Origin: a virus
Lineage: Duplodnaviria > Caudoviricetes
Length of the DNA stretch: 64,000 nucleotides
Virus record (IMG/VR): IMGVR_UViG_3300033463_000008
Reading direction: 5' to 3' (one strand)
Under the pieces are notes generated by a model. The model had not been told where the DNA came from and searched no databases. It was given only the letters and a program-made list of their open reading frames with translations. Shown here in pieces: positions 1 to 64,000 of this stretch; the stretch's first letter is position 1, and every line of letters starts with the position of its first letter. The position numbers and the translations under genes are program-made.

Positions 1-2510
1 ATCTCCTCGCTAGGAATGTTAAACTGGACAATTTCGTTATCGTTCGTGTAATTGGTGATGTTTCCGGTTTCCGGATCAATAAGAGCCTTCGCCGTCTTTG
101 TGCACAGGATATTCCTCACGAGCTTGATGTAGTTCATCCCGTAAAGGAGGTAATCGAAGAGAACGGAACCGTCAACTTCATGAAGATTCTTTACGGTTTC
201 AGAATCCTTGAAAGTCAGCACGTCAGAACCGGGTTCCATGCTCCAGGTCTTGATTGTGTTGATAATCGCCTCAAGGACACCCATCTCCGATGAACCGCTG
301 TTCTTCGCATCTTCCCATGCGTCCACTATCGGCCTGTACACCTGTTGCATCACGTTGGACCAGATATACCCGACATACTTATCGGTAATTCGGTCGCTCG
401 GATCATACGGCTTGACATGCGATGTGTAGTAATACGTCAGAAGAGTCTGCATATCCTTCTGGTTCGGGAGCTTGAAAGTGAAAGAACGGTTTTGGAGAGT
501 CCCGTTATAGGAAACATCCGCATTTAGCGTAAATTCAGGTCCGTCAAACGTGACCGTGCCGGGCGCGATAAAGTCAGACGTGAGCACGCCAAGCCACGGG
601 TAATCTTCAAGGTCAAGCCCGTCATATCCATTGTCGGGGACAGTAAACGTCACATCCACCCCGGCAACTTCCGGCATCGTATGGACAATGGACGCAATCC
701 TTGAACGGTAAATCGGTGAACAGAATTCAGTATTGTCCTTCAGGAACTTGTAGACAGCCTTGGTTATCTTTTCACGCACGTCGGTAAAGTTGTTGCCCTT
801 GTAAAGGGTGACATCCATGTGCATCGACATGTTGTGGACGGTCGGGAACACGAAGTTATGGTATCCGCCACCAAGCGTAACCATCGAACGGCGGTTCAGT
901 GCAACCATGATAGAATGAAGCTCGCTGCCATCCACCACATAGTCCAACGGCGTAACCATTGCGCCAAATACGCGGTAGTCCGGCTTGACCACCGGAATAT
1001 ACGGCAAGATAGCCTTCTGCATAATAGTCGCAAGCGTGGTCTCGTCCACGATTTCGGAAAGCGCCTTGTTGATGTTGGACACAATCTTTGCGCCATCGTG
1101 TGCAACCACGGAATTGTCAAGTTCCTCGTAGTCGTATTCCCACGTGTTCATGAGACCGTTCACCTTGAAGCCGCTGAGGAAATATTCCGACGGGGCAGTC
1201 GGGTAGTACTTGCCGTCTTTTTCACGATAAAGGTCTTTCAGCGCACTGAACCGAATCTGGTTCATATACTTCACGTTGATTCCGCCATTCGGGAGCTTCG
1301 TATTCAAGATGTCCTCGCCGTAAGCGGATGCATACTTGATGTCGGCGTAACGGCGAAGGAAGGTCTTGTATCCACGGCGGGTGACAAGGCGGTCAAGCGA
1401 ATTGTAAATCTGGGAAGCGTTGTTCTTGATTGAATCGATGCTCTCGATGTTCAGACCACCGCGAATGTCGGTAGTAAGGAACATGTTAAGGTCGGAAACA
1501 AGAAGGTCGCTTTCCTTGCCATTTGCCTGGGTGATGCGAATACCGCCACCAGCAACGGAAAGCGTGGTGCCTTCCACGCCAAGAAGGTTTCCCTGTTCCC
1601 CGGAGGTGGAAAAGTACTTGACGATAATGTCGCCGTACGGGATTGCGGATTTCAGCCCATCACCAAATCGCAATTCAACACCGCCATCATTGGAAGTCCC
1701 TACGATTACAGTATAGTTGGTCGTAAAGTTCTTGTCGCCATCCGCAAATTTCTGAATGTCGTTCGCATTGTCTTCATTGCTCGGGTCAATAAGCCCGCGG
1801 CGGGAAATACGCCAATACAGACGGTCGTTCTTCACCGTATTCGGGTCGATGTTGTCAACTAGCGTGGCATCGCTGGTGACAGTCGTAAAACACGCGGCAC
1901 GCTGGGTAATATGCCCATCGTCCGCATAGTTCGGATCGTTTTCGCCAAAGTAATCGGAGAATGTAGGGTCATTGAGGTAGAATACCTGGTTCTGCTGCCC
2001 ATTGGAAATCAATGCGTCAGTACGGTACGTTCCTTCTACAAGCACCGCCACGCCGGAAACAAGCTTCATCAGTCCGGTCGAATCTTCGTCAGTTGCACGG
2101 TCATATCCGAATTCCATGTCGGTAACGGCAGTGAGCGTTCTTGCACTCATTGAAAATACAGTCCCCTTCGGGATATACACCCGGACAGTGTCATAGACAC
2201 CGGACTTCGTGAGGCGCAGGCCAATTCCCGCCTTTGCAGGAACCGGACGGCGGACGCTGTAACCAAGCATCCTGGCACCGGCATAGACCGATGATGAGTT
2301 CTCTGCGGTTTCAAGGAAGGCGTTTGCAAATACCGCTTCGGCATAGTATGCCATAAGGTCGCTCTGGCCTGCAAACAATTCAATAAGAGTCTTGCCGTAG
2401 GAGCTTGCGCCGAAGTCAGCCAGCCGGCCTTCCTTGGCCTGGAGAATCGAAACAAGATGGTCCCTGGCCTCTTCAAATGAGATTATTCCATACTTACGTG
2501 CAACTGCCAT
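1..2510 (-). CDS. gp6: Baseplate wedge subunit, T4 gp6-like (3' end runs off the window; absent from the ORF track)
   Basis: Manual translation from ATG at 2510 (MAVARKYGIISFEEARDHL...NAFLETAENSSSVYAGARMLGYSVRRP...ELRFGDGL...GGLNIESIDSIKNNA...DRLVTRRGY) stays open to position 1; these are gp6/baseplate-J family motifs; TATAAACT upstream. Confidence 0.88.
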   Translation of the reverse strand, partial: MAVARKYGIISFEEARDHLVSILQAKEGRLADFGASSYGKTLIELFAGQSDLMAYYAEAVFANAFLETAENSSSVYAGARMLGYSVRRPVPAKAGIGLRLTKSGVYDTVRVYIPKGTVFSMSARTLTAVTDMEFGYDRATDEDSTGLMKLVSGVAVLVEGTYRTDALISNGQQNQVFYLNDPTFSDYFGENDPNYADDGHITQRAACFTTVTSDATLVDNIDPNTVKNDRLYWRISRRGLIDPSNEDNANDIQKFADGDKNFTTNYTVIVGTSNDGGVELRFGDGLKSAIPYGDIIVKYFSTSGEQGNLLGVEGTTLSVAGGGIRITQANGKESDLLVSDLNMFLTTDIRGGLNIESIDSIKNNASQIYNSLDRLVTRRGYKTFLRRYADIKYASAYGEDILNTKLPNGGINVKYMNQIRFSALKDLYREKDGKYYPTAPSEYFLSGFKVNGLMNTWEYDYEELDNSVVAHDGAKIVSNINKALSEIVDETTLATIMQKAILPYIPVVKPDYRVFGAMVTPLDYVVDGSELHSIMVALNRRSMVTLGGGYHNFVFPTVHNMSMHMDVTLYKGNNFTDVREKITKAVYKFLKDNTEFCSPIYRSRIASIVHTMPEVAGVDVTFTVPDNGYDGLDLEDYPWLGVLTSDFIAPGTVTFDGPEFTLNADVSYNGTLQNRSFTFKLPNQKDMQTLLTYYYTSHVKPYDPSDRITDKYVGYIWSNVMQQVYRPIVDAWEDAKNSGSSEMGVLEAIINTIKTWSMEPGSDVLTFKDSETVKNLHEVDGSVLFDYLLYGMNYIKLVRNILCTKTAKALIDPETGNITNYTNDNEIVQFNIPSEE

Positions 2511-2533
2511 ACATCATTTCCTCTTTCGCCAAC

Positions 2534-2571
2534 AGTTTATAACGTTTTTGGGGTAGGTGCCACTATAAACT
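2534..2571. promoter_or_regulatory. Back-to-back late promoters (TATAAACT) for gp6 (-) and gp14 (+)
   Basis: agtttata at 2534-2541 and tataaact at 2564-2571. Confidence 0.75.
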
Positions 2572-2587
2572 ACACCAAGAGGTTCAG

Positions 2588-3607
2588 ATGCCGATTTTCG
2601 ATTTACCAGTTACAGGATTTTGCAGGGCTACCCGAGTGGTCGTCCCCAATTTCAGCGTGCTTGCACATGTGCAGGAAGGCATGTGGGACCCGAAGGCCAC
2701 CGGTAACGTCGAACGTTCTGAACTCGCGCAGGCCAACCAGCCCGTATTCGAGCATACCGGGCGCCTGGGACGCATCATGACCTTCCGCAAGCAGAATTCC
2801 TTCAAGACGCAGAATCTTATCGCCATTGAACAGCGTGCGGCGACACTTGGCATGGGTGGCATCAACGTTTCCTATTATACCACAACATTCAATGCCTCGG
2901 CAAACCCGGTTACCCACGAAGACAACGCCCGCACCATTGACAGGGTATTTGATATCCCGGTGATAGGTGGATTCGATCCGCAGACCGAACTGTACAGTAG
3001 AATCGGTCTGCAGTTCAGTACGAAAAAGGAAATTTACATCAACATGGACCTATTCCTCGAACTGAATTACCAGTCATTGAAGGAACATGGGGTTATCCCA
3101 GAATGCAACCCGGCTGACCACGACCCGATTTATTCACAGCGCGGCTACTCAAAGTTCAATTACTATGGGTATTCTGCAGGGCAAATATATCCCAAGGCCG
3201 GCGACCTCATAAAAATGCTGAACGACAAGATAACCTTCCAGGTTACAAGCATTACCGACGAGCTGCCCGAATTCCAGCCCGGTTTCCGCAAATACTGGTG
3301 GAAGGCATATCTGGATGTGGCTGTGGACAGCGGCCAGATTGTCGCGGAAGATGTTGCAAACAGCCCGGTCAACAAGCACTTCATCGACAACCTGTTCGGT
3401 CAGGCTTCCCTCGGAAAGGCCACCGACGGCACATCGACGGAAAAGGAACTTACCGATTCCGCAGGCAACCCGCTTGCCATCAGGGACGAAGACCTCGCCA
3501 AGCTCAAGGACGCCATCTTGTTCCGTCCACCCGAAGTGGACGAATGTGTCAAGGATATCACCGGCGACCCGAACTACCAGGCATGCCCATCTATGGGAAG
3601 CTGGTAA
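2588..3607 (+). CDS. gp14: Neck protein, T4 gp14-like
   Basis: GINVSYY...HED...GGF...SRIGL...PKAGDLI...FQV...PEFQPG pattern resembles gp14; near gp13. Confidence 0.72.
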   Translation: MPIFDLPVTGFCRATRVVVPNFSVLAHVQEGMWDPKATGNVERSELAQANQPVFEHTGRLGRIMTFRKQNSFKTQNLIAIEQRAATLGMGGINVSYYTTTFNASANPVTHEDNARTIDRVFDIPVIGGFDPQTELYSRIGLQFSTKKEIYINMDLFLELNYQSLKEHGVIPECNPADHDPIYSQRGYSKFNYYGYSAGQIYPKAGDLIKMLNDKITFQVTSITDELPEFQPGFRKYWWKAYLDVAVDSGQIVAEDVANSPVNKHFIDNLFGQASLGKATDGTSTEKELTDSAGNPLAIRDEDLAKLKDAILFRPPEVDECVKDITGDPNYQACPSMGSW

Positions 3608-4270
3608 TTACACAAGTTTCCAAAAGTTTTCTTCAAGCAACTTTGCATCATCAGGATCCAGCGGTTTCTGCGACGCTATCCAATCCTTAATGCGCTGTAT
3701 AATGGACTTCTTAGGTTCAGATTCCTTTGATTCGGGATGGGCAAGCTCTTCAATCGTGTCCGCAACCTTGTATTCGTTGTTCACGCAATGCTCCAGGCCA
3801 TTTTCGTCTACGAGGAACTTAATCATTCCCTCATACTTGAGAATGTAGCTCGTTTCGCTTTCCTTGTGGTACAGGTAGACACGGTGCTTCCCCGTGCGCT
3901 CATCAAAGTACCAATAGCCGACAACGCCGTCATACGCCTTGACGAACAAATATCCAAGATTGACGCCATCAGCCACGGCATGGTCAATCACCACCCTGCG
4001 TTCATATCGGGAAGCCATCTTGTCAATCAGCTTCAAGGTAAGCGCTTCATGGAAAATCCTGAGTCCGGGGCAAGTCACCGCCACGTGCTCATTCCCGATA
4101 TTCTCGAAGAAGCACCGGAACTTGCCGATGAAGAACTGGCTCTTGGAGATGGGGTCCACCGCCGTTTCGCGGAGAATCGTGAGGTCTTTGTTCAAGTTGG
4201 CTGCCTTGTCGTGTGCAGCAATGTATCGCAGCATTTCAGCCACGGTGATAAGGTCGTATTTCGGGTTCAT
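3608..4270 (-). CDS. Hypothetical protein (start moved to ATG 4270)
   Basis: Open frame; TTTGTTATATTTT promoter-like motif 4 nt upstream of ATG 4270, and a hairpin lies inside the longer ORF-track extension. Confidence 0.65.
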   Translation of the reverse strand: MNPKYDLITVAEMLRYIAAHDKAANLNKDLTILRETAVDPISKSQFFIGKFRCFFENIGNEHVAVTCPGLRIFHEALTLKLIDKMASRYERRVVIDHAVADGVNLGYLFVKAYDGVVGYWYFDERTGKHRVYLYHKESETSYILKYEGMIKFLVDENGLEHCVNNEYKVADTIEELAHPESKESEPKKSIIQRIKDWIASQKPLDPDDAKLLEENFWKLV

Positions 4271-4355
4271 ATGTAAAATATAACAAAGTTCAATGTTGTA
4301 TGCAACGGAAAAGGCCGGCAAAATGCCGACCTTTAACACATAGGAGGAAATTCAA

Positions 4356-4673
4356 TTAGTCGTCTTTCTCTTCTTTCTTGTCCGACTTGCTGTTGTACTT
4401 TGCACCCTTTTCGGCAGCCATACGCTGTTTAAGCTTCTCGGTCGGGATGTCATGGAACATCTTGCGGTGGAGGTCCTTGTAGCTAGCCTTGACATTGTTC
4501 CTGTACTGCGGGTCAAGGTACTTCGAGTCCATCCAAGGAGCGTCTTCTTTGACGCCTTCGAAGCAAACTTTGGCTGCGGAACGGACTGCCTCACACAATC
4601 CGGTTGCACCGCTAGCCTTCTCGAAATTGGTGAGGAAGGTGTTAAATTTTTTAATACGTTCGTTGAGATCCAT
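4356..4673 (-). CDS. Small basic protein with shared N-terminal leader (putative head-internal protein)
   Basis: KKFNTFL...GLCEAVRSAAKVCFEG leader; GGAG RBS; TATAAGCT at 4700-4707. Confidence 0.7.
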   Translation of the reverse strand: MDLNERIKKFNTFLTNFEKASGATGLCEAVRSAAKVCFEGVKEDAPWMDSKYLDPQYRNNVKASYKDLHRKMFHDIPTEKLKQRMAAEKGAKYNSKSDKKEEKDD

Positions 4674-4702
4674 TGTTAAACTCCGGAATGTTTTACTACA
4701 GC

Positions 4703-5464
4703 TTATATACCGGACAAATCGGTCATCATGAATGCACCCGGCGATTCCTTGATAACCTTCTCTTCCAGCTTTTCAAGACGGGCAGCAGCCGTATCATAGA
4801 TTTCCTTGCCGTTGATGGTCAACCCGCCCGGCATCGTAAAGGTATGCTTCTTCAAGATGATGCCAAGCTGTTCCTGTGCCCGCCAGAAAGCCATGTCACG
4901 GAATAGGATGTTGTTGTAGAGCTCGGACTTCTTGGCCTTCAGGTACACTTCAGCAACCGCGTTCGTCCTGGACCTCGGGGTCGGGTATATCCTCAGGAGA
5001 TGGTCCGTCGGATGGAACTTGATATGATACTGCGTGCCGACAAGCTTCTTCACGTCCTCCAGGTAGCGCAACGCGCCTGAATAGGTAATGAGGTCAAACT
5101 GCCCAAGGCCACCAAGACCGGCACCACCGACACCCATCAGGGATTCACCCGGCCCAACGTCCCATGCCATCATCGGGCTGAACGTGTTGCCGTAACTCGG
5201 GTTCACTTCAATGACGTTGACGACATTAGGCGGAACACGATATTCCATGACCCCCGGAACAAGATGGAGGACCATGAGGTCAATGTACTGGGCTTCGTCC
5301 ACACAATAACGGTAGAAGAAGTCCTCGGTGTCCTCAATAGCCATGTGTACATGGCCGAGACCACGGTCTTCTTCCACGACCATTTCAATTTCCTGACACT
5401 GCCCGCCCATCCTGGAAATGATACGGCGCACCATGTCATCGCGTGTGATATACTTGGCATCCAT
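4703..5464 (-). CDS. gp13: Neck protein, T4 gp13-like
   Basis: IISRMGG..EIE...AIE at N-terminus; QLGIILKKH...MPGGLTINGKEIY at C-terminus, typical of gp13. Confidence 0.85.
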   Translation of the reverse strand: MDAKYITRDDMVRRIISRMGGQCQEIEMVVEEDRGLGHVHMAIEDTEDFFYRYCVDEAQYIDLMVLHLVPGVMEYRVPPNVVNVIEVNPSYGNTFSPMMAWDVGPGESLMGVGGAGLGGLGQFDLITYSGALRYLEDVKKLVGTQYHIKFHPTDHLLRIYPTPRSRTNAVAEVYLKAKKSELYNNILFRDMAFWRAQEQLGIILKKHTFTMPGGLTINGKEIYDTAAARLEKLEEKVIKESPGAFMMTDLSGI

Positions 5465-5470
5465 GCCAGC

Positions 5471-5482
5471 AGTTTATAAGCT
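5471..5482. promoter_or_regulatory. Overlapping divergent late promoters AGTTTATAAGCT
   Basis: TATAAACT on - (5471-5478) and TATAAGCT on + (5475-5482); each has an ATG 6 nt downstream (5464 and 5489). Confidence 0.65.
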
Positions 5483-5488
5483 ATGGTC

Positions 5489-5962
5489 ATGGAACCAATC
5501 GAACTACTGCGAACCAGCGTCTTCAGGACTACGAACAATCCCGAACTGACCGATGCCATCATCAGGATATTCGAGACTGCCGGGGATGATACCAATGTCG
5601 CCATGGAAGCTCTTGGCAGGCTGGTAGGCTACGAGTTCGGCGAGTTCATCATGCAGCTCGCCGATATCGCATTTGACCGTGAACCGGCACTGTGTGTCGA
5701 TCCGTTATACCAAGATGCCTCGGTTGAAACCGAGGCCCGCCCGAAACACGCGACGGGATGCTTTGTCCAGCCAATAATCGCACAGGGAAACATGGCAAAG
5801 AACCTGCGGGATGACCAGCAGTGGAAGCACATCAGGAAATTCAATCCTATGCTGGAACAGGAAATCATCAAGTTTAACAACATGAATGAATTTGAAAAGT
5901 TGCGGTACTTGACCGCCAAGGAAATGGCGCAAAAATATCCGATTGGGCGGACCCGTACTTAG
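5489..5962 (+). CDS. Hypothetical protein with leader-like N-terminus (alternative start 5483)
   Basis: MEPIELLRTSVFRTTNNPELTDAIIRIFETA; late-promoter-like motif upstream. Confidence 0.65.
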   Translation: MEPIELLRTSVFRTTNNPELTDAIIRIFETAGDDTNVAMEALGRLVGYEFGEFIMQLADIAFDREPALCVDPLYQDASVETEARPKHATGCFVQPIIAQGNMAKNLRDDQQWKHIRKFNPMLEQEIIKFNNMNEFEKLRYLTAKEMAQKYPIGRTRT

Positions 5963-6540
5963 CGGAACATTCGCGGGAAAGCATCTACCGTGCCAAACAG
6001 TTCAAATTTCGGGGAATAATCTTTCCAATCCTTAATCAGGGTTGAATTCTTCGAGTGTCCGCCTGGCGGAATGGCAACCGGAATATGCGAGTGTTCAGCA
6101 GTAGATTTAAAATCCCCCACGACCCCAACGGCAAACGCATCGCCCGTAATACCAATCGTATCAACCAGCAGTTTAACCTTCTTGCCCAAGTTGGCGGCAA
6201 TGTATTCCTTTACATCAGGATGGTCATCTGGAACCCCGAAAGACAATGTGCAGCGTTCACATTTCATTTCCCACCCATAAGGTGCCAACGGCTGCATTAC
6301 ATCAATTAGACGGCGTGTTGACGCCCCATCAAGAAAAATCCCGAAGAAAACGGCATGGTTTCCTTCGGGCAGTTCCATTAAATGTTCGAGGTTGAAATTA
6401 TAGCGCCAATCAGCACCATACTGTTTGGTCCACTGAATCATAACAGAATCACCCAGATCGTGTCCAGCTTTTTCCGACTCAATCCACTTGTGCCGGAGCA
6501 TTTCTTCTTTCTGGGCAGCCATGATATCAGCCATCTTCAT
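5959..6540 (-). CDS. DUF4032-like domain fused to a degenerate 2H phosphoesterase-like domain
   Basis: EEMLRHKWIESEKAGHDLG...W (DUF4032-like); C-terminal GIFLD..S...GW..CERCTLSFG...LGKKVKL...AVGV...SHIPVAI..GG...S..IKDW matches phage 2H domains but both HxT motifs are altered. Confidence 0.6.
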   Translation of the reverse strand: MKMADIMAAQKEEMLRHKWIESEKAGHDLGDSVMIQWTKQYGADWRYNFNLEHLMELPEGNHAVFFGIFLDGASTRRLIDVMQPLAPYGWEMKCERCTLSFGVPDDHPDVKEYIAANLGKKVKLLVDTIGITGDAFAVGVVGDFKSTAEHSHIPVAIPPGGHSKNSTLIKDWKDYSPKFELFGTVDAFPRMFR

Positions 6541-6591
6541 ATTAGATCCCCCTCAGGAAATATAGTACGAAAATGTTACGCCATCTACGGC

Positions 6592-7074
6592 TTAGCCATC
6601 AAACTGAGTGAACTTGTAGATGATGTCGGTCATCTTTTCGTCAAAATCGGCGTAAATATTTTTCACGCCTTCCGACATCTTAGGATTCTTTGCCGCCACG
6701 TCAGCCATGTGTGACTGAAGTTCTTTGAGCTTGGCAATGACGGTCTCGTCATCGACCTTCACATCAGCAGCCGGCTTCCCCGTGATGGCAACATAACTCT
6801 CGGCAAGACGGTCACCGACATCACGGCAAAGGTCATATGCATCCTGCAATAGAGTATGCTTCGACATCTTTTTGACCCCCCAGTGTATCTTATTCAAGTC
6901 ATTGGAGGAGTCAAGGAGCCAATTGGCAGTGTCCTTGACACTGTCGTAGTTTCCGCCCTTACCATCAGCAGCTTCTAATCTGGCAACCATGAGGGCGATA
7001 GACTTCGCAACCATCGGATCGCCGGTAATCTTTGTGGCTGCTTCAACAAGAATCTTGGTTTTGACGGAATTCAT
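6592..7074 (-). CDS. Ferritin/Dps-like four-helix protein with leader-like N-terminus
   Basis: IHW..K..KH..L..AY.......DRLAESY pattern of Dps-like/ferritin-like phage proteins; GAGG RBS; TATAAACT at 7098-7105. Confidence 0.6.
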   Translation of the reverse strand: MNSVKTKILVEAATKITGDPMVAKSIALMVARLEAADGKGGNYDSVKDTANWLLDSSNDLNKIHWGVKKMSKHTLLQDAYDLCRDVGDRLAESYVAITGKPAADVKVDDETVIAKLKELQSHMADVAAKNPKMSEGVKNIYADFDEKMTDIIYKFTQFDG

Positions 7075-7112
7075 AAGAACCTCTTTTTAACAACAGCAGT
7101 TTATAGTCATCA

Positions 7113-7196
7113 CTACAGGAGTCCGCTCCAATCATCATGATTGAAGAATATGACCCCGGCAGCAATGACTACCGCAACTATCACTAGCGACGACAT
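7113..7196 (-). CDS. Putative 27-aa single-TM peptide
   Basis: MSSLVIVAVVIAAGVIFFNHDDWSGLL*; starts 4 nt after the upstream stop and fills the gap. Confidence 0.4.
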   Translation of the reverse strand: MSSLVIVAVVIAAGVIFFNHDDWSGLL

Positions 7197-7199
7197 GGT

Positions 7200-7790
7200 T
7201 TATTCGCCATCGGCTGCTTTGACCTGTTCAGGTTCCTTGACAGCAGCCTTCGGCTTGCGCTGACGCTTCGGACGGGTGGACACAGTTACCTGTCCGCCCA
7301 TTTCGCTACCGACGGATATGCCATTGGCTACAGGATTCGCATCCACGACGACTTCCGCATTGGCAGGAACGTTCGGTGCAAAGATAGGTTCGGCAGGAGC
7401 CTGTTCAGCGGCGGGAGGAGCCATGAACAATTCCTGTCCAGACAATTCCTGGTCCAGCTTGGCGAGGAATGCATGATAGCGTTCCTTAATGGACTCGATG
7501 ATAGCCTTCTGTTCGCCGGAAAGCACCGGGCTGATTCCAGCAGTAGCGGCCTTCTGTGCTGCTGCGGTTGCACGCTGTCGTGCAATAATTTCCGCAACGG
7601 AATTGTTCTGTGCAGGCTTGGCACCCCGTACAGCAATAACTTTACGTGCAGCTTCGCTTGCCTTGCGTTGCGCGGCAAGAATATCGGCCACGGAGTTGCC
7701 AGCTGGCTTAACTGCCGGACGTGCCGGTACAGCCTTGCGCGTTGCATTAGATGCCCTCTGCTGGGCAGCAAGAATTTCTTGGATTGTCAT
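7200..7790 (-). CDS. Ala/Gln-rich protein with three helical repeats
   Basis: TIQEILAAQQRA / SVADILAAQRKA / SVAEIIARQRAT; AAGGAAG RBS. Confidence 0.7.
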   Translation of the reverse strand: MTIQEILAAQQRASNATRKAVPARPAVKPAGNSVADILAAQRKASEAARKVIAVRGAKPAQNNSVAEIIARQRATAAAQKAATAGISPVLSGEQKAIIESIKERYHAFLAKLDQELSGQELFMAPPAAEQAPAEPIFAPNVPANAEVVVDANPVANGISVGSEMGGQVTVSTRPKRQRKPKAAVKEPEQVKAADGE

Positions 7791-7824
7791 TGTGTTATCT
7801 TCCTTTCGTTATAAAATTATTTCC

Positions 7825-8502
7825 TTATGGACGCATGCTCCGCATGATATCCAAAGTGCCCTCGGTATCGACAACCGGGGAAGGTTCCGAGGCAGGAGAT
7901 GGCGGTGGAGGCGTCATGGCTTCCGGAGGTGGAGCCATCCATGTCTCCCACTGCTGCGGGGGAGCCGCCTGTGGAGCTGTCGGTTGCATCGGTGCCGGAG
8001 AAAGCCATTCATCCCAACCACCCTGCGCACCCTGTGACGCAGGAACCGTGCCCGCTGAAGCTCCGCTTGCCGACCACGGATCATATTCAGGGGACATGTC
8101 AAAACCAGCGGCAGAACCGACATAACCGGATGGACGGCCCCATGGATCCGTCAACCTCTTATTAGTTTCTTCCTCACTCGGCTTCCGGTACGGATTCCCA
8201 TTGCTGGGCAATTCCAAATCCTGCATCGACACATAGCGCCACGGGACAAATGTACGCGTTCCGTCACGGGCCACATATTCATCCGGACTTTCCCTCCGGA
8301 TAATCCTCGCCATATCACCTTCAGGAGCCTTCCCGTCATAAGTACGGTCTTCGATGAAGGCACGTTGCCTATCGGCTGGAGTCATCGGTTTCGGCTGAGG
8401 GGCAGGTGCACTAGGCTTCATATTGGGACGGCGTTGCTGTCTGGCAATACGGTCGGCTTCACATGCCCTTCGCTGCTGTTCGATTATTTCGGCGACTGTC
8501 AT
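7825..8502 (-). CDS. Pro-rich hypothetical protein
   Basis: Start overlaps gp15 stop (ATGA); N-terminal TVAEIIEQQRRA resembles the repeats of the next gene. Confidence 0.7.
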   Translation of the reverse strand: MTVAEIIEQQRRACEADRIARQQRRPNMKPSAPAPQPKPMTPADRQRAFIEDRTYDGKAPEGDMARIIRRESPDEYVARDGTRTFVPWRYVSMQDLELPSNGNPYRKPSEEETNKRLTDPWGRPSGYVGSAAGFDMSPEYDPWSASGASAGTVPASQGAQGGWDEWLSPAPMQPTAPQAAPPQQWETWMAPPPEAMTPPPPSPASEPSPVVDTEGTLDIMRSMRP

Positions 8503-10127
8503 TGTTCAACCTCCACCGTCTTCAGCGCAACCATGGTATCATTGAGGTTAGTCTTCACGCCGAAGATGCCACGCTGCCCGTGGTCATACAGTACGAAATA
8601 GAACGAATAAATCATCTGGTTGTCAAACTCGAAAGTCTCGGTCTCGAAAGTCTTGCTCTGCGTGGTGGTGTGATAGGTGAAGTAAAGCTTGCTATCCATT
8701 ACACCCCAGTCAAACCATACGCTTTCAGCAGGTATTACCGTACCATCTTCAAGAGTCACATCATCCGGATTGTAGAGATACTGGAACAACGTATCGCCCG
8801 GAACACTTTCATGGAACTGCAAGGTCGCCTTGAAGGTGTACGGACTTCCGATAGTTCCATCCTTGTTGTCGCCGAACCAGTTGAGGATCTGGCTCCAGTA
8901 AAGCCGGGAATCATCCGCGGTCGGGGTATCATAGACATAACCGCCATCGGTGTTGGTTCCGTTGCCTGGAGGGAGTCCGGGAATGAACTTCCGTGTATCG
9001 TCATTGACCGCAACGAAGTCCCTGCCAAGCCCGCTCATGTCTGCGGCAACCGGACTATCCTCGTCAAACGTAAGGTGGATGAGGTCAAATGATGGTACCT
9101 CGGCAGGACGTTCAATGTCATCCACTATGACCTGTTCCCAGTCGTAGATAGGTATGCGATCGCCATCGGCATCAAGGATATACTCGCCGTTTTCGTCCTT
9201 CTTGTATCCCTTTAAGATTGGGTTCTTTCCAATATTGCTCCCTGTGGTATCGACACCGGTAATTTCGTTGTAGGTAAGCATCGCGTAGCGGAGCGTTTCG
9301 TCCGCCCAATATTCTTCACCATTTACCTCGCCCCGGCGAACCAGCGTCTTGGCAAACGTTTTCAGGAGAGAATATCCTTCCCTGATGGAGGGTTCAACCG
9401 TTTCCCATGCACGGCGCCTCTGTTTCGCGATTTCATCAGGATATACCAAAATCTGCTCGACATCGTTATACTGCTTGTTTACTATGAAATTCATTTCAGC
9501 ATACCGAATTTCAGCCGGAAGCGCATATGGCTTGTGCATCAGTCCATGGGCTTCAAGCTGGTAAGTCGTCTTGTATTGCTGGAACTTGGCACCGGTGTTA
9601 TCCGTTTCATCATCAAGCTGGTCAGAAACTCCGGCCAGGAACACCGGCACCGGCTGTTCAATCTCGGGAGCGAAATCAAACTCCTTCAAGCGAACCGTAC
9701 GGTAATCGTTGAAGTAAGGCTCGATGTTTTCCTTCAACTGCGCAAAATCGGAGAAATTGCTAGAAAGGACAGTCAGTTCAAATCGAAATACAGTCGGCTT
9801 CGGCTGGATGTCCCTAATCCAGAAATCATTGCTCCGGGAATAGATTTCTCTTGCGTAGGTAGGCTGGACAAGATTGCTATCGTCCTTAGACGTACCGATA
9901 AAACGCAGTCCGGCGACTGGCAGGACCTGCAGCTGTTGCTTGCTCATCGTAGTGCTTAGCCAGTTGGCGAAGTCATCCGAATAATGTGTGACCAGCTTTA
10001 CCCTGACTGTATCGGCAAATTCGGTCCTGAGCATGTCAGTGTATTTGTTCACGCGCAGATTGTCGAACATGTCGTAGATGGCAACAAGCAGTTTTTCGAT
10101 TTCTCTTACATAGTAGAACGGTGTCAT
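8499..10127 (-). CDS. gp15: Tail terminator/sheath stabiliser T4 gp15-like, with C-terminal extension (LamG/ConA-like)
   Basis: FYYVREIEKLLVAIYDMFDNLRV...LP...P.P....FEL......D..QL.ENIEPYF fits gp15; LIHLTFDEDSPVAADMSG resembles a LamG-like domain start. Confidence 0.75.
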   Translation of the reverse strand: MTPFYYVREIEKLLVAIYDMFDNLRVNKYTDMLRTEFADTVRVKLVTHYSDDFANWLSTTMSKQQLQVLPVAGLRFIGTSKDDSNLVQPTYAREIYSRSNDFWIRDIQPKPTVFRFELTVLSSNFSDFAQLKENIEPYFNDYRTVRLKEFDFAPEIEQPVPVFLAGVSDQLDDETDNTGAKFQQYKTTYQLEAHGLMHKPYALPAEIRYAEMNFIVNKQYNDVEQILVYPDEIAKQRRRAWETVEPSIREGYSLLKTFAKTLVRRGEVNGEEYWADETLRYAMLTYNEITGVDTTGSNIGKNPILKGYKKDENGEYILDADGDRIPIYDWEQVIVDDIERPAEVPSFDLIHLTFDEDSPVAADMSGLGRDFVAVNDDTRKFIPGLPPGNGTNTDGGYVYDTPTADDSRLYWSQILNWFGDNKDGTIGSPYTFKATLQFHESVPGDTLFQYLYNPDDVTLEDGTVIPAESVWFDWGVMDSKLYFTYHTTTQSKTFETETFEFDNQMIYSFYFVLYDHGQRGIFGVKTNLNDTMVALKTVEVEQ

Positions 10128-10195
10128 TTCAGCGATAGATTTATAAGTTCATGGTTGTTGAAACCTTATAAGTCTATGGGTGAGGTATCCCCGAT

Positions 10196-10553
10196 GAACG
10201 AAGAATTGGAAAGATATTTTAAGGAAGCACGAGCAGTTATCAAAGATAATGCCGTCCTGGAAAGTGTGGTCACCGGAATGAAAACGGTGATTATCGAAGC
10301 AACCGGCGATTGCCCTTGCGGCGATCCTGATTGCAACGGCCACTGCAAGTACGGCCTCGAAGAAAACAAGAAGCCAGAAGAACCAAAGCAAGAAGCGGTT
10401 GAACAGACTCCATTGCAAATCCTCGAAGCAGCACGAGGGGATACCCCCAAGAAGGACTTTGTTCAGGCTCTCCGTGAGGCGATCGAACAAGTCAACAAGG
10501 CGCCATTGAAAGCTCGACTGAAGCAAAAGCTAGATAAATACGCAAGCATGTAG
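10196..10553 (+). CDS. Hypothetical protein with shared leader and CPCGDPDCNGHC motif
   Basis: GAGG RBS before ATG 10196; RYFKEARAVIKDNAVLESVVTGMKTVIIEA leader. Confidence 0.7.
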
Positions 10554-10554
10554 C

Positions 10555-10584
10555 AAAAAGGCCACCCAACGGGTGGCCAATTTT
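10555..10584. terminator. Bidirectional intrinsic terminator
   Basis: GGCCACCC-AAC-GGGTGGCC stem with A and T tracts between convergent genes. Confidence 0.75.
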
Positions 10585-10599
10585 AATTCAGGGATAACC

Positions 10600-10986
10600 T
10601 TAGGCAATAGTCAACTTGCGCGGCTGAGATACCTTCTTTACCGGAATAGCAACCGTGAGCACGCCATCCTGCAAAGAACATTTGATGTTGGCGGTCGTGT
10701 CAGCCTTTTCCGGGACGGCAACTGCAGCCTTCATCTTGACTTCGGTGTCGTCAAACTTACGGGTAGCGTTCACTGTCAGCACCTGGCCATTGTCACTAAA
10801 GCCGATATCGATATCGCTCTTCTGGACACCCGGAACGTCAAACATGAACGTGACATCGGATGCGGTTTCCGACTTGTAGCAGGCAATGTCATATGCATTG
10901 CTCTTGACTGCAAAGTCATTCAACATATCATTGAAGCTTCTTGCAAAAGCGGAAGGGAACGGGAAAATACTGAATTCTTTGGACAT
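10600..10986 (-). CDS. hsp20: Small heat-shock protein (Hsp20/alpha-crystallin family)
   Basis: FDVPGVQKSDIDI...VLTV...IKCSLQDGVLTVAIP; AAGGAG RBS before MSKEF at 10986. Confidence 0.9.
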   Translation of the reverse strand: MSKEFSIFPFPSAFARSFNDMLNDFAVKSNAYDIACYKSETASDVTFMFDVPGVQKSDIDIGFSDNGQVLTVNATRKFDDTEVKMKAAVAVPEKADTTANIKCSLQDGVLTVAIPVKKVSQPRKLTIA

Positions 10987-11018
10987 TTTATACTCCTTTT
11001 TGTTTTCACTACACAATA

Positions 11019-11035
11019 TGCAAAATGCGTGCCAA
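11019..11035 (-). promoter_or_regulatory. Sigma-54 (RpoN) -24/-12 promoter of hsp20
   Basis: TTGGCACGCATTTTGCA = TGGCAC-N5-TTGCA, 32 nt upstream of the start codon. Confidence 0.75.
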
Positions 11036-11040
11036 CAATA

Positions 11041-11076
11041 AAAAATGCCGATTTTATAAGAAAATCGGCACTTTTT
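11041..11076 (-). terminator. Hairpin, probable terminator of the 11100-11579 gene
   Basis: TGCCGATTTT-ATAAG-AAAATCGGCA inverted repeat flanked by A/T tracts. Confidence 0.6.
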
Positions 11077-11099
11077 AAAAGAATGTTTCAAACTGAAAC

Positions 11100-11579
11100 T
11101 TATCGGAGCTTGATTTGCCCGTCGTAATCCTTCTGGGTAATCGGCGTATTGCTGACTGCGCTTGCGGTAGTGCAGATAGTCCATTTCTTAGACTTAAGCC
11201 GTTCAAGCAATTCTTCCTTGGTAAGAAGACCCTTTTCTTCGGCAGCCTTTCGATCCGGTTCGGCACCCTTTCCATTCGGGTTCTTGATGATATCATACTC
11301 CATGCGACGGAAGTTTTTGTTTCCACGCCCCGGAGTATTGTTAATCATGTCATCTTCCTTGAACTTATCCTGCACTTCGGCCAGCTTGTCTTCGGTGTGC
11401 CACCAGTTCTGTTCATATGCACGTTCAAGGAACTCATCGGCCTTGCCGCTAGACACGTCACCGATGCCGCGTGCAAGCTGCTGCACCTGCAAGAAAAGAT
11501 CATGGCGATAGTCCGGATGAGTATCGAAATTGTTACCAATCATCCCTATTGCATCACCGTTGTTTACTCTGATTCCCAT
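11100..11579 (-). CDS. Hypothetical protein
   Basis: Open frame, AGGTG RBS-like, TATAAACT at 11612-11619. Confidence 0.7.
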   Translation of the reverse strand: MGIRVNNGDAIGMIGNNFDTHPDYRHDLFLQVQQLARGIGDVSSGKADEFLERAYEQNWWHTEDKLAEVQDKFKEDDMINNTPGRGNKNFRRMEYDIIKNPNGKGAEPDRKAAEEKGLLTKEELLERLKSKKWTICTTASAVSNTPITQKDYDGQIKLR

Positions 11580-11614
11580 TGGACACCTACGAAGCTATAT
11601 ATTTCGTCGTAAGT

Positions 11615-12334
11615 TTATAATTGTTCCATATCTTCCGGAAGGACATTGTCGTCATTAACGGCCTCAGCCGTCTTTTCAACCTTCTGGATAGCCTCATCAA
11701 TCGATTCACCGGTAAGACCGGCATTAGCGGATGCGTTCCAGTGCCTGCGCTGTTTCTCACGCTTCACCATGCCGGCATACTGGTCAAACGCGATGCACGA
11801 ATGAAGAATGCCTTCATCAAGAGGGACAAACTGGACCAGTTCGCTGCGCTTGTTCAATGTTTCCCATTTCTGGAAGAAAGCGCACTTTACGCAACGGCGG
11901 ACATAGTTGTACGGGTCGTTGCTCTTGGCGGTCTTCGTCTTGGCCGGGTCATAGTTGTGGAGATAGTTCAATGCGAGAATCAGGGCATGACCCCTAAATT
12001 CTTCCTTCCATTCCGGCGTATATCCGGAGAAACGGGCAGAACCGAGAGTCTTCTCAATGACAATCTGGACAATCCTGGCAAGGCGCGGATCCATTTCCGG
12101 ACGCGGAATTTCCTTTGCCTTTTCCTTGCCGACTTCCTTACAAAGAGCTTTGTACGGCAGCATCTTTTCCCTGTGCTCTATCAAGAGCTTCATCAGATAC
12201 CCTTTGTCGATGGTACCATACAGCATGGAAAGTTCGGTCTGGTTTCCATTTTCATCAAATTCCGGCTTCATCTTTGTCGGCATGCTAGCCTTCATTTTCG
12301 ATGAATAATGAGTAACCTTGTTATCCTGGCTCAT
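11615..12334 (-). CDS. gp55: Late-transcription sigma factor, T4 gp55-like
   Basis: RFSGYTPEWKEEF...LHNYDP...NDPYNYV...AFFQK parallels the gp55 core (FSGYT..WK.EM...LHNFD....NP..Y....AF.Q). Confidence 0.88.
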   Translation of the reverse strand: MSQDNKVTHYSSKMKASMPTKMKPEFDENGNQTELSMLYGTIDKGYLMKLLIEHREKMLPYKALCKEVGKEKAKEIPRPEMDPRLARIVQIVIEKTLGSARFSGYTPEWKEEFRGHALILALNYLHNYDPAKTKTAKSNDPYNYVRRCVKCAFFQKWETLNKRSELVQFVPLDEGILHSCIAFDQYAGMVKREKQRRHWNASANAGLTGESIDEAIQKVEKTAEAVNDDNVLPEDMEQL

Positions 12335-12376
12335 TGCAAAAATCCTTTAACTTCTGTACAGGAAGTAAACTACTTC

Positions 12377-14767
12377 TTAATGCGGCATCGAGTTCCAGAT
12401 GCTGCACAGGCGAGCCTTCGACAATGCCTCGGTATAGAGCTTGAAGCCCCAGGTATCCGGTGTCGGATGGACGGATGTCATCACCGAGCTGGCAGTCTCG
12501 ACATTCTCCATGTCGGCACATGACGTACGAAGGATGGAATCGGGATTGTAGTCCCGCTTGGCACAAATCGTCGTGGTACACTTGATTGCCCACGCAGAAT
12601 ACAAAGTTTTCTCATCAAGAACATGGGTGTATGAAACCTCATCGGTTTCTTCATCGGTGACCTTGAAATTCCAGGTGTCGTCAAACAACCCAAAATCCCG
12701 TGCAAGCCGTCCACCGTGGTTTACGAACCACGCATCGCGGGTTGTTTTCTTCATCGGAAGTCCATCTGCACCGATTGGGAGAATTTCGACATTCTCGTCT
12801 ACATCGGATTCAGTCGCAATGCCATTTGTACCCAGGTGATATACATAGTAATTCATTCCAAGGTCATAACGACCGGCGCCTATATATGCATAAAGATGCC
12901 AGTGTCCATCCTCGTACTGCCAGAACACTATGCTAAACCCGTTACGGTCTCTCGACGAGAATGCGGCATCGTTACCAACATTGTACACATGTTCGCAACG
13001 GCAAATCGACAAACCATTGGGAGCCGTTATGACTTCACTGCCGCATTCAAACCGAGTATCCCTAATGTTTACTCGATAGTCGGCATCATAGTTTTCAACT
13101 TCTTCCGCACAGGTTTCCTTGACCGGATCGCCAGCAGTCCGATGGGAATCGACGACAAGTTCCGGATTGGCATCAACGGAAATTTTATAGTCGGAGACAT
13201 CGACACCCTTCGACGGGAACAACGTACCCTTCAAGCCGCATGTAATCTTGACCGTACGTTTCGCACGGGAAAGATAACAGGCTCCGTTCAGGTAGTAATA
13301 CCAGATGTGGAAAATATTCTTCCCGCCATGTTCGCATGTACAAAAATCAATGTCATTCTGGACAATAACAAAGTCATCGCCGGAAATAGTGTTTCCGCTA
13401 TGCACAGGAACCGATTCAGTGCGCTGAACCCACTCGGCACAGGTAACTTCCCAAAGTCCATTGGCACCATCGCTCTGGTTGGTAAGTAGAACCGTATCAC
13501 CCGGACGGACAATCGTATTGCATATTTTCTGCGACCCAAACCGCATGTCTTTCGGAACATCGCTATCACATGCTATCGTCACCTTGTCCTTGACATGTAC
13601 ACCAAGGTCGGCAATTACATTTGCATCAACCGGAAGCGGCACCTGTTCGACCCTCTGGCATGGCTTGTAATATTCACCATAGCCGCCCTGCCCTTCAAGA
13701 TACGTCTTCAACCCAAGCCATTCGCCTGTCTGGACAATCCAGAGGCCATTGCCCCCGTCGAACTGTTTGTCCAACCACACAAGGTCGCCTTCAATCAGTT
13801 GAACGCCATCAAGAGTAAGTTCACCAGCCCTCTTTGGGAGATTGCTTGAATATTTCAACTTGACCAGGTAGTAGCTAAGCTTCGTGCAATCGGTGTCGGG
13901 CTTTATCCTGAAATAAATATCGGCACCAAGCTTACTGCTCACACCGCCACTTGTCGTCTTGCTGTCAGACGAGTAATCGTCTGTGACCAGTTCAAGTTCA
14001 CTGGCGTAAAAGCACTTCGGGTCAACCGTAGTCATTGCGCCTCCGGGAGTCTGTTCACTCAGCTCCTTGTTGGCGCTGTCATATTTATACCTGATTAGGT
14101 ACAGGTTGTTGTTCCAGGCAGTTTCATAATCAAATGTGCCAGCTTCCGGGCTGTTTGCACCGCATTCGCCATAGCCGAGGTGAATGGCATACGTTCCGCA
14201 AATTTCATTGCACTTGGAATCCAGGGCAACAAACGGCTTGCCGAATATGAACGATATCGTGTCATATCCATCAGAAGTTCCGTACTGCCGGTAAAGTTCC
14301 GTTCCAGACAACTTTACACATGTCCCGTCAGGCCGGTCAAGGAATACCGACAAATCATCATTGAAATCATGACCATAAATTGTCACGTATTCGGTAGAAC
14401 CGACCTTGGTGGCGATATTGTTGATATACTGGATAGTCGGCTTCTTGACCGTGTCACTTTTGCCATAAACGACAAAGGTCCCTTTCCAGTTATCCCTGTC
14501 ACCAAATGCGTTGACATACTCGACATAAACAGGGACTTTGAACCGTTCCACAGTATCAATCGGCTGGGACGTTCCACCTTTCCAGACTACGTTCCATGAC
14601 TCGCTGAGATCATCCTTGGGCGACATATATGCCATCTCGAATTCAGACGCATCGGCATCAATATCGGCATACGTTATCTTGATACCGGATGTTTCATCCA
14701 ATATGGTAAGGACGCCCACTTGTTCAGATGGCTTGTCATGAAAGACATAATTGGAAAGGGCAAACAT
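12377..14767 (-). CDS. Cys-rich putative virion/fibre protein
   Basis: Two copies of the phage fibre motif DG..L..GD.V.L..Q.DG.NGLW.V; IPT/Ig-like PTI..I......G...VTIYG.DF; about 22 Cys. Confidence 0.55.
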   Translation of the reverse strand: MFALSNYVFHDKPSEQVGVLTILDETSGIKITYADIDADASEFEMAYMSPKDDLSESWNVVWKGGTSQPIDTVERFKVPVYVEYVNAFGDRDNWKGTFVVYGKSDTVKKPTIQYINNIATKVGSTEYVTIYGHDFNDDLSVFLDRPDGTCVKLSGTELYRQYGTSDGYDTISFIFGKPFVALDSKCNEICGTYAIHLGYGECGANSPEAGTFDYETAWNNNLYLIRYKYDSANKELSEQTPGGAMTTVDPKCFYASELELVTDDYSSDSKTTSGGVSSKLGADIYFRIKPDTDCTKLSYYLVKLKYSSNLPKRAGELTLDGVQLIEGDLVWLDKQFDGGNGLWIVQTGEWLGLKTYLEGQGGYGEYYKPCQRVEQVPLPVDANVIADLGVHVKDKVTIACDSDVPKDMRFGSQKICNTIVRPGDTVLLTNQSDGANGLWEVTCAEWVQRTESVPVHSGNTISGDDFVIVQNDIDFCTCEHGGKNIFHIWYYYLNGACYLSRAKRTVKITCGLKGTLFPSKGVDVSDYKISVDANPELVVDSHRTAGDPVKETCAEEVENYDADYRVNIRDTRFECGSEVITAPNGLSICRCEHVYNVGNDAAFSSRDRNGFSIVFWQYEDGHWHLYAYIGAGRYDLGMNYYVYHLGTNGIATESDVDENVEILPIGADGLPMKKTTRDAWFVNHGGRLARDFGLFDDTWNFKVTDEETDEVSYTHVLDEKTLYSAWAIKCTTTICAKRDYNPDSILRTSCADMENVETASSVMTSVHPTPDTWGFKLYTEALSKARLCSIWNSMPH

Positions 14768-14771
14768 CAGA

Positions 14772-15344
14772 CTACCTCAACTTAGCAATCTGCACCGAGT
14801 AGTTTTTCAACTTGTCAACGATGGGCTTTCCACCGGCACGGACAGATTCAACATACTTTGCACGGGTAGGAGGAATCCATTCTTCCGGGAATTCAAGAAG
14901 CTTGATGACGCGAAGCAATTCATGATATGTCGCATCGACGCTCTTGGTCGCAATGACACCGCCGGCTCTCACCTCGGAAAGTTCGGGATCGATACCGTTC
15001 AGCTTATTGATGAGTGCATCATACTTATCGACAGCAGCATCAGCATCAGCCTGGTTCATGACATCGGAAATGGAATTCGGGTCCTGGTGTCCCGGGGATG
15101 CCCATCCACCGCCTATATTCTGCATATGCTGCTGCTGAGGGAAGTTTCCCTGTACATACCCAACACCGCCAAATTCCGCACCCATCTGGTTATACGGGTA
15201 AGGATTGGGGGCATAATTGCCACCGGGCATAGTCATTTGTTGAGGAGCAAAACCAGGCTGTGCCGGAGGCATGGTGCCCGGTCCCATACCTGGCATGACA
15301 AGCCCTGGCTGTGGTTGCTGGTTATAATCTCTCTGTGAACGCAT
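14772..15344 (-). CDS. Gln/Pro/Gly-rich hypothetical protein
   Basis: GAGG RBS; TATAAACT at 15360-15367. Confidence 0.7.
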   Translation of the reverse strand: MRSQRDYNQQPQPGLVMPGMGPGTMPPAQPGFAPQQMTMPGGNYAPNPYPYNQMGAEFGGVGYVQGNFPQQQHMQNIGGGWASPGHQDPNSISDVMNQADADAAVDKYDALINKLNGIDPELSEVRAGGVIATKSVDATYHELLRVIKLLEFPEEWIPPTRAKYVESVRAGGKPIVDKLKNYSVQIAKLR

Positions 15345-15424
15345 AAATACCTCTTCTACAGTTTATACCCGCCCAATGGGCAGTACCGTATCCGATGGAA
15401 AACTATTTCTTTTACGGAAACAAG

Positions 15425-15449
15425 AAAAGCGGCACCGAAATGCCGCTTT
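15425..15449 (-). terminator. Intrinsic terminator after gp22
   Basis: AAAGCGGCA-CCGAAA-TGCCGCTTT stem followed by T tract on - strand. Confidence 0.7.
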
Positions 15450-15468
15450 ATGTCAATTTCTGGCAAAC

Positions 15469-16356
15469 TTAGCCGAATCGGCCACCGATTCCGAGTTCAT
15501 CGTATGCCGCAATCTGCTTCATTGCTATGCCAACGTCATCGGTCGGTTCGGCATTTTCCCCACGGATAGCCTCCAAGGTAACGGTTGTTCCCTGGAGCCC
15601 GACCCTTTGTGGCTTCAAGCCACGACCGACAGCCTCAACGAAGTTGCGCTGGGCAGGAGTCTGCTTAGGCTGGGCAGGTTCCTCGTTGCCATTGAAGTCC
15701 AGCTGGAAATCATCGGCATCCTTGATGGCATTGCGAATCTTGTCCATGTTGATGTCGCTCGGATCAGGATCGACATCAAGGACAAAGCCGTTTTGGTCAT
15801 CGATAAGATGCGCATTGATGAATGCCGTAACGCTTTCCTTCGTGATTTCGCGTTCATCATGGCCACGGAAATGGTCGAGGACATTGCTGACCGTATTGGG
15901 GTCGAGACCCTGGCAAAGCCTGAGAACTTTCGTTTCAGCATTAGCCTTGTTAAGCCTGTCAGTAATCTCTTCGTGCTTGATGTAGTTCTCTTTTAGTTCA
16001 AGGTTAACCTTGGCCAATTCCCTCTTTAGTTCCTTCACGGTCTGGGTATCACCAAAACCATCGACACCAAGGGAATTTTCAAGGATAGCGGCTACGCCTT
16101 TCAACGCGGCATACATCTTTGTGTTGATTGCGTCAGTCTGCATGTTGTTCATACATGACTCGACAGCCGCATTGATTTTATCTTCAACCTTAGCATTAAC
16201 TGATTCAAGAAGCTTGGAGAACTTCTCGGCAGTTTTCTTTGATTCCGCCTTTACACCGGCCTCCAACCTCGACTGGTAGTCCGACTCGATTTTGGCGGCA
16301 ACGCCTTCAGGCAATGAACCAATTTCGGCTTCTGTCAATATCTTTTCCAGCACCAT
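15469..16356 (-). CDS. gp22: Prohead core scaffold protein, T4 gp22-like
   Basis: Acidic coiled-coil directly downstream of the prohead protease; many hydrophobic-x-E-[A/S] sites. Confidence 0.72.
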   Translation of the reverse strand: MVLEKILTEAEIGSLPEGVAAKIESDYQSRLEAGVKAESKKTAEKFSKLLESVNAKVEDKINAAVESCMNNMQTDAINTKMYAALKGVAAILENSLGVDGFGDTQTVKELKRELAKVNLELKENYIKHEEITDRLNKANAETKVLRLCQGLDPNTVSNVLDHFRGHDEREITKESVTAFINAHLIDDQNGFVLDVDPDPSDINMDKIRNAIKDADDFQLDFNGNEEPAQPKQTPAQRNFVEAVGRGLKPQRVGLQGTTVTLEAIRGENAEPTDDVGIAMKQIAAYDELGIGGRFG

Positions 16357-16363
16357 ATTATCC

Positions 16364-17104
16364 CTATCTCATCTGGCTCAGGTACCCAATGAGCGATTCA
16401 CGGTTAAAGCTGCGATACCCGGTGGATATCAGGGCCCTATTGTATGCCACTTCACGGCGCAGCGAATTGATTGATTCGGTGAGGACCTTTGCAGGTTTTT
16501 CAATGGATTCACGACGGGAATTAAAGATTGCGCTCTGACCGAAACTCGGGTTGCCGACCACATCAACGGTAATCATTGTGTAGTTGTCGGCAATCTGCTC
16601 GTATTCTTCACGAGTAAGCGCATTTATCTTCTTGACCGTATCACCGGCACCACGAAGCGAATATCCAGGATGATACCCAATCTTGATTAGACCGGCCAAA
16701 TCATGCCCAGCATCCGTATCCTCAGCAACGACCATGCGGCATTTAAGCTTGTCCCCTTCCATATGGAGGTCTTCAATGACAGCGCATGTCTTCTTCAAGT
16801 TCATTTCAAAAATCGGATAATCGCGGGGCTTGCCTTCTTCATCAAGTCTTGGATGATTAAGTTCGGCAGCCAGACGGCCATAAGCCACATAATCACGATT
16901 CAACCGATCAACTTCCCTGGCAATAATTTCCCGAGGATAGTCACGACCATTGATACCGACAACACCGCAAACAATGGCGGTGCCTTCAATAATCAGTCGT
17001 TTGACCGGTTTGCCATCAAGGCCGATACGCTCACCGATATGCGAAGTGGAACCTTCGAACACCGGTGTCTCGAAAATGCCCATACTGTCTGTTATTGCAC
17101 CCAT
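16364..17104 (-). CDS. gp21: Prohead protease, T4 gp21-like
   Basis: IEG......NGRDYP...ELNHP (His)...GYSLRGAG (Ser)...DVVGNPS. Confidence 0.92.
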   Translation of the reverse strand: MGAITDSMGIFETPVFEGSTSHIGERIGLDGKPVKRLIIEGTAIVCGVVGINGRDYPREIIAREVDRLNRDYVAYGRLAAELNHPRLDEEGKPRDYPIFEMNLKKTCAVIEDLHMEGDKLKCRMVVAEDTDAGHDLAGLIKIGYHPGYSLRGAGDTVKKINALTREEYEQIADNYTMITVDVVGNPSFGQSAIFNSRRESIEKPAKVLTESINSLRREVAYNRALISTGYRSFNRESLIGYLSQMR

Positions 17105-17122
17105 CTTCCAAACTCCCCTGGA

Positions 17123-17296
17123 TTAACCAAACTGAGGTTCCTGGTCAGAAAGCATACTTTCAAAAACAGCCTTGCTGGTTTCTTCGACACGGCGTTTGAA
17201 TTGGCTTTCAAGCCGGGCACTGACAATCCGATTGATTTCTGCGTCATCATTATTGAAAAGTGCCGTTACCAGTCTCTGTGTTTCTGCTTTCTGCAT
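17123..17296 (-). CDS. Small prohead core protein (gp67/gp68-like position)
   Basis: 57-aa helical ORF immediately upstream of gp21 with RLES and VFES sites; TATAAACT at 17320-17327. Confidence 0.55.
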   Translation of the reverse strand: MQKAETQRLVTALFNNDDAEINRIVSARLESQFKRRVEETSKAVFESMLSDQEPQFG

Positions 17297-17426
17297 TACA
17301 ATACCACGATTTTCCAGTAAGTTTATAAGGGAAGCGCAGTTTTTACTGCACAACTCGGTGCTTTACGCTAAGAAACTACATTAGATGGCAAATAAAAACA
17401 CCCTCCGATTGAGGAGGGTGTCAATG

Positions 17427-17828
17427 TTAGGCTTCTTCCCAGCCGTCCTGGACCATTTTAGGCTTCAGTTTCTTGGGAACTGCCCCGGAACCTTTGCATA
17501 CGGGACATTCCTTGTCCCGGTATTCCCACTTTTCGCCCCAGTATGAATCCGGGAGCCCTTGGGGGTATGCATTATACCGTTCCTGGATTATGCCGGTTCC
17601 CTTGCACTCCGGGCATTTGAAGCCTATAGGCTTAAAGGAACACAATATCAATCCGAGTACGGCCTTGTCGCCATATTTATTCATCAGGCGCCGTACCGTG
17701 TAATAATCATCGGGAAATTTATAATCATCGGTGTTAACCCACTGTGCACTTTTGGCAACGGCCCTTTCCTTCATTATATCGGTACAGCTGTTTCCCGGTA
17801 TGGTAGACATATTACGGCTTCTTCTCAT
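17427..17828 (-). CDS. DnaJ-type zinc-finger protein
   Basis: CPECKGTG...CPVCKGSG. Confidence 0.7.
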   Translation of the reverse strand: MRRSRNMSTIPGNSCTDIMKERAVAKSAQWVNTDDYKFPDDYYTVRRLMNKYGDKAVLGLILCSFKPIGFKCPECKGTGIIQERYNAYPQGLPDSYWGEKWEYRDKECPVCKGSGAVPKKLKPKMVQDGWEEA

Positions 17829-17880
17829 TCGATCAGTAACTCCATCCGTTTAAAATTTTTATTAGCATATTTTAAATATA

Positions 17881-17914
17881 ATAAAAATGGCCGCGCATGC
17901 AGCCATTTTTTATT
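17881..17914 (-). terminator. Intrinsic terminator
   Basis: ATAAAAATGGC...GCCATTTTTTAT inverted repeat downstream of the 17932 gene. Confidence 0.6.
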
Positions 17915-17931
17915 CTTTGCGTAAATGTTTT

Positions 17932-19881
17932 CTAGGCATTCACCGGCTTACGGGCAATTTTCCCGGTAAGTTTACGAGCTGCTGGATTAGCAGGGGACGT
18001 AGTTCCGCCTTTAAACATCATCACGCTTCCGAGGTTATTGATAAGCCTATCAATTGCCTTCCAGGAATAGCCAGCAAGCGGACATCCCTTTCCAAGCATG
18101 ATGGAACGAATCATGTTCACAAAATTCGGCGGCACCTCGGCAAGACTTACCGTCTCATCATTCACTTGTGCATATCCAGCCGGAAGTCCCCGAATGATAT
18201 TATCCATATAAATACCGAAACTGTCCTGGATCAATCTAATTGCATTGGCACCCACCGCATTCTTAGTTGCTTTATTCAATGCATCGCATTGTGCTGCAGT
18301 CAAGGCAGGATTTTCTAAAAGTGGCTCACCCTGTTCAAGTTTTTGCATAATCTCCGGGTTACCGGACAAAATATCTTGAACAACCCCAGTGGTCTTGTCA
18401 GGAATCCCAAACAGCGTCTTAATTAATACAAATGTCGGTGTGCCCTTCCCAAGTACACGAAGAAGATCAAGTATTGTAGCACCCGGGTTTAACGGGTCGC
18501 TGCTATAGATTGCGTAGCCGTCATTAAGCGACGCCTTGAGTTCATTGGCACCATCTTCAATCGTTTCAATATACGCATCCGGAATTTCATCCTCAGATAC
18601 ATCACTTAATTCAGAACCGCCAAGCGAACTTACATCACCCACCCACACGGTCGGCATGATTTCTTCCACAATCGATTCAGTGGAAGGTACTTCGCCCTTC
18701 TTATATCCCAACTTTCTAAGCAACCCGGCTAGGTCAGTTTGGTTACATTCTTCGGCATTGAACTTACCGGAATTTACAAGCTTACTTACGGCAAAATAGC
18801 ACTGCTCCAGTTGCGACCAGTCCATGTTTTGCAATTCAGGATTGGTGTAGCCCAAATCATTAATCATCTTTATCAGCCGAGAACCAATCGCTGCATTATT
18901 CTGGTTAGGTTCTTCTTCAGGTGCCTCTTCAATTCCAACACCAAGTTGTTCAGACGCATCCTTAGCCGATGAGAAATGCTGGTCCTCTTCATTATCGGAA
19001 TGGCGGACTTCCTGTGCGCTTACGTCTTCATCCAAGTTGTTGTTTTCTTCAATTTCAAACGTGCCTTCATTAGACATCACATCAGCGGCAGTATCATCAG
19101 ATTTCTTTTTGGACCCACCCTTTTTACCGCTGCCTTTTTCAGTAGTATCATACTTGCTATATACCGCCCCGCTATATTGCTCGTCATCACCGGCAATATG
19201 CTGCTTTTCCACACCGCCCATATGGCTTTTTGCAAATTCAACTAATTGTTCATTGGTCGGCTCTGACAAACCTATGGATGCAAGGGCATCATTAGTTGTC
19301 ACTTGTCCAGGCCATGGTATATTACGCGATTTATACTGGTCAATTGCCCACTGGCGCTTAATGAAATTCTTATTTTCCTTTCGGCTGACAAGATTCTCTA
19401 TATTAGTGCCATACAATTCCTTTCCACAAATATATGCGGAAACCCCATTGCTTTCCAGAAGAACGCCAGCAACATCCATGATAGCCTCTACCTGAATAGT
19501 GTCAAGACCCATATCGAACAGGGTGTTACGCATCTTGTCTTCACGGCTTTCACCAAGGGCATGACGAAACTCCGGAGTAGGGGCAGCATCATCCTTATAC
19601 TGTTCATACGGGACATAGTCAATCCATGAATCCATCGACTCCACGACACGTGCCTTGAATTCTTCCGGCGTACCGCTACCGGCTTCACTCGACCCGTCAC
19701 CGAGATAAATGGTGTAGGACAATGTTCCATCGCCATTGTCGGTGCATTCGGCGAGCGTTCCCTCGCTATTCGGGAGAGACACTACAATAGTGCCATCCGC
19801 TTTCTTAGAAACGGCTGCCCCACTCTTGGAAAGCAGGTCCGAAATTGTGTCAAAGATTTCTTCGTTCATGGTATAGTCCAA
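17932..19881 (-). CDS. Large acidic hypothetical protein with an internal leader-like segment
   Basis: 649-aa ORF (start may be ATG 19869); IQVEAIMDVAGVLLES segment; TATAAACT at 19900-19907. Confidence 0.75.
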   Translation of the reverse strand: MDYTMNEEIFDTISDLLSKSGAAVSKKADGTIVVSLPNSEGTLAECTDNGDGTLSYTIYLGDGSSEAGSGTPEEFKARVVESMDSWIDYVPYEQYKDDAAPTPEFRHALGESREDKMRNTLFDMGLDTIQVEAIMDVAGVLLESNGVSAYICGKELYGTNIENLVSRKENKNFIKRQWAIDQYKSRNIPWPGQVTTNDALASIGLSEPTNEQLVEFAKSHMGGVEKQHIAGDDEQYSGAVYSKYDTTEKGSGKKGGSKKKSDDTAADVMSNEGTFEIEENNNLDEDVSAQEVRHSDNEEDQHFSSAKDASEQLGVGIEEAPEEEPNQNNAAIGSRLIKMINDLGYTNPELQNMDWSQLEQCYFAVSKLVNSGKFNAEECNQTDLAGLLRKLGYKKGEVPSTESIVEEIMPTVWVGDVSSLGGSELSDVSEDEIPDAYIETIEDGANELKASLNDGYAIYSSDPLNPGATILDLLRVLGKGTPTFVLIKTLFGIPDKTTGVVQDILSGNPEIMQKLEQGEPLLENPALTAAQCDALNKATKNAVGANAIRLIQDSFGIYMDNIIRGLPAGYAQVNDETVSLAEVPPNFVNMIRSIMLGKGCPLAGYSWKAIDRLINNLGSVMMFKGGTTSPANPAARKLTGKIARKPVNA

Positions 19882-20057
19882 AAATGTTTCTTTTCAGGGA
19901 GTTTATAAGGTTTATCAATGTCTACCCAAGTGCCATCGCGAACAACCTGGTGTATTATTTGAAAATCTTCCTGTGCAGGGACATTACTGATTTCAAACGT
20001 GAAAATGCCCAGAAGCACCAAAAGAGCCATAATCAGAAGCAATATAGGATGCTTCAT
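19866..20057 (-). CDS. Small membrane/signal-peptide protein
   Basis: MKHPILLLIMALLVLLGIF; starts 3 nt after the upstream stop. Confidence 0.5.
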   Translation of the reverse strand: MKHPILLLIMALLVLLGIFTFEISNVPAQEDFQIIHQVVRDGTWVDIDKPYKLPEKKHFWTIP

Positions 20058-20059
20058 AG

Positions 20060-20632
20060 TCAGCTTGCCGCACCAGCGCCGGCACCGCCGCCACCACCGC
20101 CACCGGCGCCATCACCGGCATATACGCCATTCTGGTTGTTCGGGCATGTGACCGAATATCCGCACTGCATTGGCATGCGGGTCAAGTTGAGATTCCACTG
20201 CATCGGGTTGGGCAGATGTTCCTTGGCCCGCTTAATCATCTGATCAATGGGCACGGACTGCAGTGCATCTGACTTGTATTTGTTAAGTCCGGTAATCTGT
20301 CCCCCGGAAATCAAGTCGGGAACATTCCATTTCGCATCGCGGGTTTCCTCGCCTATGTCACGAGTGCAATGCCCACTTACGCTAACTCCGCCATCAGGAA
20401 GGACATCAGGAGCCGACGTTCCGGATGTATTGGCGGCATTCGGGACTACGTGGGTAAAGCCCTTCCAGTCGATTACGGCATTCTGTCGTACCGAATCAGG
20501 CACCATAAGCGGGCGGAAAAAGTTCCCCTCGCAGAGTGCACGAAATGTTTCCGCAGCTTCTACCACACCACGGTCACCAGTCGCCTCGAAGAGGCCCTTC
20601 ATAAATTCCAGGTACTTGATTGCCGGAACCAT
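20060..20632 (-). CDS. Hypothetical protein with shared leader and Gly-rich C-terminus
   Basis: KYLEFMKGLFEATGDRGVVEAAETFRALCEG leader. Confidence 0.7.
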   Translation of the reverse strand: MVPAIKYLEFMKGLFEATGDRGVVEAAETFRALCEGNFFRPLMVPDSVRQNAVIDWKGFTHVVPNAANTSGTSAPDVLPDGGVSVSGHCTRDIGEETRDAKWNVPDLISGGQITGLNKYKSDALQSVPIDQMIKRAKEHLPNPMQWNLNLTRMPMQCGYSVTCPNNQNGVYAGDGAGGGGGGGAGAGAAS

Positions 20633-20636
20633 TTAA

Positions 20637-21002
20637 TTACCCCTGCGCATTGGCAACTTGTTTCTGGTTCTGTTCATTCAGTGTATTCTTGGCATTCAGT
20701 TCCTGCTGCAATTCACCAAGGGTTTGCCCTGCTGCAGCGGTAGTCTGGTCAAGCTGGGCCTGGGCATTGTCAACCTGCTGTTTTTCCTGAGCGGCCTTGT
20801 TGGCAATGTTGGCAAGCACCTTGGCGCCTTCCGGATTTTCCGTAAGGGCAGCCGGGTCAACCGGGATACTGTTTTCAGTAGTGCCACCATTCTGAACCTG
20901 GGTAGAATCGGCCTCGAAAAGGCATTCCCACGCAGCCACAGCTGCATTACCCATTGCAGGAACACCCGCACATGATTCCAAAATTGTCTGCTTAAAATTC
21001 AT
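20637..21002 (-). CDS. Gln/Ala-rich coiled-coil protein with shared leader
   Basis: FKQTILESCAG...AAVAAWECLFEA; GAGG RBS; TATAAACT at 21020-21027. Confidence 0.7.
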   Translation of the reverse strand: MNFKQTILESCAGVPAMGNAAVAAWECLFEADSTQVQNGGTTENSIPVDPAALTENPEGAKVLANIANKAAQEKQQVDNAQAQLDQTTAAAGQTLGELQQELNAKNTLNEQNQKQVANAQG

Positions 21003-21081
21003 ATTAAACCTCGGCTTGCAGTTTATAAAAAATGCCTCCCGTAGGAGGCTAGTTCCTGAAAGAAATCAGGACGCTGTAAGT

Positions 21082-21354
21082 TTAAGGTCTCCACCACGGC
21101 GCATACGGCCAGTACCATCGGTAATGGGGTTCCGCACACGGTGAACAGCAACCGCATGGCGGGGGTGGGGGATCCGGCTGGTTCGGTATGTAGTATGGGT
21201 GACATACATGCATCATCCAGTCAACTGGACGACCAACCATATGTTCAAATACGGGCCGCGGATGAATGGGACCATGATTTCTGTAATAGTCAGGGTCCCG
21301 TTCTACCCCAAAATATCCGTAGTCACCCGTCTGATAGCAATCCACGGTAGCCAT
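21082..21354 (-). CDS. Pro/Tyr/Cys/His-rich small protein
   Basis: GAGG RBS, coupled to the upstream gene; PPPPPCGCCSPC. Confidence 0.55.
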   Translation of the reverse strand: MATVDCYQTGDYGYFGVERDPDYYRNHGPIHPRPVFEHMVGRPVDWMMHVCHPYYIPNQPDPPPPPCGCCSPCAEPHYRWYWPYAPWWRP

Positions 21355-21356
21355 AT

Positions 21357-21770
21357 CTACTTCCTCGGTGCCCGTTTCCGCGAGCCGGTCTTAGGTTTAA
21401 CTTGTTTGACAGTCGTTTCATTCGGCATGACTGAAATCAACTTATGGATAGTATGGATATAAGAATTGCCCCCAAGCTTTTCGTATGCAACATTCAGCTT
21501 CTCGAAGTTTTCACGGTCATTTTCATAGATAAATCCACGATCAATCGACCGGTAATATACCTCGGTAAGTTGGTTACGCAATGTAGCTTGAAGGGCTTCC
21601 TTCACCAAGTTCATTTCGGCTTCGAACGCCTTCTTATTGGTGAATTGCTCCACTATCCAGTTTCGCAAGGGTTTTACGAGTGTACCCACTGCAATGAGCA
21701 GGCCTGTTACAGCAACAATGAATGTTGACACCATGTTGATTTTAGCAGTAATGAACTCGAGTGTAGACAT
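21357..21770 (-). CDS. Single-TM holin-like/lysis-associated protein
   Basis: N-terminal TM, then LR..L...Y.....GFI.......Y..LGGN motif seen in phage lysis-region proteins; TATAAACT at 21802-21809. Confidence 0.45.
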   Translation of the reverse strand: MSTLEFITAKINMVSTFIVAVTGLLIAVGTLVKPLRNWIVEQFTNKKAFEAEMNLVKEALQATLRNQLTEVYYRSIDRGFIYENDRENFEKLNVAYEKLGGNSYIHTIHKLISVMPNETTVKQVKPKTGSRKRAPRK

Positions 21771-21825
21771 TTAGTTCCCCGGGATTGGCTTTCACCAACT
21801 GAGTTTATAATTTACCTGTAATTTT

Positions 21826-22833
21826 CTAACAAGTGTACCCGGTTCCGTGGCAAATTGGACAGGCATCCCCGGTGAACGAATCGACACCCGTACCGTCACA
21901 GTGGGAGCAAATCCCCTCGTCTTCCTGTTCTTCGCTGAAATCGTACCCTTCCCGGTCCCTATCCCACGTATGAGACGGAATCTTGCTAAATTCCTTCTCA
22001 TCGGAGAAGTTTCCGCTGTTCGCCTGGTATCCCGGACGTTCATAACGGAGGATAATTTCCTTCATCATCGGGTGGCGGACGATATCATCGACATCCAGTT
22101 CAACGAAACCGATACCCCGGACCCCGCTAAGCAGTCTGATTGCATCGGAAAAGCCCGAAGTAGCCTTGTCCGGCAAGTCGCACTGGTTCGGGTCCCCACA
22201 AATAATCATCTTGGAGCCTCGCCCAAGCCGGGTAATCATCATCTTCATCTGCATCGGGGTGACGTTCTGGAACTCGTCGCACACGATGTATGACTTGGAC
22301 AACGTCGAACCACGGATGTAGGCCAGGGGGCAAACCCTGACCCGGTCATAGAAGTCCACCTGCGGCGGAACTTCCTTCGCGCTGGCCCGAAGCCGCTTCT
22401 TTTCCTTTGCAGTCAAGGGTTCGCGCTTTACGACTTCCTTCTCAGGATCGTGCTGCTTCGGATAGCCCTTAATCATTGCAATGGCATCTTTCAGCGGCTG
22501 CATGTAAGGGGCAACCTTCTCATCCAGTGAACCTGGCAGGAAACCAAGCTCCTCGCCACCGGTAACGACCGGTCGCGTAAGGATGAGCCTTTCGTACTTT
22601 CCATTGTCGATACCGTCTATGCCGACCCAAGTGGCAATGGCGGTCTTACCGGTTCCGGATGGACCTGATACGAAAATGATGTCATGGGAATTGATTGCGT
22701 CGACCAGCTTCTGCTGGCCAAGCGTCTTTTCATATATAGTGCGACCGTTGCGGTCGTTGATGATTGGTCTCCCGCAAAATTTGTTGTCCATGCGATAGAG
22801 GTCCCGCGTTGTCGTGTGGCTGAATTGCCACAC
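21826..22833 (-). CDS. phoH: PhoH-family ATPase with C-terminal DnaJ-type zinc finger
   Basis: GPSGTGKT, LGFLPG, YIRGSTL, DEFQN, TRLG, GDPNQCD, DIVRHP; C-terminal CSHCDGTG...CPICHGTG. Confidence 0.95.
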   Translation of the reverse strand: MWQFSHTTTRDLYRMDNKFCGRPIINDRNGRTIYEKTLGQQKLVDAINSHDIIFVSGPSGTGKTAIATWVGIDGIDNGKYERLILTRPVVTGGEELGFLPGSLDEKVAPYMQPLKDAIAMIKGYPKQHDPEKEVVKREPLTAKEKKRLRASAKEVPPQVDFYDRVRVCPLAYIRGSTLSKSYIVCDEFQNVTPMQMKMMITRLGRGSKMIICGDPNQCDLPDKATSGFSDAIRLLSGVRGIGFVELDVDDIVRHPMMKEIILRYERPGYQANSGNFSDEKEFSKIPSHTWDRDREGYDFSEEQEDEGICSHCDGTGVDSFTGDACPICHGTGYTC

Positions 22834-22848
22834 ACTTCTAGCTTATAA

Positions 22849-24237
22849 CTACTTCTGATATGCCTCGATAACCTGTCCGATGGTGTCAAATTCTTCATTT
22901 TTGCCATCTTCCGGTTCGACAACCCACTTTTTGCTGTCATAATCGTAGCGGAACGGTATCTTCTTGATGACATCCTTGTCACGGAAGATGAGTTCATCGT
23001 CCTGTTCACCAACATGCTTGGCAATGACGCCATCGGCCTTGATGAGGAACGCGCAGTCACCATATCCAAGGTCATAGTGCTTCAAATACGAACAACCGAC
23101 CGGGAGGGCGAACAGCCACCCCTGCTTGCCCCGTCCTCCGTCATACATCGTAGTGTAGGCAAGGTGGTCAAGTACCGTAGTACCGTTGGCAAAGCCACCC
23201 TTCTTGATTTTCGGGTAAGCCTTATCGTTTGTAAAGTGAACCGCCCAGGCGCCTTCCTTGATATGGGCGTCCTTGAAGTAATTGAAGGCTTTCTTGGTTG
23301 TATCGACATACCCCTTGGAGTCCTTGATGTCTTCCGTCGGTTTCTTGCCGAGATACCTGTTCAATTTCTTCATATTCCCATCTACGGATTCCATTGCACC
23401 TGCGTAGCCGGACCGGTACGCGTTACGCACAGTATCAACAAGTTTCTGATCTACCTGCTTATTCGGCGCAATCTCGGGATTTTTCGATGCAGAGTTCACA
23501 TATGCATCACGGAATTCTCCCGACTTAAGAAACTTTTCCCACGGATAAACGCCATGCCTGGTAATAAACACCTCGATCATGGCCATGTCGTTTTTCAGCT
23601 GCGCAACTGCATAGTCACGATTGCTCGATTCACATAAAGGAACTACATGCGTTCTGGAAACGCCTTCAGTGATGTCATACAGTGACAGGATTGATTCTAT
23701 GAGAGCTCGGTGCCCGGGTGTCACCTTGCACACCGAATCCATGATGTTACGGTACGCGGCGCGGTGTTCATCACGGATTTTCTGTGGATTCACCCTAATG
23801 TAGTCATCCATCAGGTTGCCACGCTTTTCGGCTTTCTTGAAGTCGGGCGTTTGCCTCATCTGGTTAAACTCACGGTTGCCGTAGGTTTTCAGAAAATATG
23901 TGATGTCGTCACATGCCTGGAGGAAACGGTTATAATCATTTTCCCAAGTCTTGCGGTCATTGTCAATCAGGAACTGCTTTGCCTTTTGTTGCTGAGGCGT
24001 GAAGTCACGATGTTTCAAGCCAAGAGTATTTTCGGGTGGCGGGGTCCGCTTGGCCGCATTGGCTCCGCCAACGATCTTGTTTTTCAGTCTTCCCACCAGG
24101 CTCCGGGCACGGTTAAAGAAATTATCCATGCCTTCCAATACCACATACTCCTTCAAGGCGCATTCAAGCAATGGCCGATTCTCGTCGGTAGCCAAAGCAA
24201 CAACTGAATTTATGAACTCTCGGTGTCTCTGTTCCAT
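22849..24237 (-). CDS. Multi-module protein: two leader copies plus C-terminal ADP-ribosyltransferase-like domain (alternative start 24255)
   Basis: Leaders REFINSV...LLECALKEYVVLEG and YRNIMDSV...LIESILSLYDITEG; C-terminal HFT......I...GF...GWLFA...YG...DELIF; TATAAACT at 24261-24268. Confidence 0.5.
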   Translation of the reverse strand: MEQRHREFINSVVALATDENRPLLECALKEYVVLEGMDNFFNRARSLVGRLKNKIVGGANAAKRTPPPENTLGLKHRDFTPQQQKAKQFLIDNDRKTWENDYNRFLQACDDITYFLKTYGNREFNQMRQTPDFKKAEKRGNLMDDYIRVNPQKIRDEHRAAYRNIMDSVCKVTPGHRALIESILSLYDITEGVSRTHVVPLCESSNRDYAVAQLKNDMAMIEVFITRHGVYPWEKFLKSGEFRDAYVNSASKNPEIAPNKQVDQKLVDTVRNAYRSGYAGAMESVDGNMKKLNRYLGKKPTEDIKDSKGYVDTTKKAFNYFKDAHIKEGAWAVHFTNDKAYPKIKKGGFANGTTVLDHLAYTTMYDGGRGKQGWLFALPVGCSYLKHYDLGYGDCAFLIKADGVIAKHVGEQDDELIFRDKDVIKKIPFRYDYDSKKWVVEPEDGKNEEFDTIGQVIEAYQK

Positions 24238-24326
24238 ATTGCAATTCCTCTGCATGGAGCAGTTTATACAGAAAGGGTGCCTAACGGCACCCTTGTTGAT
24301 TTAAGGAGGTCAGTTACGAAAATAAA

Positions 24327-24959
24327 TTACTTGCTCTTTTTGGCCTTTGTTGCAGGCTTCTTGCCCGTCTTGGTGGTCTTGACGGCCTTGCCGGGCTTGG
24401 CAACCTTACCGGACTTCTTGGCTGTTTTACCCTTCTTATCATCCAATTTCAGGAGATGCTTATTGACAAATTCCTTAGAAAGCACGGGTTTCTTCTCGTC
24501 ATTCGAAGCAAATTCCCCCAAAGATTTTTTTAAAGCCTTCTCGGCAGCTTCGGAATTCGGCTTGCGCTTACGAACAGTATTCTTTTTGGCAGCCGGGGCA
24601 ACGGTTGCCTGCTTTTCAACGCGCTTAACCGGAGTGGCCGGGACTGGATTCACCGGAATCGGTTCTGTTGTAACAGCCGGTACCTGAGTAAGCTTAGGTT
24701 CATTGGCAAACTGAGGGTTTTCTTCTGCTGGTTCACCAGCCTGTTCGGTAGACGGTTCAGTAGATGACTCGGCAACGTGTTCGGTTTCTTCTTCGGCCTC
24801 TTCGACCTGGATTCGGTTGCGACGGCGAACCACGTAGAGCGGAATGCCAAATACGATTACTGCAATGAGTACCGCTATAATAGCAATGATAGTTTCTCCA
24901 CTCATCACCGCAACCGGCTCTGTCGCAGCCATTGTAGCTATAGATACTGTTTCTGACAT
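24327..24959 (-). CDS. Single-TM membrane protein with Lys-rich C-terminal tail
   Basis: IIAIIAVLIAVIVFGIPLYVV followed by RRR; histone-H1-like K/A/T tail; AGGAG RBS. Confidence 0.75.
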   Translation of the reverse strand: MSETVSIATMAATEPVAVMSGETIIAIIAVLIAVIVFGIPLYVVRRRNRIQVEEAEEETEHVAESSTEPSTEQAGEPAEENPQFANEPKLTQVPAVTTEPIPVNPVPATPVKRVEKQATVAPAAKKNTVRKRKPNSEAAEKALKKSLGEFASNDEKKPVLSKEFVNKHLLKLDDKKGKTAKKSGKVAKPGKAVKTTKTGKKPATKAKKSK

Positions 24960-25033
24960 GATAACTCCTGGTGTTATGGGTTTCAGGTTTCTAAAGGAAA
25001 ACTACATCACTCGGATGATATAAACTGATTTTT

Positions 25034-25291
25034 ATGGCACGTAAGAACAAAAATAATATTGAAAACGAAACAATCGACATCATCCAGGATGCCGAAGTGC
25101 CGGCATTGGCCGAAATGCCGCCTACACCCATTGAACCGGAACCCCAGAAACCGGTAGCCACCAAGTACCCATCAAGTACCCATCAAGCACCCGTGCCGCC
25201 AAAGAAACGGATACGCATCAGGCCCAGCCAGAAAAAGAAGCTGTCGGTCGCTGTCCTGTGCACAAATCCATTAACACGACGTTTTATTTAA
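25034..25291 (+). CDS. Small Pro/Lys-rich hypothetical protein
   Basis: TATAAACT at 25019-25026, 7 nt before ATG; terminator directly after the stop. Confidence 0.6.
   Translation: MARKNKNNIENETIDIIQDAEVPALAEMPPTPIEPEPQKPVATKYPSSTHQAPVPPKKRIRIRPSQKKKLSVAVLCTNPLTRRFI
25162..25192 (+). repeat. 11-bp tandem repeat (about 2.8 copies)
   Basis: CAAGTACCCAT CAAGTACCCAT CAAGCACCC. Confidence 0.8.
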
Positions 25292-25292
25292 G

Positions 25293-25320
25293 AAAAAAGG
25301 TGGCCAATCGGCCACCTTTT
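25293..25320. terminator. Bidirectional intrinsic terminator
   Basis: AAAAGGTGGCC-AATC-GGCCACCTTTT. Confidence 0.85.
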
Positions 25321-25337
25321 CCTTTATGAAGCTGTAC

Positions 25338-25500
25338 GGAATGCACGGATTGTAAATGAACTACCCACACGCTAAAGACGTGTGGGTTTCCACAGCATCT
25401 GCGAGTGATGTTTCCAAGGCTGCTCCCCTAACGGGGTTCATAGAATCCTCGGCGTAAATTCCGGCTGTCCGAGCCGTATTGTTTAACCTGAACGCGAACT
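25338..25500 (-). ncRNA. Putative TnpB omega/reRNA (scaffold overlapping the tnpB 3' end plus flanking guide); boundaries approximate
   Basis: Established architecture of IS200/IS605 TnpB loci; right-end hairpin is visible; guide would begin about TTACAATCCGTGCATTCC. Confidence 0.5.
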
Positions 25501-26705
25501 TCTTGATGTTCTGTGCAGCGAGAAGGTCACGTTGATTTACGGAACTGCAAGCAGGACAAGTCCACACCCTATCGGATAATTTTAATCCCCTATAGACATA
25601 ACCACAGGAACACATCTTGGAAGATGGCTCAAATCGTCCAATCCTTATGATGTTCTTTCCATACCATTCAGCCTTGTAGTCCATATAGGTATTGAATGTT
25701 CCAATGCTTATATCGGACAATGCCTGGGCAAGTTTGTGATTCTTAACCATATTGCTTGCAGACAAGGTTTCAAGGCATATTGTATCGTAGTGGTCTATCA
25801 AATACTTGGCGGTCTTATGTAAGAAATCCTTGCGTTTGTTCGTAACCTTCTCGTACTGACGGGCAAGCAACTTGACGGCTTTCTTCCGCTTGTTGCTTCC
25901 CTTGACTTTACGAGAAACGGAGCGTTGCAGACGCTTGAGTTTCTTCAAGACTTTCTTTAAGTATTTGGGGTTCTGTATTTCAGTCCCATCGCTTAATGTG
26001 GCGAACGTCTTGATACCCAAGTCCACGCCGACCGCTTTGTTCTCGTCTATCGGTGCTTTAGTTGGTAGGGTATCTTCGGTTTCTACAAGAATGGATATGA
26101 AATACTTACCCGTTGGTGTCCTGCTTACTGTACTTGTCTTTATCTTTCCGTTTAATTGTCGATCGAACTTGCATTTGATTCCTTCCTTGAACTTCGGCAA
26201 GAACACCCGCTTGGCATCATAGTCCACCGTAGTATTCTGCGGAACTTGGAAGGATTGTCGGTTGTCGTGCTTGGACTTGAACTTCGGGAAGCCCTTCTTC
26301 TCCTTGAAGAAGTGGGTGAACGCCATATCCAGGTTAAGCAGGGCTGCTTGGAGCGAGAGTGAATTGACTTCGGAGAGCCATTTTGTCGCATCGGCTTTCT
26401 TCATCTTCGGCAAGTCTGCCTGTATGGTGAAGCGGGACACGCTTTTCTTGGTTTCGGAGTAGGACTTTATTTTTCGTTCAAGCCCATAGTTGTAGATGTA
26501 TCTGGCACACCCGAAATGCTTGGATAGAAGCACCTCTTGTGTTTTTGTTGGACAGAGCCGATATTTGTATGCCTTCAACATCATACCTTAAATATACACT
26601 ATCCTTTAATGAGAAGCAAGTATTTTCTCTAAAAATTATAAGTTTCTGCTTACGGGCAATTCAACTCGCCCCACTGAAGATGGGTGGGATTTCTTGCCTA
26701 TTCCG
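25356..26705 (-). mobile_element. Non-autonomous IS200/IS605-family element (tnpB only, IS1341-like); ends approximate
   Basis: tnpB bracketed by a left-end hairpin (26655-26698, GGCAAGAAATCCCACC...GTGGGGCGAGTTGAATTGCC) and a right-end hairpin (25363-25387, ACCCACACG-TCTTTAG-CGTGTGGGT) followed by AGTTCAT; no tnpA in the window. Confidence 0.8.
25361..26584 (-). CDS. tnpB: RNA-guided nuclease TnpB
   Basis: KAYKYRLCP...FGCARYIYN (HTH_OrfB), GVDLGIK (RuvC-I), CLETL (RuvC-II), SSKMCSCG...WTCPAC zinc finger, RDLLAAQNI (RuvC-III). Confidence 0.95.
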   Translation of the reverse strand: MMLKAYKYRLCPTKTQEVLLSKHFGCARYIYNYGLERKIKSYSETKKSVSRFTIQADLPKMKKADATKWLSEVNSLSLQAALLNLDMAFTHFFKEKKGFPKFKSKHDNRQSFQVPQNTTVDYDAKRVFLPKFKEGIKCKFDRQLNGKIKTSTVSRTPTGKYFISILVETEDTLPTKAPIDENKAVGVDLGIKTFATLSDGTEIQNPKYLKKVLKKLKRLQRSVSRKVKGSNKRKKAVKLLARQYEKVTNKRKDFLHKTAKYLIDHYDTICLETLSASNMVKNHKLAQALSDISIGTFNTYMDYKAEWYGKNIIRIGRFEPSSKMCSCGYVYRGLKLSDRVWTCPACSSVNQRDLLAAQNIKKFAFRLNNTARTAGIYAEDSMNPVRGAALETSLADAVETHTSLACG

Positions 26706-27245
26706 TTAAAATTCTTCTTCGCTTTCATCCGTTTCAGCAATCGGAGTAAACACGACCGGATTTTCATCCAGCGAATGAATTTCCAACTTAATCGGAATGA
26801 GAATCTTTTTGCCGGTCTGCGGATTGGTTTCCTTGCGCTTGATCCATTCTTCCAGAACATCGTTCGCTTCGTCACGGTTCTTGATGCCGTCGATGGTGCA
26901 TGTCATGTTCTCTTCAACGCCATCACCGGCGTTCTTGCGGGTATGGGTGAAGGTTGCCGTATTAGCAATGCCGGAGAACGTGACCAGATGTTCCAGTTCG
27001 GTCCCAAAATCGACCTTGATGAACACGCCGTAATCGCGGAGGTCGGCCTTGACACTGCCCAGCGGGAAATTGATGTTGATGTCCTCGACACCGAAAGTAT
27101 TTTCGAGGACTTCAGCCATTTCCTTGGAATCGGAAGTACCTGTAATCTTCAACTTGAACTTGGTGACGGTAGTGTCCTTGACGACGGTCGGGGCCATGGA
27201 CATGAGGGTACCAATGGCAGTAATTTCGAGCTTATTTTTTGACAT
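26706..27245 (-). CDS. Hypothetical protein with acidic C-terminus
   Basis: Open frame with phage-typical codons; TTTTTGCTATATTT motif at 27276-27289. Confidence 0.75.
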   Translation of the reverse strand: MSKNKLEITAIGTLMSMAPTVVKDTTVTKFKLKITGTSDSKEMAEVLENTFGVEDININFPLGSVKADLRDYGVFIKVDFGTELEHLVTFSGIANTATFTHTRKNAGDGVEENMTCTIDGIKNRDEANDVLEEWIKRKETNPQTGKKILIPIKLEIHSLDENPVVFTPIAETDESEEEF

Positions 27246-27334
27246 TGTTCTAGTTCCTAATTGCTTGTTTAATTGAAATATAGCAAAAATGTTTCATGTT
27301 TGATATAAGACTGTAGAAAAATTGCGAGAATCAC

Positions 27335-27913
27335 ATGCCAGCTGACATCAAACATGTACCACAGATGGAATCGATGATGGCTTTCTACACAAAATTTGCC
27401 AATTCATTCGATTGCCCGACTATCTTGGCCGAGGCTGCTACCGAGATGTTCAAAGAAGTCCTTCTGGAAGCTTCTCAGTCAAGCGACGTTGCTGACCAGC
27501 TCCGTCAAAAAGTGGGTGTAAATCCAAACGAGACCCAGGGTATTGATGTGTTCGGACTTAGCGGCGATGACAACCTTCCGCGGCAAACTACCATCGACAA
27601 CGAGATTTCGGATGCGATGATAAGCGGTTCGTTTGATTCTCTGGGCGATGACATTTCCACCACAGATCCAAATAGTTTCGATGAAACTGCAATGGGTCTC
27701 GGAAGTTCAGAATTTGACACTTCCGATAACGAACTAAACCCGGACGACTGGACAGCAGAAGAGCAAACCTCGGATACTGATATACCGGAAACTGCTGAAG
27801 ATGCAAACAGCACCGGTGGTGATGAACTTGAACCAGCTGCCGATGAAGGTGGCATGGAAGATGATTTAAACTCGACCGGCGATGATGCCGAAATGAGTAC
27901 AGGGGAATTATAA
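27335..27913 (+). CDS. Highly acidic protein with shared leader
   Basis: AFYTKFANSFDCPTILAEAATEMFKEVLLEA; D/E-rich tail; TATAAGAC upstream. Confidence 0.75.
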   Translation: MPADIKHVPQMESMMAFYTKFANSFDCPTILAEAATEMFKEVLLEASQSSDVADQLRQKVGVNPNETQGIDVFGLSGDDNLPRQTTIDNEISDAMISGSFDSLGDDISTTDPNSFDETAMGLGSSEFDTSDNELNPDDWTAEEQTSDTDIPETAEDANSTGGDELEPAADEGGMEDDLNSTGDDAEMSTGEL

Positions 27914-27928
27914 TAAGGAGACTCCAAA

Positions 27929-28654
27929 ATGAATAAAATCCAACAAAAGTACAATGCTTTCATGGAAAGCGTATGCACTCAGTTCAACTGCAAGCAGGCA
28001 CTTCCGGCCCTCAGACAGGGTTTCAAGGCTTTCTGCGAAGCCGTTGATGTCGATTACGACCCGTTCGACATTGACAATATGGTCGCCAACGCGTCCGATG
28101 CCGAATTCGGTGCCGAAAACAATGACAGCCGGTATAATATCGACCGTGTCACCGGTCAAGGAAGCGTTGACTTTGACGAAGGTGACGCCGATGATACTAA
28201 CGTCGCCCTCGTGACTCAGAGGCTTGCCAAGAGACTGCAGGTTCTATTTGATCGCGAATCTTACCGAGCTCTCAGTGCAAGACTGGATGACAGACATGAC
28301 AACTGGATTGTTATTAATGTCGATGGCATTTATATGGGTACGGTAGTAGTTACTGGCAACACCGTGTCAGCAGAATATCCAGAATTCTCTGATGGGAATG
28401 GCCGCGCACTTCCTTTCAGCAATGTTAAGTGTTCTGTAAGTAAGTTCGATTTAGATGATCCTCAACTAGCAGACAATGTGGCCGCAGTATATTTGGATAG
28501 GGCCATGTCTGTCAGTTCCAAAGTGAATGCATTGAACAGAGAACCTTATGAAGTCACACGCGAACGCCAGCAAAAAATACTTAATGCCGGCGCTGATATG
28601 AATGATGATGAATTTGCGAATGCATTGCGCAATCACGAGTTCGACAATTTGTAA
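27929..28654 (+). CDS. Hypothetical protein with shared leader
   Basis: TAAGGAG RBS; KYNAFMESVCTQFNCKQALPALRQGFKAFCEA. Confidence 0.78.
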   Translation: MNKIQQKYNAFMESVCTQFNCKQALPALRQGFKAFCEAVDVDYDPFDIDNMVANASDAEFGAENNDSRYNIDRVTGQGSVDFDEGDADDTNVALVTQRLAKRLQVLFDRESYRALSARLDDRHDNWIVINVDGIYMGTVVVTGNTVSAEYPEFSDGNGRALPFSNVKCSVSKFDLDDPQLADNVAAVYLDRAMSVSSKVNALNREPYEVTRERQQKILNAGADMNDDEFANALRNHEFDNL

Positions 28655-28679
28655 TATATAAAGCATCTACCTATTTAAT

Positions 28680-28710
28680 AAAACCACCGGGATTCCGGTG
28701 GTTTTCTTTT
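28680..28710. terminator. Bidirectional intrinsic terminator
   Basis: AAAACCACCGG-GATT-CCGGTGGTTTT. Confidence 0.85.
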
Positions 28711-29816
28711 TAGTTCGGTGTAACGGTAGGATTGATTTTTGCCCGTTCGTTCTTGTCCTTTCGCTTTTCAGCCTTGGCAATTTCCCTGACCTGTGCACGA
28801 GCTTCCTTGTCCCTTTCGCGCAGGCGTTTCATCAGGCTCTGCCTGACTTCCTTGTTATATTCGCGACGTTCATCCGGAACATTACCTTCACGGACGAACT
28901 TGTCAAGATTGCCGATAACCCTGGAGAGCTTGATTTCTTCATCGTTCATCACGTTCACTGCGGTAAGACGTGCAGTGGACTGTTCACGGACATTCTTGAC
29001 CTTGTCATCAATCTGATCCCAGATGCCATACAGCCTATGGAAATTCTGGTTGATGTAGGTCAACAGCCCGGAACTTGACATCGGTTTCTGGTTGATGCTA
29101 CCCTCAGGAATCCAGCGGTCCGCCTTCCAAGTCTTTCCCTCGACAAACACGGGAACAATCATCAGCCGTCCGTCGCTGCCAACACGCACCAGTGTCATAT
29201 GGTTGGTATCAGCTGCCCAGCAGATGCACTTTCTGCGTTTCACGCCGCCATCGTCAAATGCAAGGCTCACTGTTTCCGGACACTGGAAAATCACTCCCCA
29301 GTAATAACCCTGGGTATCGGACGGTTTCAGGTCAGACAGCTTGGTGACATAGATATAGCCGTTGCGACGGCCACCAACTTCTTCCGGCTTTGAGTTGGTT
29401 TCAATTTTCCAGAACGCATTTAGGTTCGGGCTTCCGTGATACACCTGCTCGGTAACGATATCACGAGCTTCAACCTCGGACTGCATTAGGTCAATGAACC
29501 AGGTTTCATCCGGTTCAATTACCGGTTCGGAAGTATGGTAAAATAGATTCAAGGTACCGTTCACAAATTCCAGCCAATCCTTGTCGGTGTCGTTCTGGAA
29601 ATCATAGTTATTGAACCATTCTTCGTATTTCTGCTGTGCCGCTGTAGGCAACTGGACCACGCGGAACATGTTACGAAACTGGAACGGGGAATAGCCGGCC
29701 TCTTTGCATTTCTTGGTAATCCAGAAATCCAATATAACGTCCTTGTGGGACTTCCAAGTAATCCCATCTTCAATGTAGTTGATGAGACGAATGCCAGCAA
29801 TCTTACGAGCCTTCAC
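28710..29816 (-). CDS. Hypothetical protein with basic coiled-coil C-terminus
   Basis: AAGGAG RBS before GTG; TATAAACT at 29840-29847. Confidence 0.78.
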   Translation of the reverse strand: MKARKIAGIRLINYIEDGITWKSHKDVILDFWITKKCKEAGYSPFQFRNMFRVVQLPTAAQQKYEEWFNNYDFQNDTDKDWLEFVNGTLNLFYHTSEPVIEPDETWFIDLMQSEVEARDIVTEQVYHGSPNLNAFWKIETNSKPEEVGGRRNGYIYVTKLSDLKPSDTQGYYWGVIFQCPETVSLAFDDGGVKRRKCICWAADTNHMTLVRVGSDGRLMIVPVFVEGKTWKADRWIPEGSINQKPMSSSGLLTYINQNFHRLYGIWDQIDDKVKNVREQSTARLTAVNVMNDEEIKLSRVIGNLDKFVREGNVPDERREYNKEVRQSLMKRLRERDKEARAQVREIAKAEKRKDKNERAKINPTVTPN

Positions 29817-29935
29817 AGGTTCTCCTTGTTTCTAGCATCAGTTTATATCAAATAATGTCCCATGATCAGCCACACCCGGACATCCGGTATCCCAAAACAT
29901 ATAAATCTATCGGAAAATCCTGCAGGAAAATATTT

Positions 29936-30682
29936 ATGATGGATAACAAATATTCGATAGACATGTTTGACTTGCCCACCGAAAGCGAACTCGGTGTAGC
30001 AATTATGGAAGCTTCCAAGAAGGCCCCGAAAGAAGGCGGCTTCGACGAAGAAACTATGTTCCCGTTCTGGAAGCCACAGGGCGGACCACATGCACTCAAG
30101 GTCAGCGACAAATCTGGCGTGGTGAAGCCGAAGGTAGATTTTGTTGCTTCCGAAACCAGTATCGATGCCGCATGGGAAAAGTTCCTCGGTAGCGACAAGG
30201 CCAAGGCAAAGACTGCAAAGCCGATTACCGAAGTTGACAATTTCGGCAGCGTAGTGCTCGACAGCTTCGCACAGAAGCCATCGACAGACAAGCTTGTCGG
30301 TTCCATCAAGGCATTGAGGAAGACTACGGTCAAGGAAATGTCCGGCAAGGTCACCCACACCGTGGAAGAACTCGGAATTGGCAAGGTCGTTGAAAAGTCC
30401 AACGCAGCCAGCCCGAAAAAGAACAACACCGGCGCCGTAAAGCCGAAGGCTGCCATGGGCAAGCAGAACATCCCGAACATCTTCAACGAAAAACCGAAGA
30501 TGATTGATGTCAGCGGAACCGTGACAACTCTCGATTCCTATGATGCCAAGTTGAAGTCCACGCCGAACGATGTCACCATCCACAGCAAGGCTGACCATCC
30601 AGGCAAGGACAATACCGGTGCAGTGAAGCCGAAGGCTGCACTCGGCAAGCAGCGTGTTCCATCCAAGGACATGGGAAAGTAA
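29936..30682 (+). CDS. Lys-rich protein with a repeated 14-aa motif
   Basis: AGGA RBS before ATG 29936; NTGAVKPKAAMGKQ / NTGAVKPKAALGKQ; AIMEAS site near the N-terminus. Confidence 0.7.
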   Translation: MMDNKYSIDMFDLPTESELGVAIMEASKKAPKEGGFDEETMFPFWKPQGGPHALKVSDKSGVVKPKVDFVASETSIDAAWEKFLGSDKAKAKTAKPITEVDNFGSVVLDSFAQKPSTDKLVGSIKALRKTTVKEMSGKVTHTVEELGIGKVVEKSNAASPKKNNTGAVKPKAAMGKQNIPNIFNEKPKMIDVSGTVTTLDSYDAKLKSTPNDVTIHSKADHPGKDNTGAVKPKAALGKQRVPSKDMGK

Positions 30683-30688
30683 TCCACT

Positions 30689-31387
30689 ATGGCAAGAAGG
30701 CATGTCTATGATAGAAGGCTATCCAGAAGCCCCGCGCCCGTGCACGGAGGGTTCTGGCGCCTGCGCATAGGACCTCTGCCGGTATCGTGGGAGGACGAGG
30801 CAAACGATGCCGAATTTACCACGGTGCCTCACACCGCTCCCCCACCGGAAATTACGAATGCGCTAATCCAGAAATACAACTGTCCAGGGCTCAGCATCAA
30901 GTATTCCCCGGAAGGCCATTATAAGTTCGTTACCAATATTCCAATCCAGGAAGACAACGAATACGAGAAGACTTTCCAGGTGACGATGCTCTGTGACAAC
31001 TGGTATGAAAACTGGTGGGCATTCCACCGGTACATGGACACCGTAATGAGTGGACGTACCGGAGGTTTCCCGGAACAGGATCCGGAGCACAGGATTTACG
31101 GCTTGGACCGGTCGTACAGGAACCGTCTGACCTTCATCCCGTACATCGAGATGCACGCGGCGGACGATTGCGCCCAGGAACACATGATTGTCAGGTTTGA
31201 GCGGTGCCGACTCACGGATTTGAGCGACCTGCAGCCTCAGTTGCGCGGAGTCGATCCGCTCCCGTTCACCATAACAGTCAAGTATGAAATCAAGCGCATC
31301 ATCCGACTTCCCGACCCGAATAACTTAATGAGTGCAATTTGCGTCTCGACCAGTAACAACAGCTACACCGACGGACAAACAGGTTAA
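30689..31387 (+). CDS. Tail-tube-fold protein, T4 gp3-like tube terminator
   Basis: CPGLSI...EY....VTMLCD...ENW......M...F..C...DLSDL...FTITVKY resembles gp3. Confidence 0.55.
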   Translation: MARRHVYDRRLSRSPAPVHGGFWRLRIGPLPVSWEDEANDAEFTTVPHTAPPPEITNALIQKYNCPGLSIKYSPEGHYKFVTNIPIQEDNEYEKTFQVTMLCDNWYENWWAFHRYMDTVMSGRTGGFPEQDPEHRIYGLDRSYRNRLTFIPYIEMHAADDCAQEHMIVRFERCRLTDLSDLQPQLRGVDPLPFTITVKYEIKRIIRLPDPNNLMSAICVSTSNNSYTDGQTG

Positions 31388-31389
31388 CC

Positions 31390-32469
31390 ATGGCAACACC
31401 AGTACCCAACAAGACATATCAGACCGGTCAGGATGTTGGAAACACCGGCGTAAAGGAACGCGGGGTCATTGGCCGTAAACTGGTTGATTTCTACCAGACC
31501 GCCAGGGGCCACATACCTAACCGGTATGAAGTGTACCTATACGGACCGTATGTCGAGGAAGCACTGCGGGTCATGGACCGAAATTCCTTCGCCGACAAGT
31601 ATCAGATGTCGGAAGTCAAGGTATTTCCAAACACGCTCGACTATTACAAGAAGAATCAGTTTGACGACTGGTTTGCACATGCATGGAACAACGATGACAA
31701 GACCCTCTGCATGAGGTGGAACGCCAAGGCAATTGATGTTCCGGGCGCCAAGGCGCAGATGGAATGGTTCATGGTCGATTCCACGAAGACGATGGAATAT
31801 CCGCTCATTACGGGAAACGACAGACCGTCCGAACTAGACCTCACGGTGCTGGATGACAGCTACATGATGTGGTTCCAGTTCTTCAACGCACTATACAACG
31901 TGCAATTCAGCCCGCTTGTCCTGAAGCCACGTAGCACCATGCAGAAAATCAACCTGTATGTGAACATGTACTATGAAGCCATCACGATGGGCCGCTCACA
32001 TGACACCAGGACATTCCTGAACTCCAAGGATACCGACAAGGATCCGGTCATTACGGATATTGACGTTGGGCAGATGTTCGAGTTCAACTCATGCGTGCTT
32101 TTGAATGCCCCTCAGGTAAAGATGTCGTATGATGAACAGAACCAGTTCCAGTTCTCTGTAAAGCTGGCCTACCCGAACTCCTTCCAGGGTTCCTTCAAGA
32201 AGAAATTCCGTTATCTTCGCGACAATACCACCAGGGGTGTCGATGCCGGTCACGCTCTCATCAAGGAATCAACCGAAAGTTCCCCATACGGAGAATACAA
32301 CAAGGGATTCTATGAAACCCCATACACCACTTGGCAAGGCACCAAGAGTGCATACACTTACGAGACCTATAATCCGAATGATTACAAGGAATACATGAAG
32401 ACTCACCCGACGGCATTCAACACGCCAAACAAGTATAATTACGACATGCGTGACGCTTACAAGAAGTAG
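31390..32469 (+). CDS. Tail-tube-fold baseplate protein, gp54-like
   Basis: PNRYEV...AIDVPG...LDLTVLDD.......FF...P.V.MSY......FSV.LAY. Confidence 0.5.
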   Translation: MATPVPNKTYQTGQDVGNTGVKERGVIGRKLVDFYQTARGHIPNRYEVYLYGPYVEEALRVMDRNSFADKYQMSEVKVFPNTLDYYKKNQFDDWFAHAWNNDDKTLCMRWNAKAIDVPGAKAQMEWFMVDSTKTMEYPLITGNDRPSELDLTVLDDSYMMWFQFFNALYNVQFSPLVLKPRSTMQKINLYVNMYYEAITMGRSHDTRTFLNSKDTDKDPVITDIDVGQMFEFNSCVLLNAPQVKMSYDEQNQFQFSVKLAYPNSFQGSFKKKFRYLRDNTTRGVDAGHALIKESTESSPYGEYNKGFYETPYTTWQGTKSAYTYETYNPNDYKEYMKTHPTAFNTPNKYNYDMRDAYKK

Positions 32470-33192
32470 CTATCGGTCGCACGGTGAATCGAAGAAATCT
32501 AGGTCAAGCGGTTGCTTGGCCATTTCTTTACCAATTCTTTCTATTGTATCGGAAGAATTGTCTGCATCACAGCTATGCGATGAATATGGGTTGCAGCCAT
32601 CCATACCGTAAATAACGGCATTGTTCTTCCCTGTGGGCAGCATAAAGATAGTCACCCTTGCACACCAGGCGCACAAAGACAATACCTTTCCGTATCCAAA
32701 TGCCTGGGCATCCTTCAAACGCGGCAGCGGACTGGAACCATCGAAATATATCTGGGAGAAACGGCTGATGCGGTCAATCGCAGCCCGATTCATGCCAAAG
32801 TTACCAATAGAAATGCCATATCCGTTCGTAAGGACGGATGAATTCTGTATGATTGTTCCATTGGGATTGAACAGGTTCAAGCGCTTGGCACCGCCAACTT
32901 CACGAAAGTCTTTCCAGTGACTCTCCTGATGCAAAACCCGGCCACATGTAATCAACGGATACAGGTGGTTTTCGAGATGTTCAACATGCGACTGGATGAG
33001 GTCATCTTGCATTGCGCAGTTTTTACCAATGAAGATGACATTGTCGCACCCGGCCTCCATGAAATTTGCCAGGCCAGCATTCAGTTGAGATGCGAGTCCG
33101 CACGGTATCGCCGGATTTGCAATAAACACCTGGTAATCACCATATTTTTTCGGGTCAATAAACCCATCGTATGCAAAGATCCCGGTCTTCAT
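32470..33192 (-). CDS. Degenerate GT2-like glycosyltransferase
   Basis: LNAGL...DNVIFIGKNC....LIQSHV...CGR...GNFG layout of GT-A folds without the DxD. Confidence 0.4.
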   Translation of the reverse strand: MKTGIFAYDGFIDPKKYGDYQVFIANPAIPCGLASQLNAGLANFMEAGCDNVIFIGKNCAMQDDLIQSHVEHLENHLYPLITCGRVLHQESHWKDFREVGGAKRLNLFNPNGTIIQNSSVLTNGYGISIGNFGMNRAAIDRISRFSQIYFDGSSPLPRLKDAQAFGYGKVLSLCAWCARVTIFMLPTGKNNAVIYGMDGCNPYSSHSCDADNSSDTIERIGKEMAKQPLDLDFFDSPCDR

Positions 33193-34229
33193 TTTATTAA
33201 CGTCTCCACTCGCTGGCCAAGCATGAGTTCCTTGTTCCCAAACTGCTTAATCAGGTTGACATAGGTATCGTACATCTTGATGTTCGCCTTGGTTGACGGT
33301 ATTTCAGTGATGTCCTCGCCATACAGCGTTTCAACCACTTCGGACATGAACCGTTTGGCCTTTCCATTGAACACGGACACCGCCCAGCAGGATGAAAACG
33401 GAGTGTAGAACAAGCCATCGCCAGCAAATTCAAGCTCCGGAGGGACATTCATGTTGATTGCCGAAAACCTCTGACGCTCAAACCGGCCACCGATATAATC
33501 AACGAACTGGTCCACCCTGTTATCCATGATTATTGTATGACCTGGATATTGATTGTCCTTGATAATTTCGCCAGCTTCTTTCAGAGTAATCTTGCGATAG
33601 CCAATTCCGAACCGTTGCATAATCTTTGCACAGATGTCATGGTACGATGTCTTCGGATGGCAGAAATATTCGTTGTAGTCTTCCTTGGCAAGATATTCCA
33701 GCGGGAATTCGTACTTGAATCCCTGCATGGACAACTTGGAAAGCTGCACCCCGCGCCAGCGGGTGACACCCATTGCCTTAATGAAAGTATCAACAAACTT
33801 GGACGGCATTGCAGTTTTCATTGCGGTAATGACCTTGGTCGGCGGAAGGGCCAGGTCTGCCATGCACGCAGTGACCGTCTTATCGGCAATACCCTCCACG
33901 CATTCATACCACTCGCCAACATCATCGAAAGACTTCTTGGAAAGCGGAAATTGGATAACCCCATTCCGGCGGTTGGCGATCTTTACATTGTCAAATGGAA
34001 TATACAGGTGGCGAGGATTCACATACTCCTCGAAGGTGACTCCGCCACCCATCAGTTCGGAAATGACATCCGCATAGCGGCTGCTTATGCAGTCGCCATA
34101 TGTATCAAGAGGGTCACCGGGCGTAGCCGTTCCCAGCAAGACAACTTCCGATTCGGCACTGGTTGCCAGCCGGACCGCTTCCAGGATGGCATCGAGAGAA
34201 TACCCTATGATTGTAACTCGCTGTTTCAT
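33189..34229 (-). CDS. UDP-galactopyranose mutase (Glf)-like protein, degenerate
   Basis: N-terminal Rossmann strand-helix TIIGYSLDAILEAVRLA; G...FPL; HP..SY; VDQFVDYIGGRF; LGQ near the end; overall length fits Glf. Confidence 0.5.
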   Translation of the reverse strand: MKQRVTIIGYSLDAILEAVRLATSAESEVVLLGTATPGDPLDTYGDCISSRYADVISELMGGGVTFEEYVNPRHLYIPFDNVKIANRRNGVIQFPLSKKSFDDVGEWYECVEGIADKTVTACMADLALPPTKVITAMKTAMPSKFVDTFIKAMGVTRWRGVQLSKLSMQGFKYEFPLEYLAKEDYNEYFCHPKTSYHDICAKIMQRFGIGYRKITLKEAGEIIKDNQYPGHTIIMDNRVDQFVDYIGGRFERQRFSAINMNVPPELEFAGDGLFYTPFSSCWAVSVFNGKAKRFMSEVVETLYGEDITEIPSTKANIKMYDTYVNLIKQFGNKELMLGQRVETLIK

Positions 34230-34654
34230 AATATTTTGGAGTCCTCCTGCAAATAAGGAAGAATGTACTTATCGAGCCATTCGGCATCGGGAAAATCATA
34301 GAGGATGTCGATAATCTTTCCATCACCGTCTGTGAAAATATGCATCGGGAGTTTACTTATCCCAAGTTCATTATAATATCTGTTCGTATGCGGCTCATCC
34401 TCGACAACCATACGAACTCCACGTACCGGATCGTTCAACATGCCGTATTTGTGGAACCAGTTATACATCTCGTCAAGTGAATGCTTGCATACCTTGCAAT
34501 TCGCCATGCCGTTGTAGAAGCTGAAGACCCACATGATGACACGCTGGCTAGAAGTGCAGTCAGCATATACCTGGTTGCCAAATTCAACCAGGCGTTTGCT
34601 CAGAGGCAGATAAATGCCGTCAATTTCCGGCGTTTCTGGATAAGGTTTCGCCAT
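34226..34654 (-). CDS. Thioredoxin-like protein
   Basis: FSFY....CKVC...LGISKLP..IF.DGDGKII. Confidence 0.75.
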   Translation of the reverse strand: MAKPYPETPEIDGIYLPLSKRLVEFGNQVYADCTSSQRVIMWVFSFYNGMANCKVCKHSLDEMYNWFHKYGMLNDPVRGVRMVVEDEPHTNRYYNELGISKLPMHIFTDGDGKIIDILYDFPDAEWLDKYILPYLQEDSKIL

Positions 34655-35154
34655 TAGTATTTCTGCCCACTGCTACCATGTACGACCCTGGAGATAAAAT
34701 CCAAGGCATCAATGCCGGCACGGCATTTTTTCACCAGTTCGGTAAATACGTTTTTCCAGCGTTCAGCTTCGGCAGTGAGTTCCTGAATAACCTTGTCCTT
34801 TTCGGCAATTTTCTTGTCGTACCCGGCAGCCGCACGCTTCATCCCGGCCTCGATACCATCCTGAATACTCATCTTGATGCATTCGCGAAATGGAAGATAT
34901 TCCGGAAGATTCCAGTTGCTGCGGTAAACTTCGTCAATGGTGTCAACCAAAGTTGCATCGAATTTACGGTTTACCCCGGACGTGGCATGGTCATCCTTGG
35001 TATATACGCCGTTGACAGTAGTGCTCAATACCCCGGTATCATCATCGATTACCAGGATTTTCCCTTCCTTGTCATTTTCCGCAATCCCATTGGTTTTATT
35101 GGCAATTTCAGCGCCGTGGATAAACCAGGCCGGTGTTTCTTTTTCATTGCACAT
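34654..35154 (-). CDS. Hypothetical protein
   Basis: GAGGA RBS; TGATGTAGTTTTCCTT motif upstream. Confidence 0.7.
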   Translation of the reverse strand: MCNEKETPAWFIHGAEIANKTNGIAENDKEGKILVIDDDTGVLSTTVNGVYTKDDHATSGVNRKFDATLVDTIDEVYRSNWNLPEYLPFRECIKMSIQDGIEAGMKRAAAGYDKKIAEKDKVIQELTAEAERWKNVFTELVKKCRAGIDALDFISRVVHGSSGQKY

Positions 35155-35185
35155 GATGTTTCCTCTCTATACAAGGAAAACTACA

Positions 35186-35809
35186 TCAAACACCCTTCTT
35201 TGGGCTAAATAGCCCCATCGTATTGCTCTCATTCAGGATCAGCCAGTTTACCCCATGCAGCTGGCACCATTTTTCGGCAGCTTCCCACTTGGCATAGTTG
35301 GTTGCAACATCCATACTCTTGCGCTGGTAAGCCAAGTTCCGCTTTTGATAATTGGCAATCTGCTTGGAAGTAGCCCCTTCCATTACCGGCTTGGGGGCGT
35401 TAGGCATCACCGAATAGGCAACCGGCTTTACCTCGATAAGCCACCGTTCCTTCGAGCCGTCCGCATACTGGCACTCGACATATATGTCCGGCTTGTAAAT
35501 CGACTGGCGCATCTGAACCGGGGAGAAGTACGATATGGAAAACGGCTCATAGCCCCACTTGGTCACAAAGGGATTATGGTCGCAGAATATGAACACCTTG
35601 CGCTCCCAGTCAGACTTGTAATTCACCGGAAGCTGCTCAATCCGTCCCTCGCCCTTACAGCATGGACATACCGACCCGTGGATTTCCCCCTTTCCTCCAC
35701 ATTTAGGACATTCCACCCACTCGCGGGCCTCCTGGAACATATACTTATCCATGTTGTCCACGTAGTAGAAGTCATTGTGGCATCCGGTATAATACGACTT
35801 CTTCGTCAT
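35186..35809 (-). CDS. gp4: Head completion nuclease, T4 gp4-like (TnsA-type PD-(D/E)xK), with zinc-finger insertion
   Basis: YKSDWE...CD.NP....W..EP..I.Y...Y.PD...LIEVKP...N.AKWEAA..WC...G......NE; inserted CPKCGGKG...CPCCKGEG. Confidence 0.88.
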   Translation of the reverse strand: MTKKSYYTGCHNDFYYVDNMDKYMFQEAREWVECPKCGGKGEIHGSVCPCCKGEGRIEQLPVNYKSDWERKVFIFCDHNPFVTKWGYEPFSISYFSPVQMRQSIYKPDIYVECQYADGSKERWLIEVKPVAYSVMPNAPKPVMEGATSKQIANYQKRNLAYQRKSMDVATNYAKWEAAEKWCQLHGVNWLILNESNTMGLFSPKKGV

Positions 35810-35811
35810 AG

Positions 35812-37665
35812 CTACACCGCCTTGGCATACATTCTCGCATAATAGTCAGCCAGGGATTCCGTCTTCGGCGGCTGGTCCCAACTGACAGCCAGCAAGGCCT
35901 CGACCCGCTGCCGGTTGTAGTCATTATCCGGCCTGTAGTTAGGTTGACGTTCTTCAGAGTCTATTTCAAGCGGCAAACGCTTCTTTGGGCCAGGAAGGTA
36001 TGCACTGCGAACCACCGTCCTCTTGTAAGACTCGGTAAGGTCATCAGCATAATCCTGCAACTTCTTCATCCCGTCGTCAGAATATTCCTTGACAGCCTTG
36101 AAGCGAAGATACTGATACCATTTCTCGTTGTAGTAATCGTCTCCGCCTTTCAAGCCCTGCACAATGGAACCGGCAACCTTGATGAGGATATCCTCGTCAG
36201 TCTTGGAAACATATTCATTTCCGTTGATGATGTTATTCTCAAGGTCAACACCGGTCGAGAATGTGGCTGCTTCCCTGTACGGGTCATCATACGCTCTTTC
36301 GGTATTACCGGTAGCTTCGCGACGGCTTTCTTCAATAGTCGCCGACAAGGAGCCACGTGTAACCGCGCTGCGGTTTTCCTCCACCACGACAGATGCCTTC
36401 TGGGTCTTGGATACAAGCCTATCCCACAGGGAATCCCACATGTCGCGCAACTGGGTCAATGTATATCCCCGCTCAGCATCAGCATCAATACAGCACATGT
36501 ACAGGTCAGCTTCGAACGCCCGGTTCCAGAAATCATCGGTCAGCCGGAAATCCTCATTCAGTTTCTTCACCTTGTTGCGGATCTTGTCGCCCAATCCCGG
36601 ACAACCGTATTCCAGACAAGGAACCATCCGTTTCAGGGTGGTCATCATGTCGAGTATGGACATGCCGTAATACTTCCGGTCACCGTCATATTCGGTCGTG
36701 TAGACAAAGAGGCAGTCAAGGTGAGCATCCTTACACCCCGTAATCATGGCAGTAACGTCCCATTTCTTGCGAAGGAAGTCGGCATATTGTTTGATGAGCC
36801 ACCGGAACGGGGCTATAATCATACTGAAAATAAAATCAATGCCGAACTTGATGAAGTCAAAGAACATGACAAGGTATCTGCGGATGTATTTTTCCATCAG
36901 CCTGGATAGGCCTGTAGCAAGCGTGGCCCCGTCAAGGAACGAGAATTTTGTCCTTAAACAGTTGACAATTTCAGTAGGATTGTCAGATATGCTATTGCCG
37001 TCAGAATCTTTATCGCATCCGGTTATAAAGGCTATGAACCTGGAAACACAAGGACATGTGCTCATGAACTTTATAAGGCCATTCCAGTCAATCGCAATCG
37101 ACAGCTCGATTGTGTTCTGGAGATACTTGTCAATCGAATCATAAACGTCAAGGAGACAAGCCAGGGTCGCATTGGTGATGCGCTTCGTGGCCCTTTCAAG
37201 TTTCTTGCGGGCAGCATCTATCTTCTCAAACAATACAAAGGCAGCCTTGGAACAGATTTCCAACCATCCGACAAGGGTACCGTAGAACGAGGTAATGGCG
37301 TTGCAAATTGCCTTGTTCACCGTATTGGTAGCCATAAAATCTTTCAGCTTCACTCCACTGCTGATAGAGTTCAGGAACTTCTTGGCCGTATCGACCCCGT
37401 TAAGTCCAGTCTTTAGCCATGGGCACAAATCGGTAATCCAGTCATACAGATGGTCCGAACAGTCATATGCATACAATTCGGTAGCGCTTTTCTGGATAGC
37501 CTGAGAAGCGTTGTTGAAAATATCAAAAAACTCGTTGACATGATCATTCAATGAGAGTTTAGAATCCGAAGTCGGCTCCGGGTTGCTCGGAATCACCTTT
37601 CCGGTAACGCCGGTAAGGTTTTTCTTATCCCCATCGAGGACTTCTTGACAAGTCTTGGCTGCCAT
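35812..37665 (-). CDS. Cys-rich helical hypothetical protein in the baseplate operon
   Basis: 617-aa ORF coupled to gp5; about 16 Cys in the first ~400 aa. Confidence 0.75.
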   Translation of the reverse strand: MAAKTCQEVLDGDKKNLTGVTGKVIPSNPEPTSDSKLSLNDHVNEFFDIFNNASQAIQKSATELYAYDCSDHLYDWITDLCPWLKTGLNGVDTAKKFLNSISSGVKLKDFMATNTVNKAICNAITSFYGTLVGWLEICSKAAFVLFEKIDAARKKLERATKRITNATLACLLDVYDSIDKYLQNTIELSIAIDWNGLIKFMSTCPCVSRFIAFITGCDKDSDGNSISDNPTEIVNCLRTKFSFLDGATLATGLSRLMEKYIRRYLVMFFDFIKFGIDFIFSMIIAPFRWLIKQYADFLRKKWDVTAMITGCKDAHLDCLFVYTTEYDGDRKYYGMSILDMMTTLKRMVPCLEYGCPGLGDKIRNKVKKLNEDFRLTDDFWNRAFEADLYMCCIDADAERGYTLTQLRDMWDSLWDRLVSKTQKASVVVEENRSAVTRGSLSATIEESRREATGNTERAYDDPYREAATFSTGVDLENNIINGNEYVSKTDEDILIKVAGSIVQGLKGGDDYYNEKWYQYLRFKAVKEYSDDGMKKLQDYADDLTESYKRTVVRSAYLPGPKKRLPLEIDSEERQPNYRPDNDYNRQRVEALLAVSWDQPPKTESLADYYARMYAKAV

Positions 37666-38894
37666 TAGTATTCCTCGTATGCTTGTAGGTTAATATACGA
37701 CACGTCCAGCATCGAGCGCTGATATGCGAATACTGGCGGCTCGCCATCAAGGCCAAACGTCTTGACAGCACTCGTGCGGATCAATGCCAGTTTATCCATC
37801 TGGTACTGGTTGAGCGTGCCGTTTCCATAGAACATCACCACGATTGCATCGACATTGGCCTTTTTGTTGCGCATTTTGGACAGCTTCATGTCCTTGCCAA
37901 AAGTGGCATCATTCTGCAGTTCAATGAGCTGGACGAATCCGTTGTTCTTCAAGTCGCCCGCCATCACGTCATTGGTCCCGATTATATCCGGCTCGCCACC
38001 GCCGAGCCCAACAAGATAATGCGGAACACACTTGGCGTCAGCATCCATGAAGTCAGACAGCTTGGTGGAGAATGCCACGTTGTCCGTGCAGCAGATAAGG
38101 ATATGTGTAGCCTTCTTTCCATTCCTGAGGGCAAATCCATCCGGGCCACATGGCTCGATTGGAACGGTTTCGACAACGTTCCCGGCTGCATCATACAATT
38201 CAGCGACATTGGTGCCATCGGAAATCTCGTCCGGACTGGGAGCCTTTTCTTCCTGTGGACCAGCGCCGCGCAATGTTTCGATGGTCATTGCAGAAATATG
38301 GGAAACCGACAGATATTCACTACCCTGGGTGACCCCGCTTTCGCCATGCCCAACCGGCATGCAGGTAAATATGTCAATTGTCCCCTCGGTCAAGACAGGC
38401 AACGACTTGGCACCTTCTTCACTGCTGTAACTATCCGATTCGATGGTAATCGCGCCGTTCGGGCCCCATACCATGTTGCTTCCGTTACCCGGATTTTCAA
38501 TCTTGGTGACATGGGTATCCCTGTTGTGGGTGTAGAGAAAATTATGCTCGCCTAGATTGGCGACCGCAAGGAACGGGTAGTTTTCGGTATATTCCCTCGG
38601 GAGGAATGACGGAGTCGCCGACACGCCATAATAGAGACCCTGGGTAATATCGCCATTAAGGAACTTGACAAGCAGCCAATAGCCTTCCTGCGGAACGGCT
38701 TCCAACCCAAGGCCAAGCTGAGGATAAACCCACGGCTGTTCCTCGGTTTTCCAGTCATCAGTAACGCCCTTGATTATCGCCTGCACAGCGCCGGTATGGT
38801 TTGTATCAATCATCGTCCCAACCACCTGTCCATAATAGAACGGGAGCGGCAAGCGCCTAGTGAGCGAACTGTAGTTCATTGATGATTCAACCAT
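37665..38894 (-). CDS. gp5: Baseplate spike/hub, T4 gp5/VgrG OB-fold, with C-terminal amidase-like domain
   Basis: YYGQVV...D....G.V...I.G...PW..P......VP..G....V.F.NGD.....Y.G; C-terminal HILICCT...PHYLVG resembles Amidase_2. Confidence 0.72.
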   Translation of the reverse strand: MVESSMNYSSLTRRLPLPFYYGQVVGTMIDTNHTGAVQAIIKGVTDDWKTEEQPWVYPQLGLGLEAVPQEGYWLLVKFLNGDITQGLYYGVSATPSFLPREYTENYPFLAVANLGEHNFLYTHNRDTHVTKIENPGNGSNMVWGPNGAITIESDSYSSEEGAKSLPVLTEGTIDIFTCMPVGHGESGVTQGSEYLSVSHISAMTIETLRGAGPQEEKAPSPDEISDGTNVAELYDAAGNVVETVPIEPCGPDGFALRNGKKATHILICCTDNVAFSTKLSDFMDADAKCVPHYLVGLGGGEPDIIGTNDVMAGDLKNNGFVQLIELQNDATFGKDMKLSKMRNKKANVDAIVVMFYGNGTLNQYQMDKLALIRTSAVKTFGLDGEPPVFAYQRSMLDVSYINLQAYEEY

Positions 38895-38895
38895 G

Positions 38896-40248
38896 TTACT
38901 TTTCCTTCATGTTGTCAACTACTTGCCGCACAGTATCCATGACTATGCCATATTCCTTCGACGGGTCCTTGGAATACTGGAAATTCGTAGCCAGGACAAT
39001 ATCTGTTTCATATTCACTGGTCATCGTGGTTGACGGGTTTCCCAACGTACCGCTAGTCACGGTATTTTTCTTGTTGACCTGCTTGCTCAATACGATGTAG
39101 CGGGCAGTGTAGTTAGGGTCGGCATTCAACTGTCCCTGCTTGATGAGGATGTTGTTTGCCATCAAGTACACGCATGAACCGACCGGCGGGCCAAAATGGT
39201 TATAGATGCGAACCACCGCCACGCGGCTGTATTCAGCAAGAAGCCTTGCACGGATAGTATCGGCAACGGCATATTTCTTATGCACATTCATCGGGAACGA
39301 CATGACAAGCTTCGGCTCGCCATAAACGCCTGTGCTGTTCTTGGGCGGCTTCATGCCGGAAGGAAGCTCGTTCGCCCCCGCAGTCGCCATGATGACATCA
39401 AGACATTCACCACCGCAGTCGCCGGTTTCCTTCTCTCCCTTGTTGTTTGTTGTATCGACCACCAGGTTGGGAAACATTGCGGCACGCCATGTGGATGAAC
39501 GGTCTTCACGGGTCATGGACTCGTAACGGTAAATAGTAGTTCCAGCAAGAGCCTTCGGCTTGTATGTAGCATCCTTGGTGGAAAGCATCGCATCCTGCGA
39601 ATAGAACATCATTGAACGAGTCTTAGACGCCTTTTCCGTATTGAATGTAGAGATGATGATTTTCCCCTTCAATTCATCAAATGCCCAGAACAATATATCC
39701 GACGGGACATAGGACATACTGACGATGTAATTCAGGTTTTCTGCAAGATTGCCATTGACCAGTCGCCATGTCATGGTGTCAGAATTTTTACCGTTATCGA
39801 CATATCTGGAAATGTATTCCATTCCACTTTTCTTGATGCATTCCTTCAACGCTGCCGAGCTCGTTCCCGTGCATGCAAAGTTTACCTGTTTCAAATCGCT
39901 TTCCTTGGACCCGACTACGAAATCGAAGGAGATATTGACACTGTCGGTAGTATTCTGGGACTGTTTGAAGTTGGAAATATAGACGCCAAACGCAAAGTCT
40001 TCTTTTAATTCCGACCCATATTCCTGAATAACCATGGTCCCATAGCTGCCACCAACGGGAATTTCATCGGTGTGGTTCAATGTACATTCGGCATGTCCAT
40101 ACGGCATGGCATTCACGTCAAAGAACATGCCGAGCTTGCGCACACTAGGTGCGTTTATGGCTATATACCCGTCAACCTCGGGATTGAGTGACTTCGGTAG
40201 CGAAAACGCCACTACGAAGTTTGAACCGGTTTTAGATACTGCACCCAT
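38896..40248 (-). CDS. Baseplate hub protein, gp27-like
   Basis: Position between gp53-like and gp5; size; C-terminal G...VG..V.L.........Y...Y.V pattern of hub proteins. Confidence 0.5.
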   Translation of the reverse strand: MGAVSKTGSNFVVAFSLPKSLNPEVDGYIAINAPSVRKLGMFFDVNAMPYGHAECTLNHTDEIPVGGSYGTMVIQEYGSELKEDFAFGVYISNFKQSQNTTDSVNISFDFVVGSKESDLKQVNFACTGTSSAALKECIKKSGMEYISRYVDNGKNSDTMTWRLVNGNLAENLNYIVSMSYVPSDILFWAFDELKGKIIISTFNTEKASKTRSMMFYSQDAMLSTKDATYKPKALAGTTIYRYESMTREDRSSTWRAAMFPNLVVDTTNNKGEKETGDCGGECLDVIMATAGANELPSGMKPPKNSTGVYGEPKLVMSFPMNVHKKYAVADTIRARLLAEYSRVAVVRIYNHFGPPVGSCVYLMANNILIKQGQLNADPNYTARYIVLSKQVNKKNTVTSGTLGNPSTTMTSEYETDIVLATNFQYSKDPSKEYGIVMDTVRQVVDNMKEK

Positions 40249-40700
40249 TACTCTTCTTCCTGGTCGCTAACCACTTCATTTAGTTCGTTATACCGTTCAT
40301 ACCACTTCACTGCACTGTCCGGAGACGGAACGAAAATCAGACGGTCCGGCTCGGCATCCGTGATATTTCCATTGCCGAAATCGGAATACCCCAGCCAGTC
40401 GCGCACTCCCAATACCATCGTATCGTTTATGCGGCGAATTTCAGACTCAAGTGCAGCTCCACGATAGCCACGTAAAACTAGTTCGTTGCGAATCGATTCG
40501 TCCGTCGGGCGAATTCCAGGACGGGTCAGCATAGGATTTGTCATCCTGTTTGCCGCAGCAAACACCTTGTAGGCGGTTGGGGTATCGTACCTGTCGGCAC
40601 ACACCAAGTCAAGACGACCGCCCCGATAGAACGGAAGCTTGAATGAACTCTGAATTGGCAAGTCATGATTACGAAAACGTGGGAATTCTTCCTTTGCCAT
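40248..40700 (-). CDS. gp53: Baseplate wedge LysM protein, gp53-like
   Basis: RLDLVCADRYDTPTAYKVFAAANRMTNP...LIFVP. Confidence 0.7.
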   Translation of the reverse strand: MAKEEFPRFRNHDLPIQSSFKLPFYRGGRLDLVCADRYDTPTAYKVFAAANRMTNPMLTRPGIRPTDESIRNELVLRGYRGAALESEIRRINDTMVLGVRDWLGYSDFGNGNITDAEPDRLIFVPSPDSAVKWYERYNELNEVVSDQEEE

Positions 40701-40703
40701 ATA

Positions 40704-42068
40704 TTACCTGCCTTTCTTATTCCTGCCCTTCTTTTTGTTTCCACCGGTGGTCCCGGTAGTTCCTTCCTTCTTGTCTGCATGCGCGCTTTTCAGGTAACGA
40801 CCGCTATTGAACACATCGTCACCCATCCAGCGAATGAAGCCCTTCTTTGGATCGGGAGTCATCCACATATCAAACTGAATGTCAGCCGTTATGTAGAGCG
40901 GAATGTGGGTGCCGTCTTCGGAAATGAACTGTTCCTTGCTGGAATGGAAAGTCACTCCCCGGATAACAAGGGGTTCAATATCAAGGATATGGCCAAGAGT
41001 CAACCGTACCGGGAATGGATTCACCGTGATGTTTCCGCCAAAGAACGAGTTAATCTTCAACATGAAGTTTAGCCCATCGTTGGCAGCCATCTTCATCACG
41101 TCACTGGCAAGCTTCATCGTATCCGCATCGGGTGTCAATTTATTCTTTGCCGCGTCAATAGCTTCACCGGCTTTCTTGCTGTAAAATTCACCAAGGTCAT
41201 TTCCATAGTCCATCATCTCATCGCCTAGCGGAACGTATTTTCTAATAGCCCCGCCTATCGCCCCGGTAACTTCGCCGACCTTATTCGATACAGCGGATCC
41301 AAACTGCGATAATCCCTTCTTGGCATCGCTGGCAAATTCTCCCACGGACGCCATTGTATCTTTGTAATCTTGACTGCTAGTCAATTCAGCAACAGCTTTG
41401 GTCAGTTTGCCCACAAGATCCTTGTCATCCATGTTTGCCGAGCGCACAAACGCCAAAGTAAGCAATCTGGAAATAGACAATCGCGCCATGTTTTCCTGTT
41501 CCGGCATATACCATTTGCATTTTACGGTCTTGTCGAAATTAAACGTAGCGCCCTTAAAATCCTTCAATGTACAGGCACCCGTAGAGTCGGTATTGAGACC
41601 GGCAGCATTTGCCATCTTGGTCGAAAAATCACCAACAGTTTTAGTAATCTTTCCCATAAACCCAAGAGCATTGCTGCCAGCTTTTCCAACCACAGGAATG
41701 TGAGAAACTGCACCGGCAACGCCATTCAGCGTCTCAGTTAACTCACCAAACCCATGTTTTCCTTTCTCCCATGAGGCGGTCAATCCAAACTCAACACCTT
41801 CATTGTCCTTCGGGTCGAAGAATCCATAGAACGGCTTGGTCGCATCGTTATAAAGCATGGATTCCATAAGAGCTTGCTGGAACCGGTTAGTCATGGCATA
41901 CAGGCCACCATTCAAGTAGGTCGCCTTTGCAGATGGAGACAAAACTTCAATACGCACCACGTTCGGGTTTGGCAATTTCTCCGAATGGTATAACTTTGAC
42001 AACTTGTCATTATGCCCCGGAAACGGGGTGTATTTCTTCTTCCTGATTTCCTTTGCTGACCACGCCAT
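40704..42068 (-). CDS. Baseplate tube-initiator protein, gp48-like
   Basis: Follows the tape measure; PFPVRLTLG......LVIRGVTF.......DG...PL....DIQF tube-fold C-terminus. Confidence 0.5.
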   Translation of the reverse strand: MAWSAKEIRKKKYTPFPGHNDKLSKLYHSEKLPNPNVVRIEVLSPSAKATYLNGGLYAMTNRFQQALMESMLYNDATKPFYGFFDPKDNEGVEFGLTASWEKGKHGFGELTETLNGVAGAVSHIPVVGKAGSNALGFMGKITKTVGDFSTKMANAAGLNTDSTGACTLKDFKGATFNFDKTVKCKWYMPEQENMARLSISRLLTLAFVRSANMDDKDLVGKLTKAVAELTSSQDYKDTMASVGEFASDAKKGLSQFGSAVSNKVGEVTGAIGGAIRKYVPLGDEMMDYGNDLGEFYSKKAGEAIDAAKNKLTPDADTMKLASDVMKMAANDGLNFMLKINSFFGGNITVNPFPVRLTLGHILDIEPLVIRGVTFHSSKEQFISEDGTHIPLYITADIQFDMWMTPDPKKGFIRWMGDDVFNSGRYLKSAHADKKEGTTGTTGGNKKKGRNKKGR

Positions 42069-42071
42069 GCA

Positions 42072-43934
42072 CTACCCCATCAACTTGTGTTCTACCGATG
42101 TTCCAGCAGCCTTAGCTGTCGATGTCAACACCGCCTGCACTTCCGGGAGGAGGAATGCATCCCGGATTCCTTCAAAAGTAAACTGTTTGAACTGCCTTGC
42201 CTTTTCCTCGGCAGTGATTATATCATCAGTCATTACGCCCGTGCCGGCGTTTATGACATTGGGAGTCGTATTCGTGTTGGAGCCGACAGCCAGCGGAACT
42301 GCAGTTTCCTGTTGAATGTTCGGCTGGGCATCCTTCTGGACAGCAGGCTGCTGCGGATTCTGCTGCTGATTATTCGGATTCTGGCCATTGGGCTGAGTGC
42401 CGTTATCAAGAGCTTTCTTTTGTGCAGCCTTGTATCGTTCAAGTTCCTCATTCTGGAACTTGATGAAAGCACCCTTGTCTTCAACATTGACCCCCGCCTT
42501 GGTAGCAAGCTGTTTCTGTTCTTCGAGCCATTTGCCAACCGCCTTGCTATCAGTACGCTTGATACCATATGCTTCTGCACGGTCAAGCATTTGCTTATGG
42601 CGTCTCAGCTCGATTTGGCGGTCAACTTCCGCCATTTTGGCCTCATATTCCTTATTCCGGACTCCCTCGGTCTTTGCCCCAAAAACTGCATCGGCTACAG
42701 ATGCCAAAATCCCATTCTTTTCTTTTGCCAATTCAGCATCAGCCTTATCCGACTTGATGTTGGCATCGCGCAAATCATCGTTTACGCCATTTTTCATCTT
42801 GTTATTGGCATCAGTGGCGTTCTTGAGATTCTTATCGATGTTTGCATTGGCCTCGCTGCTGGCCTTGTGCCAGTCCCAAAGCGATTTTCCGGCCATACCA
42901 ATCATGCCAAGCGAAGCAATGGTCGCTGCACCAAGTGCGGCTATTCCACCACCCTTGACTAACGAACCCAAGCCACTCGTCTTCTTGACAATGCTACTTG
43001 AGTCGCTATTGGCTTGGTCACTATGAACATTAAGTTCATCATTCAAGATTTTATCAAATACCTGATTACCCTTCGACATGAAGTCAGGAGCCGTCTTCGA
43101 CAAGAACTTCAGTTGAAGGTCATCCTTCATTTTATCACGGCTACGTTCCGTCCCAGTTTCGTCTTTCTTTTTCTTCGGTTTTAGCTCGGCATCTTCATCA
43201 TCATCAAAGCCTGCCAGTAACTTGTTAAAATCGAAGAAATCCGTTCTTAGTTCAGGAGCCGTGATATCGTTATTCCCATTAGGGTCAAACTGATTAGAGG
43301 CCTGTTTGCCTTTTTGAATAAAAATATCATTCTCGGGCAATCCAACTGCACGGTCAATATCATGCTCAGGCTTACGTTCATTCATTATTTCATGTATGCC
43401 ATGAACATCATCGCGAATCTTCGCATTCACATTCTTTTCGGGATTCGTGCTGGCATCAATGGATTTGCGGTCATTTTCATGCTGCTGATTCTCATTTTTG
43501 CCAACATTATGTTTGTCAAGCGACTTGTCAATTGCCGTTTCGAGGGAATTTACTAAATGCTCATTCGTATCCAGCGTTTCAACGGCGAGAAGCTGAGCCT
43601 TGGTAAATCCACGCCCGCTGGCATCTTCTGCAGCTGGCTTGTTCCTGTCTGGTACACCAAACACTCCTTCATCATGAAGGTCGCTTATGCTGTCATGGGT
43701 AGCCGAGGCAAGCGCATCATACATGGCGTCGTTGGCGGCATCGCTCGCAATCGCCCCGGTAAACGCCTTTTCAAGCATCTCCGGCAACGCGTCTTTCAGT
43801 TCGCCTATCGCAGTCCCGATGGACTCGATTGCAGCGGAGAAATCACCCTTATCCGAGGCATCTTGGGCATCGGCATTATTGACCACGGTAACCTGGCCGG
43901 TTGTTGTCGTATTTCTGTTAAAAAGTCCGCTCAT
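42072..43934 (-). CDS. Putative tape measure protein (gp29-like)
   Basis: 620-aa helical protein with a Gly/Ala hydrophobic stretch (GLGSLVKGGGIAALGAATIASLGMIGMAG), between a gp26-like chaperone and gp48/gp53-like genes; TATAAACT at 43968-43975. Confidence 0.55.
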   Translation of the reverse strand: MSGLFNRNTTTTGQVTVVNNADAQDASDKGDFSAAIESIGTAIGELKDALPEMLEKAFTGAIASDAANDAMYDALASATHDSISDLHDEGVFGVPDRNKPAAEDASGRGFTKAQLLAVETLDTNEHLVNSLETAIDKSLDKHNVGKNENQQHENDRKSIDASTNPEKNVNAKIRDDVHGIHEIMNERKPEHDIDRAVGLPENDIFIQKGKQASNQFDPNGNNDITAPELRTDFFDFNKLLAGFDDDEDAELKPKKKKDETGTERSRDKMKDDLQLKFLSKTAPDFMSKGNQVFDKILNDELNVHSDQANSDSSSIVKKTSGLGSLVKGGGIAALGAATIASLGMIGMAGKSLWDWHKASSEANANIDKNLKNATDANNKMKNGVNDDLRDANIKSDKADAELAKEKNGILASVADAVFGAKTEGVRNKEYEAKMAEVDRQIELRRHKQMLDRAEAYGIKRTDSKAVGKWLEEQKQLATKAGVNVEDKGAFIKFQNEELERYKAAQKKALDNGTQPNGQNPNNQQQNPQQPAVQKDAQPNIQQETAVPLAVGSNTNTTPNVINAGTGVMTDDIITAEEKARQFKQFTFEGIRDAFLLPEVQAVLTSTAKAAGTSVEHKLMG

Positions 43935-43978
43935 ATTAAAAATCCGGTGACTGCATCATCACCGGACAGTTTATAATT

Positions 43979-44164
43979 TTACATGGTGCCCGGGGCGCCA
44001 AGTGGCACTTTGGCATTGGTGCGCCCGTACAGTTCAACAAACCGTTTTTCGGCGTAGGCCAGGAGTTCAAGAAATTCCGGGATAAACATCCGGTCGCAAT
44101 CGGCCATGCTGTTATTCGTTATTTCCGAAACAAGAGCCTTGTCCTTCGTAAGGGAAACGATATT
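43979..44164 (-). CDS. gp51-like/chaperone C-terminal segment, probably reached by +1 frameshift from the upstream gene
   Basis: NIVSLTKDKALVSEITNNSMADCDRMFIPEFLELL in the +1 frame directly after CTT TAA; no convincing own RBS/start. Confidence 0.45.
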   Translation of the reverse strand, partial: NIVSLTKDKALVSEITNNSMADCDRMFIPEFLELLAYAEKRFVELYGRTNAKVPLGAPGTM

Positions 44165-45497
44165 AAAGACTGGAAACAAACCGCCGTACGAGAAAGGGAT
44201 ATGGCGTTTCAACCATACCTCCGCATCGGCTACAGGTAATGACCGCAGAAATGTTGCATGCAACGGTCCCGGCCACCACAAGATCTTCAAACACCGGCTT
44301 TTCCTTAGGGGAAAGCTCGGAAATGTAACTGAACTTATCCCACATGTCTTCACAGCCTTCGATTTCCGTAACGGTAGCAACACCGGCAATCTTACGGATT
44401 GCATTCGGGGCATCCATTTCAAACTTCTGTTCCCACTCAGAAATGAACTTGTTAAGCTCCATTGCATGGCGGAGCCGATGGATATAGACATGGCATTCCC
44501 GCCCGTCATCAAGAAAGCCCTTGTGATATCCGTTTACCCTGTGCAACTCATAGAGCTGATCAATGTCCTTCGTTAATGTAAACTTTAGGTTACGGAACCC
44601 AATCCGAAATTCATTGTAAACGTCTTCCTTCGATGTATCAAACTGACAATGTGGACACTTGTAGCCCGGATGCCACAAACCATGCTTGGGAAACGACGAG
44701 GCGCGGAGCCAATGAAGCAAGTACGATTCATCTATGGTTGCAATGTCTTCCGGGGCGATTCCGCGAATTCTACGCTTGAGGATGGAGTTAATAGCCAGTC
44801 GCGTAGTCATCGAGCCATCAACCACGTCATCAAGGAAATAGTTGTCCACTAGCTTCAAGGCCTGACCCATGATTGGGGCTGGATAAAACAAGCCCTTGGA
44901 AGGAAGTCTGGAAACCCGGTTAAACACGCCAAACTCGCCTTCCTCAATATCATACGGACGGTCATTCAATTCCTGGCTTGGCACAGCATGTACAATAGGA
45001 GTTTCAGCCTTCGGCTCAGGGGCAGCAGGTTCCGGCTGGGCTTCCTGAACAGGAGGAACAGGAAGAACAGGAGGCTTTTCCGCAGTATTCGACTTGCCAC
45101 GGTTGCCAATCTTGGAAAACGTCTTGCGCATCTCGTTGGCATCGACTACGGATTCAGCCGGTGCAGCTTCGGATGGCAGTTGCACTTCCGGAGCAATATG
45201 TTCCGGGTTGGACAACGGCATCACATTTTCCTGGGTCACCATGCCACGGCGACGCTTAATGGGCGCCTGCCGCTTGATTGTCGCCATGACCGGGTCTTCA
45301 CCAAGGATTGCAGCGCCACGGCGCCTACGGGCCTCGGCATTCTTACGTTCCATATCCTCGGCAAGCTGGCGCTGTTCGCTAGCCTGTATTTCACGCATGC
45401 CCATCGCCCGCATGGAGGAATCCATTGACATGGCCTGTTCCAGAATTTTCCGGCTATCCGGATCCAAATTTTCAAGTCCCTCTGCCATATACATCAT
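44163..45497 (-). CDS. gp26: Baseplate hub/tail assembly chaperone, gp26-like, with long low-complexity N-terminus
   Basis: LPSKGLFY...D..YLLHWLRASSF...YKCPHC...CSRCG. Confidence 0.68.
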   Translation of the reverse strand: MMYMAEGLENLDPDSRKILEQAMSMDSSMRAMGMREIQASEQRQLAEDMERKNAEARRRRGAAILGEDPVMATIKRQAPIKRRRGMVTQENVMPLSNPEHIAPEVQLPSEAAPAESVVDANEMRKTFSKIGNRGKSNTAEKPPVLPVPPVQEAQPEPAAPEPKAETPIVHAVPSQELNDRPYDIEEGEFGVFNRVSRLPSKGLFYPAPIMGQALKLVDNYFLDDVVDGSMTTRLAINSILKRRIRGIAPEDIATIDESYLLHWLRASSFPKHGLWHPGYKCPHCQFDTSKEDVYNEFRIGFRNLKFTLTKDIDQLYELHRVNGYHKGFLDDGRECHVYIHRLRHAMELNKFISEWEQKFEMDAPNAIRKIAGVATVTEIEGCEDMWDKFSYISELSPKEKPVFEDLVVAGTVACNISAVITCSRCGGMVETPYPFLVRRFVSSL

Positions 45498-45760
45498 CCT
45501 TTCGTAGTGTAGTAAAAATACCGGGGTCCCTTATAGTGTTCCCCGTTCGGTAGGTCAACCTCTATTTCTTCACCCCGACCGTGTGCCATCATATCGAGGA
45601 CCCGCGCAGCAGCTTCATCATGGGTACTGTATGACGGTTCCATGAGCATCGGAGCTTCCACTTTAAGGTCATGATAATCAAGAGAATGGCCTGGCAGGTC
45701 CTTGTTTGCTGCCAGGCTCATAATGTCCACGCGGACGGCAAAATGCCGCTCACCGGTCAT
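45494..45760 (-). CDS. Hypothetical protein
   Basis: GGAG RBS before ATG 45760; stop overlaps the next start. Confidence 0.6.
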   Translation of the reverse strand: MTGERHFAVRVDIMSLAANKDLPGHSLDYHDLKVEAPMLMEPSYSTHDEAAARVLDMMAHGRGEEIEVDLPNGEHYKGPRYFYYTTKG

Positions 45761-45764
45761 TTTG

Positions 45765-47279
45765 TTATTCTCCGTCCTTCTGTTTTTCAGTGGTTTCAAC
45801 CGTTTCGGTTTCCGGCTTCGTATCGCCATCACCGAACTTTTCCTTACGGGCGAGCGAGAGCTTGCGTCCGAGCATGGCGTTGAAGAAACCGCCCATCACG
45901 TTAGGCGAGCTGACCAGACGGCGAGTAATGAGGTACTGCTTCTGCTTTTCAAAGGCCTGGTCCCAGTTGGAACAGATGGACCACTTGACAATGAGACCCT
46001 TGATGTCATCAACCTTGGTGTTCTTGCCAAAGGTGAGACCCGTATCAAGGCAGACATGGGTACCCTTGCTGAATCCAGCATCGTCAATGCATGCGATTGC
46101 AACGGAACCGGAAGCGATTGCAATGAGTGCATCGGTATCGGTCATGGTGATATTGTAGATGTCATCTGCAAAGTCATCCGGACCAGTAAGGATGGTGAAA
46201 TCAAATGCGGCATCGCGTTCGATTGCAACCGTCTTCTGGATGTTGCGCGGGTTGATTCGCGGGTTTGCCCAGTGCACCATGTTGCGGACACACGGACCCT
46301 TTTCCGTATGCTTCGGATCCTTCGGAGTAGTAAGGAGCTTCATGAGACGTTCATCGAGTTCGCCGACGCTGCAAATTGTGAAATCGTAGCGGTCATAGCC
46401 GTGGATGATGAAGTTCTGCACATTCTTCGGGATGCAGGTACCCTTCACCAAAATCTTCGGCTTGTTGATAATCGTGCTCAACGATGTCATGCGGCTGTAG
46501 ATTCGGTTAATCGGGTAGAAATACTCGTTCATGAATGTCGGAATGACAAGAACATCGGTGTATTCGGAGACAAGGCCGAGATCCTTGATGGCGCCCGCAA
46601 GTTCACTGTTCGGCACGACAACTTCGTCAGCCATCTGCATGGTTTCCTGGACAGTCATTGCGCCGACGATGGTGTTCTGACGGCCAGCAGGGGCTTCCCA
46701 CACAAATTCGTCAAGGGCATACACTACACGGAGAGTCATTGCGCGGTATGCGTTGGCATCAGCAATATACTGTTCATAGACGGTAGCCTTTTCCTTCAAG
46801 GCGTCAAGCTTTTCCTTGACGCTTTCAAGATACTTGTTGGCTCCTTCCTCGTCTTCGCCAAATTCAGCAACCTTGGCATCGACTTCCGCCTGGAAATCTT
46901 CATAAGCCTTACGGTCGCCTTCAGAATCTTTCTTAATCTGTTCAGCATCCTTGCGCCAGTCCGGTGCAATCTTATTCATGACAGCATTTACCTTTTCTTC
47001 AAGGGAAGCCATGAAGTTGCGGTTGGAAATGTTGTCAATCCATAGAATGTTGTAGAAGGCAAGGTCCGGACATGCCCTGATAAACGTCTTGCTGTCGATA
47101 CTCGTCAGGGAAATGTCGGCAAGGTTGCCATAGAAATGCTTGAACTCCTGCATGGCGGTAAGGCCACGGCAGTATGAGAGGCGGGAAGTTTCATCGCCCA
47201 CATACAGAATATTGAACTTTGGCTTTGATGCCAGGTTGGCGGCAATGCCGTCCTCGATGAGTTTCTTAAAATCGGTCAT
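45765..47279 (-). CDS. GT-B (GT4-like) glycosyltransferase-like protein with coiled-coil insertion
   Basis: VVYALDEFVW...MQMADEVVVPNSELA...VLVIPTFM pattern of phage GT-B proteins. Confidence 0.5.
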   Translation of the reverse strand: MTDFKKLIEDGIAANLASKPKFNILYVGDETSRLSYCRGLTAMQEFKHFYGNLADISLTSIDSKTFIRACPDLAFYNILWIDNISNRNFMASLEEKVNAVMNKIAPDWRKDAEQIKKDSEGDRKAYEDFQAEVDAKVAEFGEDEEGANKYLESVKEKLDALKEKATVYEQYIADANAYRAMTLRVVYALDEFVWEAPAGRQNTIVGAMTVQETMQMADEVVVPNSELAGAIKDLGLVSEYTDVLVIPTFMNEYFYPINRIYSRMTSLSTIINKPKILVKGTCIPKNVQNFIIHGYDRYDFTICSVGELDERLMKLLTTPKDPKHTEKGPCVRNMVHWANPRINPRNIQKTVAIERDAAFDFTILTGPDDFADDIYNITMTDTDALIAIASGSVAIACIDDAGFSKGTHVCLDTGLTFGKNTKVDDIKGLIVKWSICSNWDQAFEKQKQYLITRRLVSSPNVMGGFFNAMLGRKLSLARKEKFGDGDTKPETETVETTEKQKDGE

Positions 47280-47339
47280 AATGAAAAAGTTTCCTCTTTG
47301 ATGAGGAAACTATATTCAATTTTGAAAAATGTACAGGTT

Positions 47340-48455
47340 TTAACCCACTCTGTCCACATATTTTTTCAAAAGATCGGTAATCATCACCCTGGAATCGGTT
47401 CCATCATCAAATTGAGGGAGCAATTCGGCATACCGGTCCATGAACATGGTAGCCAATCCAATGGTGTCGCTTTCCATGATTCTCTTGGCTTCCTCATCGT
47501 CAATGACCCTTGCATCGTCGAGCGAAGTACCATTCCCGCCATAAGGAACCATCTTGATATAGAGCGGTGCATAGGATTCCAGCTTCTTCTTCAACTCGGC
47601 GCTTTCGTCGGCATTGCGGCCAGTCATTGCCATGTAGCGGACGAAATAGTTGGATATATCGCCAAGGCCATCCAGGTGTTCATCATCACAATCCATGAAT
47701 CTTGGTGATTCAGTATTCTCGATGAACTCAAGGTTCATGTCATCATCAAAGAGATAAATTCCGCAATTAGTCCCGACATGGGCGAAAGTCAGCTGGAACG
47801 GCGTGCCCAGGTAGACAAGCCTGTTTCCACGATATTCCTGGTCAGAACGGCAATGATAGTGGCCACTGAATGTGTACTTGGCTGCCTTCAGGAATTTTTC
47901 AGGTTCAAGCCCAACTTCGGAAATCTGTCCGGCATCCATAAGGACACCCATCATGTCGAAGTGGCCAAGAATGACGGTATTGTCCCGTTCGACCTTCGGT
48001 TTCTTTGCCATCTTGGCAAGCCATTCGTTGAATCCAGGCATCGCGGACGGAGTTACCCACGGGACCATGTGGAACTTCATCCCGTGAAGCTCTACGGTCT
48101 CGATGTCATCAATGTAAACATGAACATTCGGAAGAAGGCCCAGGTAGCGAATACTGGATACATGGTTGGTATTGTCGTACAGGCAGTCATGGTTACCGGC
48201 GATAATATGGATGTCAAATTTTGCCAGGGTCTTTCCAAACAGCTCCATGGCGTAGTTCAATGCCTCGACAGTAACGAATGTGCGGACACTAAAAATGTCG
48301 CCCGCAAAGAGTATCGTATCGACACCGGCGGCTTCCAGTTTTGGTGCAAGGCCGTCAAGATACGCCTTCTGTGCAGCGACCACACGATTCCTGATGGAAG
48401 TGATGTCGCATTTTGGGGAAAGGTGGATGTCACCGATAATTGCAATTTTTGACAT
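47340..48455 (-). CDS. gp47: Recombination nuclease subunit, T4 gp47/SbcD/Mre11
   Basis: GDIH, AGDIF, AGNHD, VPW, LGHF, SGHYH, YLGTP metallophosphoesterase motifs. Confidence 0.93.
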   Translation of the reverse strand: MSKIAIIGDIHLSPKCDITSIRNRVVAAQKAYLDGLAPKLEAAGVDTILFAGDIFSVRTFVTVEALNYAMELFGKTLAKFDIHIIAGNHDCLYDNTNHVSSIRYLGLLPNVHVYIDDIETVELHGMKFHMVPWVTPSAMPGFNEWLAKMAKKPKVERDNTVILGHFDMMGVLMDAGQISEVGLEPEKFLKAAKYTFSGHYHCRSDQEYRGNRLVYLGTPFQLTFAHVGTNCGIYLFDDDMNLEFIENTESPRFMDCDDEHLDGLGDISNYFVRYMAMTGRNADESAELKKKLESYAPLYIKMVPYGGNGTSLDDARVIDDEEAKRIMESDTIGLATMFMDRYAELLPQFDDGTDSRVMITDLLKKYVDRVG

Positions 48456-48487
48456 AAAAAATTCCTCTTGCGAGGAATATAGCAATT

Positions 48488-49309
48488 TCACTCCGGTTTG
48501 GCATCTTCATCCGGCTTGGAAACCAATCCCCGCTGGCGAGCATCCGCTTCTTCCTTGACGAGCTGTTCCGTTTCGGCATCACGTTCCTTGCCCCATTCAC
48601 GAACAAGCGCAATGACTTCCTGTGGAGTCATTGGTCGTCCCTTGGTACTGCCAAGCGGGTCAGACGGATCCACGGCTTCGCCTGGCGCATCGCCACTTCC
48701 ACCCGTCGTCCCGGAACTGGTTGCATTATTCGCGGAAAGCTGAAGCTTCATCAATTCGTCTTCCTGACGCAAGGTGACCAGCATGTGAGTCAGGTCAGTA
48801 ATGCCCTTGGAAACCGTCTTGTACATGTTTGCTGCAGCGGTCCAGTTCTGGTCAGTAGGTTCAAGAGTGCGCATGACCTGTTCATCAAGCGTCTCAAGCC
48901 ACTTGTTCGCCATGTCCAGATTCTTGAATGCAAGCTTCCTAAGACGCTCGCGGTCTTCCGCCAAACTCTCGATATTGTAACGGGGAACAGGCAATGCCTC
49001 GTTAAGCTGTTCCTTAGTCTCGATGATGGAGTACTGACTTTTCACATTCTGGACAGCCTGGGTGACTGCCTTTGTCGTTTCCTTGGCAGCCTTGATGCCT
49101 TCCTTGGTACTGCCGAGCGGAAGACCGAGCTTGTCCTCGATTGCCGCAAAGGCGTTCCCCTTCATCTCCTCGCGAATTTCCTCGCGATGCTCCTCCGGAG
49201 TCTGCTCATGCACAGGTTCTTCGACCGCAGGCTTCGCCGAGAAGTCTACGTCCATGCCAAACAAGTCATCACCGGAATCAAGCGGTTCAGCGTCTAAAAA
49301 TTGGCTCAT
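48488..49309 (-). CDS. Possible terminase small subunit, gp16-like
   Basis: LAEDRERLRK...L......L..L......EP.....A...K......L...MTPQEV helical pattern resembles gp16. Confidence 0.4.
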   Translation of the reverse strand: MSQFLDAEPLDSGDDLFGMDVDFSAKPAVEEPVHEQTPEEHREEIREEMKGNAFAAIEDKLGLPLGSTKEGIKAAKETTKAVTQAVQNVKSQYSIIETKEQLNEALPVPRYNIESLAEDRERLRKLAFKNLDMANKWLETLDEQVMRTLEPTDQNWTAAANMYKTVSKGITDLTHMLVTLRQEDELMKLQLSANNATSSGTTGGSGDAPGEAVDPSDPLGSTKGRPMTPQEVIALVREWGKERDAETEQLVKEEADARQRGLVSKPDEDAKPE

Positions 49310-49575
49310 CCGAAAATTCCCTTATCGACAGGAACATCAACACGCTTGTGAGGGGTGACGGGAACACCGTCGCAATGAACGGCATCTACCTGGACCGGTG
49401 TCCATTTTTGAAAATCGACACCCGTGCCGCACTTCTTTGCAAGCTCAGACTCCTCATTGACAACTTCGGTAAGCACTTTCTTGTTACACGCGAGGCCAGC
49501 CCCCACAAGAACATGAGTGCATTCATCGGCATGAGGTACCGGTGATTCCTGTACAATTTTACAATCCGTTTTCAT
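49306..49575 (-). CDS. Hypothetical protein
   Basis: AAGGAG RBS; translationally coupled. Confidence 0.6.
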   Translation of the reverse strand: MKTDCKIVQESPVPHADECTHVLVGAGLACNKKVLTEVVNEESELAKKCGTGVDFQKWTPVQVDAVHCDGVPVTPHKRVDVPVDKGIFG

Positions 49576-50002
49576 GACGTATCATCTCCTTGCGTTTCTC
49601 CATTTCCTCATTGAGGGCATTGATGAGGCGCTTCAATGATTCAATGGATTTTCTATTCCATTCAATTTTCTGCTGCAGCTTCGATTTCTTTTTATTGTCG
49701 GCTTTTGCAATACGCTTTTCCAGTTCATTAAGTTTCTTCTCATGCCACTTGATATCCTTAGTGTACCTGCATTCCCACCATGTACCGGTAGAATAGAAGT
49801 CAACAACGGAGGTATGCGACACATTATCGTAGGAGGCGACACCCGGGATATTCCACAAGAACTGAAACAAGTCATCCAGTGTGTTGATTTCAACCTGTTT
49901 CCCGTCAACTCGAATTATATCCCGGTCGGAATCAAACTCGTCCATCAGGGTGCCGTATGCACACTTGCCAATGTCATTGTATGTGGAGAGTTTCACTTTC
50001 AT
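49559..50002 (-). CDS. Hypothetical protein with basic coiled coil
   Basis: AGGGGG RBS-like; open frame. Confidence 0.65.
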   Translation of the reverse strand: MKVKLSTYNDIGKCAYGTLMDEFDSDRDIIRVDGKQVEINTLDDLFQFLWNIPGVASYDNVSHTSVVDFYSTGTWWECRYTKDIKWHEKKLNELEKRIAKADNKKKSKLQQKIEWNRKSIESLKRLINALNEEMEKRKEMIRHENGL

Positions 50003-50010
50003 GATGCCCC

Positions 50011-50526
50011 CTATACGATGATCTTGCCAATTTCCTGACCGAAGTTATGGACCTTCACGAGAACATCCGCGTTGCGAGCATAGTAGCGAATCTGTTCCTG
50101 CTGCTCAGCCAGAAACTGGACAAAATCTTCCTGGTTGTCAATCATCATCTTTTCCTCGGCCAAGTTGGCATCGCCGCTTACCAGGATTTCCTTTTCCTTG
50201 TCATTCGGCGCCCATCCCCTAGAACGGTCATGGTGCAACTTGTCAAGGCCTTCCTTCTTGTGGATTGCATAGTCCTTCTTCATCTGGTTCAGCCGGAAAC
50301 GGTTGCGCATCGCAATAATGCCTATCTTCGTTCCAGCTTCAGCCATGCAGTAAGCCGCGTTGTAGTAGACCGTCTGCGGATCGACTTCCCAGGTACCATC
50401 CGGCTTCGGCTTCATGGTATTCATGGTATTCCGCAGCCACAAGCGCAAATTCTTCAACTGTTCATTGAGGCTAAGGTCCTCGGAGCCAATCAACTCGGCA
50501 ATAACTTCTTCGTCCGTGAAAATCAT
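50011..50526 (-). CDS. uvsY: Recombination mediator, UvsY-like
   Basis: KEKEILVSGDANL......Q...V.FL......I.......V..F C-terminal pattern of UvsY. Confidence 0.55.
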   Translation of the reverse strand: MIFTDEEVIAELIGSEDLSLNEQLKNLRLWLRNTMNTMKPKPDGTWEVDPQTVYYNAAYCMAEAGTKIGIIAMRNRFRLNQMKKDYAIHKKEGLDKLHHDRSRGWAPNDKEKEILVSGDANLAEEKMMIDNQEDFVQFLAEQQEQIRYYARNADVLVKVHNFGQEIGKIIV

Positions 50527-50562
50527 ACCATAAAAATAGCTTATTTTGCCCCAAAATGCAAG

Positions 50563-50586
50563 AAAGGGGCCTCCGAAGAGACCCCC
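50563..50586 (-). terminator. Terminator after the tail tube gene
   Basis: GGGGTCTC-TTCG-GAGGCCCC-TTT on the - strand (UUCG loop). Confidence 0.75.
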
Positions 50587-50603
50587 GTTGGAAATATTCC
50601 AGC

Positions 50604-51323
50604 TTACACCTTGCTGTGGTAGCCACCCGGGAACCAGATGTTCCAGCGGTCGTACTTCAGCGTAAACTTGAACTGGGCAAGTTTTGCCTGGTCGTAAGAG
50701 AAGTCAGTCGGTACCGACACCTTCATTGGCCATGCATTGATGTAGCGGATAGCCATGATGACTTCGCCGTACATCCAGTCATAGAGTTCAAGTGTAACGT
50801 TTTGGTTACGAAGCAGGATTGCCGTCGGGTTGCTGTAGTTCTCCTGCTGGCCGAGACCAAGCTCGATAGCATTCTTACCCTCAGCAATACGGTTGCTGCC
50901 CGCATTCGTGTCACCCTTGCCGTCGGAGTTCAAGATGCCTGTGTTAAGGCAGCACTGGTTCCAAGCAAGAATAGTTTCATACGCCCTACCATCTTCAAGG
51001 AGAAGACCGGTCAATTCGGCTTCACCAGCAAGTCTGTCTTGCTGAACAGGGTAGAATTTCTCAAAACCCATGTACTTGATTGATTCAGCGCGAGTCGACA
51101 CTTCCGGAATCCTCGGGCCACCCACGATGTGGATGGTGAAGTTCTTCTGGCTTTCGAAATCCTTGCCAAAGCTGTCGCCATTGGTAGGTTCGATGCCAGT
51201 AGCCTGGAAGATATCCTGGTCAACGATGAAACGCCAACGAGTGGAACGCACCGGATCGGGGAGCTGGTCTATGTTGCCGGCCCAAAAGACCTTATCAATA
51301 TCAGGAGCAGTTTTTCCTATCAT
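50604..51323 (-). CDS. gp19: Tail tube protein, gp19-like
   Basis: Immediately after the sheath; DPVRSTRW...IP......I.YMG...W...NAWP..V.....Y......F..TLKYDRW; GGGAGG RBS. Confidence 0.85.
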   Translation of the reverse strand: MIGKTAPDIDKVFWAGNIDQLPDPVRSTRWRFIVDQDIFQATGIEPTNGDSFGKDFESQKNFTIHIVGGPRIPEVSTRAESIKYMGFEKFYPVQQDRLAGEAELTGLLLEDGRAYETILAWNQCCLNTGILNSDGKGDTNAGSNRIAEGKNAIELGLGQQENYSNPTAILLRNQNVTLELYDWMYGEVIMAIRYINAWPMKVSVPTDFSYDQAKLAQFKFTLKYDRWNIWFPGGYHSKV

Positions 51324-51335
51324 AGTTTACCTCCC

Positions 51336-54300
51336 TTACACGTTGCTGATAGTGATGCTGTTTCCAGAACTCGTCGCGAGGACTTCAGTTCTGAGGTAGA
51401 TGTAGCGGGTACTCTTTGTCGGCTTGAGCTTCAAGTCAACATAGAGCTTGTTCTGGTCGATGACTTCCGGGGTGTTGTTGGTGTCGTCGCAGATTGCAAC
51501 GGCATCATAGAACGCCGACGGGTTGCTGTCACGCATCATGTTCAACTTGGCCTGCAAGTCGCTGGAAATCTGGGAGCGGAGTGCAGCCGTGTTAAGGCGG
51601 AACACCTTGCCATCCAGGTACTTGTAGAAGATCTTGTGGATGCCCGCGATAAGCATTGCCACATGAATCTGGTTGAATGCGGAGTCTTCCATCTGCATGG
51701 TGAAGTCACCCCAGCAGAAGATGCCGTCATCGTTGGTGCGGAACGGGTTGACATGAGCGTCACTGAGACGTGCAATGTCGGAATCCGAGTCCTCAGGAAT
51801 GTTGAACTTGCGTTCATACTTGACCCTGGTGCACCATGCGCTAGGCACGACACCGGTATCCTTACCGGCGGGGACATACCAGAAGATTGAACCGGAACGG
51901 TTAGCCGTAATGAGAGAAGCCATCGCGATGGACGGTGCGATTTCCACGTTACGACGAGTAATCATCGAATCGTAGAAGATCGGACGTGCGTCATAGATAG
52001 CACCCCAACGACCGAGCGTCGGTGCGAACCGTACGACATCCTTTTTCAAGGCATTGTTGACGTTCTGTTCAGCCACGCCATCAAACAAGGCGAAGCAGTC
52101 CTTACGGAGTTCGCAGATATTCAAGATAGCCTGGATAACCGTCGTATTCAACGTTTCACGACCTGCCCAACCGAAGTTGTTGATGTCGTTACCGGCAGCG
52201 ACGAAGAACGTCTGGTCAGCCTTGTCCTTGTCAAGGAACAAGGAGTAAGCCGTTGCAAGCGTTGTCGTGCTGTTGTTGTTCTTCGGGTCATAGCTCCAGA
52301 TTGCGTTCCACACAATGGCCGGGTCCTTGGTGTTGAAGGATACCGCAGTCACGCTGGAAGTCGGGATGCCATCCACGATAGTTTCCGAGAGGTCCCAGGA
52401 TTCGTCTTCAAGGAAGGCTTCCAGGATACCGGATTCGTTGAGGATGAACTTGAGGCCAGAACCTTCGAATTCAGAGTCAGCGGCATCGCCGATGAACAAC
52501 TGGGTTTCGTTGTGGACATATTCAACCACCGTACCGTCGAAGTCATATACATGGCCGTTGAATCGGTATGTGCAGGCCATATAGAGTCGAGCGACAGCTT
52601 CGCCTTCGTCGGTCAAGTCATAGACCTTTTCCGTCACGCCAGTGAAGTTAATGTCTTCATAGCGAACCGTAGCAAGCCCGAGACCCACAAAGTTGGCACC
52701 GATATCGGAATCACGGAGAACCTTTTCAGTCTGCTGGATGCAAGCACTGTCTTTCTTGGAACTCTGGAAGTGGAACACTCCACCAAGAACATCTCCAGTT
52801 TCCTTGTTGGCAACATCCACCGGGAGAGTTGTCTTCTGAATCTGGCCATTGACCGTAACATCGTAGTTACCAATAATGTAGAAGTCAAGAACCATACCGG
52901 TCGTTTCTTCTCCGGTAAAGATTTCGATGTCGCCCGTAGCACCTTCCGGAGCCACGATGGAAAGCGTGTAATGGTAATCAGTTTCAGTGCCAACTACGTC
53001 ACCGCGTTCTTCGATGGTCGTAACGTACCACACTTCTTCACCATCAACACTTGCCTTTACCTTGACAGTTGAACCTTCAACATATGCCTTCGTGGAAACG
53101 AATTCCATCTTGCCTTCCGTGCCAAACTGCGTAGCAACAGTTTCGTCGAAATGCTTAACGGTATCCGTAGTCATTGCGGTATACACGGTCTTATTCGTGG
53201 TGGAAAGATTAAGCAACTGCAACTGGCGGTAATCATCCTTGAATTCCGGATCGGAACCTTGAATGGTCTTGGTAACGGTTTCGGTAAACACGCTATCAAC
53301 CGCATCCTTAATGGTAACCTCGTTCGTAAATCCGTTGATTGCAGTGACCGTGCTGAGCTTCAGGATATTATCGCCACTAAACGTGAGCGGGTCACCATTG
53401 GATTCACGCTCGGTATCAAACGAACCACGGACAATGGCAACGGTATCGCCTACATTGTAGTCGAATGCGGCACCCGGTGCCAACTTGAGAACCTTTGTCT
53501 TACCAGCAACAAAATCCTTTGCCTTCATCCAGGCCGGATCAGTGTTGGTGTTATCGTTCGTCATGTTAATATCGTTAGTTACCACGTTGCTTGCATATCC
53601 AAGACGAGAGCCACGGAATGCAGCAAGCAAGGCGTCGAGGAAACGAGCCAGATAAGACATGGACGTGTACTCTTCATCATCACCCTTGGTCGGGACGACG
53701 AGAGTTACGAAATCATTTTCGCTATACCATCCAGACGGAAGGTTATGAACGACGATTTCCGAGAACTTGGTAGCATCGGCAAGATCTTCTTCATACCAAG
53801 CCGATTCCTCCAAGTAGAGTTCCGCCTTGGTCGGAGTTCCAGCATCGTTAAATTCCGTCACTGCATAAATGAACGTACCATTGTGGATTGCTCCGTCATA
53901 CTTCCATTCAAGCGTAACAACATCGGCATTGCACACACCTGGAATAGCGTCAATCTCAACCGACTTGCCAATTTCAGCTCCCACGAATGTATCATTCGGA
54001 AGAGTTGAGAAATGGCTATTCGAGACTCGAACATCCACCGACACATTCTTCTGGTCTCGCACCGTAAAGAATTCGCCGTTGAAGACCTCGGTAGCAATCT
54101 TTTCAACGCCAACACTGTCAATCCGGAGAGAAGAGAACAGCTTTGCGCCACGTCCCGTGACAGCCGTCTTCACAGTCAAATAGTCAGCATCGTCATCCGC
54201 AATTGCGTCTTCCGGGGAGAAGATCAATACGGAAGTCGGCTTGTAACCCATCATGCAGGCATTGTGGGTAGCCTCGTCAGCTGCCGTAACTTCGACATCC

Positions 54301-55082
54301 TTTCCATCAATTCCAGACACAATGAACTTGCCAAGCGTCTTGGTATTGGTGTCAGCCGGACCATACACGGTATCGCCAACGATAAAGCCAGGGTTGACAG
54401 CCAGGGTAACACGGAATGTATCCGGATTGCGGTCCTGCAAGTCATCCGGCTGTGCAACAATCTCATACGAGGTCACTGCGCGACGAGCGGAGCTCGGGTC
54501 AGCACCCATGATTGCAAAGAGGACTGCGTCGCCATCGCCACGAGCCTTTTCACTATCCTTGAAGCTTTCATCGGCGAAAACCCTAAAGTCCACGTTGGAC
54601 CCGGAATCGACCGTTTCAGCGATGTTGTTGATTTTACGAGTTACACCGTAGCCGGAAGCGCCGTCAGACTTGTAACGGGTAGCCGCAAAGTATTCGATGT
54701 TAATCGAATTCTGCTTGCCCTTTTCCTGCTGAGCGGCCTTGCGGTCGAAGGACACGACAAAGCAGTCGGTCTTCAAGTCACGCTTGCGGGCGTCACTCAT
54801 GTCGATTTCTTCGCCATACGGGCGGACATACTGGGCAAAGCCACCGGCATCAAGCACGGCGCGTGCAGCATATAGGCCCTGGTTGTACTTCCAGTTATTG
54901 AAACCGATACCGAACGTATTGTCCATCACCGCAGTATTGTTCAGCTTGGTGACCTTGTTCAGCTCACCCTTGGGGGCAAAGCCAACAATGGCGGCAATCG
55001 CATTCGGATTCTCGATCACGGTATACTGAGAACTGTCTTTGAGCTCGGTGCGAACCCCAGCTGCTCCCATTTTTGTAGCCAT
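51336..55082 (-). CDS. gp18: Contractile tail sheath, gp18-like (about 1248 aa)
   Basis: GVRTELKD...AIVGFAPKGELN; C-terminal RKDCFA.FD, PAG...G, VNPF, WGD.T, FNQIHV, CDDTNNTPEVIDQNKL..D..LKP. Confidence 0.95.
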   Translation of the reverse strand: MATKMGAAGVRTELKDSSQYTVIENPNAIAAIVGFAPKGELNKVTKLNNTAVMDNTFGIGFNNWKYNQGLYAARAVLDAGGFAQYVRPYGEEIDMSDARKRDLKTDCFVVSFDRKAAQQEKGKQNSINIEYFAATRYKSDGASGYGVTRKINNIAETVDSGSNVDFRVFADESFKDSEKARGDGDAVLFAIMGADPSSARRAVTSYEIVAQPDDLQDRNPDTFRVTLAVNPGFIVGDTVYGPADTNTKTLGKFIVSGIDGKDVEVTAADEATHNACMMGYKPTSVLIFSPEDAIADDDADYLTVKTAVTGRGAKLFSSLRIDSVGVEKIATEVFNGEFFTVRDQKNVSVDVRVSNSHFSTLPNDTFVGAEIGKSVEIDAIPGVCNADVVTLEWKYDGAIHNGTFIYAVTEFNDAGTPTKAELYLEESAWYEEDLADATKFSEIVVHNLPSGWYSENDFVTLVVPTKGDDEEYTSMSYLARFLDALLAAFRGSRLGYASNVVTNDINMTNDNTNTDPAWMKAKDFVAGKTKVLKLAPGAAFDYNVGDTVAIVRGSFDTERESNGDPLTFSGDNILKLSTVTAINGFTNEVTIKDAVDSVFTETVTKTIQGSDPEFKDDYRQLQLLNLSTTNKTVYTAMTTDTVKHFDETVATQFGTEGKMEFVSTKAYVEGSTVKVKASVDGEEVWYVTTIEERGDVVGTETDYHYTLSIVAPEGATGDIEIFTGEETTGMVLDFYIIGNYDVTVNGQIQKTTLPVDVANKETGDVLGGVFHFQSSKKDSACIQQTEKVLRDSDIGANFVGLGLATVRYEDINFTGVTEKVYDLTDEGEAVARLYMACTYRFNGHVYDFDGTVVEYVHNETQLFIGDAADSEFEGSGLKFILNESGILEAFLEDESWDLSETIVDGIPTSSVTAVSFNTKDPAIVWNAIWSYDPKNNNSTTTLATAYSLFLDKDKADQTFFVAAGNDINNFGWAGRETLNTTVIQAILNICELRKDCFALFDGVAEQNVNNALKKDVVRFAPTLGRWGAIYDARPIFYDSMITRRNVEIAPSIAMASLITANRSGSIFWYVPAGKDTGVVPSAWCTRVKYERKFNIPEDSDSDIARLSDAHVNPFRTNDDGIFCWGDFTMQMEDSAFNQIHVAMLIAGIHKIFYKYLDGKVFRLNTAALRSQISSDLQAKLNMMRDSNPSAFYDAVAICDDTNNTPEVIDQNKLYVDLKLKPTKSTRYIYLRTEVLATSSGNSITISNV

Positions 55083-55203
55083 GGAAAACCTCACGGTTGT
55101 TATTTTTCTGCGTGAAGTTTATGCCGTGGTCAAATTTTTTTCTCATAAAAACGGCCAAAATGCATCAAACCTTATAAACTTTCCGTCAAGAAAGAGGTTT
55201 TGC

Positions 55204-56055
55204 ATGGACAAGCGTGGTATAAATATCGAACTCAACCGGCTAAAGGCCAAGAATCCGGGGCAGGAAACCCTCATCGAGGGTGTCCAGCACCTGTTCAATG
55301 AGAAAGTCGAGACTGCCACGCCGGAAGAAAAGCGCTCGCTACTGATGTTCCCGATGCAGTATGCCGCTTACCGTATCAAGACAAGCCCGAGCGAATGGAC
55401 GACCCAGCTCCATAAATGGGCCGACAACTTGCTGGACACAATCCTCCAGCTAGACCCGCTGTACCTCACTACACGAGATTCGTCCGGGGACACCGTGCTG
55501 CACCGCCTAGTGAAGGCAGCGACAGGCGAATTCACCGACGAGGTGAACTACGAATTTATAAGGAAGCTGCTTGACAAGGACATGGGATTTATCGCACTGC
55601 AGTCCCCATTTGAAAACGGAGGCGCCCAGGCGGGTTCCGCGTGGATGATGCAGGACGTGGACGGCAAGACCCCTATGGACCTTCTCGCCGACTATGCAAT
55701 AGGAAAGCCGGAAGCGGGCATCCCGGCAGATGACCAGCTGTTAATGATGCTGGATGAATTCGCAAATTCCCCTGTTGCCGAAATCGACGTGACCGAAGTA
55801 ACTACACCCGCACCCGTGCCTCCCCAGCAGAACGGCGAACAGCAGGCACAGCCAGAACAGGCTCCACAGGAAGGACAGCCGGCACAGCAGAACGGACCGA
55901 AGCCACTGGTCGAACCGCAGATGTCTGCCGAGAAGTCGGAAAATGAAAAAACGCCGGAAGACGCAAAGCATCATCCGGCACCTGAGGCACGGCCCCAAAA
56001 TACCGTGCCAGGAAAGGTGACTAAGTCAATCCTTGAGGCCCTCCTCCGCCTTTAA
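55204..56055 (+). CDS. Ankyrin-repeat-like protein with shared leader
   Basis: GAGG RBS; TATAAACT at 55173-55180; RDSSGDTVLHRLV and QDVDGKTPMDLL; leader LNRLKAKNPGQETLIEGVQHLFNEKVETA. Confidence 0.6.
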   Translation: MDKRGINIELNRLKAKNPGQETLIEGVQHLFNEKVETATPEEKRSLLMFPMQYAAYRIKTSPSEWTTQLHKWADNLLDTILQLDPLYLTTRDSSGDTVLHRLVKAATGEFTDEVNYEFIRKLLDKDMGFIALQSPFENGGAQAGSAWMMQDVDGKTPMDLLADYAIGKPEAGIPADDQLLMMLDEFANSPVAEIDVTEVTTPAPVPPQQNGEQQAQPEQAPQEGQPAQQNGPKPLVEPQMSAEKSENEKTPEDAKHHPAPEARPQNTVPGKVTKSILEALLRL

Positions 56056-56235
56056 GCCATCAAAGTCCTTCTTCACCTTTGCAAACATTCTATTGAGGCC
56101 AGCATCGTCGTAGAACATGTTGGCCGCAATTTCATTGGCGGCATCCCCGGTCTTGAAACCGGCATCGACAATCCTTTTGGCGGTAGCCTCGTCTACGCCG
56201 AAAAGGTCCATTATCTCATTCAGGTTCGCACTCAT
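56026..56235 (-). CDS. Small helix-hairpin-helix-like protein
   Basis: LFGVDEATAKRIVDAGF; coupled to gp62. Confidence 0.5.
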   Translation of the reverse strand: MSANLNEIMDLFGVDEATAKRIVDAGFKTGDAANEIAANMFYDDAGLNRMFAKVKKDFDGLKAEEGLKD

Positions 56236-56702
56236 TTCAAATTTGCCGCCTTCTTGATATTGCGATTGATTTGCCGTTCTTCACCCTGCATTCGGGCAAT
56301 CATCTTCTCGGGCTCGTACTTCCGCATGTAGGCCTCCTCGATTTCATCCTTGTCCACATAGCCATAGCGGATTGCAGCCTTGACACAGTTCCTTGACATG
56401 CCGGTAATCTTCATCATATGATCAATGAATTCGTCCTTTTCGCGGACAACGGTAGTCTTGGCGCGAGTCCACCTGAGATTCAGGTTCGCCCCGTTGAACG
56501 CATTGAACGCACGCGCCTGCAAGTCCTTCGGGAGCTTCTGGAACTGCAGGTCGTTCAATACCTCCACACACCTCCGCAGGTTCGGATTCATCGACAGGTA
56601 CCGGCAGGCAGTAAACATCTGGAACTCGTTACAGTCGGCTTCAGAAACCGGCTGCCCCGCCTGTCGCTCATCCACAAACCGGAATGGATCGAAATTGCTC
56701 AT
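56232..56702 (-). CDS. gp62: Clamp loader small subunit, gp62-like
   Basis: Directly after gp44; F...RYLSM......V..LN.......Q....F........W.......S...A..Y pattern. Confidence 0.7.
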   Translation of the reverse strand: MSNFDPFRFVDERQAGQPVSEADCNEFQMFTACRYLSMNPNLRRCVEVLNDLQFQKLPKDLQARAFNAFNGANLNLRWTRAKTTVVREKDEFIDHMMKITGMSRNCVKAAIRYGYVDKDEIEEAYMRKYEPEKMIARMQGEERQINRNIKKAANLK

Positions 56703-57814
56703 TACACCCCCTGAGCCGACTGTACCTGTTCACCGACCGCATTCGTATTGTTCGGTGCATAAATCGGCTCGCTCGGCAACGGTGCAGCCGGAATCTGGAA
56801 TGCGTTGAATATGTCAATCAAGTCGGCAAAATAGCCCATGAGCATGGTTTCCTGGTCAACCAGTCCCTGTGCATGGACAAGGCCGTCACGGACGACCTTT
56901 GTCATTGCCAGGTCCATCTGGGGAGGAAGACGGTCCATGAGGTATCGTGTCAATGGGATATACACGTTCATCGGGTCATCCACGTTCATCGAAATATAAT
57001 ACCGCAATCCGCGCAAGTCGCGTAAAATCAAAAACTTCGCGATAGCCTCGACCGTCTGGTCAGTAATCACATGCGGATGCCCGATAATGTTACCTTCATT
57101 TTCGTCGAAGGTATTCTTCATGACATTTATCATGTTGCGGATATCCGGGTAGCATGCTTCGATGATTTCCTTGATGGTATCCTTCTCCACCTTGCCACCA
57201 TGCGGCTTTGTTTCCTCGTCCGCAATGTATTTCAGCCTCCGATAAATAAGATTCTTAAAATCCTTGTCATCAACCGGGTGGTTGAACTTCACCGGGGTGC
57301 ATCTTGACTGGACAGGTTTCGGGATGCGCCACAGGTCATTGCAGGTAAGGATAAACCTGAGGTTCGAGGAATTCGCTTCAATCTCATGCTGGATATTGCG
57401 CCAGAAGTCTTCCGGGTTATTCGGATGGTCGCATTCATCAAGCACGAAGAAGAACGGCTTGCCGTTGCTTTTCAAGACGGAATACCGGTCAATCAGTTCA
57501 AGGATTTCACTTGATTTCTTTGGCGACACCTCGACACACTTGGCGCCGAGAATGCCCGGAATCGCCAATGCAAGGGAAGTCTTTCCCGTGCCAGGGCCAG
57601 AATAGAAGATGTAGTTGCCAAGGCCGGTATTGGAAATCGCGGTCTTGATCATAGTCTTCAACTTATTGGGCAAAACAATCAGCTTGCTGATGTCAGTCCC
57701 GTCAATCTGGGTACCCTGGTACTTCTTGGTCCAGTATCTGTCATCAATCGTACTGGCGGCAGTTGCAGTTTCCCTGTCAAGCCCGACGCCCGAAATCATG
57801 TCTAATGCGGCCAT
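56702..57814 (-). CDS. gp44: Clamp loader ATPase subunit, gp44/RFC-like
   Basis: WTKKY, GPGTGKTS, LDECD, RFILTCN, PVQSRC, YPDIRNMIN; GAGG RBS before ATG 57814. Confidence 0.93.
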   Translation of the reverse strand: MAALDMISGVGLDRETATAASTIDDRYWTKKYQGTQIDGTDISKLIVLPNKLKTMIKTAISNTGLGNYIFYSGPGTGKTSLALAIPGILGAKCVEVSPKKSSEILELIDRYSVLKSNGKPFFFVLDECDHPNNPEDFWRNIQHEIEANSSNLRFILTCNDLWRIPKPVQSRCTPVKFNHPVDDKDFKNLIYRRLKYIADEETKPHGGKVEKDTIKEIIEACYPDIRNMINVMKNTFDENEGNIIGHPHVITDQTVEAIAKFLILRDLRGLRYYISMNVDDPMNVYIPLTRYLMDRLPPQMDLAMTKVVRDGLVHAQGLVDQETMLMGYFADLIDIFNAFQIPAAPLPSEPIYAPNNTNAVGEQVQSAQGV

Positions 57815-57857
57815 ATTGAAACCTCTTTGAAACAAATATAGCAATAAACTGTCCGGT

Positions 57858-58196
57858 ATGGACAGGTATCTAGCTTTTATCGACCGTTTTCGCGACCAGG
57901 ACCCCGTAGTATGCGAGGCCGTAGCCAAATTATGGACAGCAATAATGGAAGCATCGGCAACCGATGTAAATCCAACCATGCATGCCCCGATGCCAGGTCA
58001 GTGCACCCAGGGCATCATCCCCAACCAGACTACAGGATCCAAGGACCCGTTCATCCAGGGCTTAATCAACCGTTCATACGCCAGCCGCTTTGGGCGGGGC
58101 GCCGGATTCAGCATGCCGGGCCGCACCACCCTCGGCATCATGGGTGGTGGCAATGACAAGCCGGGTGCCGTATCCGCCACCGAATCCAATAGCTAG
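57858..58196 (+). CDS. Small protein with shared leader
   Basis: RYLAFIDRFRDQDPVVCEAVAKLWTAIMEA; AATAAACT 7 nt upstream. Confidence 0.65.
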   Translation: MDRYLAFIDRFRDQDPVVCEAVAKLWTAIMEASATDVNPTMHAPMPGQCTQGIIPNQTTGSKDPFIQGLINRSYASRFGRGAGFSMPGRTTLGIMGGGNDKPGAVSATESNS

Positions 58197-59329
58197 GATG
58201 CCGCGAAGATTCTGAATGAATCCTTGCCGAAATACTTCCGTACAACACCCATCACATACTTGTACGTGATGTCCGATGTCGCAGGCTCGTCATCAATCAT
58301 GCCATAGCGGGTATAGGTTCCGGGTGACGTAAAGCGCATGATGTCTTGCTGTTTCAAGATCATGCAGAGCATGTTCTTGGTGCGGTTGAACTGCTCCTCG
58401 GTGATGTACTTTTCCGGGGCACTCAACACCTTCTTCATGACACTGATTACCTTCGGCACCTTCTTGGCCGTAGCGCTCGTGAAGAAAATCGGAATTGCGA
58501 CAGTACGGAACGACTCGACACTGACCCCACATGAATACACAAGATGGTTCTTGACGCGCAATTCGTCATACAATGCGCTATCGGAATCACCGCCAAGGAT
58601 GCGGCAGGCAATATTGAGTGCAGCATATTCCTTGTTAGTCGTTACCGGCTTTGTACCGAAGGCGGAAATCCCGACATACTCAGCATCTTCGTCAATGGCG
58701 ATGTCAGAACGCTTTGCCTTGACTTTAGGTTCCAGCTTCAATTTCGGGTACTTTCCGATGTCATACTTTCCTACCTCATATTTTGCCAGGTCGGGGATGT
58801 CAAGAGTGCGCGGACCGACATACACAATGTCGCTCGGATGTGGCACGTACGTGTCATAATCCTTCTTGAACTGTTCAAAGGTATATGCTTCGACATCTTC
58901 AATGCAACCCTCGGGTGGATAGATACCGTAAACCTTTTTCAACCCGTCAGTGAGCATCACGTTGTTGAAATCGGAACCAAGTTCAGCAATCTCGTTGAAA
59001 ACGGCATCGCGCTCCATCTCAAAATCGTTCTTCGCAATTTTCCTGGACGAAGCCTCGATGACCTGCTTAAGAATCTTAGGTACAAACTTCTCCATCGCTT
59101 CGGCAGTGCCGGAGAATGAAGCGATGACATGTTCATGGCTGGTCATCATGTCGTCGCTGATTGCATATTCATGCAATTCCGGAAGAATCGGGTCAAACGT
59201 CACCCCAATCATATGTTCAATAAGGTGGCAGATGCCGCGACGGCCCTTCTTTTCATCCAACGGACTAAGGTTGTTGTAGACGATGTTGAGCGATGCCATT
59301 TCCAATTTGTTGATTTCTTGTTGTACCAT
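58193..59329 (-). CDS. M16-family (inverzincin) zinc peptidase
   Basis: GICHLIEHM (HxxEH), ERDAVFNE, ILGG..S.LY.ELR...LVY. Confidence 0.88.
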   Translation of the reverse strand: MVQQEINKLEMASLNIVYNNLSPLDEKKGRRGICHLIEHMIGVTFDPILPELHEYAISDDMMTSHEHVIASFSGTAEAMEKFVPKILKQVIEASSRKIAKNDFEMERDAVFNEIAELGSDFNNVMLTDGLKKVYGIYPPEGCIEDVEAYTFEQFKKDYDTYVPHPSDIVYVGPRTLDIPDLAKYEVGKYDIGKYPKLKLEPKVKAKRSDIAIDEDAEYVGISAFGTKPVTTNKEYAALNIACRILGGDSDSALYDELRVKNHLVYSCGVSVESFRTVAIPIFFTSATAKKVPKVISVMKKVLSAPEKYITEEQFNRTKNMLCMILKQQDIMRFTSPGTYTRYGMIDDEPATSDITYKYVMGVVRKYFGKDSFRIFAAS

Positions 59330-59366
59330 TTTTAATTATATCCTTTCTGCTATGCCCAAAATGTAG

Positions 59367-59401
59367 CAAAACGGCCACCCGGTGTCAACCAGGTGGCCGT
59401 T
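59367..59401 (-). terminator. Terminator after gp46
   Basis: AACGGCCACC...GGTGGCCGTT stem followed by T tract on the - strand. Confidence 0.7.
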
Positions 59402-59420
59402 CCACTCCAATCCAACCGAT

Positions 59421-61847
59421 TCACACGGCGGTTACTTCCCCGATGTGGGAATAGGTACCGTCATATTCGACCATGATCTTATGGTCAAACTTGTCGGCAA
59501 CCACCTCTCCACGGTGAGTAATGACCACGACACACCCGATGTCATCGACCATCGAGCGGACAATGTCGAGCATTTCCCTCATGGCATAGTTGTCAGTCGA
59601 AATGTCAAGCACTTCGTCAAGACTCATGAAGTTGATGCTAAAATTGCCAACCAGGGACACGAAGTCACGGAAGGCCATCGCGATTGCGAATCCAACCTTG
59701 CGCTGCTGACCCTGTGACAGCATGGTGTACGACGGGGCGTATCCAGGGGCACTGATGAACTTGAAGTTCATAGTGTCATCGAACTCTATGACGAACGGGA
59801 GGTTCGCCTTGAGCAGGTTCTTGCGGACCACCTCGTTAAAGTGGTCAATGTACAGGCCATAAATCATCTTCTTCATGCCGCCATCGGAAAGCATTGTGGT
59901 GATGTAATTACATGCCGCGATGGTCTTGCTTGCACTATGCCAGCGTTCAGTCGCCTGTTCAAGGTCACGCTCGGCATCGGCGAGACGCTTGTTGGTCATG
60001 GCCAACGCATCTTCACTGGTAGCTTCCCTGATGCGCTTGATTTCGCCCTCGATACGGGCAATTTCCGCTTCCATCTGGGTAATGGAACCGCTGATAGAAG
60101 AATACTCGCCATTCTTGGCAGAGTAGGCATCGTATGCGGTCTGCCATTCGGTACGGACACCCGCGATACGTTCCTTTTCCCGCGTCAGGCGGGCTTCTTC
60201 GGCAACAAATTCATCGACATTTACACCGGCTCCGGCAATAACCTGTTCACAACAGGAAATGTTGCGTTCCAGCTGTTTAACCTTGGTCTCGGCAGGGACA
60301 ATCGTTCTATTGTAGATGGCGGTGAACCCCTGAACCTCGTTATAAACGACACTCCTGTTAGCGGTGAGCGTAGCCACCTGTTGTTCAACTGACACACGGC
60401 GCTCGTGCGCGGCAGGCAATTCCTCCGCAAACTTGGCAACTTCGGCAGCCGCCTCAGCCCGACTACGTTCAAGTTCAGTAACTTTTCCTTTACATTGAAC
60501 CCAGGCATCGCGGAGACGGTTGACATCGGCGGTGATGTCATTGATAAGTTTCTGACGGATTTCGCCCTTATGCTCCTCGATGTCGGCCTCGGTAAGGGTA
60601 TGTCCGCATGTGGGACACTTGGTGCCCGCCTGCATCATGGAACCGAGGTTAATCTGTTCATCGACATGGGCAAGATCCGCCTTGCGCTTCTTGCCGTCAT
60701 CGGCAAGTTGCTTCAACTGGGCAGAGGCCTGTTGGAGTGCATAGTCCCACTTATTGACTACACCTTCAGCCTTTGCCTTGTCGGCATTGATTTCACCAAT
60801 TTCGGTCATGATGACCTGGAGACCAAAATTCAGTTCGCCAATCTGCTTGTCAATTCCTGCCAGTTCATCATTCTTCGCCTGGATTGGCAAAGCATTGTAG
60901 GAATTCATCGCAGCAGCCAATTCGGAATTCGCCGTTTCGAGATCGGCACGGAACTGCTGCAACGGCACTATCTGGGACTTTGCATTATGAATGTCCGCGA
61001 TTGCCGAGTCAATACTGGACTCGGTATCCAGCACAGCCTTCATCTCGCCAAGTTTCTTCTGCAATGACTGAAGCTCGGCAGCAAGGACACCCGCCTGACC
61101 CTTATATTGGTCGACAGTGCTGCGCTTCTCGGCAACAGTCGCTTCCATCTGGGCAATGTTGGCTTTCTTCTCCTCTTCCATGTGGGCGATGATTTTCTTG
61201 AGATCGGTTATTTCGTTCTCAATGCGGTCGCGGTCATTCCCGGCAATGTCAAAATTAGTCTTCGCAGCGGACAATTCCTTCGCATTTTCTTTCTTTATGC
61301 GGTCATTGTCACACATGATAATGGAATCGGTAATCTTGCGACGGTCGGCAGCTTCCAGGTCGATAAACGGCTGTGATTCCTGGGTATTCTGTGCAATATT
61401 GTGCTTGAACAGCACTTCATTGAAACGGAGGATATCGTCTTCAAAGTCCTTCTGGGTAAACCCGGCACGCTTATTCTGCATGACCCACTTGTCGCCCTCT
61501 TTCTTTTCGACAGAGAACTTCATGTTGTTCTTCGGATCGACGGTACGCCTGATAAAGTATTCTTCGGTGACCGTACCCTGGGTTCGTGTAAATTCAATAG
61601 TGACTTCAAGCGTCGCTTCGGTGTTCATCGTGTTACGAAGTTCTTCACGCTTTCCACCACGGTAAGACTTGCCAAAAAATGCAAAGTTGAGCGCTTCGAC
61701 GAGAGTGGACTTGCCGGAACCGTTAGCCGCACAAAGCCAGTTGAGTCCGTTCGGGAACTTGAACTCGTTCACGTCGTTGCCATAGGACATGAAATTACGG
61801 AACGTAATCCGCTTTACATTGATATGATTCTTCGAAGAATTAGCCAT
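59421..61847 (-). CDS. gp46: Recombination ATPase subunit, T4 gp46/SbcC/Rad50
   Basis: FRNFMSYG, NGSGKST, long coiled coil with CPTCG zinc hook, LSQGQ, LDEVLD, ITH. Confidence 0.95.
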   Translation of the reverse strand: MANSSKNHINVKRITFRNFMSYGNDVNEFKFPNGLNWLCAANGSGKSTLVEALNFAFFGKSYRGGKREELRNTMNTEATLEVTIEFTRTQGTVTEEYFIRRTVDPKNNMKFSVEKKEGDKWVMQNKRAGFTQKDFEDDILRFNEVLFKHNIAQNTQESQPFIDLEAADRRKITDSIIMCDNDRIKKENAKELSAAKTNFDIAGNDRDRIENEITDLKKIIAHMEEEKKANIAQMEATVAEKRSTVDQYKGQAGVLAAELQSLQKKLGEMKAVLDTESSIDSAIADIHNAKSQIVPLQQFRADLETANSELAAAMNSYNALPIQAKNDELAGIDKQIGELNFGLQVIMTEIGEINADKAKAEGVVNKWDYALQQASAQLKQLADDGKKRKADLAHVDEQINLGSMMQAGTKCPTCGHTLTEADIEEHKGEIRQKLINDITADVNRLRDAWVQCKGKVTELERSRAEAAAEVAKFAEELPAAHERRVSVEQQVATLTANRSVVYNEVQGFTAIYNRTIVPAETKVKQLERNISCCEQVIAGAGVNVDEFVAEEARLTREKERIAGVRTEWQTAYDAYSAKNGEYSSISGSITQMEAEIARIEGEIKRIREATSEDALAMTNKRLADAERDLEQATERWHSASKTIAACNYITTMLSDGGMKKMIYGLYIDHFNEVVRKNLLKANLPFVIEFDDTMNFKFISAPGYAPSYTMLSQGQQRKVGFAIAMAFRDFVSLVGNFSINFMSLDEVLDISTDNYAMREMLDIVRSMVDDIGCVVVITHRGEVVADKFDHKIMVEYDGTYSHIGEVTAV

Positions 61848-61910
61848 GACCTAAATGTAGCAAAAAGGCCCGGTTGTGGCAACCGGGCACGAAAAATAGG
61901 GCAATTAGGA

Positions 61911-62051
61911 CTACTTGGTGGGAAGGTCCTTGGACTTGCCGATTGTTTCAAGAGAATCAACGGCAACCGAGAACCCGACCAAGAGCGCACCGATGAACAT
62001 GGAACAGATGACCATCGGGAGCATTGCGAAGAACTTCAAGGCGTTACGCAT
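61911..62051 (-). CDS. Putative 46-aa membrane peptide
   Basis: MRNALKFFAMLPMVICSMFIGALLVGFSVAVDSLETIGKSKDLPTK*; start overlaps the upstream stop. Confidence 0.55.
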   Translation of the reverse strand: MRNALKFFAMLPMVICSMFIGALLVGFSVAVDSLETIGKSKDLPTK

Positions 62052-63648
62052 TTTCAGTACCCCCTTCAGACGCATGCGCGATTACCGAATCTGCGGACGC
62101 ATTTTCGATAAGGTCGCTTTCAACATCCAGCTGAAAGTCTTCGGATTCGGTAGGCGGGACGAATTCGTTAATCACGACACCGCCATCGTCTTCGGTTCCT
62201 TCCTCGACAGCCTCGACCCCGACGAGTTTCGGCTTCTTCGGCTCGTCACCCTTCTTCTTAGGCTTGCCACCCTGCTTGACGCTCTTGCGGACACTGCGTT
62301 CCTTCTCGAAATTGTCAATTACTTCCTTTTCGAGTTCGGTAAGCTTATGGGTTTCGACACTTTCATTAAACGCGGACGCAAGTTCCTCTACGCTTTCAGG
62401 CTCGCCGACTTCAAGCTTGAGACCCGGGTCGGCAGCAGTTTCTGCTTCTTCGGTCGCATTTTCACGCGGAATGTCAAGAACCGGCAACGCCTTCACCATG
62501 CGCGTATATGCGGTATGCTTGATGAGCATCGTCTTGCAGATTTCTTCTTCGGTCTTTCCTTCATCAAGAAGCTCCTGCAACCACTTGTAGGAAGTGTCGG
62601 ATGCAATAATCGCTTCGCGCTCCTTGTTGAACACGCGCTCAAGTGCTTCGACATCAATATCCTGATACTTTGCATGGAGTTCGTCGCGGATGTCTTCAAA
62701 ATACTTGCCGGCCAGAATCATCTTGCAGATGCGGGCCTTGGAAACCGGGAGTTCGCGTTCGGCAAGTTCTTCCTTGGAAATCTCGCTCGTAGTGCCATTG
62801 GAATTTTCCACGACGGCAGGCGGTTCAGGAATGATATCCTTGGCAAAAAGGTTCTCCGTATCCGGGTTCACCGGGACGCGCATGAGGAGGCTGCGGGCTT
62901 CCTGCATGGACATGTCCTGGATGTCAAAACCCTTCGGGACGGCATTGTCGGCAAAGCTCATTTCAAAACCGCTCTTGGGACAGAAGCGGTAGATGCGGGC
63001 GCGATAGCGCATCGGGAAGAATTCCTTGGAGTGGATATAATGACCAAGTTCTTCCGGAAGGAGACGGTTGCCGTTGGCATCCATCCAGCGCGACGGATTC
63101 TTCGGAGTGAGCTTGTCGGCAAGCGGCATGTCCGGGCTGGTAATCTTGAAGAAGGTAGCGCCGGTATTCGGGCACACCTCAAGTGGCGGGACATAACCTT
63201 CCGGTTCGCGACGGATGTGGGTGAAGCAGTCAATCTGCGTGCCCACGCGGCTCTTCATCGGTTCCTTGGAGGAAATGTACTTGGTGTAGAGGGTGCATGC
63301 AGTTGCGCCACGGCGGTCACATTCGCCAAACACGAAATCCTTGATGTTTCGGTAAAGCTTCGGATCGATCCAGATGAATTCATCGTCAGAAAGGCAGATT
63401 GCCCAGGACTGCTGCTTGCGGCGGGCAACGAACTTCTGGATAATGGTAGACTGGTGGGACCAGTCTTCTTCACCCGGCACGATGACCACATTCTTGTCGG
63501 CGCGGCGTTCACACACTGAATTAAGCCAGGTATGGTTGCCGTTGTTGAACACGAAGATGGTATCGAACCCGAGCGCGATATGGTAGTCGAGCCATTCGGC
63601 GAAATCAAGCTCGTTACCGTTGACCTGTACAAGACAGTGGATGTTCAT
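62044..63648 (-). CDS. GT-A (GT2/GT92-like) glycosyltransferase-like domain plus acidic C-terminal region
   Basis: EWLDYHIALGFDTIFVFNN...Q......W...LSDDEFI; GAGG RBS. Confidence 0.62.
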   Translation of the reverse strand: MNIHCLVQVNGNELDFAEWLDYHIALGFDTIFVFNNGNHTWLNSVCERRADKNVVIVPGEEDWSHQSTIIQKFVARRKQQSWAICLSDDEFIWIDPKLYRNIKDFVFGECDRRGATACTLYTKYISSKEPMKSRVGTQIDCFTHIRREPEGYVPPLEVCPNTGATFFKITSPDMPLADKLTPKNPSRWMDANGNRLLPEELGHYIHSKEFFPMRYRARIYRFCPKSGFEMSFADNAVPKGFDIQDMSMQEARSLLMRVPVNPDTENLFAKDIIPEPPAVVENSNGTTSEISKEELAERELPVSKARICKMILAGKYFEDIRDELHAKYQDIDVEALERVFNKEREAIIASDTSYKWLQELLDEGKTEEEICKTMLIKHTAYTRMVKALPVLDIPRENATEEAETAADPGLKLEVGEPESVEELASAFNESVETHKLTELEKEVIDNFEKERSVRKSVKQGGKPKKKGDEPKKPKLVGVEAVEEGTEDDGGVVINEFVPPTESEDFQLDVESDLIENASADSVIAHASEGGTENA

Positions 63649-63702
63649 AAAGAAAACCTCGTAATTATCTACGTGGTTAAACTATATCGGTTTGCTTGTT
63701 CC

Positions 63703-64000
63703 TTAGTTCAATCCAAGTTTTTCACAAAGGAAGTTATACAGCTTGACTGCACGCGGCTGTCTCTCCGGATCCAGCGCAGTTTCGGTCGAGCAAGTCGGGT
63801 GGTCACAGAAGATACCGGTCACTGTATAGGTGGCGCCGTCCTTGAATACCCTCGTGTCGATTTCCATGCAGCGCCTGCCATACTTCCGTGCAGGTCCGAT
63901 TGCAATCACCGCCTCAAAGTATTCCGCCCCGCGCCTATATACGATACGGACATTGTCGGAAACGTTGATGTTGCTTTCAAGCGCGAAATCGTTACCCGGC
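63703..64000 (-). CDS. Hypothetical protein, 5'-truncated by the window edge
   Basis: Frame of the 63703-63909 ORF stays open to the window end. Confidence 0.6.
   Translation of the reverse strand, partial: PGNDFALESNINVSDNVRIVYRRGAEYFEAVIAIGPARKYGRRCMEIDTRVFKDGATYTVTGIFCDHPTCSTETALDPERQPRAVKLYNFLCEKLGLN

Follow-up and report, generated by a model that had tools for sequence, protein, structure and literature searches.

In bacteriophage T4, the capsid-targeting sequence (CTS) of IPI, IPII, IPIII, and Alt is an N-terminal propeptide carried by otherwise unrelated proteins (PMC3012670, PMC9026906), in which targeting is governed by residues 4 and 7, and processing by residues 8 and 10 (PMC9026906). 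The genes tagged in this way are hypervariable between relatives (PMC3012670, PMC9026906), and the CTS ends in hydrophobic-x-Glu followed by a small residue. Propeptides are also carried by head and ejection proteins of the giant phiKZ-like phages (phiKZ, 201phi2-1, and SPN3US), where a diverged homologue of gp21 cleaves them off after Glu; they have multiple cut sites and have been inferred to play a targeting role (PMC5694885, PMC9026906). Most exceed 100 aa, and a single portable sequence common to them is not described. A further point of comparison is offered by the polymorphic effectors, which join one conserved N-terminal module to many unrelated C-terminal bodies, form tandem arrays with cassettes replaced at fixed loci, and are destined for a secretion system.

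The leader described here was noticed in a stretch of 64,000 nucleotides (hereafter, the window) from a 198-kb virus record of the Caudoviricetes. Like the T4 CTS, it would be a propeptide at the N-terminus of proteins that are otherwise unrelated, and it ends at hydrophobic-x-Glu followed by a small residue, in a phage with a gp21-type S77 protease, and the genes that carry it are hypervariable between relatives. It differs from the CTS in length (31-46 aa versus 10-19 aa), in its predicted fold as a two-helix hairpin, in having two candidate cut sites, in three conserved Cys residues without a T4 counterpart, and in the size of the system (each genome has at least seven tagged genes, and metagenomes together yield ~70 body families). 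Its bodies are mostly acidic (median pI 4.8), whereas T4 internal proteins are basic (PMC9026906). When the T4 CTS (MKTYQEFIAE) is read as Y4-x-x-F7-I-A-E10/A (a slash marks a cut or candidate cut throughout), the two share only the short pattern aromatic-x-x-Phe-h-(x)-Glu-small, and a leader HMM gave no significant score against T4 IPI, IPII, IPIII, or Alt. The leader is also shorter than the propeptides of the phiKZ-like phages, its candidate sites are hydrophobic at both positions preceding Glu, and its genome carries T4-type gp23 and gp20, unlike phiKZ-like (chimallivirus-type) genomes. In contrast to the polymorphic effectors, with which it shares the tandem and cassette-like arrangement of a conserved module with unrelated bodies, the leader is phage-encoded and only ~37 aa long, its proposed destination is the capsid, and no toxin or immunity pairs were seen.

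Leader genes of the window

A first-pass annotation of the window had listed 11 genes, named here by their start coordinates, as sharing an N-terminal leader on unrelated bodies. All 11 ORFs are present with the N-termini quoted, although the gene placed at 10196 correctly starts at 10194; the start given as 5489 (ORF 5483) matches orthologues beginning MEPIELL. The bodies do lack BLASTP similarity to one another, and Pfam and PHROGs returned no match for the leader proteins of the window except 7074. The proposed leader stands at the N-terminus of all 11 genes and is 31-46 aa long, with its terminal Glu kept among the orthologues of nine of these families. Its detection is possible at the profile level only. 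All-against-all Smith-Waterman scores between N-termini were not above shuffled or internal-segment controls, and an unbiased greedy motif search seeded with the best pairs did not recover the family unaided; therefore, the statistics rest on leave-one-out scores against greedily chosen controls.

For these scores, leave-one-out HMMs were run on the first 50 aa of 145 proteins, and each member was ranked against 134 non-members. The summed score of the 11 genes was 73.1 bits, compared with 3.4-35.0 bits for eight greedily optimised control sets. Seven genes ranked first (4673, 57858, 20632, 27929, 27335, 10194, and 7074), while four were not recovered (21002 at rank 11, 5483 at rank 13, 55204 at rank 26, and the N-terminus of 24237 at rank 29). 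In profile-profile comparison, leader-leader scores had a median of 9.8 versus 7.3 for 540 leader-control pairs (Mann-Whitney p 4e-14), with strong links connecting 27929, 20632, 27335, 57858, 4673, and an internal copy at 23662-23769. At the level of sequence, the leader family is real for a core of the 11 listed genes and weak for the remainder; three to four of the 11 are doubtful members.

The type member of the leader discussed below, 27929..28654 (+ strand, 241 aa), ranks first and carries its leader at 27929-28042 (aa 1-38), ending in Phe-Cys-Glu/Ala. The gene at 27335..27913 (+, 192 aa; leader at about 27335-27472, end Leu-Leu-Glu/Ala) has a very acidic body (charge -37) and an hhalign score of 21.3 against the 27929 type; in its orthologues, 70-160 additional residues precede the leader. 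A score of 23.4 against the same type was reached by 20060..20632 (-, 190 aa; leader 20525-20632), where the Glu residues of both candidate sites, Leu-Phe-Glu/Ala and Leu-Cys-Glu/Gly, are conserved in a relative of 65% identity. At 4356..4673 (-, 105 aa, basic body; leader 4554-4673, end Cys-Phe-Glu/Gly), conservation among 19 orthologues stops directly behind Cys-Phe-Glu, and the body is a different one in the most distant relative. The gene at 57858..58196 (+, 112 aa; leader 57858-57953, end Ile-Met-Glu/Ala) ranks first with 15.9 bits and scores 21.1 against 4673 and 21.4 against 27335 in hhalign.

Two internal copies had also been proposed, and they fared differently. The copy at 23662-23769 (-), ending in Ile-Thr-Glu/Gly, lies inside a polyprotein-like 462-aa protein (22849..24237, -) and was found at E 2e-4 with a model built without it, with an hhalign score of 21.2 against the 27929 type. 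The N-terminal segment of the same protein (24130-24237, end Val-Leu-Glu/Gly) is the one that ranked only 29th. Residues Glu 35, 191, 203, and 283 of this protein are invariant across 11 orthologues and flank variable linkers. An ADP-ribosyltransferase identity for its C-terminal domain was considered and rejected: AF2 modelled it poorly (pLDDT 60), no PDB sequence matched the profile, and Foldseek returned nothing below E 0.1. The second internal copy (19450..19545, -, end Leu-Leu-Glu/Ser) is not significant by the leader HMM and fits at the pattern level only, but two relatives with an overall identity of only about 38-40% retain both the segment and its Glu-Ser end. It belongs to a fast-evolving 645-aa protein (17932-19869), which was also considered as a portal; this was rejected, as the T4-type portal and capsid genes are ~110 kb distant. 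No further leader copies were found in the remaining 134 kb of the record.

The other listed genes invite a different explanation, namely that the weak members (55204, 5483, and the N-terminus of 24237, and in part 21002, 7074, and 10194) are chance or convergent helical N-termini picked by eye. For these genes we consider this probable, given the leave-one-out ranks of 11 to 29 listed above, pairwise scores at noise, and hhalign scores mostly within the control range. The gene at 55204..56055 (+, 283 aa; segment 55204-55317) is conserved on both sides of the proposed site, and many orthologues have Lys or Ala in place of the proposed Glu; its hhalign score of 18.1 against the internal copy at 23662-23769 nonetheless argues the other way. 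In 5483..5962 (+, 159 aa; segment 5483-5581, end Ile-Phe-Glu-Thr) there is likewise no conservation boundary at the proposed site, and Asp replaces Glu in one orthologue. Chance resemblance is harder to hold for 21002, 7074, and 10194, which keep Glu and the small residue in the 65%-identity relative. The first of these, 20637..21002 (-, 121 aa; leader 20910-21002, end Leu-Phe-Glu/Ala), pairs with 20060-20632 as first gene and scores 16.1 against 57858 (hhalign), and its Glu and following Ala/Ser are conserved in two relatives; we regard it as a moderately supported member by sequence. At 10194..10553 (+, 119 aa, Cys-rich body; leader 10194-10301, end Ile-Ile-Glu/Ala), first rank came with only 6.8 bits and profile links are weak, and the terminal Glu is conserved in relatives. 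The third, 6592..7074 (-, 160 aa; leader 6970-7074, end Arg-Leu-Glu/Ala), ranked first with only 3.5 bits. Because the phrog_858/DUF5856 profile matching its body begins at residue 42, the leader is an add-on to a known phage family.

Late-type promoter motifs precede most leader genes. The motif TATAAACT is over-represented, with 35 copies compared with at most 13 for any other TATAANNN octamer. It had been said to stand before each of the 11 genes, directly or through a pair; we found exact copies before four, copies with one mismatch before three more, and two genes placed second in a pair, but only poorer matches for the other two. At 21002 it lies 25 nt upstream. The expected enrichment of leaders among late-promoter genes was borne out with a loose motif (Fisher p 0.005).

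A portable module with sharp boundaries

The clearest picture comes from the 27929-type leader, whose profile (A5) was searched against 1.84 billion proteins, with matches counted as cluster representatives. There were 144 at E<=1e-3, 81 of them at E<=1e-10. The leader begins at residues 1-12 in 165 of 177 pooled matching proteins and is internal in the other 12, as it also is in the 27335 orthologues and the G2_122040 family. Among the 156 proteins whose bodies reach 60 aa or more, one leader type (median identity 51%) is followed by 70 BLASTP-unrelated body clusters. Profile position 37 is Glu in 173 of 178 sequences, position 38 is small in 170 (Ala 120, Ser 37, Thr 8, Gly 5), and there is no conservation from position 39 onward. 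The same limits are visible in DNA: in three in-register copies, the 111 leader bases are 70-86% identical, whereas identity is 24-39% in the 60 bases that precede them and in the 111 that follow. Sequence comparison thus gives good support for the leader as a discrete and portable module, in most cases N-terminal, with sharp protein and DNA boundaries and a conserved h-x-Glu/small motif at its end.

Within the module, the first helix bears the motif [YF]-x-x-F-[MI]-E-[SG] (Tyr/Phe in 167, Phe in 169, and Glu in 170 of 178 sequences), so that a second Glu-small pair lies behind helix 1, and three Cys are nearly invariant. AF2 predicts the 27929 leader as a helical hairpin (helices 3-18 and 22-39) with pLDDT 91-97 over residues 1-40 and lower values afterwards. 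The bodies are small (median 166 aa), without fibre-like repeats, and several proteins have additional h-x-E-small sites just behind the leader. Some bodies are folded domains of known families (phrog_858/DUF5856, zinc ribbons, and Fib_succ_major), and one weak Tad2-like match was seen among 45 proteins; one cargo domain points to Fibrobacter as a candidate host. In relatives, leader genes with differing bodies form tandem arrays, located between the gene for terminase and those for gp23 and portal, and a syntenic slot can hold a different body behind the leader.

The leader had no match among 50,697 GenBank phage records. GenBank phages queried with a stretch of DNA and with one window protein also gave no match, and a sheath protein query found distant T4-like relatives only. 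The 27335 and 27929 genes, as well as another leader variant, are represented on contigs of metatranscriptome libraries, which is not in itself proof of transcription.

Head genes, candidate processing, and competing explanations

The presumed processing enzyme is a T4 gp21-type prohead serine protease at 16364..17104 (-; Pfam Peptidase_S77, E 5e-14), present as a single copy in the 198-kb record, and several leader genes of the window lie within about 7 kb of it. Directly after it comes a putative scaffold gene (15469..16356, -), gp22-like by position, with four h-x-E-[AGS] sites and no family match; before it stands a gp67-like ORF of 57 aa (17123..17296, -), assigned by position only, with TATAAACT 31 nt upstream. 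Such sites had been described as frequent in these three ORFs, and their 598 aa do contain eight, against an expectation of 3.1 (Poisson p 0.014). Across the whole proteome, strict h-h-E-[AGS] sites are ~3x denser at residues 25-50 than beyond residue 100. The genome encodes T4-type Gp23 and Portal_T4, and the gp23-type capsid protein has Val-Leu-Glu/Ser aligned with the T4 Leu-Leu-Glu/Gly motif and Lys-Phe-Glu/Ser aligned beside the T4 Leu-Thr-Glu/Ala maturation site.

By analogy with T4, we consider it likely, with a probability of about 0.6, that the leader is a longer, two-part analogue of the CTS that is removed by the prohead protease. In such a scheme, the leaders would work as N-terminal propeptides: an amphipathic helix-turn-helix of roughly 31-46 aa would attach the precursor to the scaffold core while the prohead assembles, cleavage after the terminal Glu would be carried out by the single gp21-type (S77) protease, with the earlier Glu at the end of helix 1 probably a further cut point, and the mature protein would be released within the head. 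An address that is complete in itself and stops precisely at the cut site would let recombination place new bodies behind it, which would explain a fast-turning-over set of head-internal proteins. Core binding, cleavage, virion residence, and injection are what we infer for the leader proteins. The portable module, its Glu-small end, the gp21-type protease, and the corresponding sites of the gp23-type capsid protein speak for the modular targeting tag that the first-pass annotation had proposed, while the leader being internal in some proteins and the four statistically unrecovered window genes speak against it.

The internal position also bears on a second, unlikely explanation, in which the leader serves docking or assembly with a partner outside the head core (a phage chaperone, a site on the tail or baseplate, or a host target shared by varied effectors) and Glu is an uncut domain-boundary residue. 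Tail-fibre adaptors and polymorphic effectors likewise pair a conserved N-terminus with a variable C-terminus, and three near-invariant Cys together with a confidently predicted hairpin point to a folded binding domain more than to a simple signal. However, the Glu-small pair ends the similarity in 97% of the 178 sequences and recurs after helix 1, such sites match gp21-type protease specificity (PMC9026906), and small, mostly acidic bodies lacking fibre-like repeats are not what this explanation leads one to expect; nor is the placement of leader genes next to head genes in relatives and near the protease gene in the window.

Still less probable is that the tagged proteins are expendable core or scaffold filler, degraded or expelled at maturation in the way of T4 gp67, gp68, and the acidic internal peptides rather than delivered to the host: many bodies are strongly acidic and of low complexity, as in 27335, and several proteins have extra h-x-E-small sites past the leader (four invariant candidate sites in the 462-aa protein), but ~70 unrelated bodies with quick turnover between close relatives are hard to reconcile with structural filler, and the folded bodies of known families, with the one weak Tad2-like match, also argue against it.

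Implications for giant phages of the rumen

Should the leader indeed target proteins to the prohead, it would provide a searchable signature for giant-phage proteins that are delivered with the DNA and are otherwise invisible in metagenomes. In T4, the proteins co-delivered with DNA include anti-restriction factors. The ~70 orphan body families behind one leader are ready candidates for counter-defence screens, and the leader itself would be a second, sequence-distinct packaging tag for engineered protein delivery by phage heads. A more tentative proposal, which we think rather doubtful as a whole, is that this rumen giant-phage clade has a cassette system for head-delivered proteins, in which a folded, Cys-bearing hairpin of 37 aa would be the universal address and dozens of unrelated, mostly acidic proteins, swapped in tandem arrays, would be injected as a first-wave arsenal for anti-defence or host takeover. 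Were that so, the leader would be a sequence handle with which to find injected effectors directly in metagenomes. If the targeting reading is true, the T4 targeting principle would extend, in a longer and folded form, to an uncultured clade of the T4 superfamily that is common in the cattle gut.

Leader-tagged genes in the window

The first-pass annotation had described about eleven genes in which unrelated bodies follow a similar N-terminal leader, a two-helix segment of 30-45 aa ending in h-x-Glu and a small residue. These ORFs, named here by their starts, and their N-termini are present as described, and no BLASTP similarity was found among the eleven bodies. Pairwise N-terminal similarity was not above shuffled or internal-segment controls, and the family is detectable at the profile level only. 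When leave-one-out HMMs were run on the N-terminal 50 residues of 145 proteins, the shared leader was recovered in seven of the eleven, with 4673(-), 57858(+), 20632(-), 27929(+), 27335(+), 10194(+), and 7074(-) each ranking first against 134 non-members, and was not recovered for the 24237(-) N-terminus, 55204(+), 5483(+), or 21002(-). The summed leave-one-out score was 73.1 bits, compared with 3.4-35.0 bits for eight control sets, each picked greedily for maximal self-similarity. Profile-profile comparison of leader alignments built from orthologues agreed in direction (leader-leader median 9.8 versus 7.3 over 540 leader-control pairs, p 4e-14), the strongest links joining 27929, 20632, 27335, 57858, 4673, and an internal copy at 23662-23769. 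The family is real for a core set of about seven genes; the 24237 N-terminus, 21002, 7074, and 10194 are possible members. Membership of 55204 and 5483 appears doubtful from their orthologues: in the former, Lys or Ala often replaces the proposed cut-site Glu, and both flanks are equally conserved; in the latter, no conservation boundary falls at the proposed site and one member carries Asp.

Two internal copies had also been proposed. That at 23662-23769 was found (E 2e-4) by a model built without it, and its 462-aa host protein (22849-24237, minus strand) is clearly laid out like a polyprotein, with invariant Glu where modules meet; an ADP-ribosyltransferase fold at the C-terminal end of this protein was not supported. 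The segment at 19450-19545 was not significant, and its Leu-x-Glu-Ser end is kept in two relatives. The 645-aa protein containing it (17932-19869, minus strand), directly upstream of the protease operon, is fast-evolving (38-40% identity versus 80-95% in neighbouring genes); its assignment as portal was rejected, Portal_T4 being found ~110 kb away. A six-frame search of the other 134 kb of the record yielded no further leader copies.

The record holds 35 copies of the late-type motif TATAAACT and at most 13 of any other TATAANNN octamer; the motif is found ahead of structural genes. It or a one-mismatch form lies upstream of 7 of the 11 leader genes (p 0.005); of the others, two stand second in a gene pair and two show poorer matches only. 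At 5466-5482, overlapping late-type motifs stand back to back, with TATAAACTG on the minus strand serving 4703-5464 and TATAAGCT on the plus strand ending just 8 nt ahead of the 5483 ATG; the 5483 mRNA may therefore be nearly leaderless, or it may begin at 5489.

The 27929-type leader in databases and relatives

For the leader of the 241-aa protein at 27929-28654, the evidence is far stronger than was visible in the window sequence. A profile built from four sequences matched 75 proteins of 117-461 aa among 5.8 billion, 74 of which had E values of 1e-11 or lower (the lowest being 5e-23). Of 1.84 billion cluster representatives, it matched 144 at E ≤ 1e-3, including 81 with E ≤ 1e-10. Of the 177 pooled proteins, 165 have the leader starting within residues 1-12; in the other 12 it is internal, as in some 27335 relatives and one other family. 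Of 178 aligned segments, 173 have Glu at position 37 and 170 have Ala, Ser, Thr, or Gly at position 38, with no conservation from position 39 onward. A second conserved motif, Phe-[Met/Ile]-Glu-[Ser/Gly], stands at the end of helix 1. Grouping the 156 proteins whose bodies reach 60 aa gave 70 clusters unrelated to one another by BLASTP, and leaders from different clusters share a median identity of 51%. The proposed two-helix form holds as a prediction: AlphaFold2 places helices at residues 3-18 and 22-39 (pLDDT 91-97 over residues 1-40), the second helix having the candidate cut site at its end, and confidence falls directly after residue 40. Near-invariant Cys at positions 16, 21, and 36 (176, 146, and 164 of 178; codons 27974-27976, 27989-27991, and 28034-28036, plus strand) might bind a metal or staple the hairpin. 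In other leader types as well, Cys is frequent at the two positions just before the Glu of the candidate cut site.

Two relatives, each of 253 kb, are ~80% and ~65% identical to the window phage at the protein level. In the more distant one, the terminal Glu and small next residue are kept in eight orthologous families while adjacent positions are altered (e.g., CFEG to CFEA, LFEA to LLES, and IIEA to VIEA). In the 4673 family, conservation ends directly after Cys-Phe-Glu. The closer one has three additional 27929-type leader genes, one in the syntenic slot of 27929, whose bodies are related neither among themselves nor to that of 27929. Across three in-register copies, the 111 leader bases are 70-86% identical, and identity is at random level in the 60 bases upstream and in the 111 bases that follow the leader. 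On one related contig, the terminase gene and the gp23/portal genes flank a tandem run of three such genes; a further gene at this place bears a different leader type, which also heads another body in another relative. Relatives have an island of variable content, bounded by the terminase gene and an HSP20/sigma-factor pair (L037:8176-12602, G002:10122-13240), which holds 2-4 tandem leader genes with differing bodies; the window's record lacks it because the record starts just beyond. Contigs of two metatranscriptome studies match the central leader bases alone (27955-27996) and diverge on both sides, one encoding a MDYRQKKIYT variant; those RNA libraries therefore contain other leader-tagged genes of related phages.

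In 7074, the match to a known phage family (phrog_858/DUF5856) begins only at residue 42, which makes the leader an addition to a pre-existing protein. Other body matches comprise a few zinc ribbons, one Fib_succ_major, and one weak Tad2-like domain; nearly all remaining bodies have no functional match.

Genomic setting

The window corresponds to bases 73545-137544, reverse strand, in a linear 198,445-bp record (~53% complete by CheckV) from a strongly diverged phage of the T4 superfamily. It encodes a gp21-type prohead protease (16364-17104, Peptidase_S77), the only S77 gene in the record, together with a baseplate wedge protein, a tail sheath stabiliser, a gp46-like nuclease, PhoH, and a 1248-aa tail sheath (51336-55082, minus strand); T4-type sheath profiles match only the last ~400 residues of the latter, leaving a large N-terminal extension. 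T4-type Gp23 and Portal_T4 lie in the same record (G000:C1:7194-10597), ~110 kb from the protease/scaffold-like/gp67-like cluster (15469-17296), a split head module; in T4, the capsid, portal, protease, scaffold, and gp67 genes are contiguous. A TnpB/IS605-family transposase-like gene (25361-26581, minus strand; phrog_506, E 8e-122) has two more copies elsewhere in the record with near-identical N-termini.

No close relative was found among GenBank phages; near-identical DNA is present in bovine gut metagenomes from many studies, and related contigs span 76-474 kb. A Fibrobacter succinogenes major domain (PF09603, E 1.7e-15) on one leader-tagged database protein, the bovine gut matches, and ~50% G+C together hint at a Fibrobacter host.

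A putative capsid-targeting propeptide

Proteases of the gp21 type cleave after Glu with few other determinants, and T4 internal proteins share only a removable N-terminal capsid-targeting sequence (PMC3012670, PMC5694885, PMC9026906), in which residues 4 and 7 serve targeting and residues 8 and 10 processing (PMC9026906). In the record's gp23-type capsid protein, Val-Leu-Glu|Ser aligns to the T4 Leu-Leu-Glu/Gly motif, and Lys-Phe-Glu|Ser aligns next to the T4 Leu-Thr-Glu|Ala maturation site. Across the proteome, strict h-h-Glu-small sites are ~3x as dense at residues 25-50 as they are after residue 100. Leader helix 1 (Tyr/Phe-x-x-Phe-Met/Ile-Glu-Ser) resembles T4 Tyr4-x-x-Phe7-Ile-Ala-Glu10|Ala, although this is not a statistical match, and the leader HMM gave no significant score on T4 sequences. 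Unlike the basic T4 internal proteins (PMC9026906), the leader bodies are mostly acidic (median pI 4.8). The best reading of the leader is a targeting propeptide that the protease would remove, an interpretation that is plausible and has good grounds in analogy. Under this reading, an uncultured clade of rumen giant phages, whose set of tagged proteins is unusually large and fast-changing, would have a variant of the T4 capsid-targeting principle that is longer and folded.
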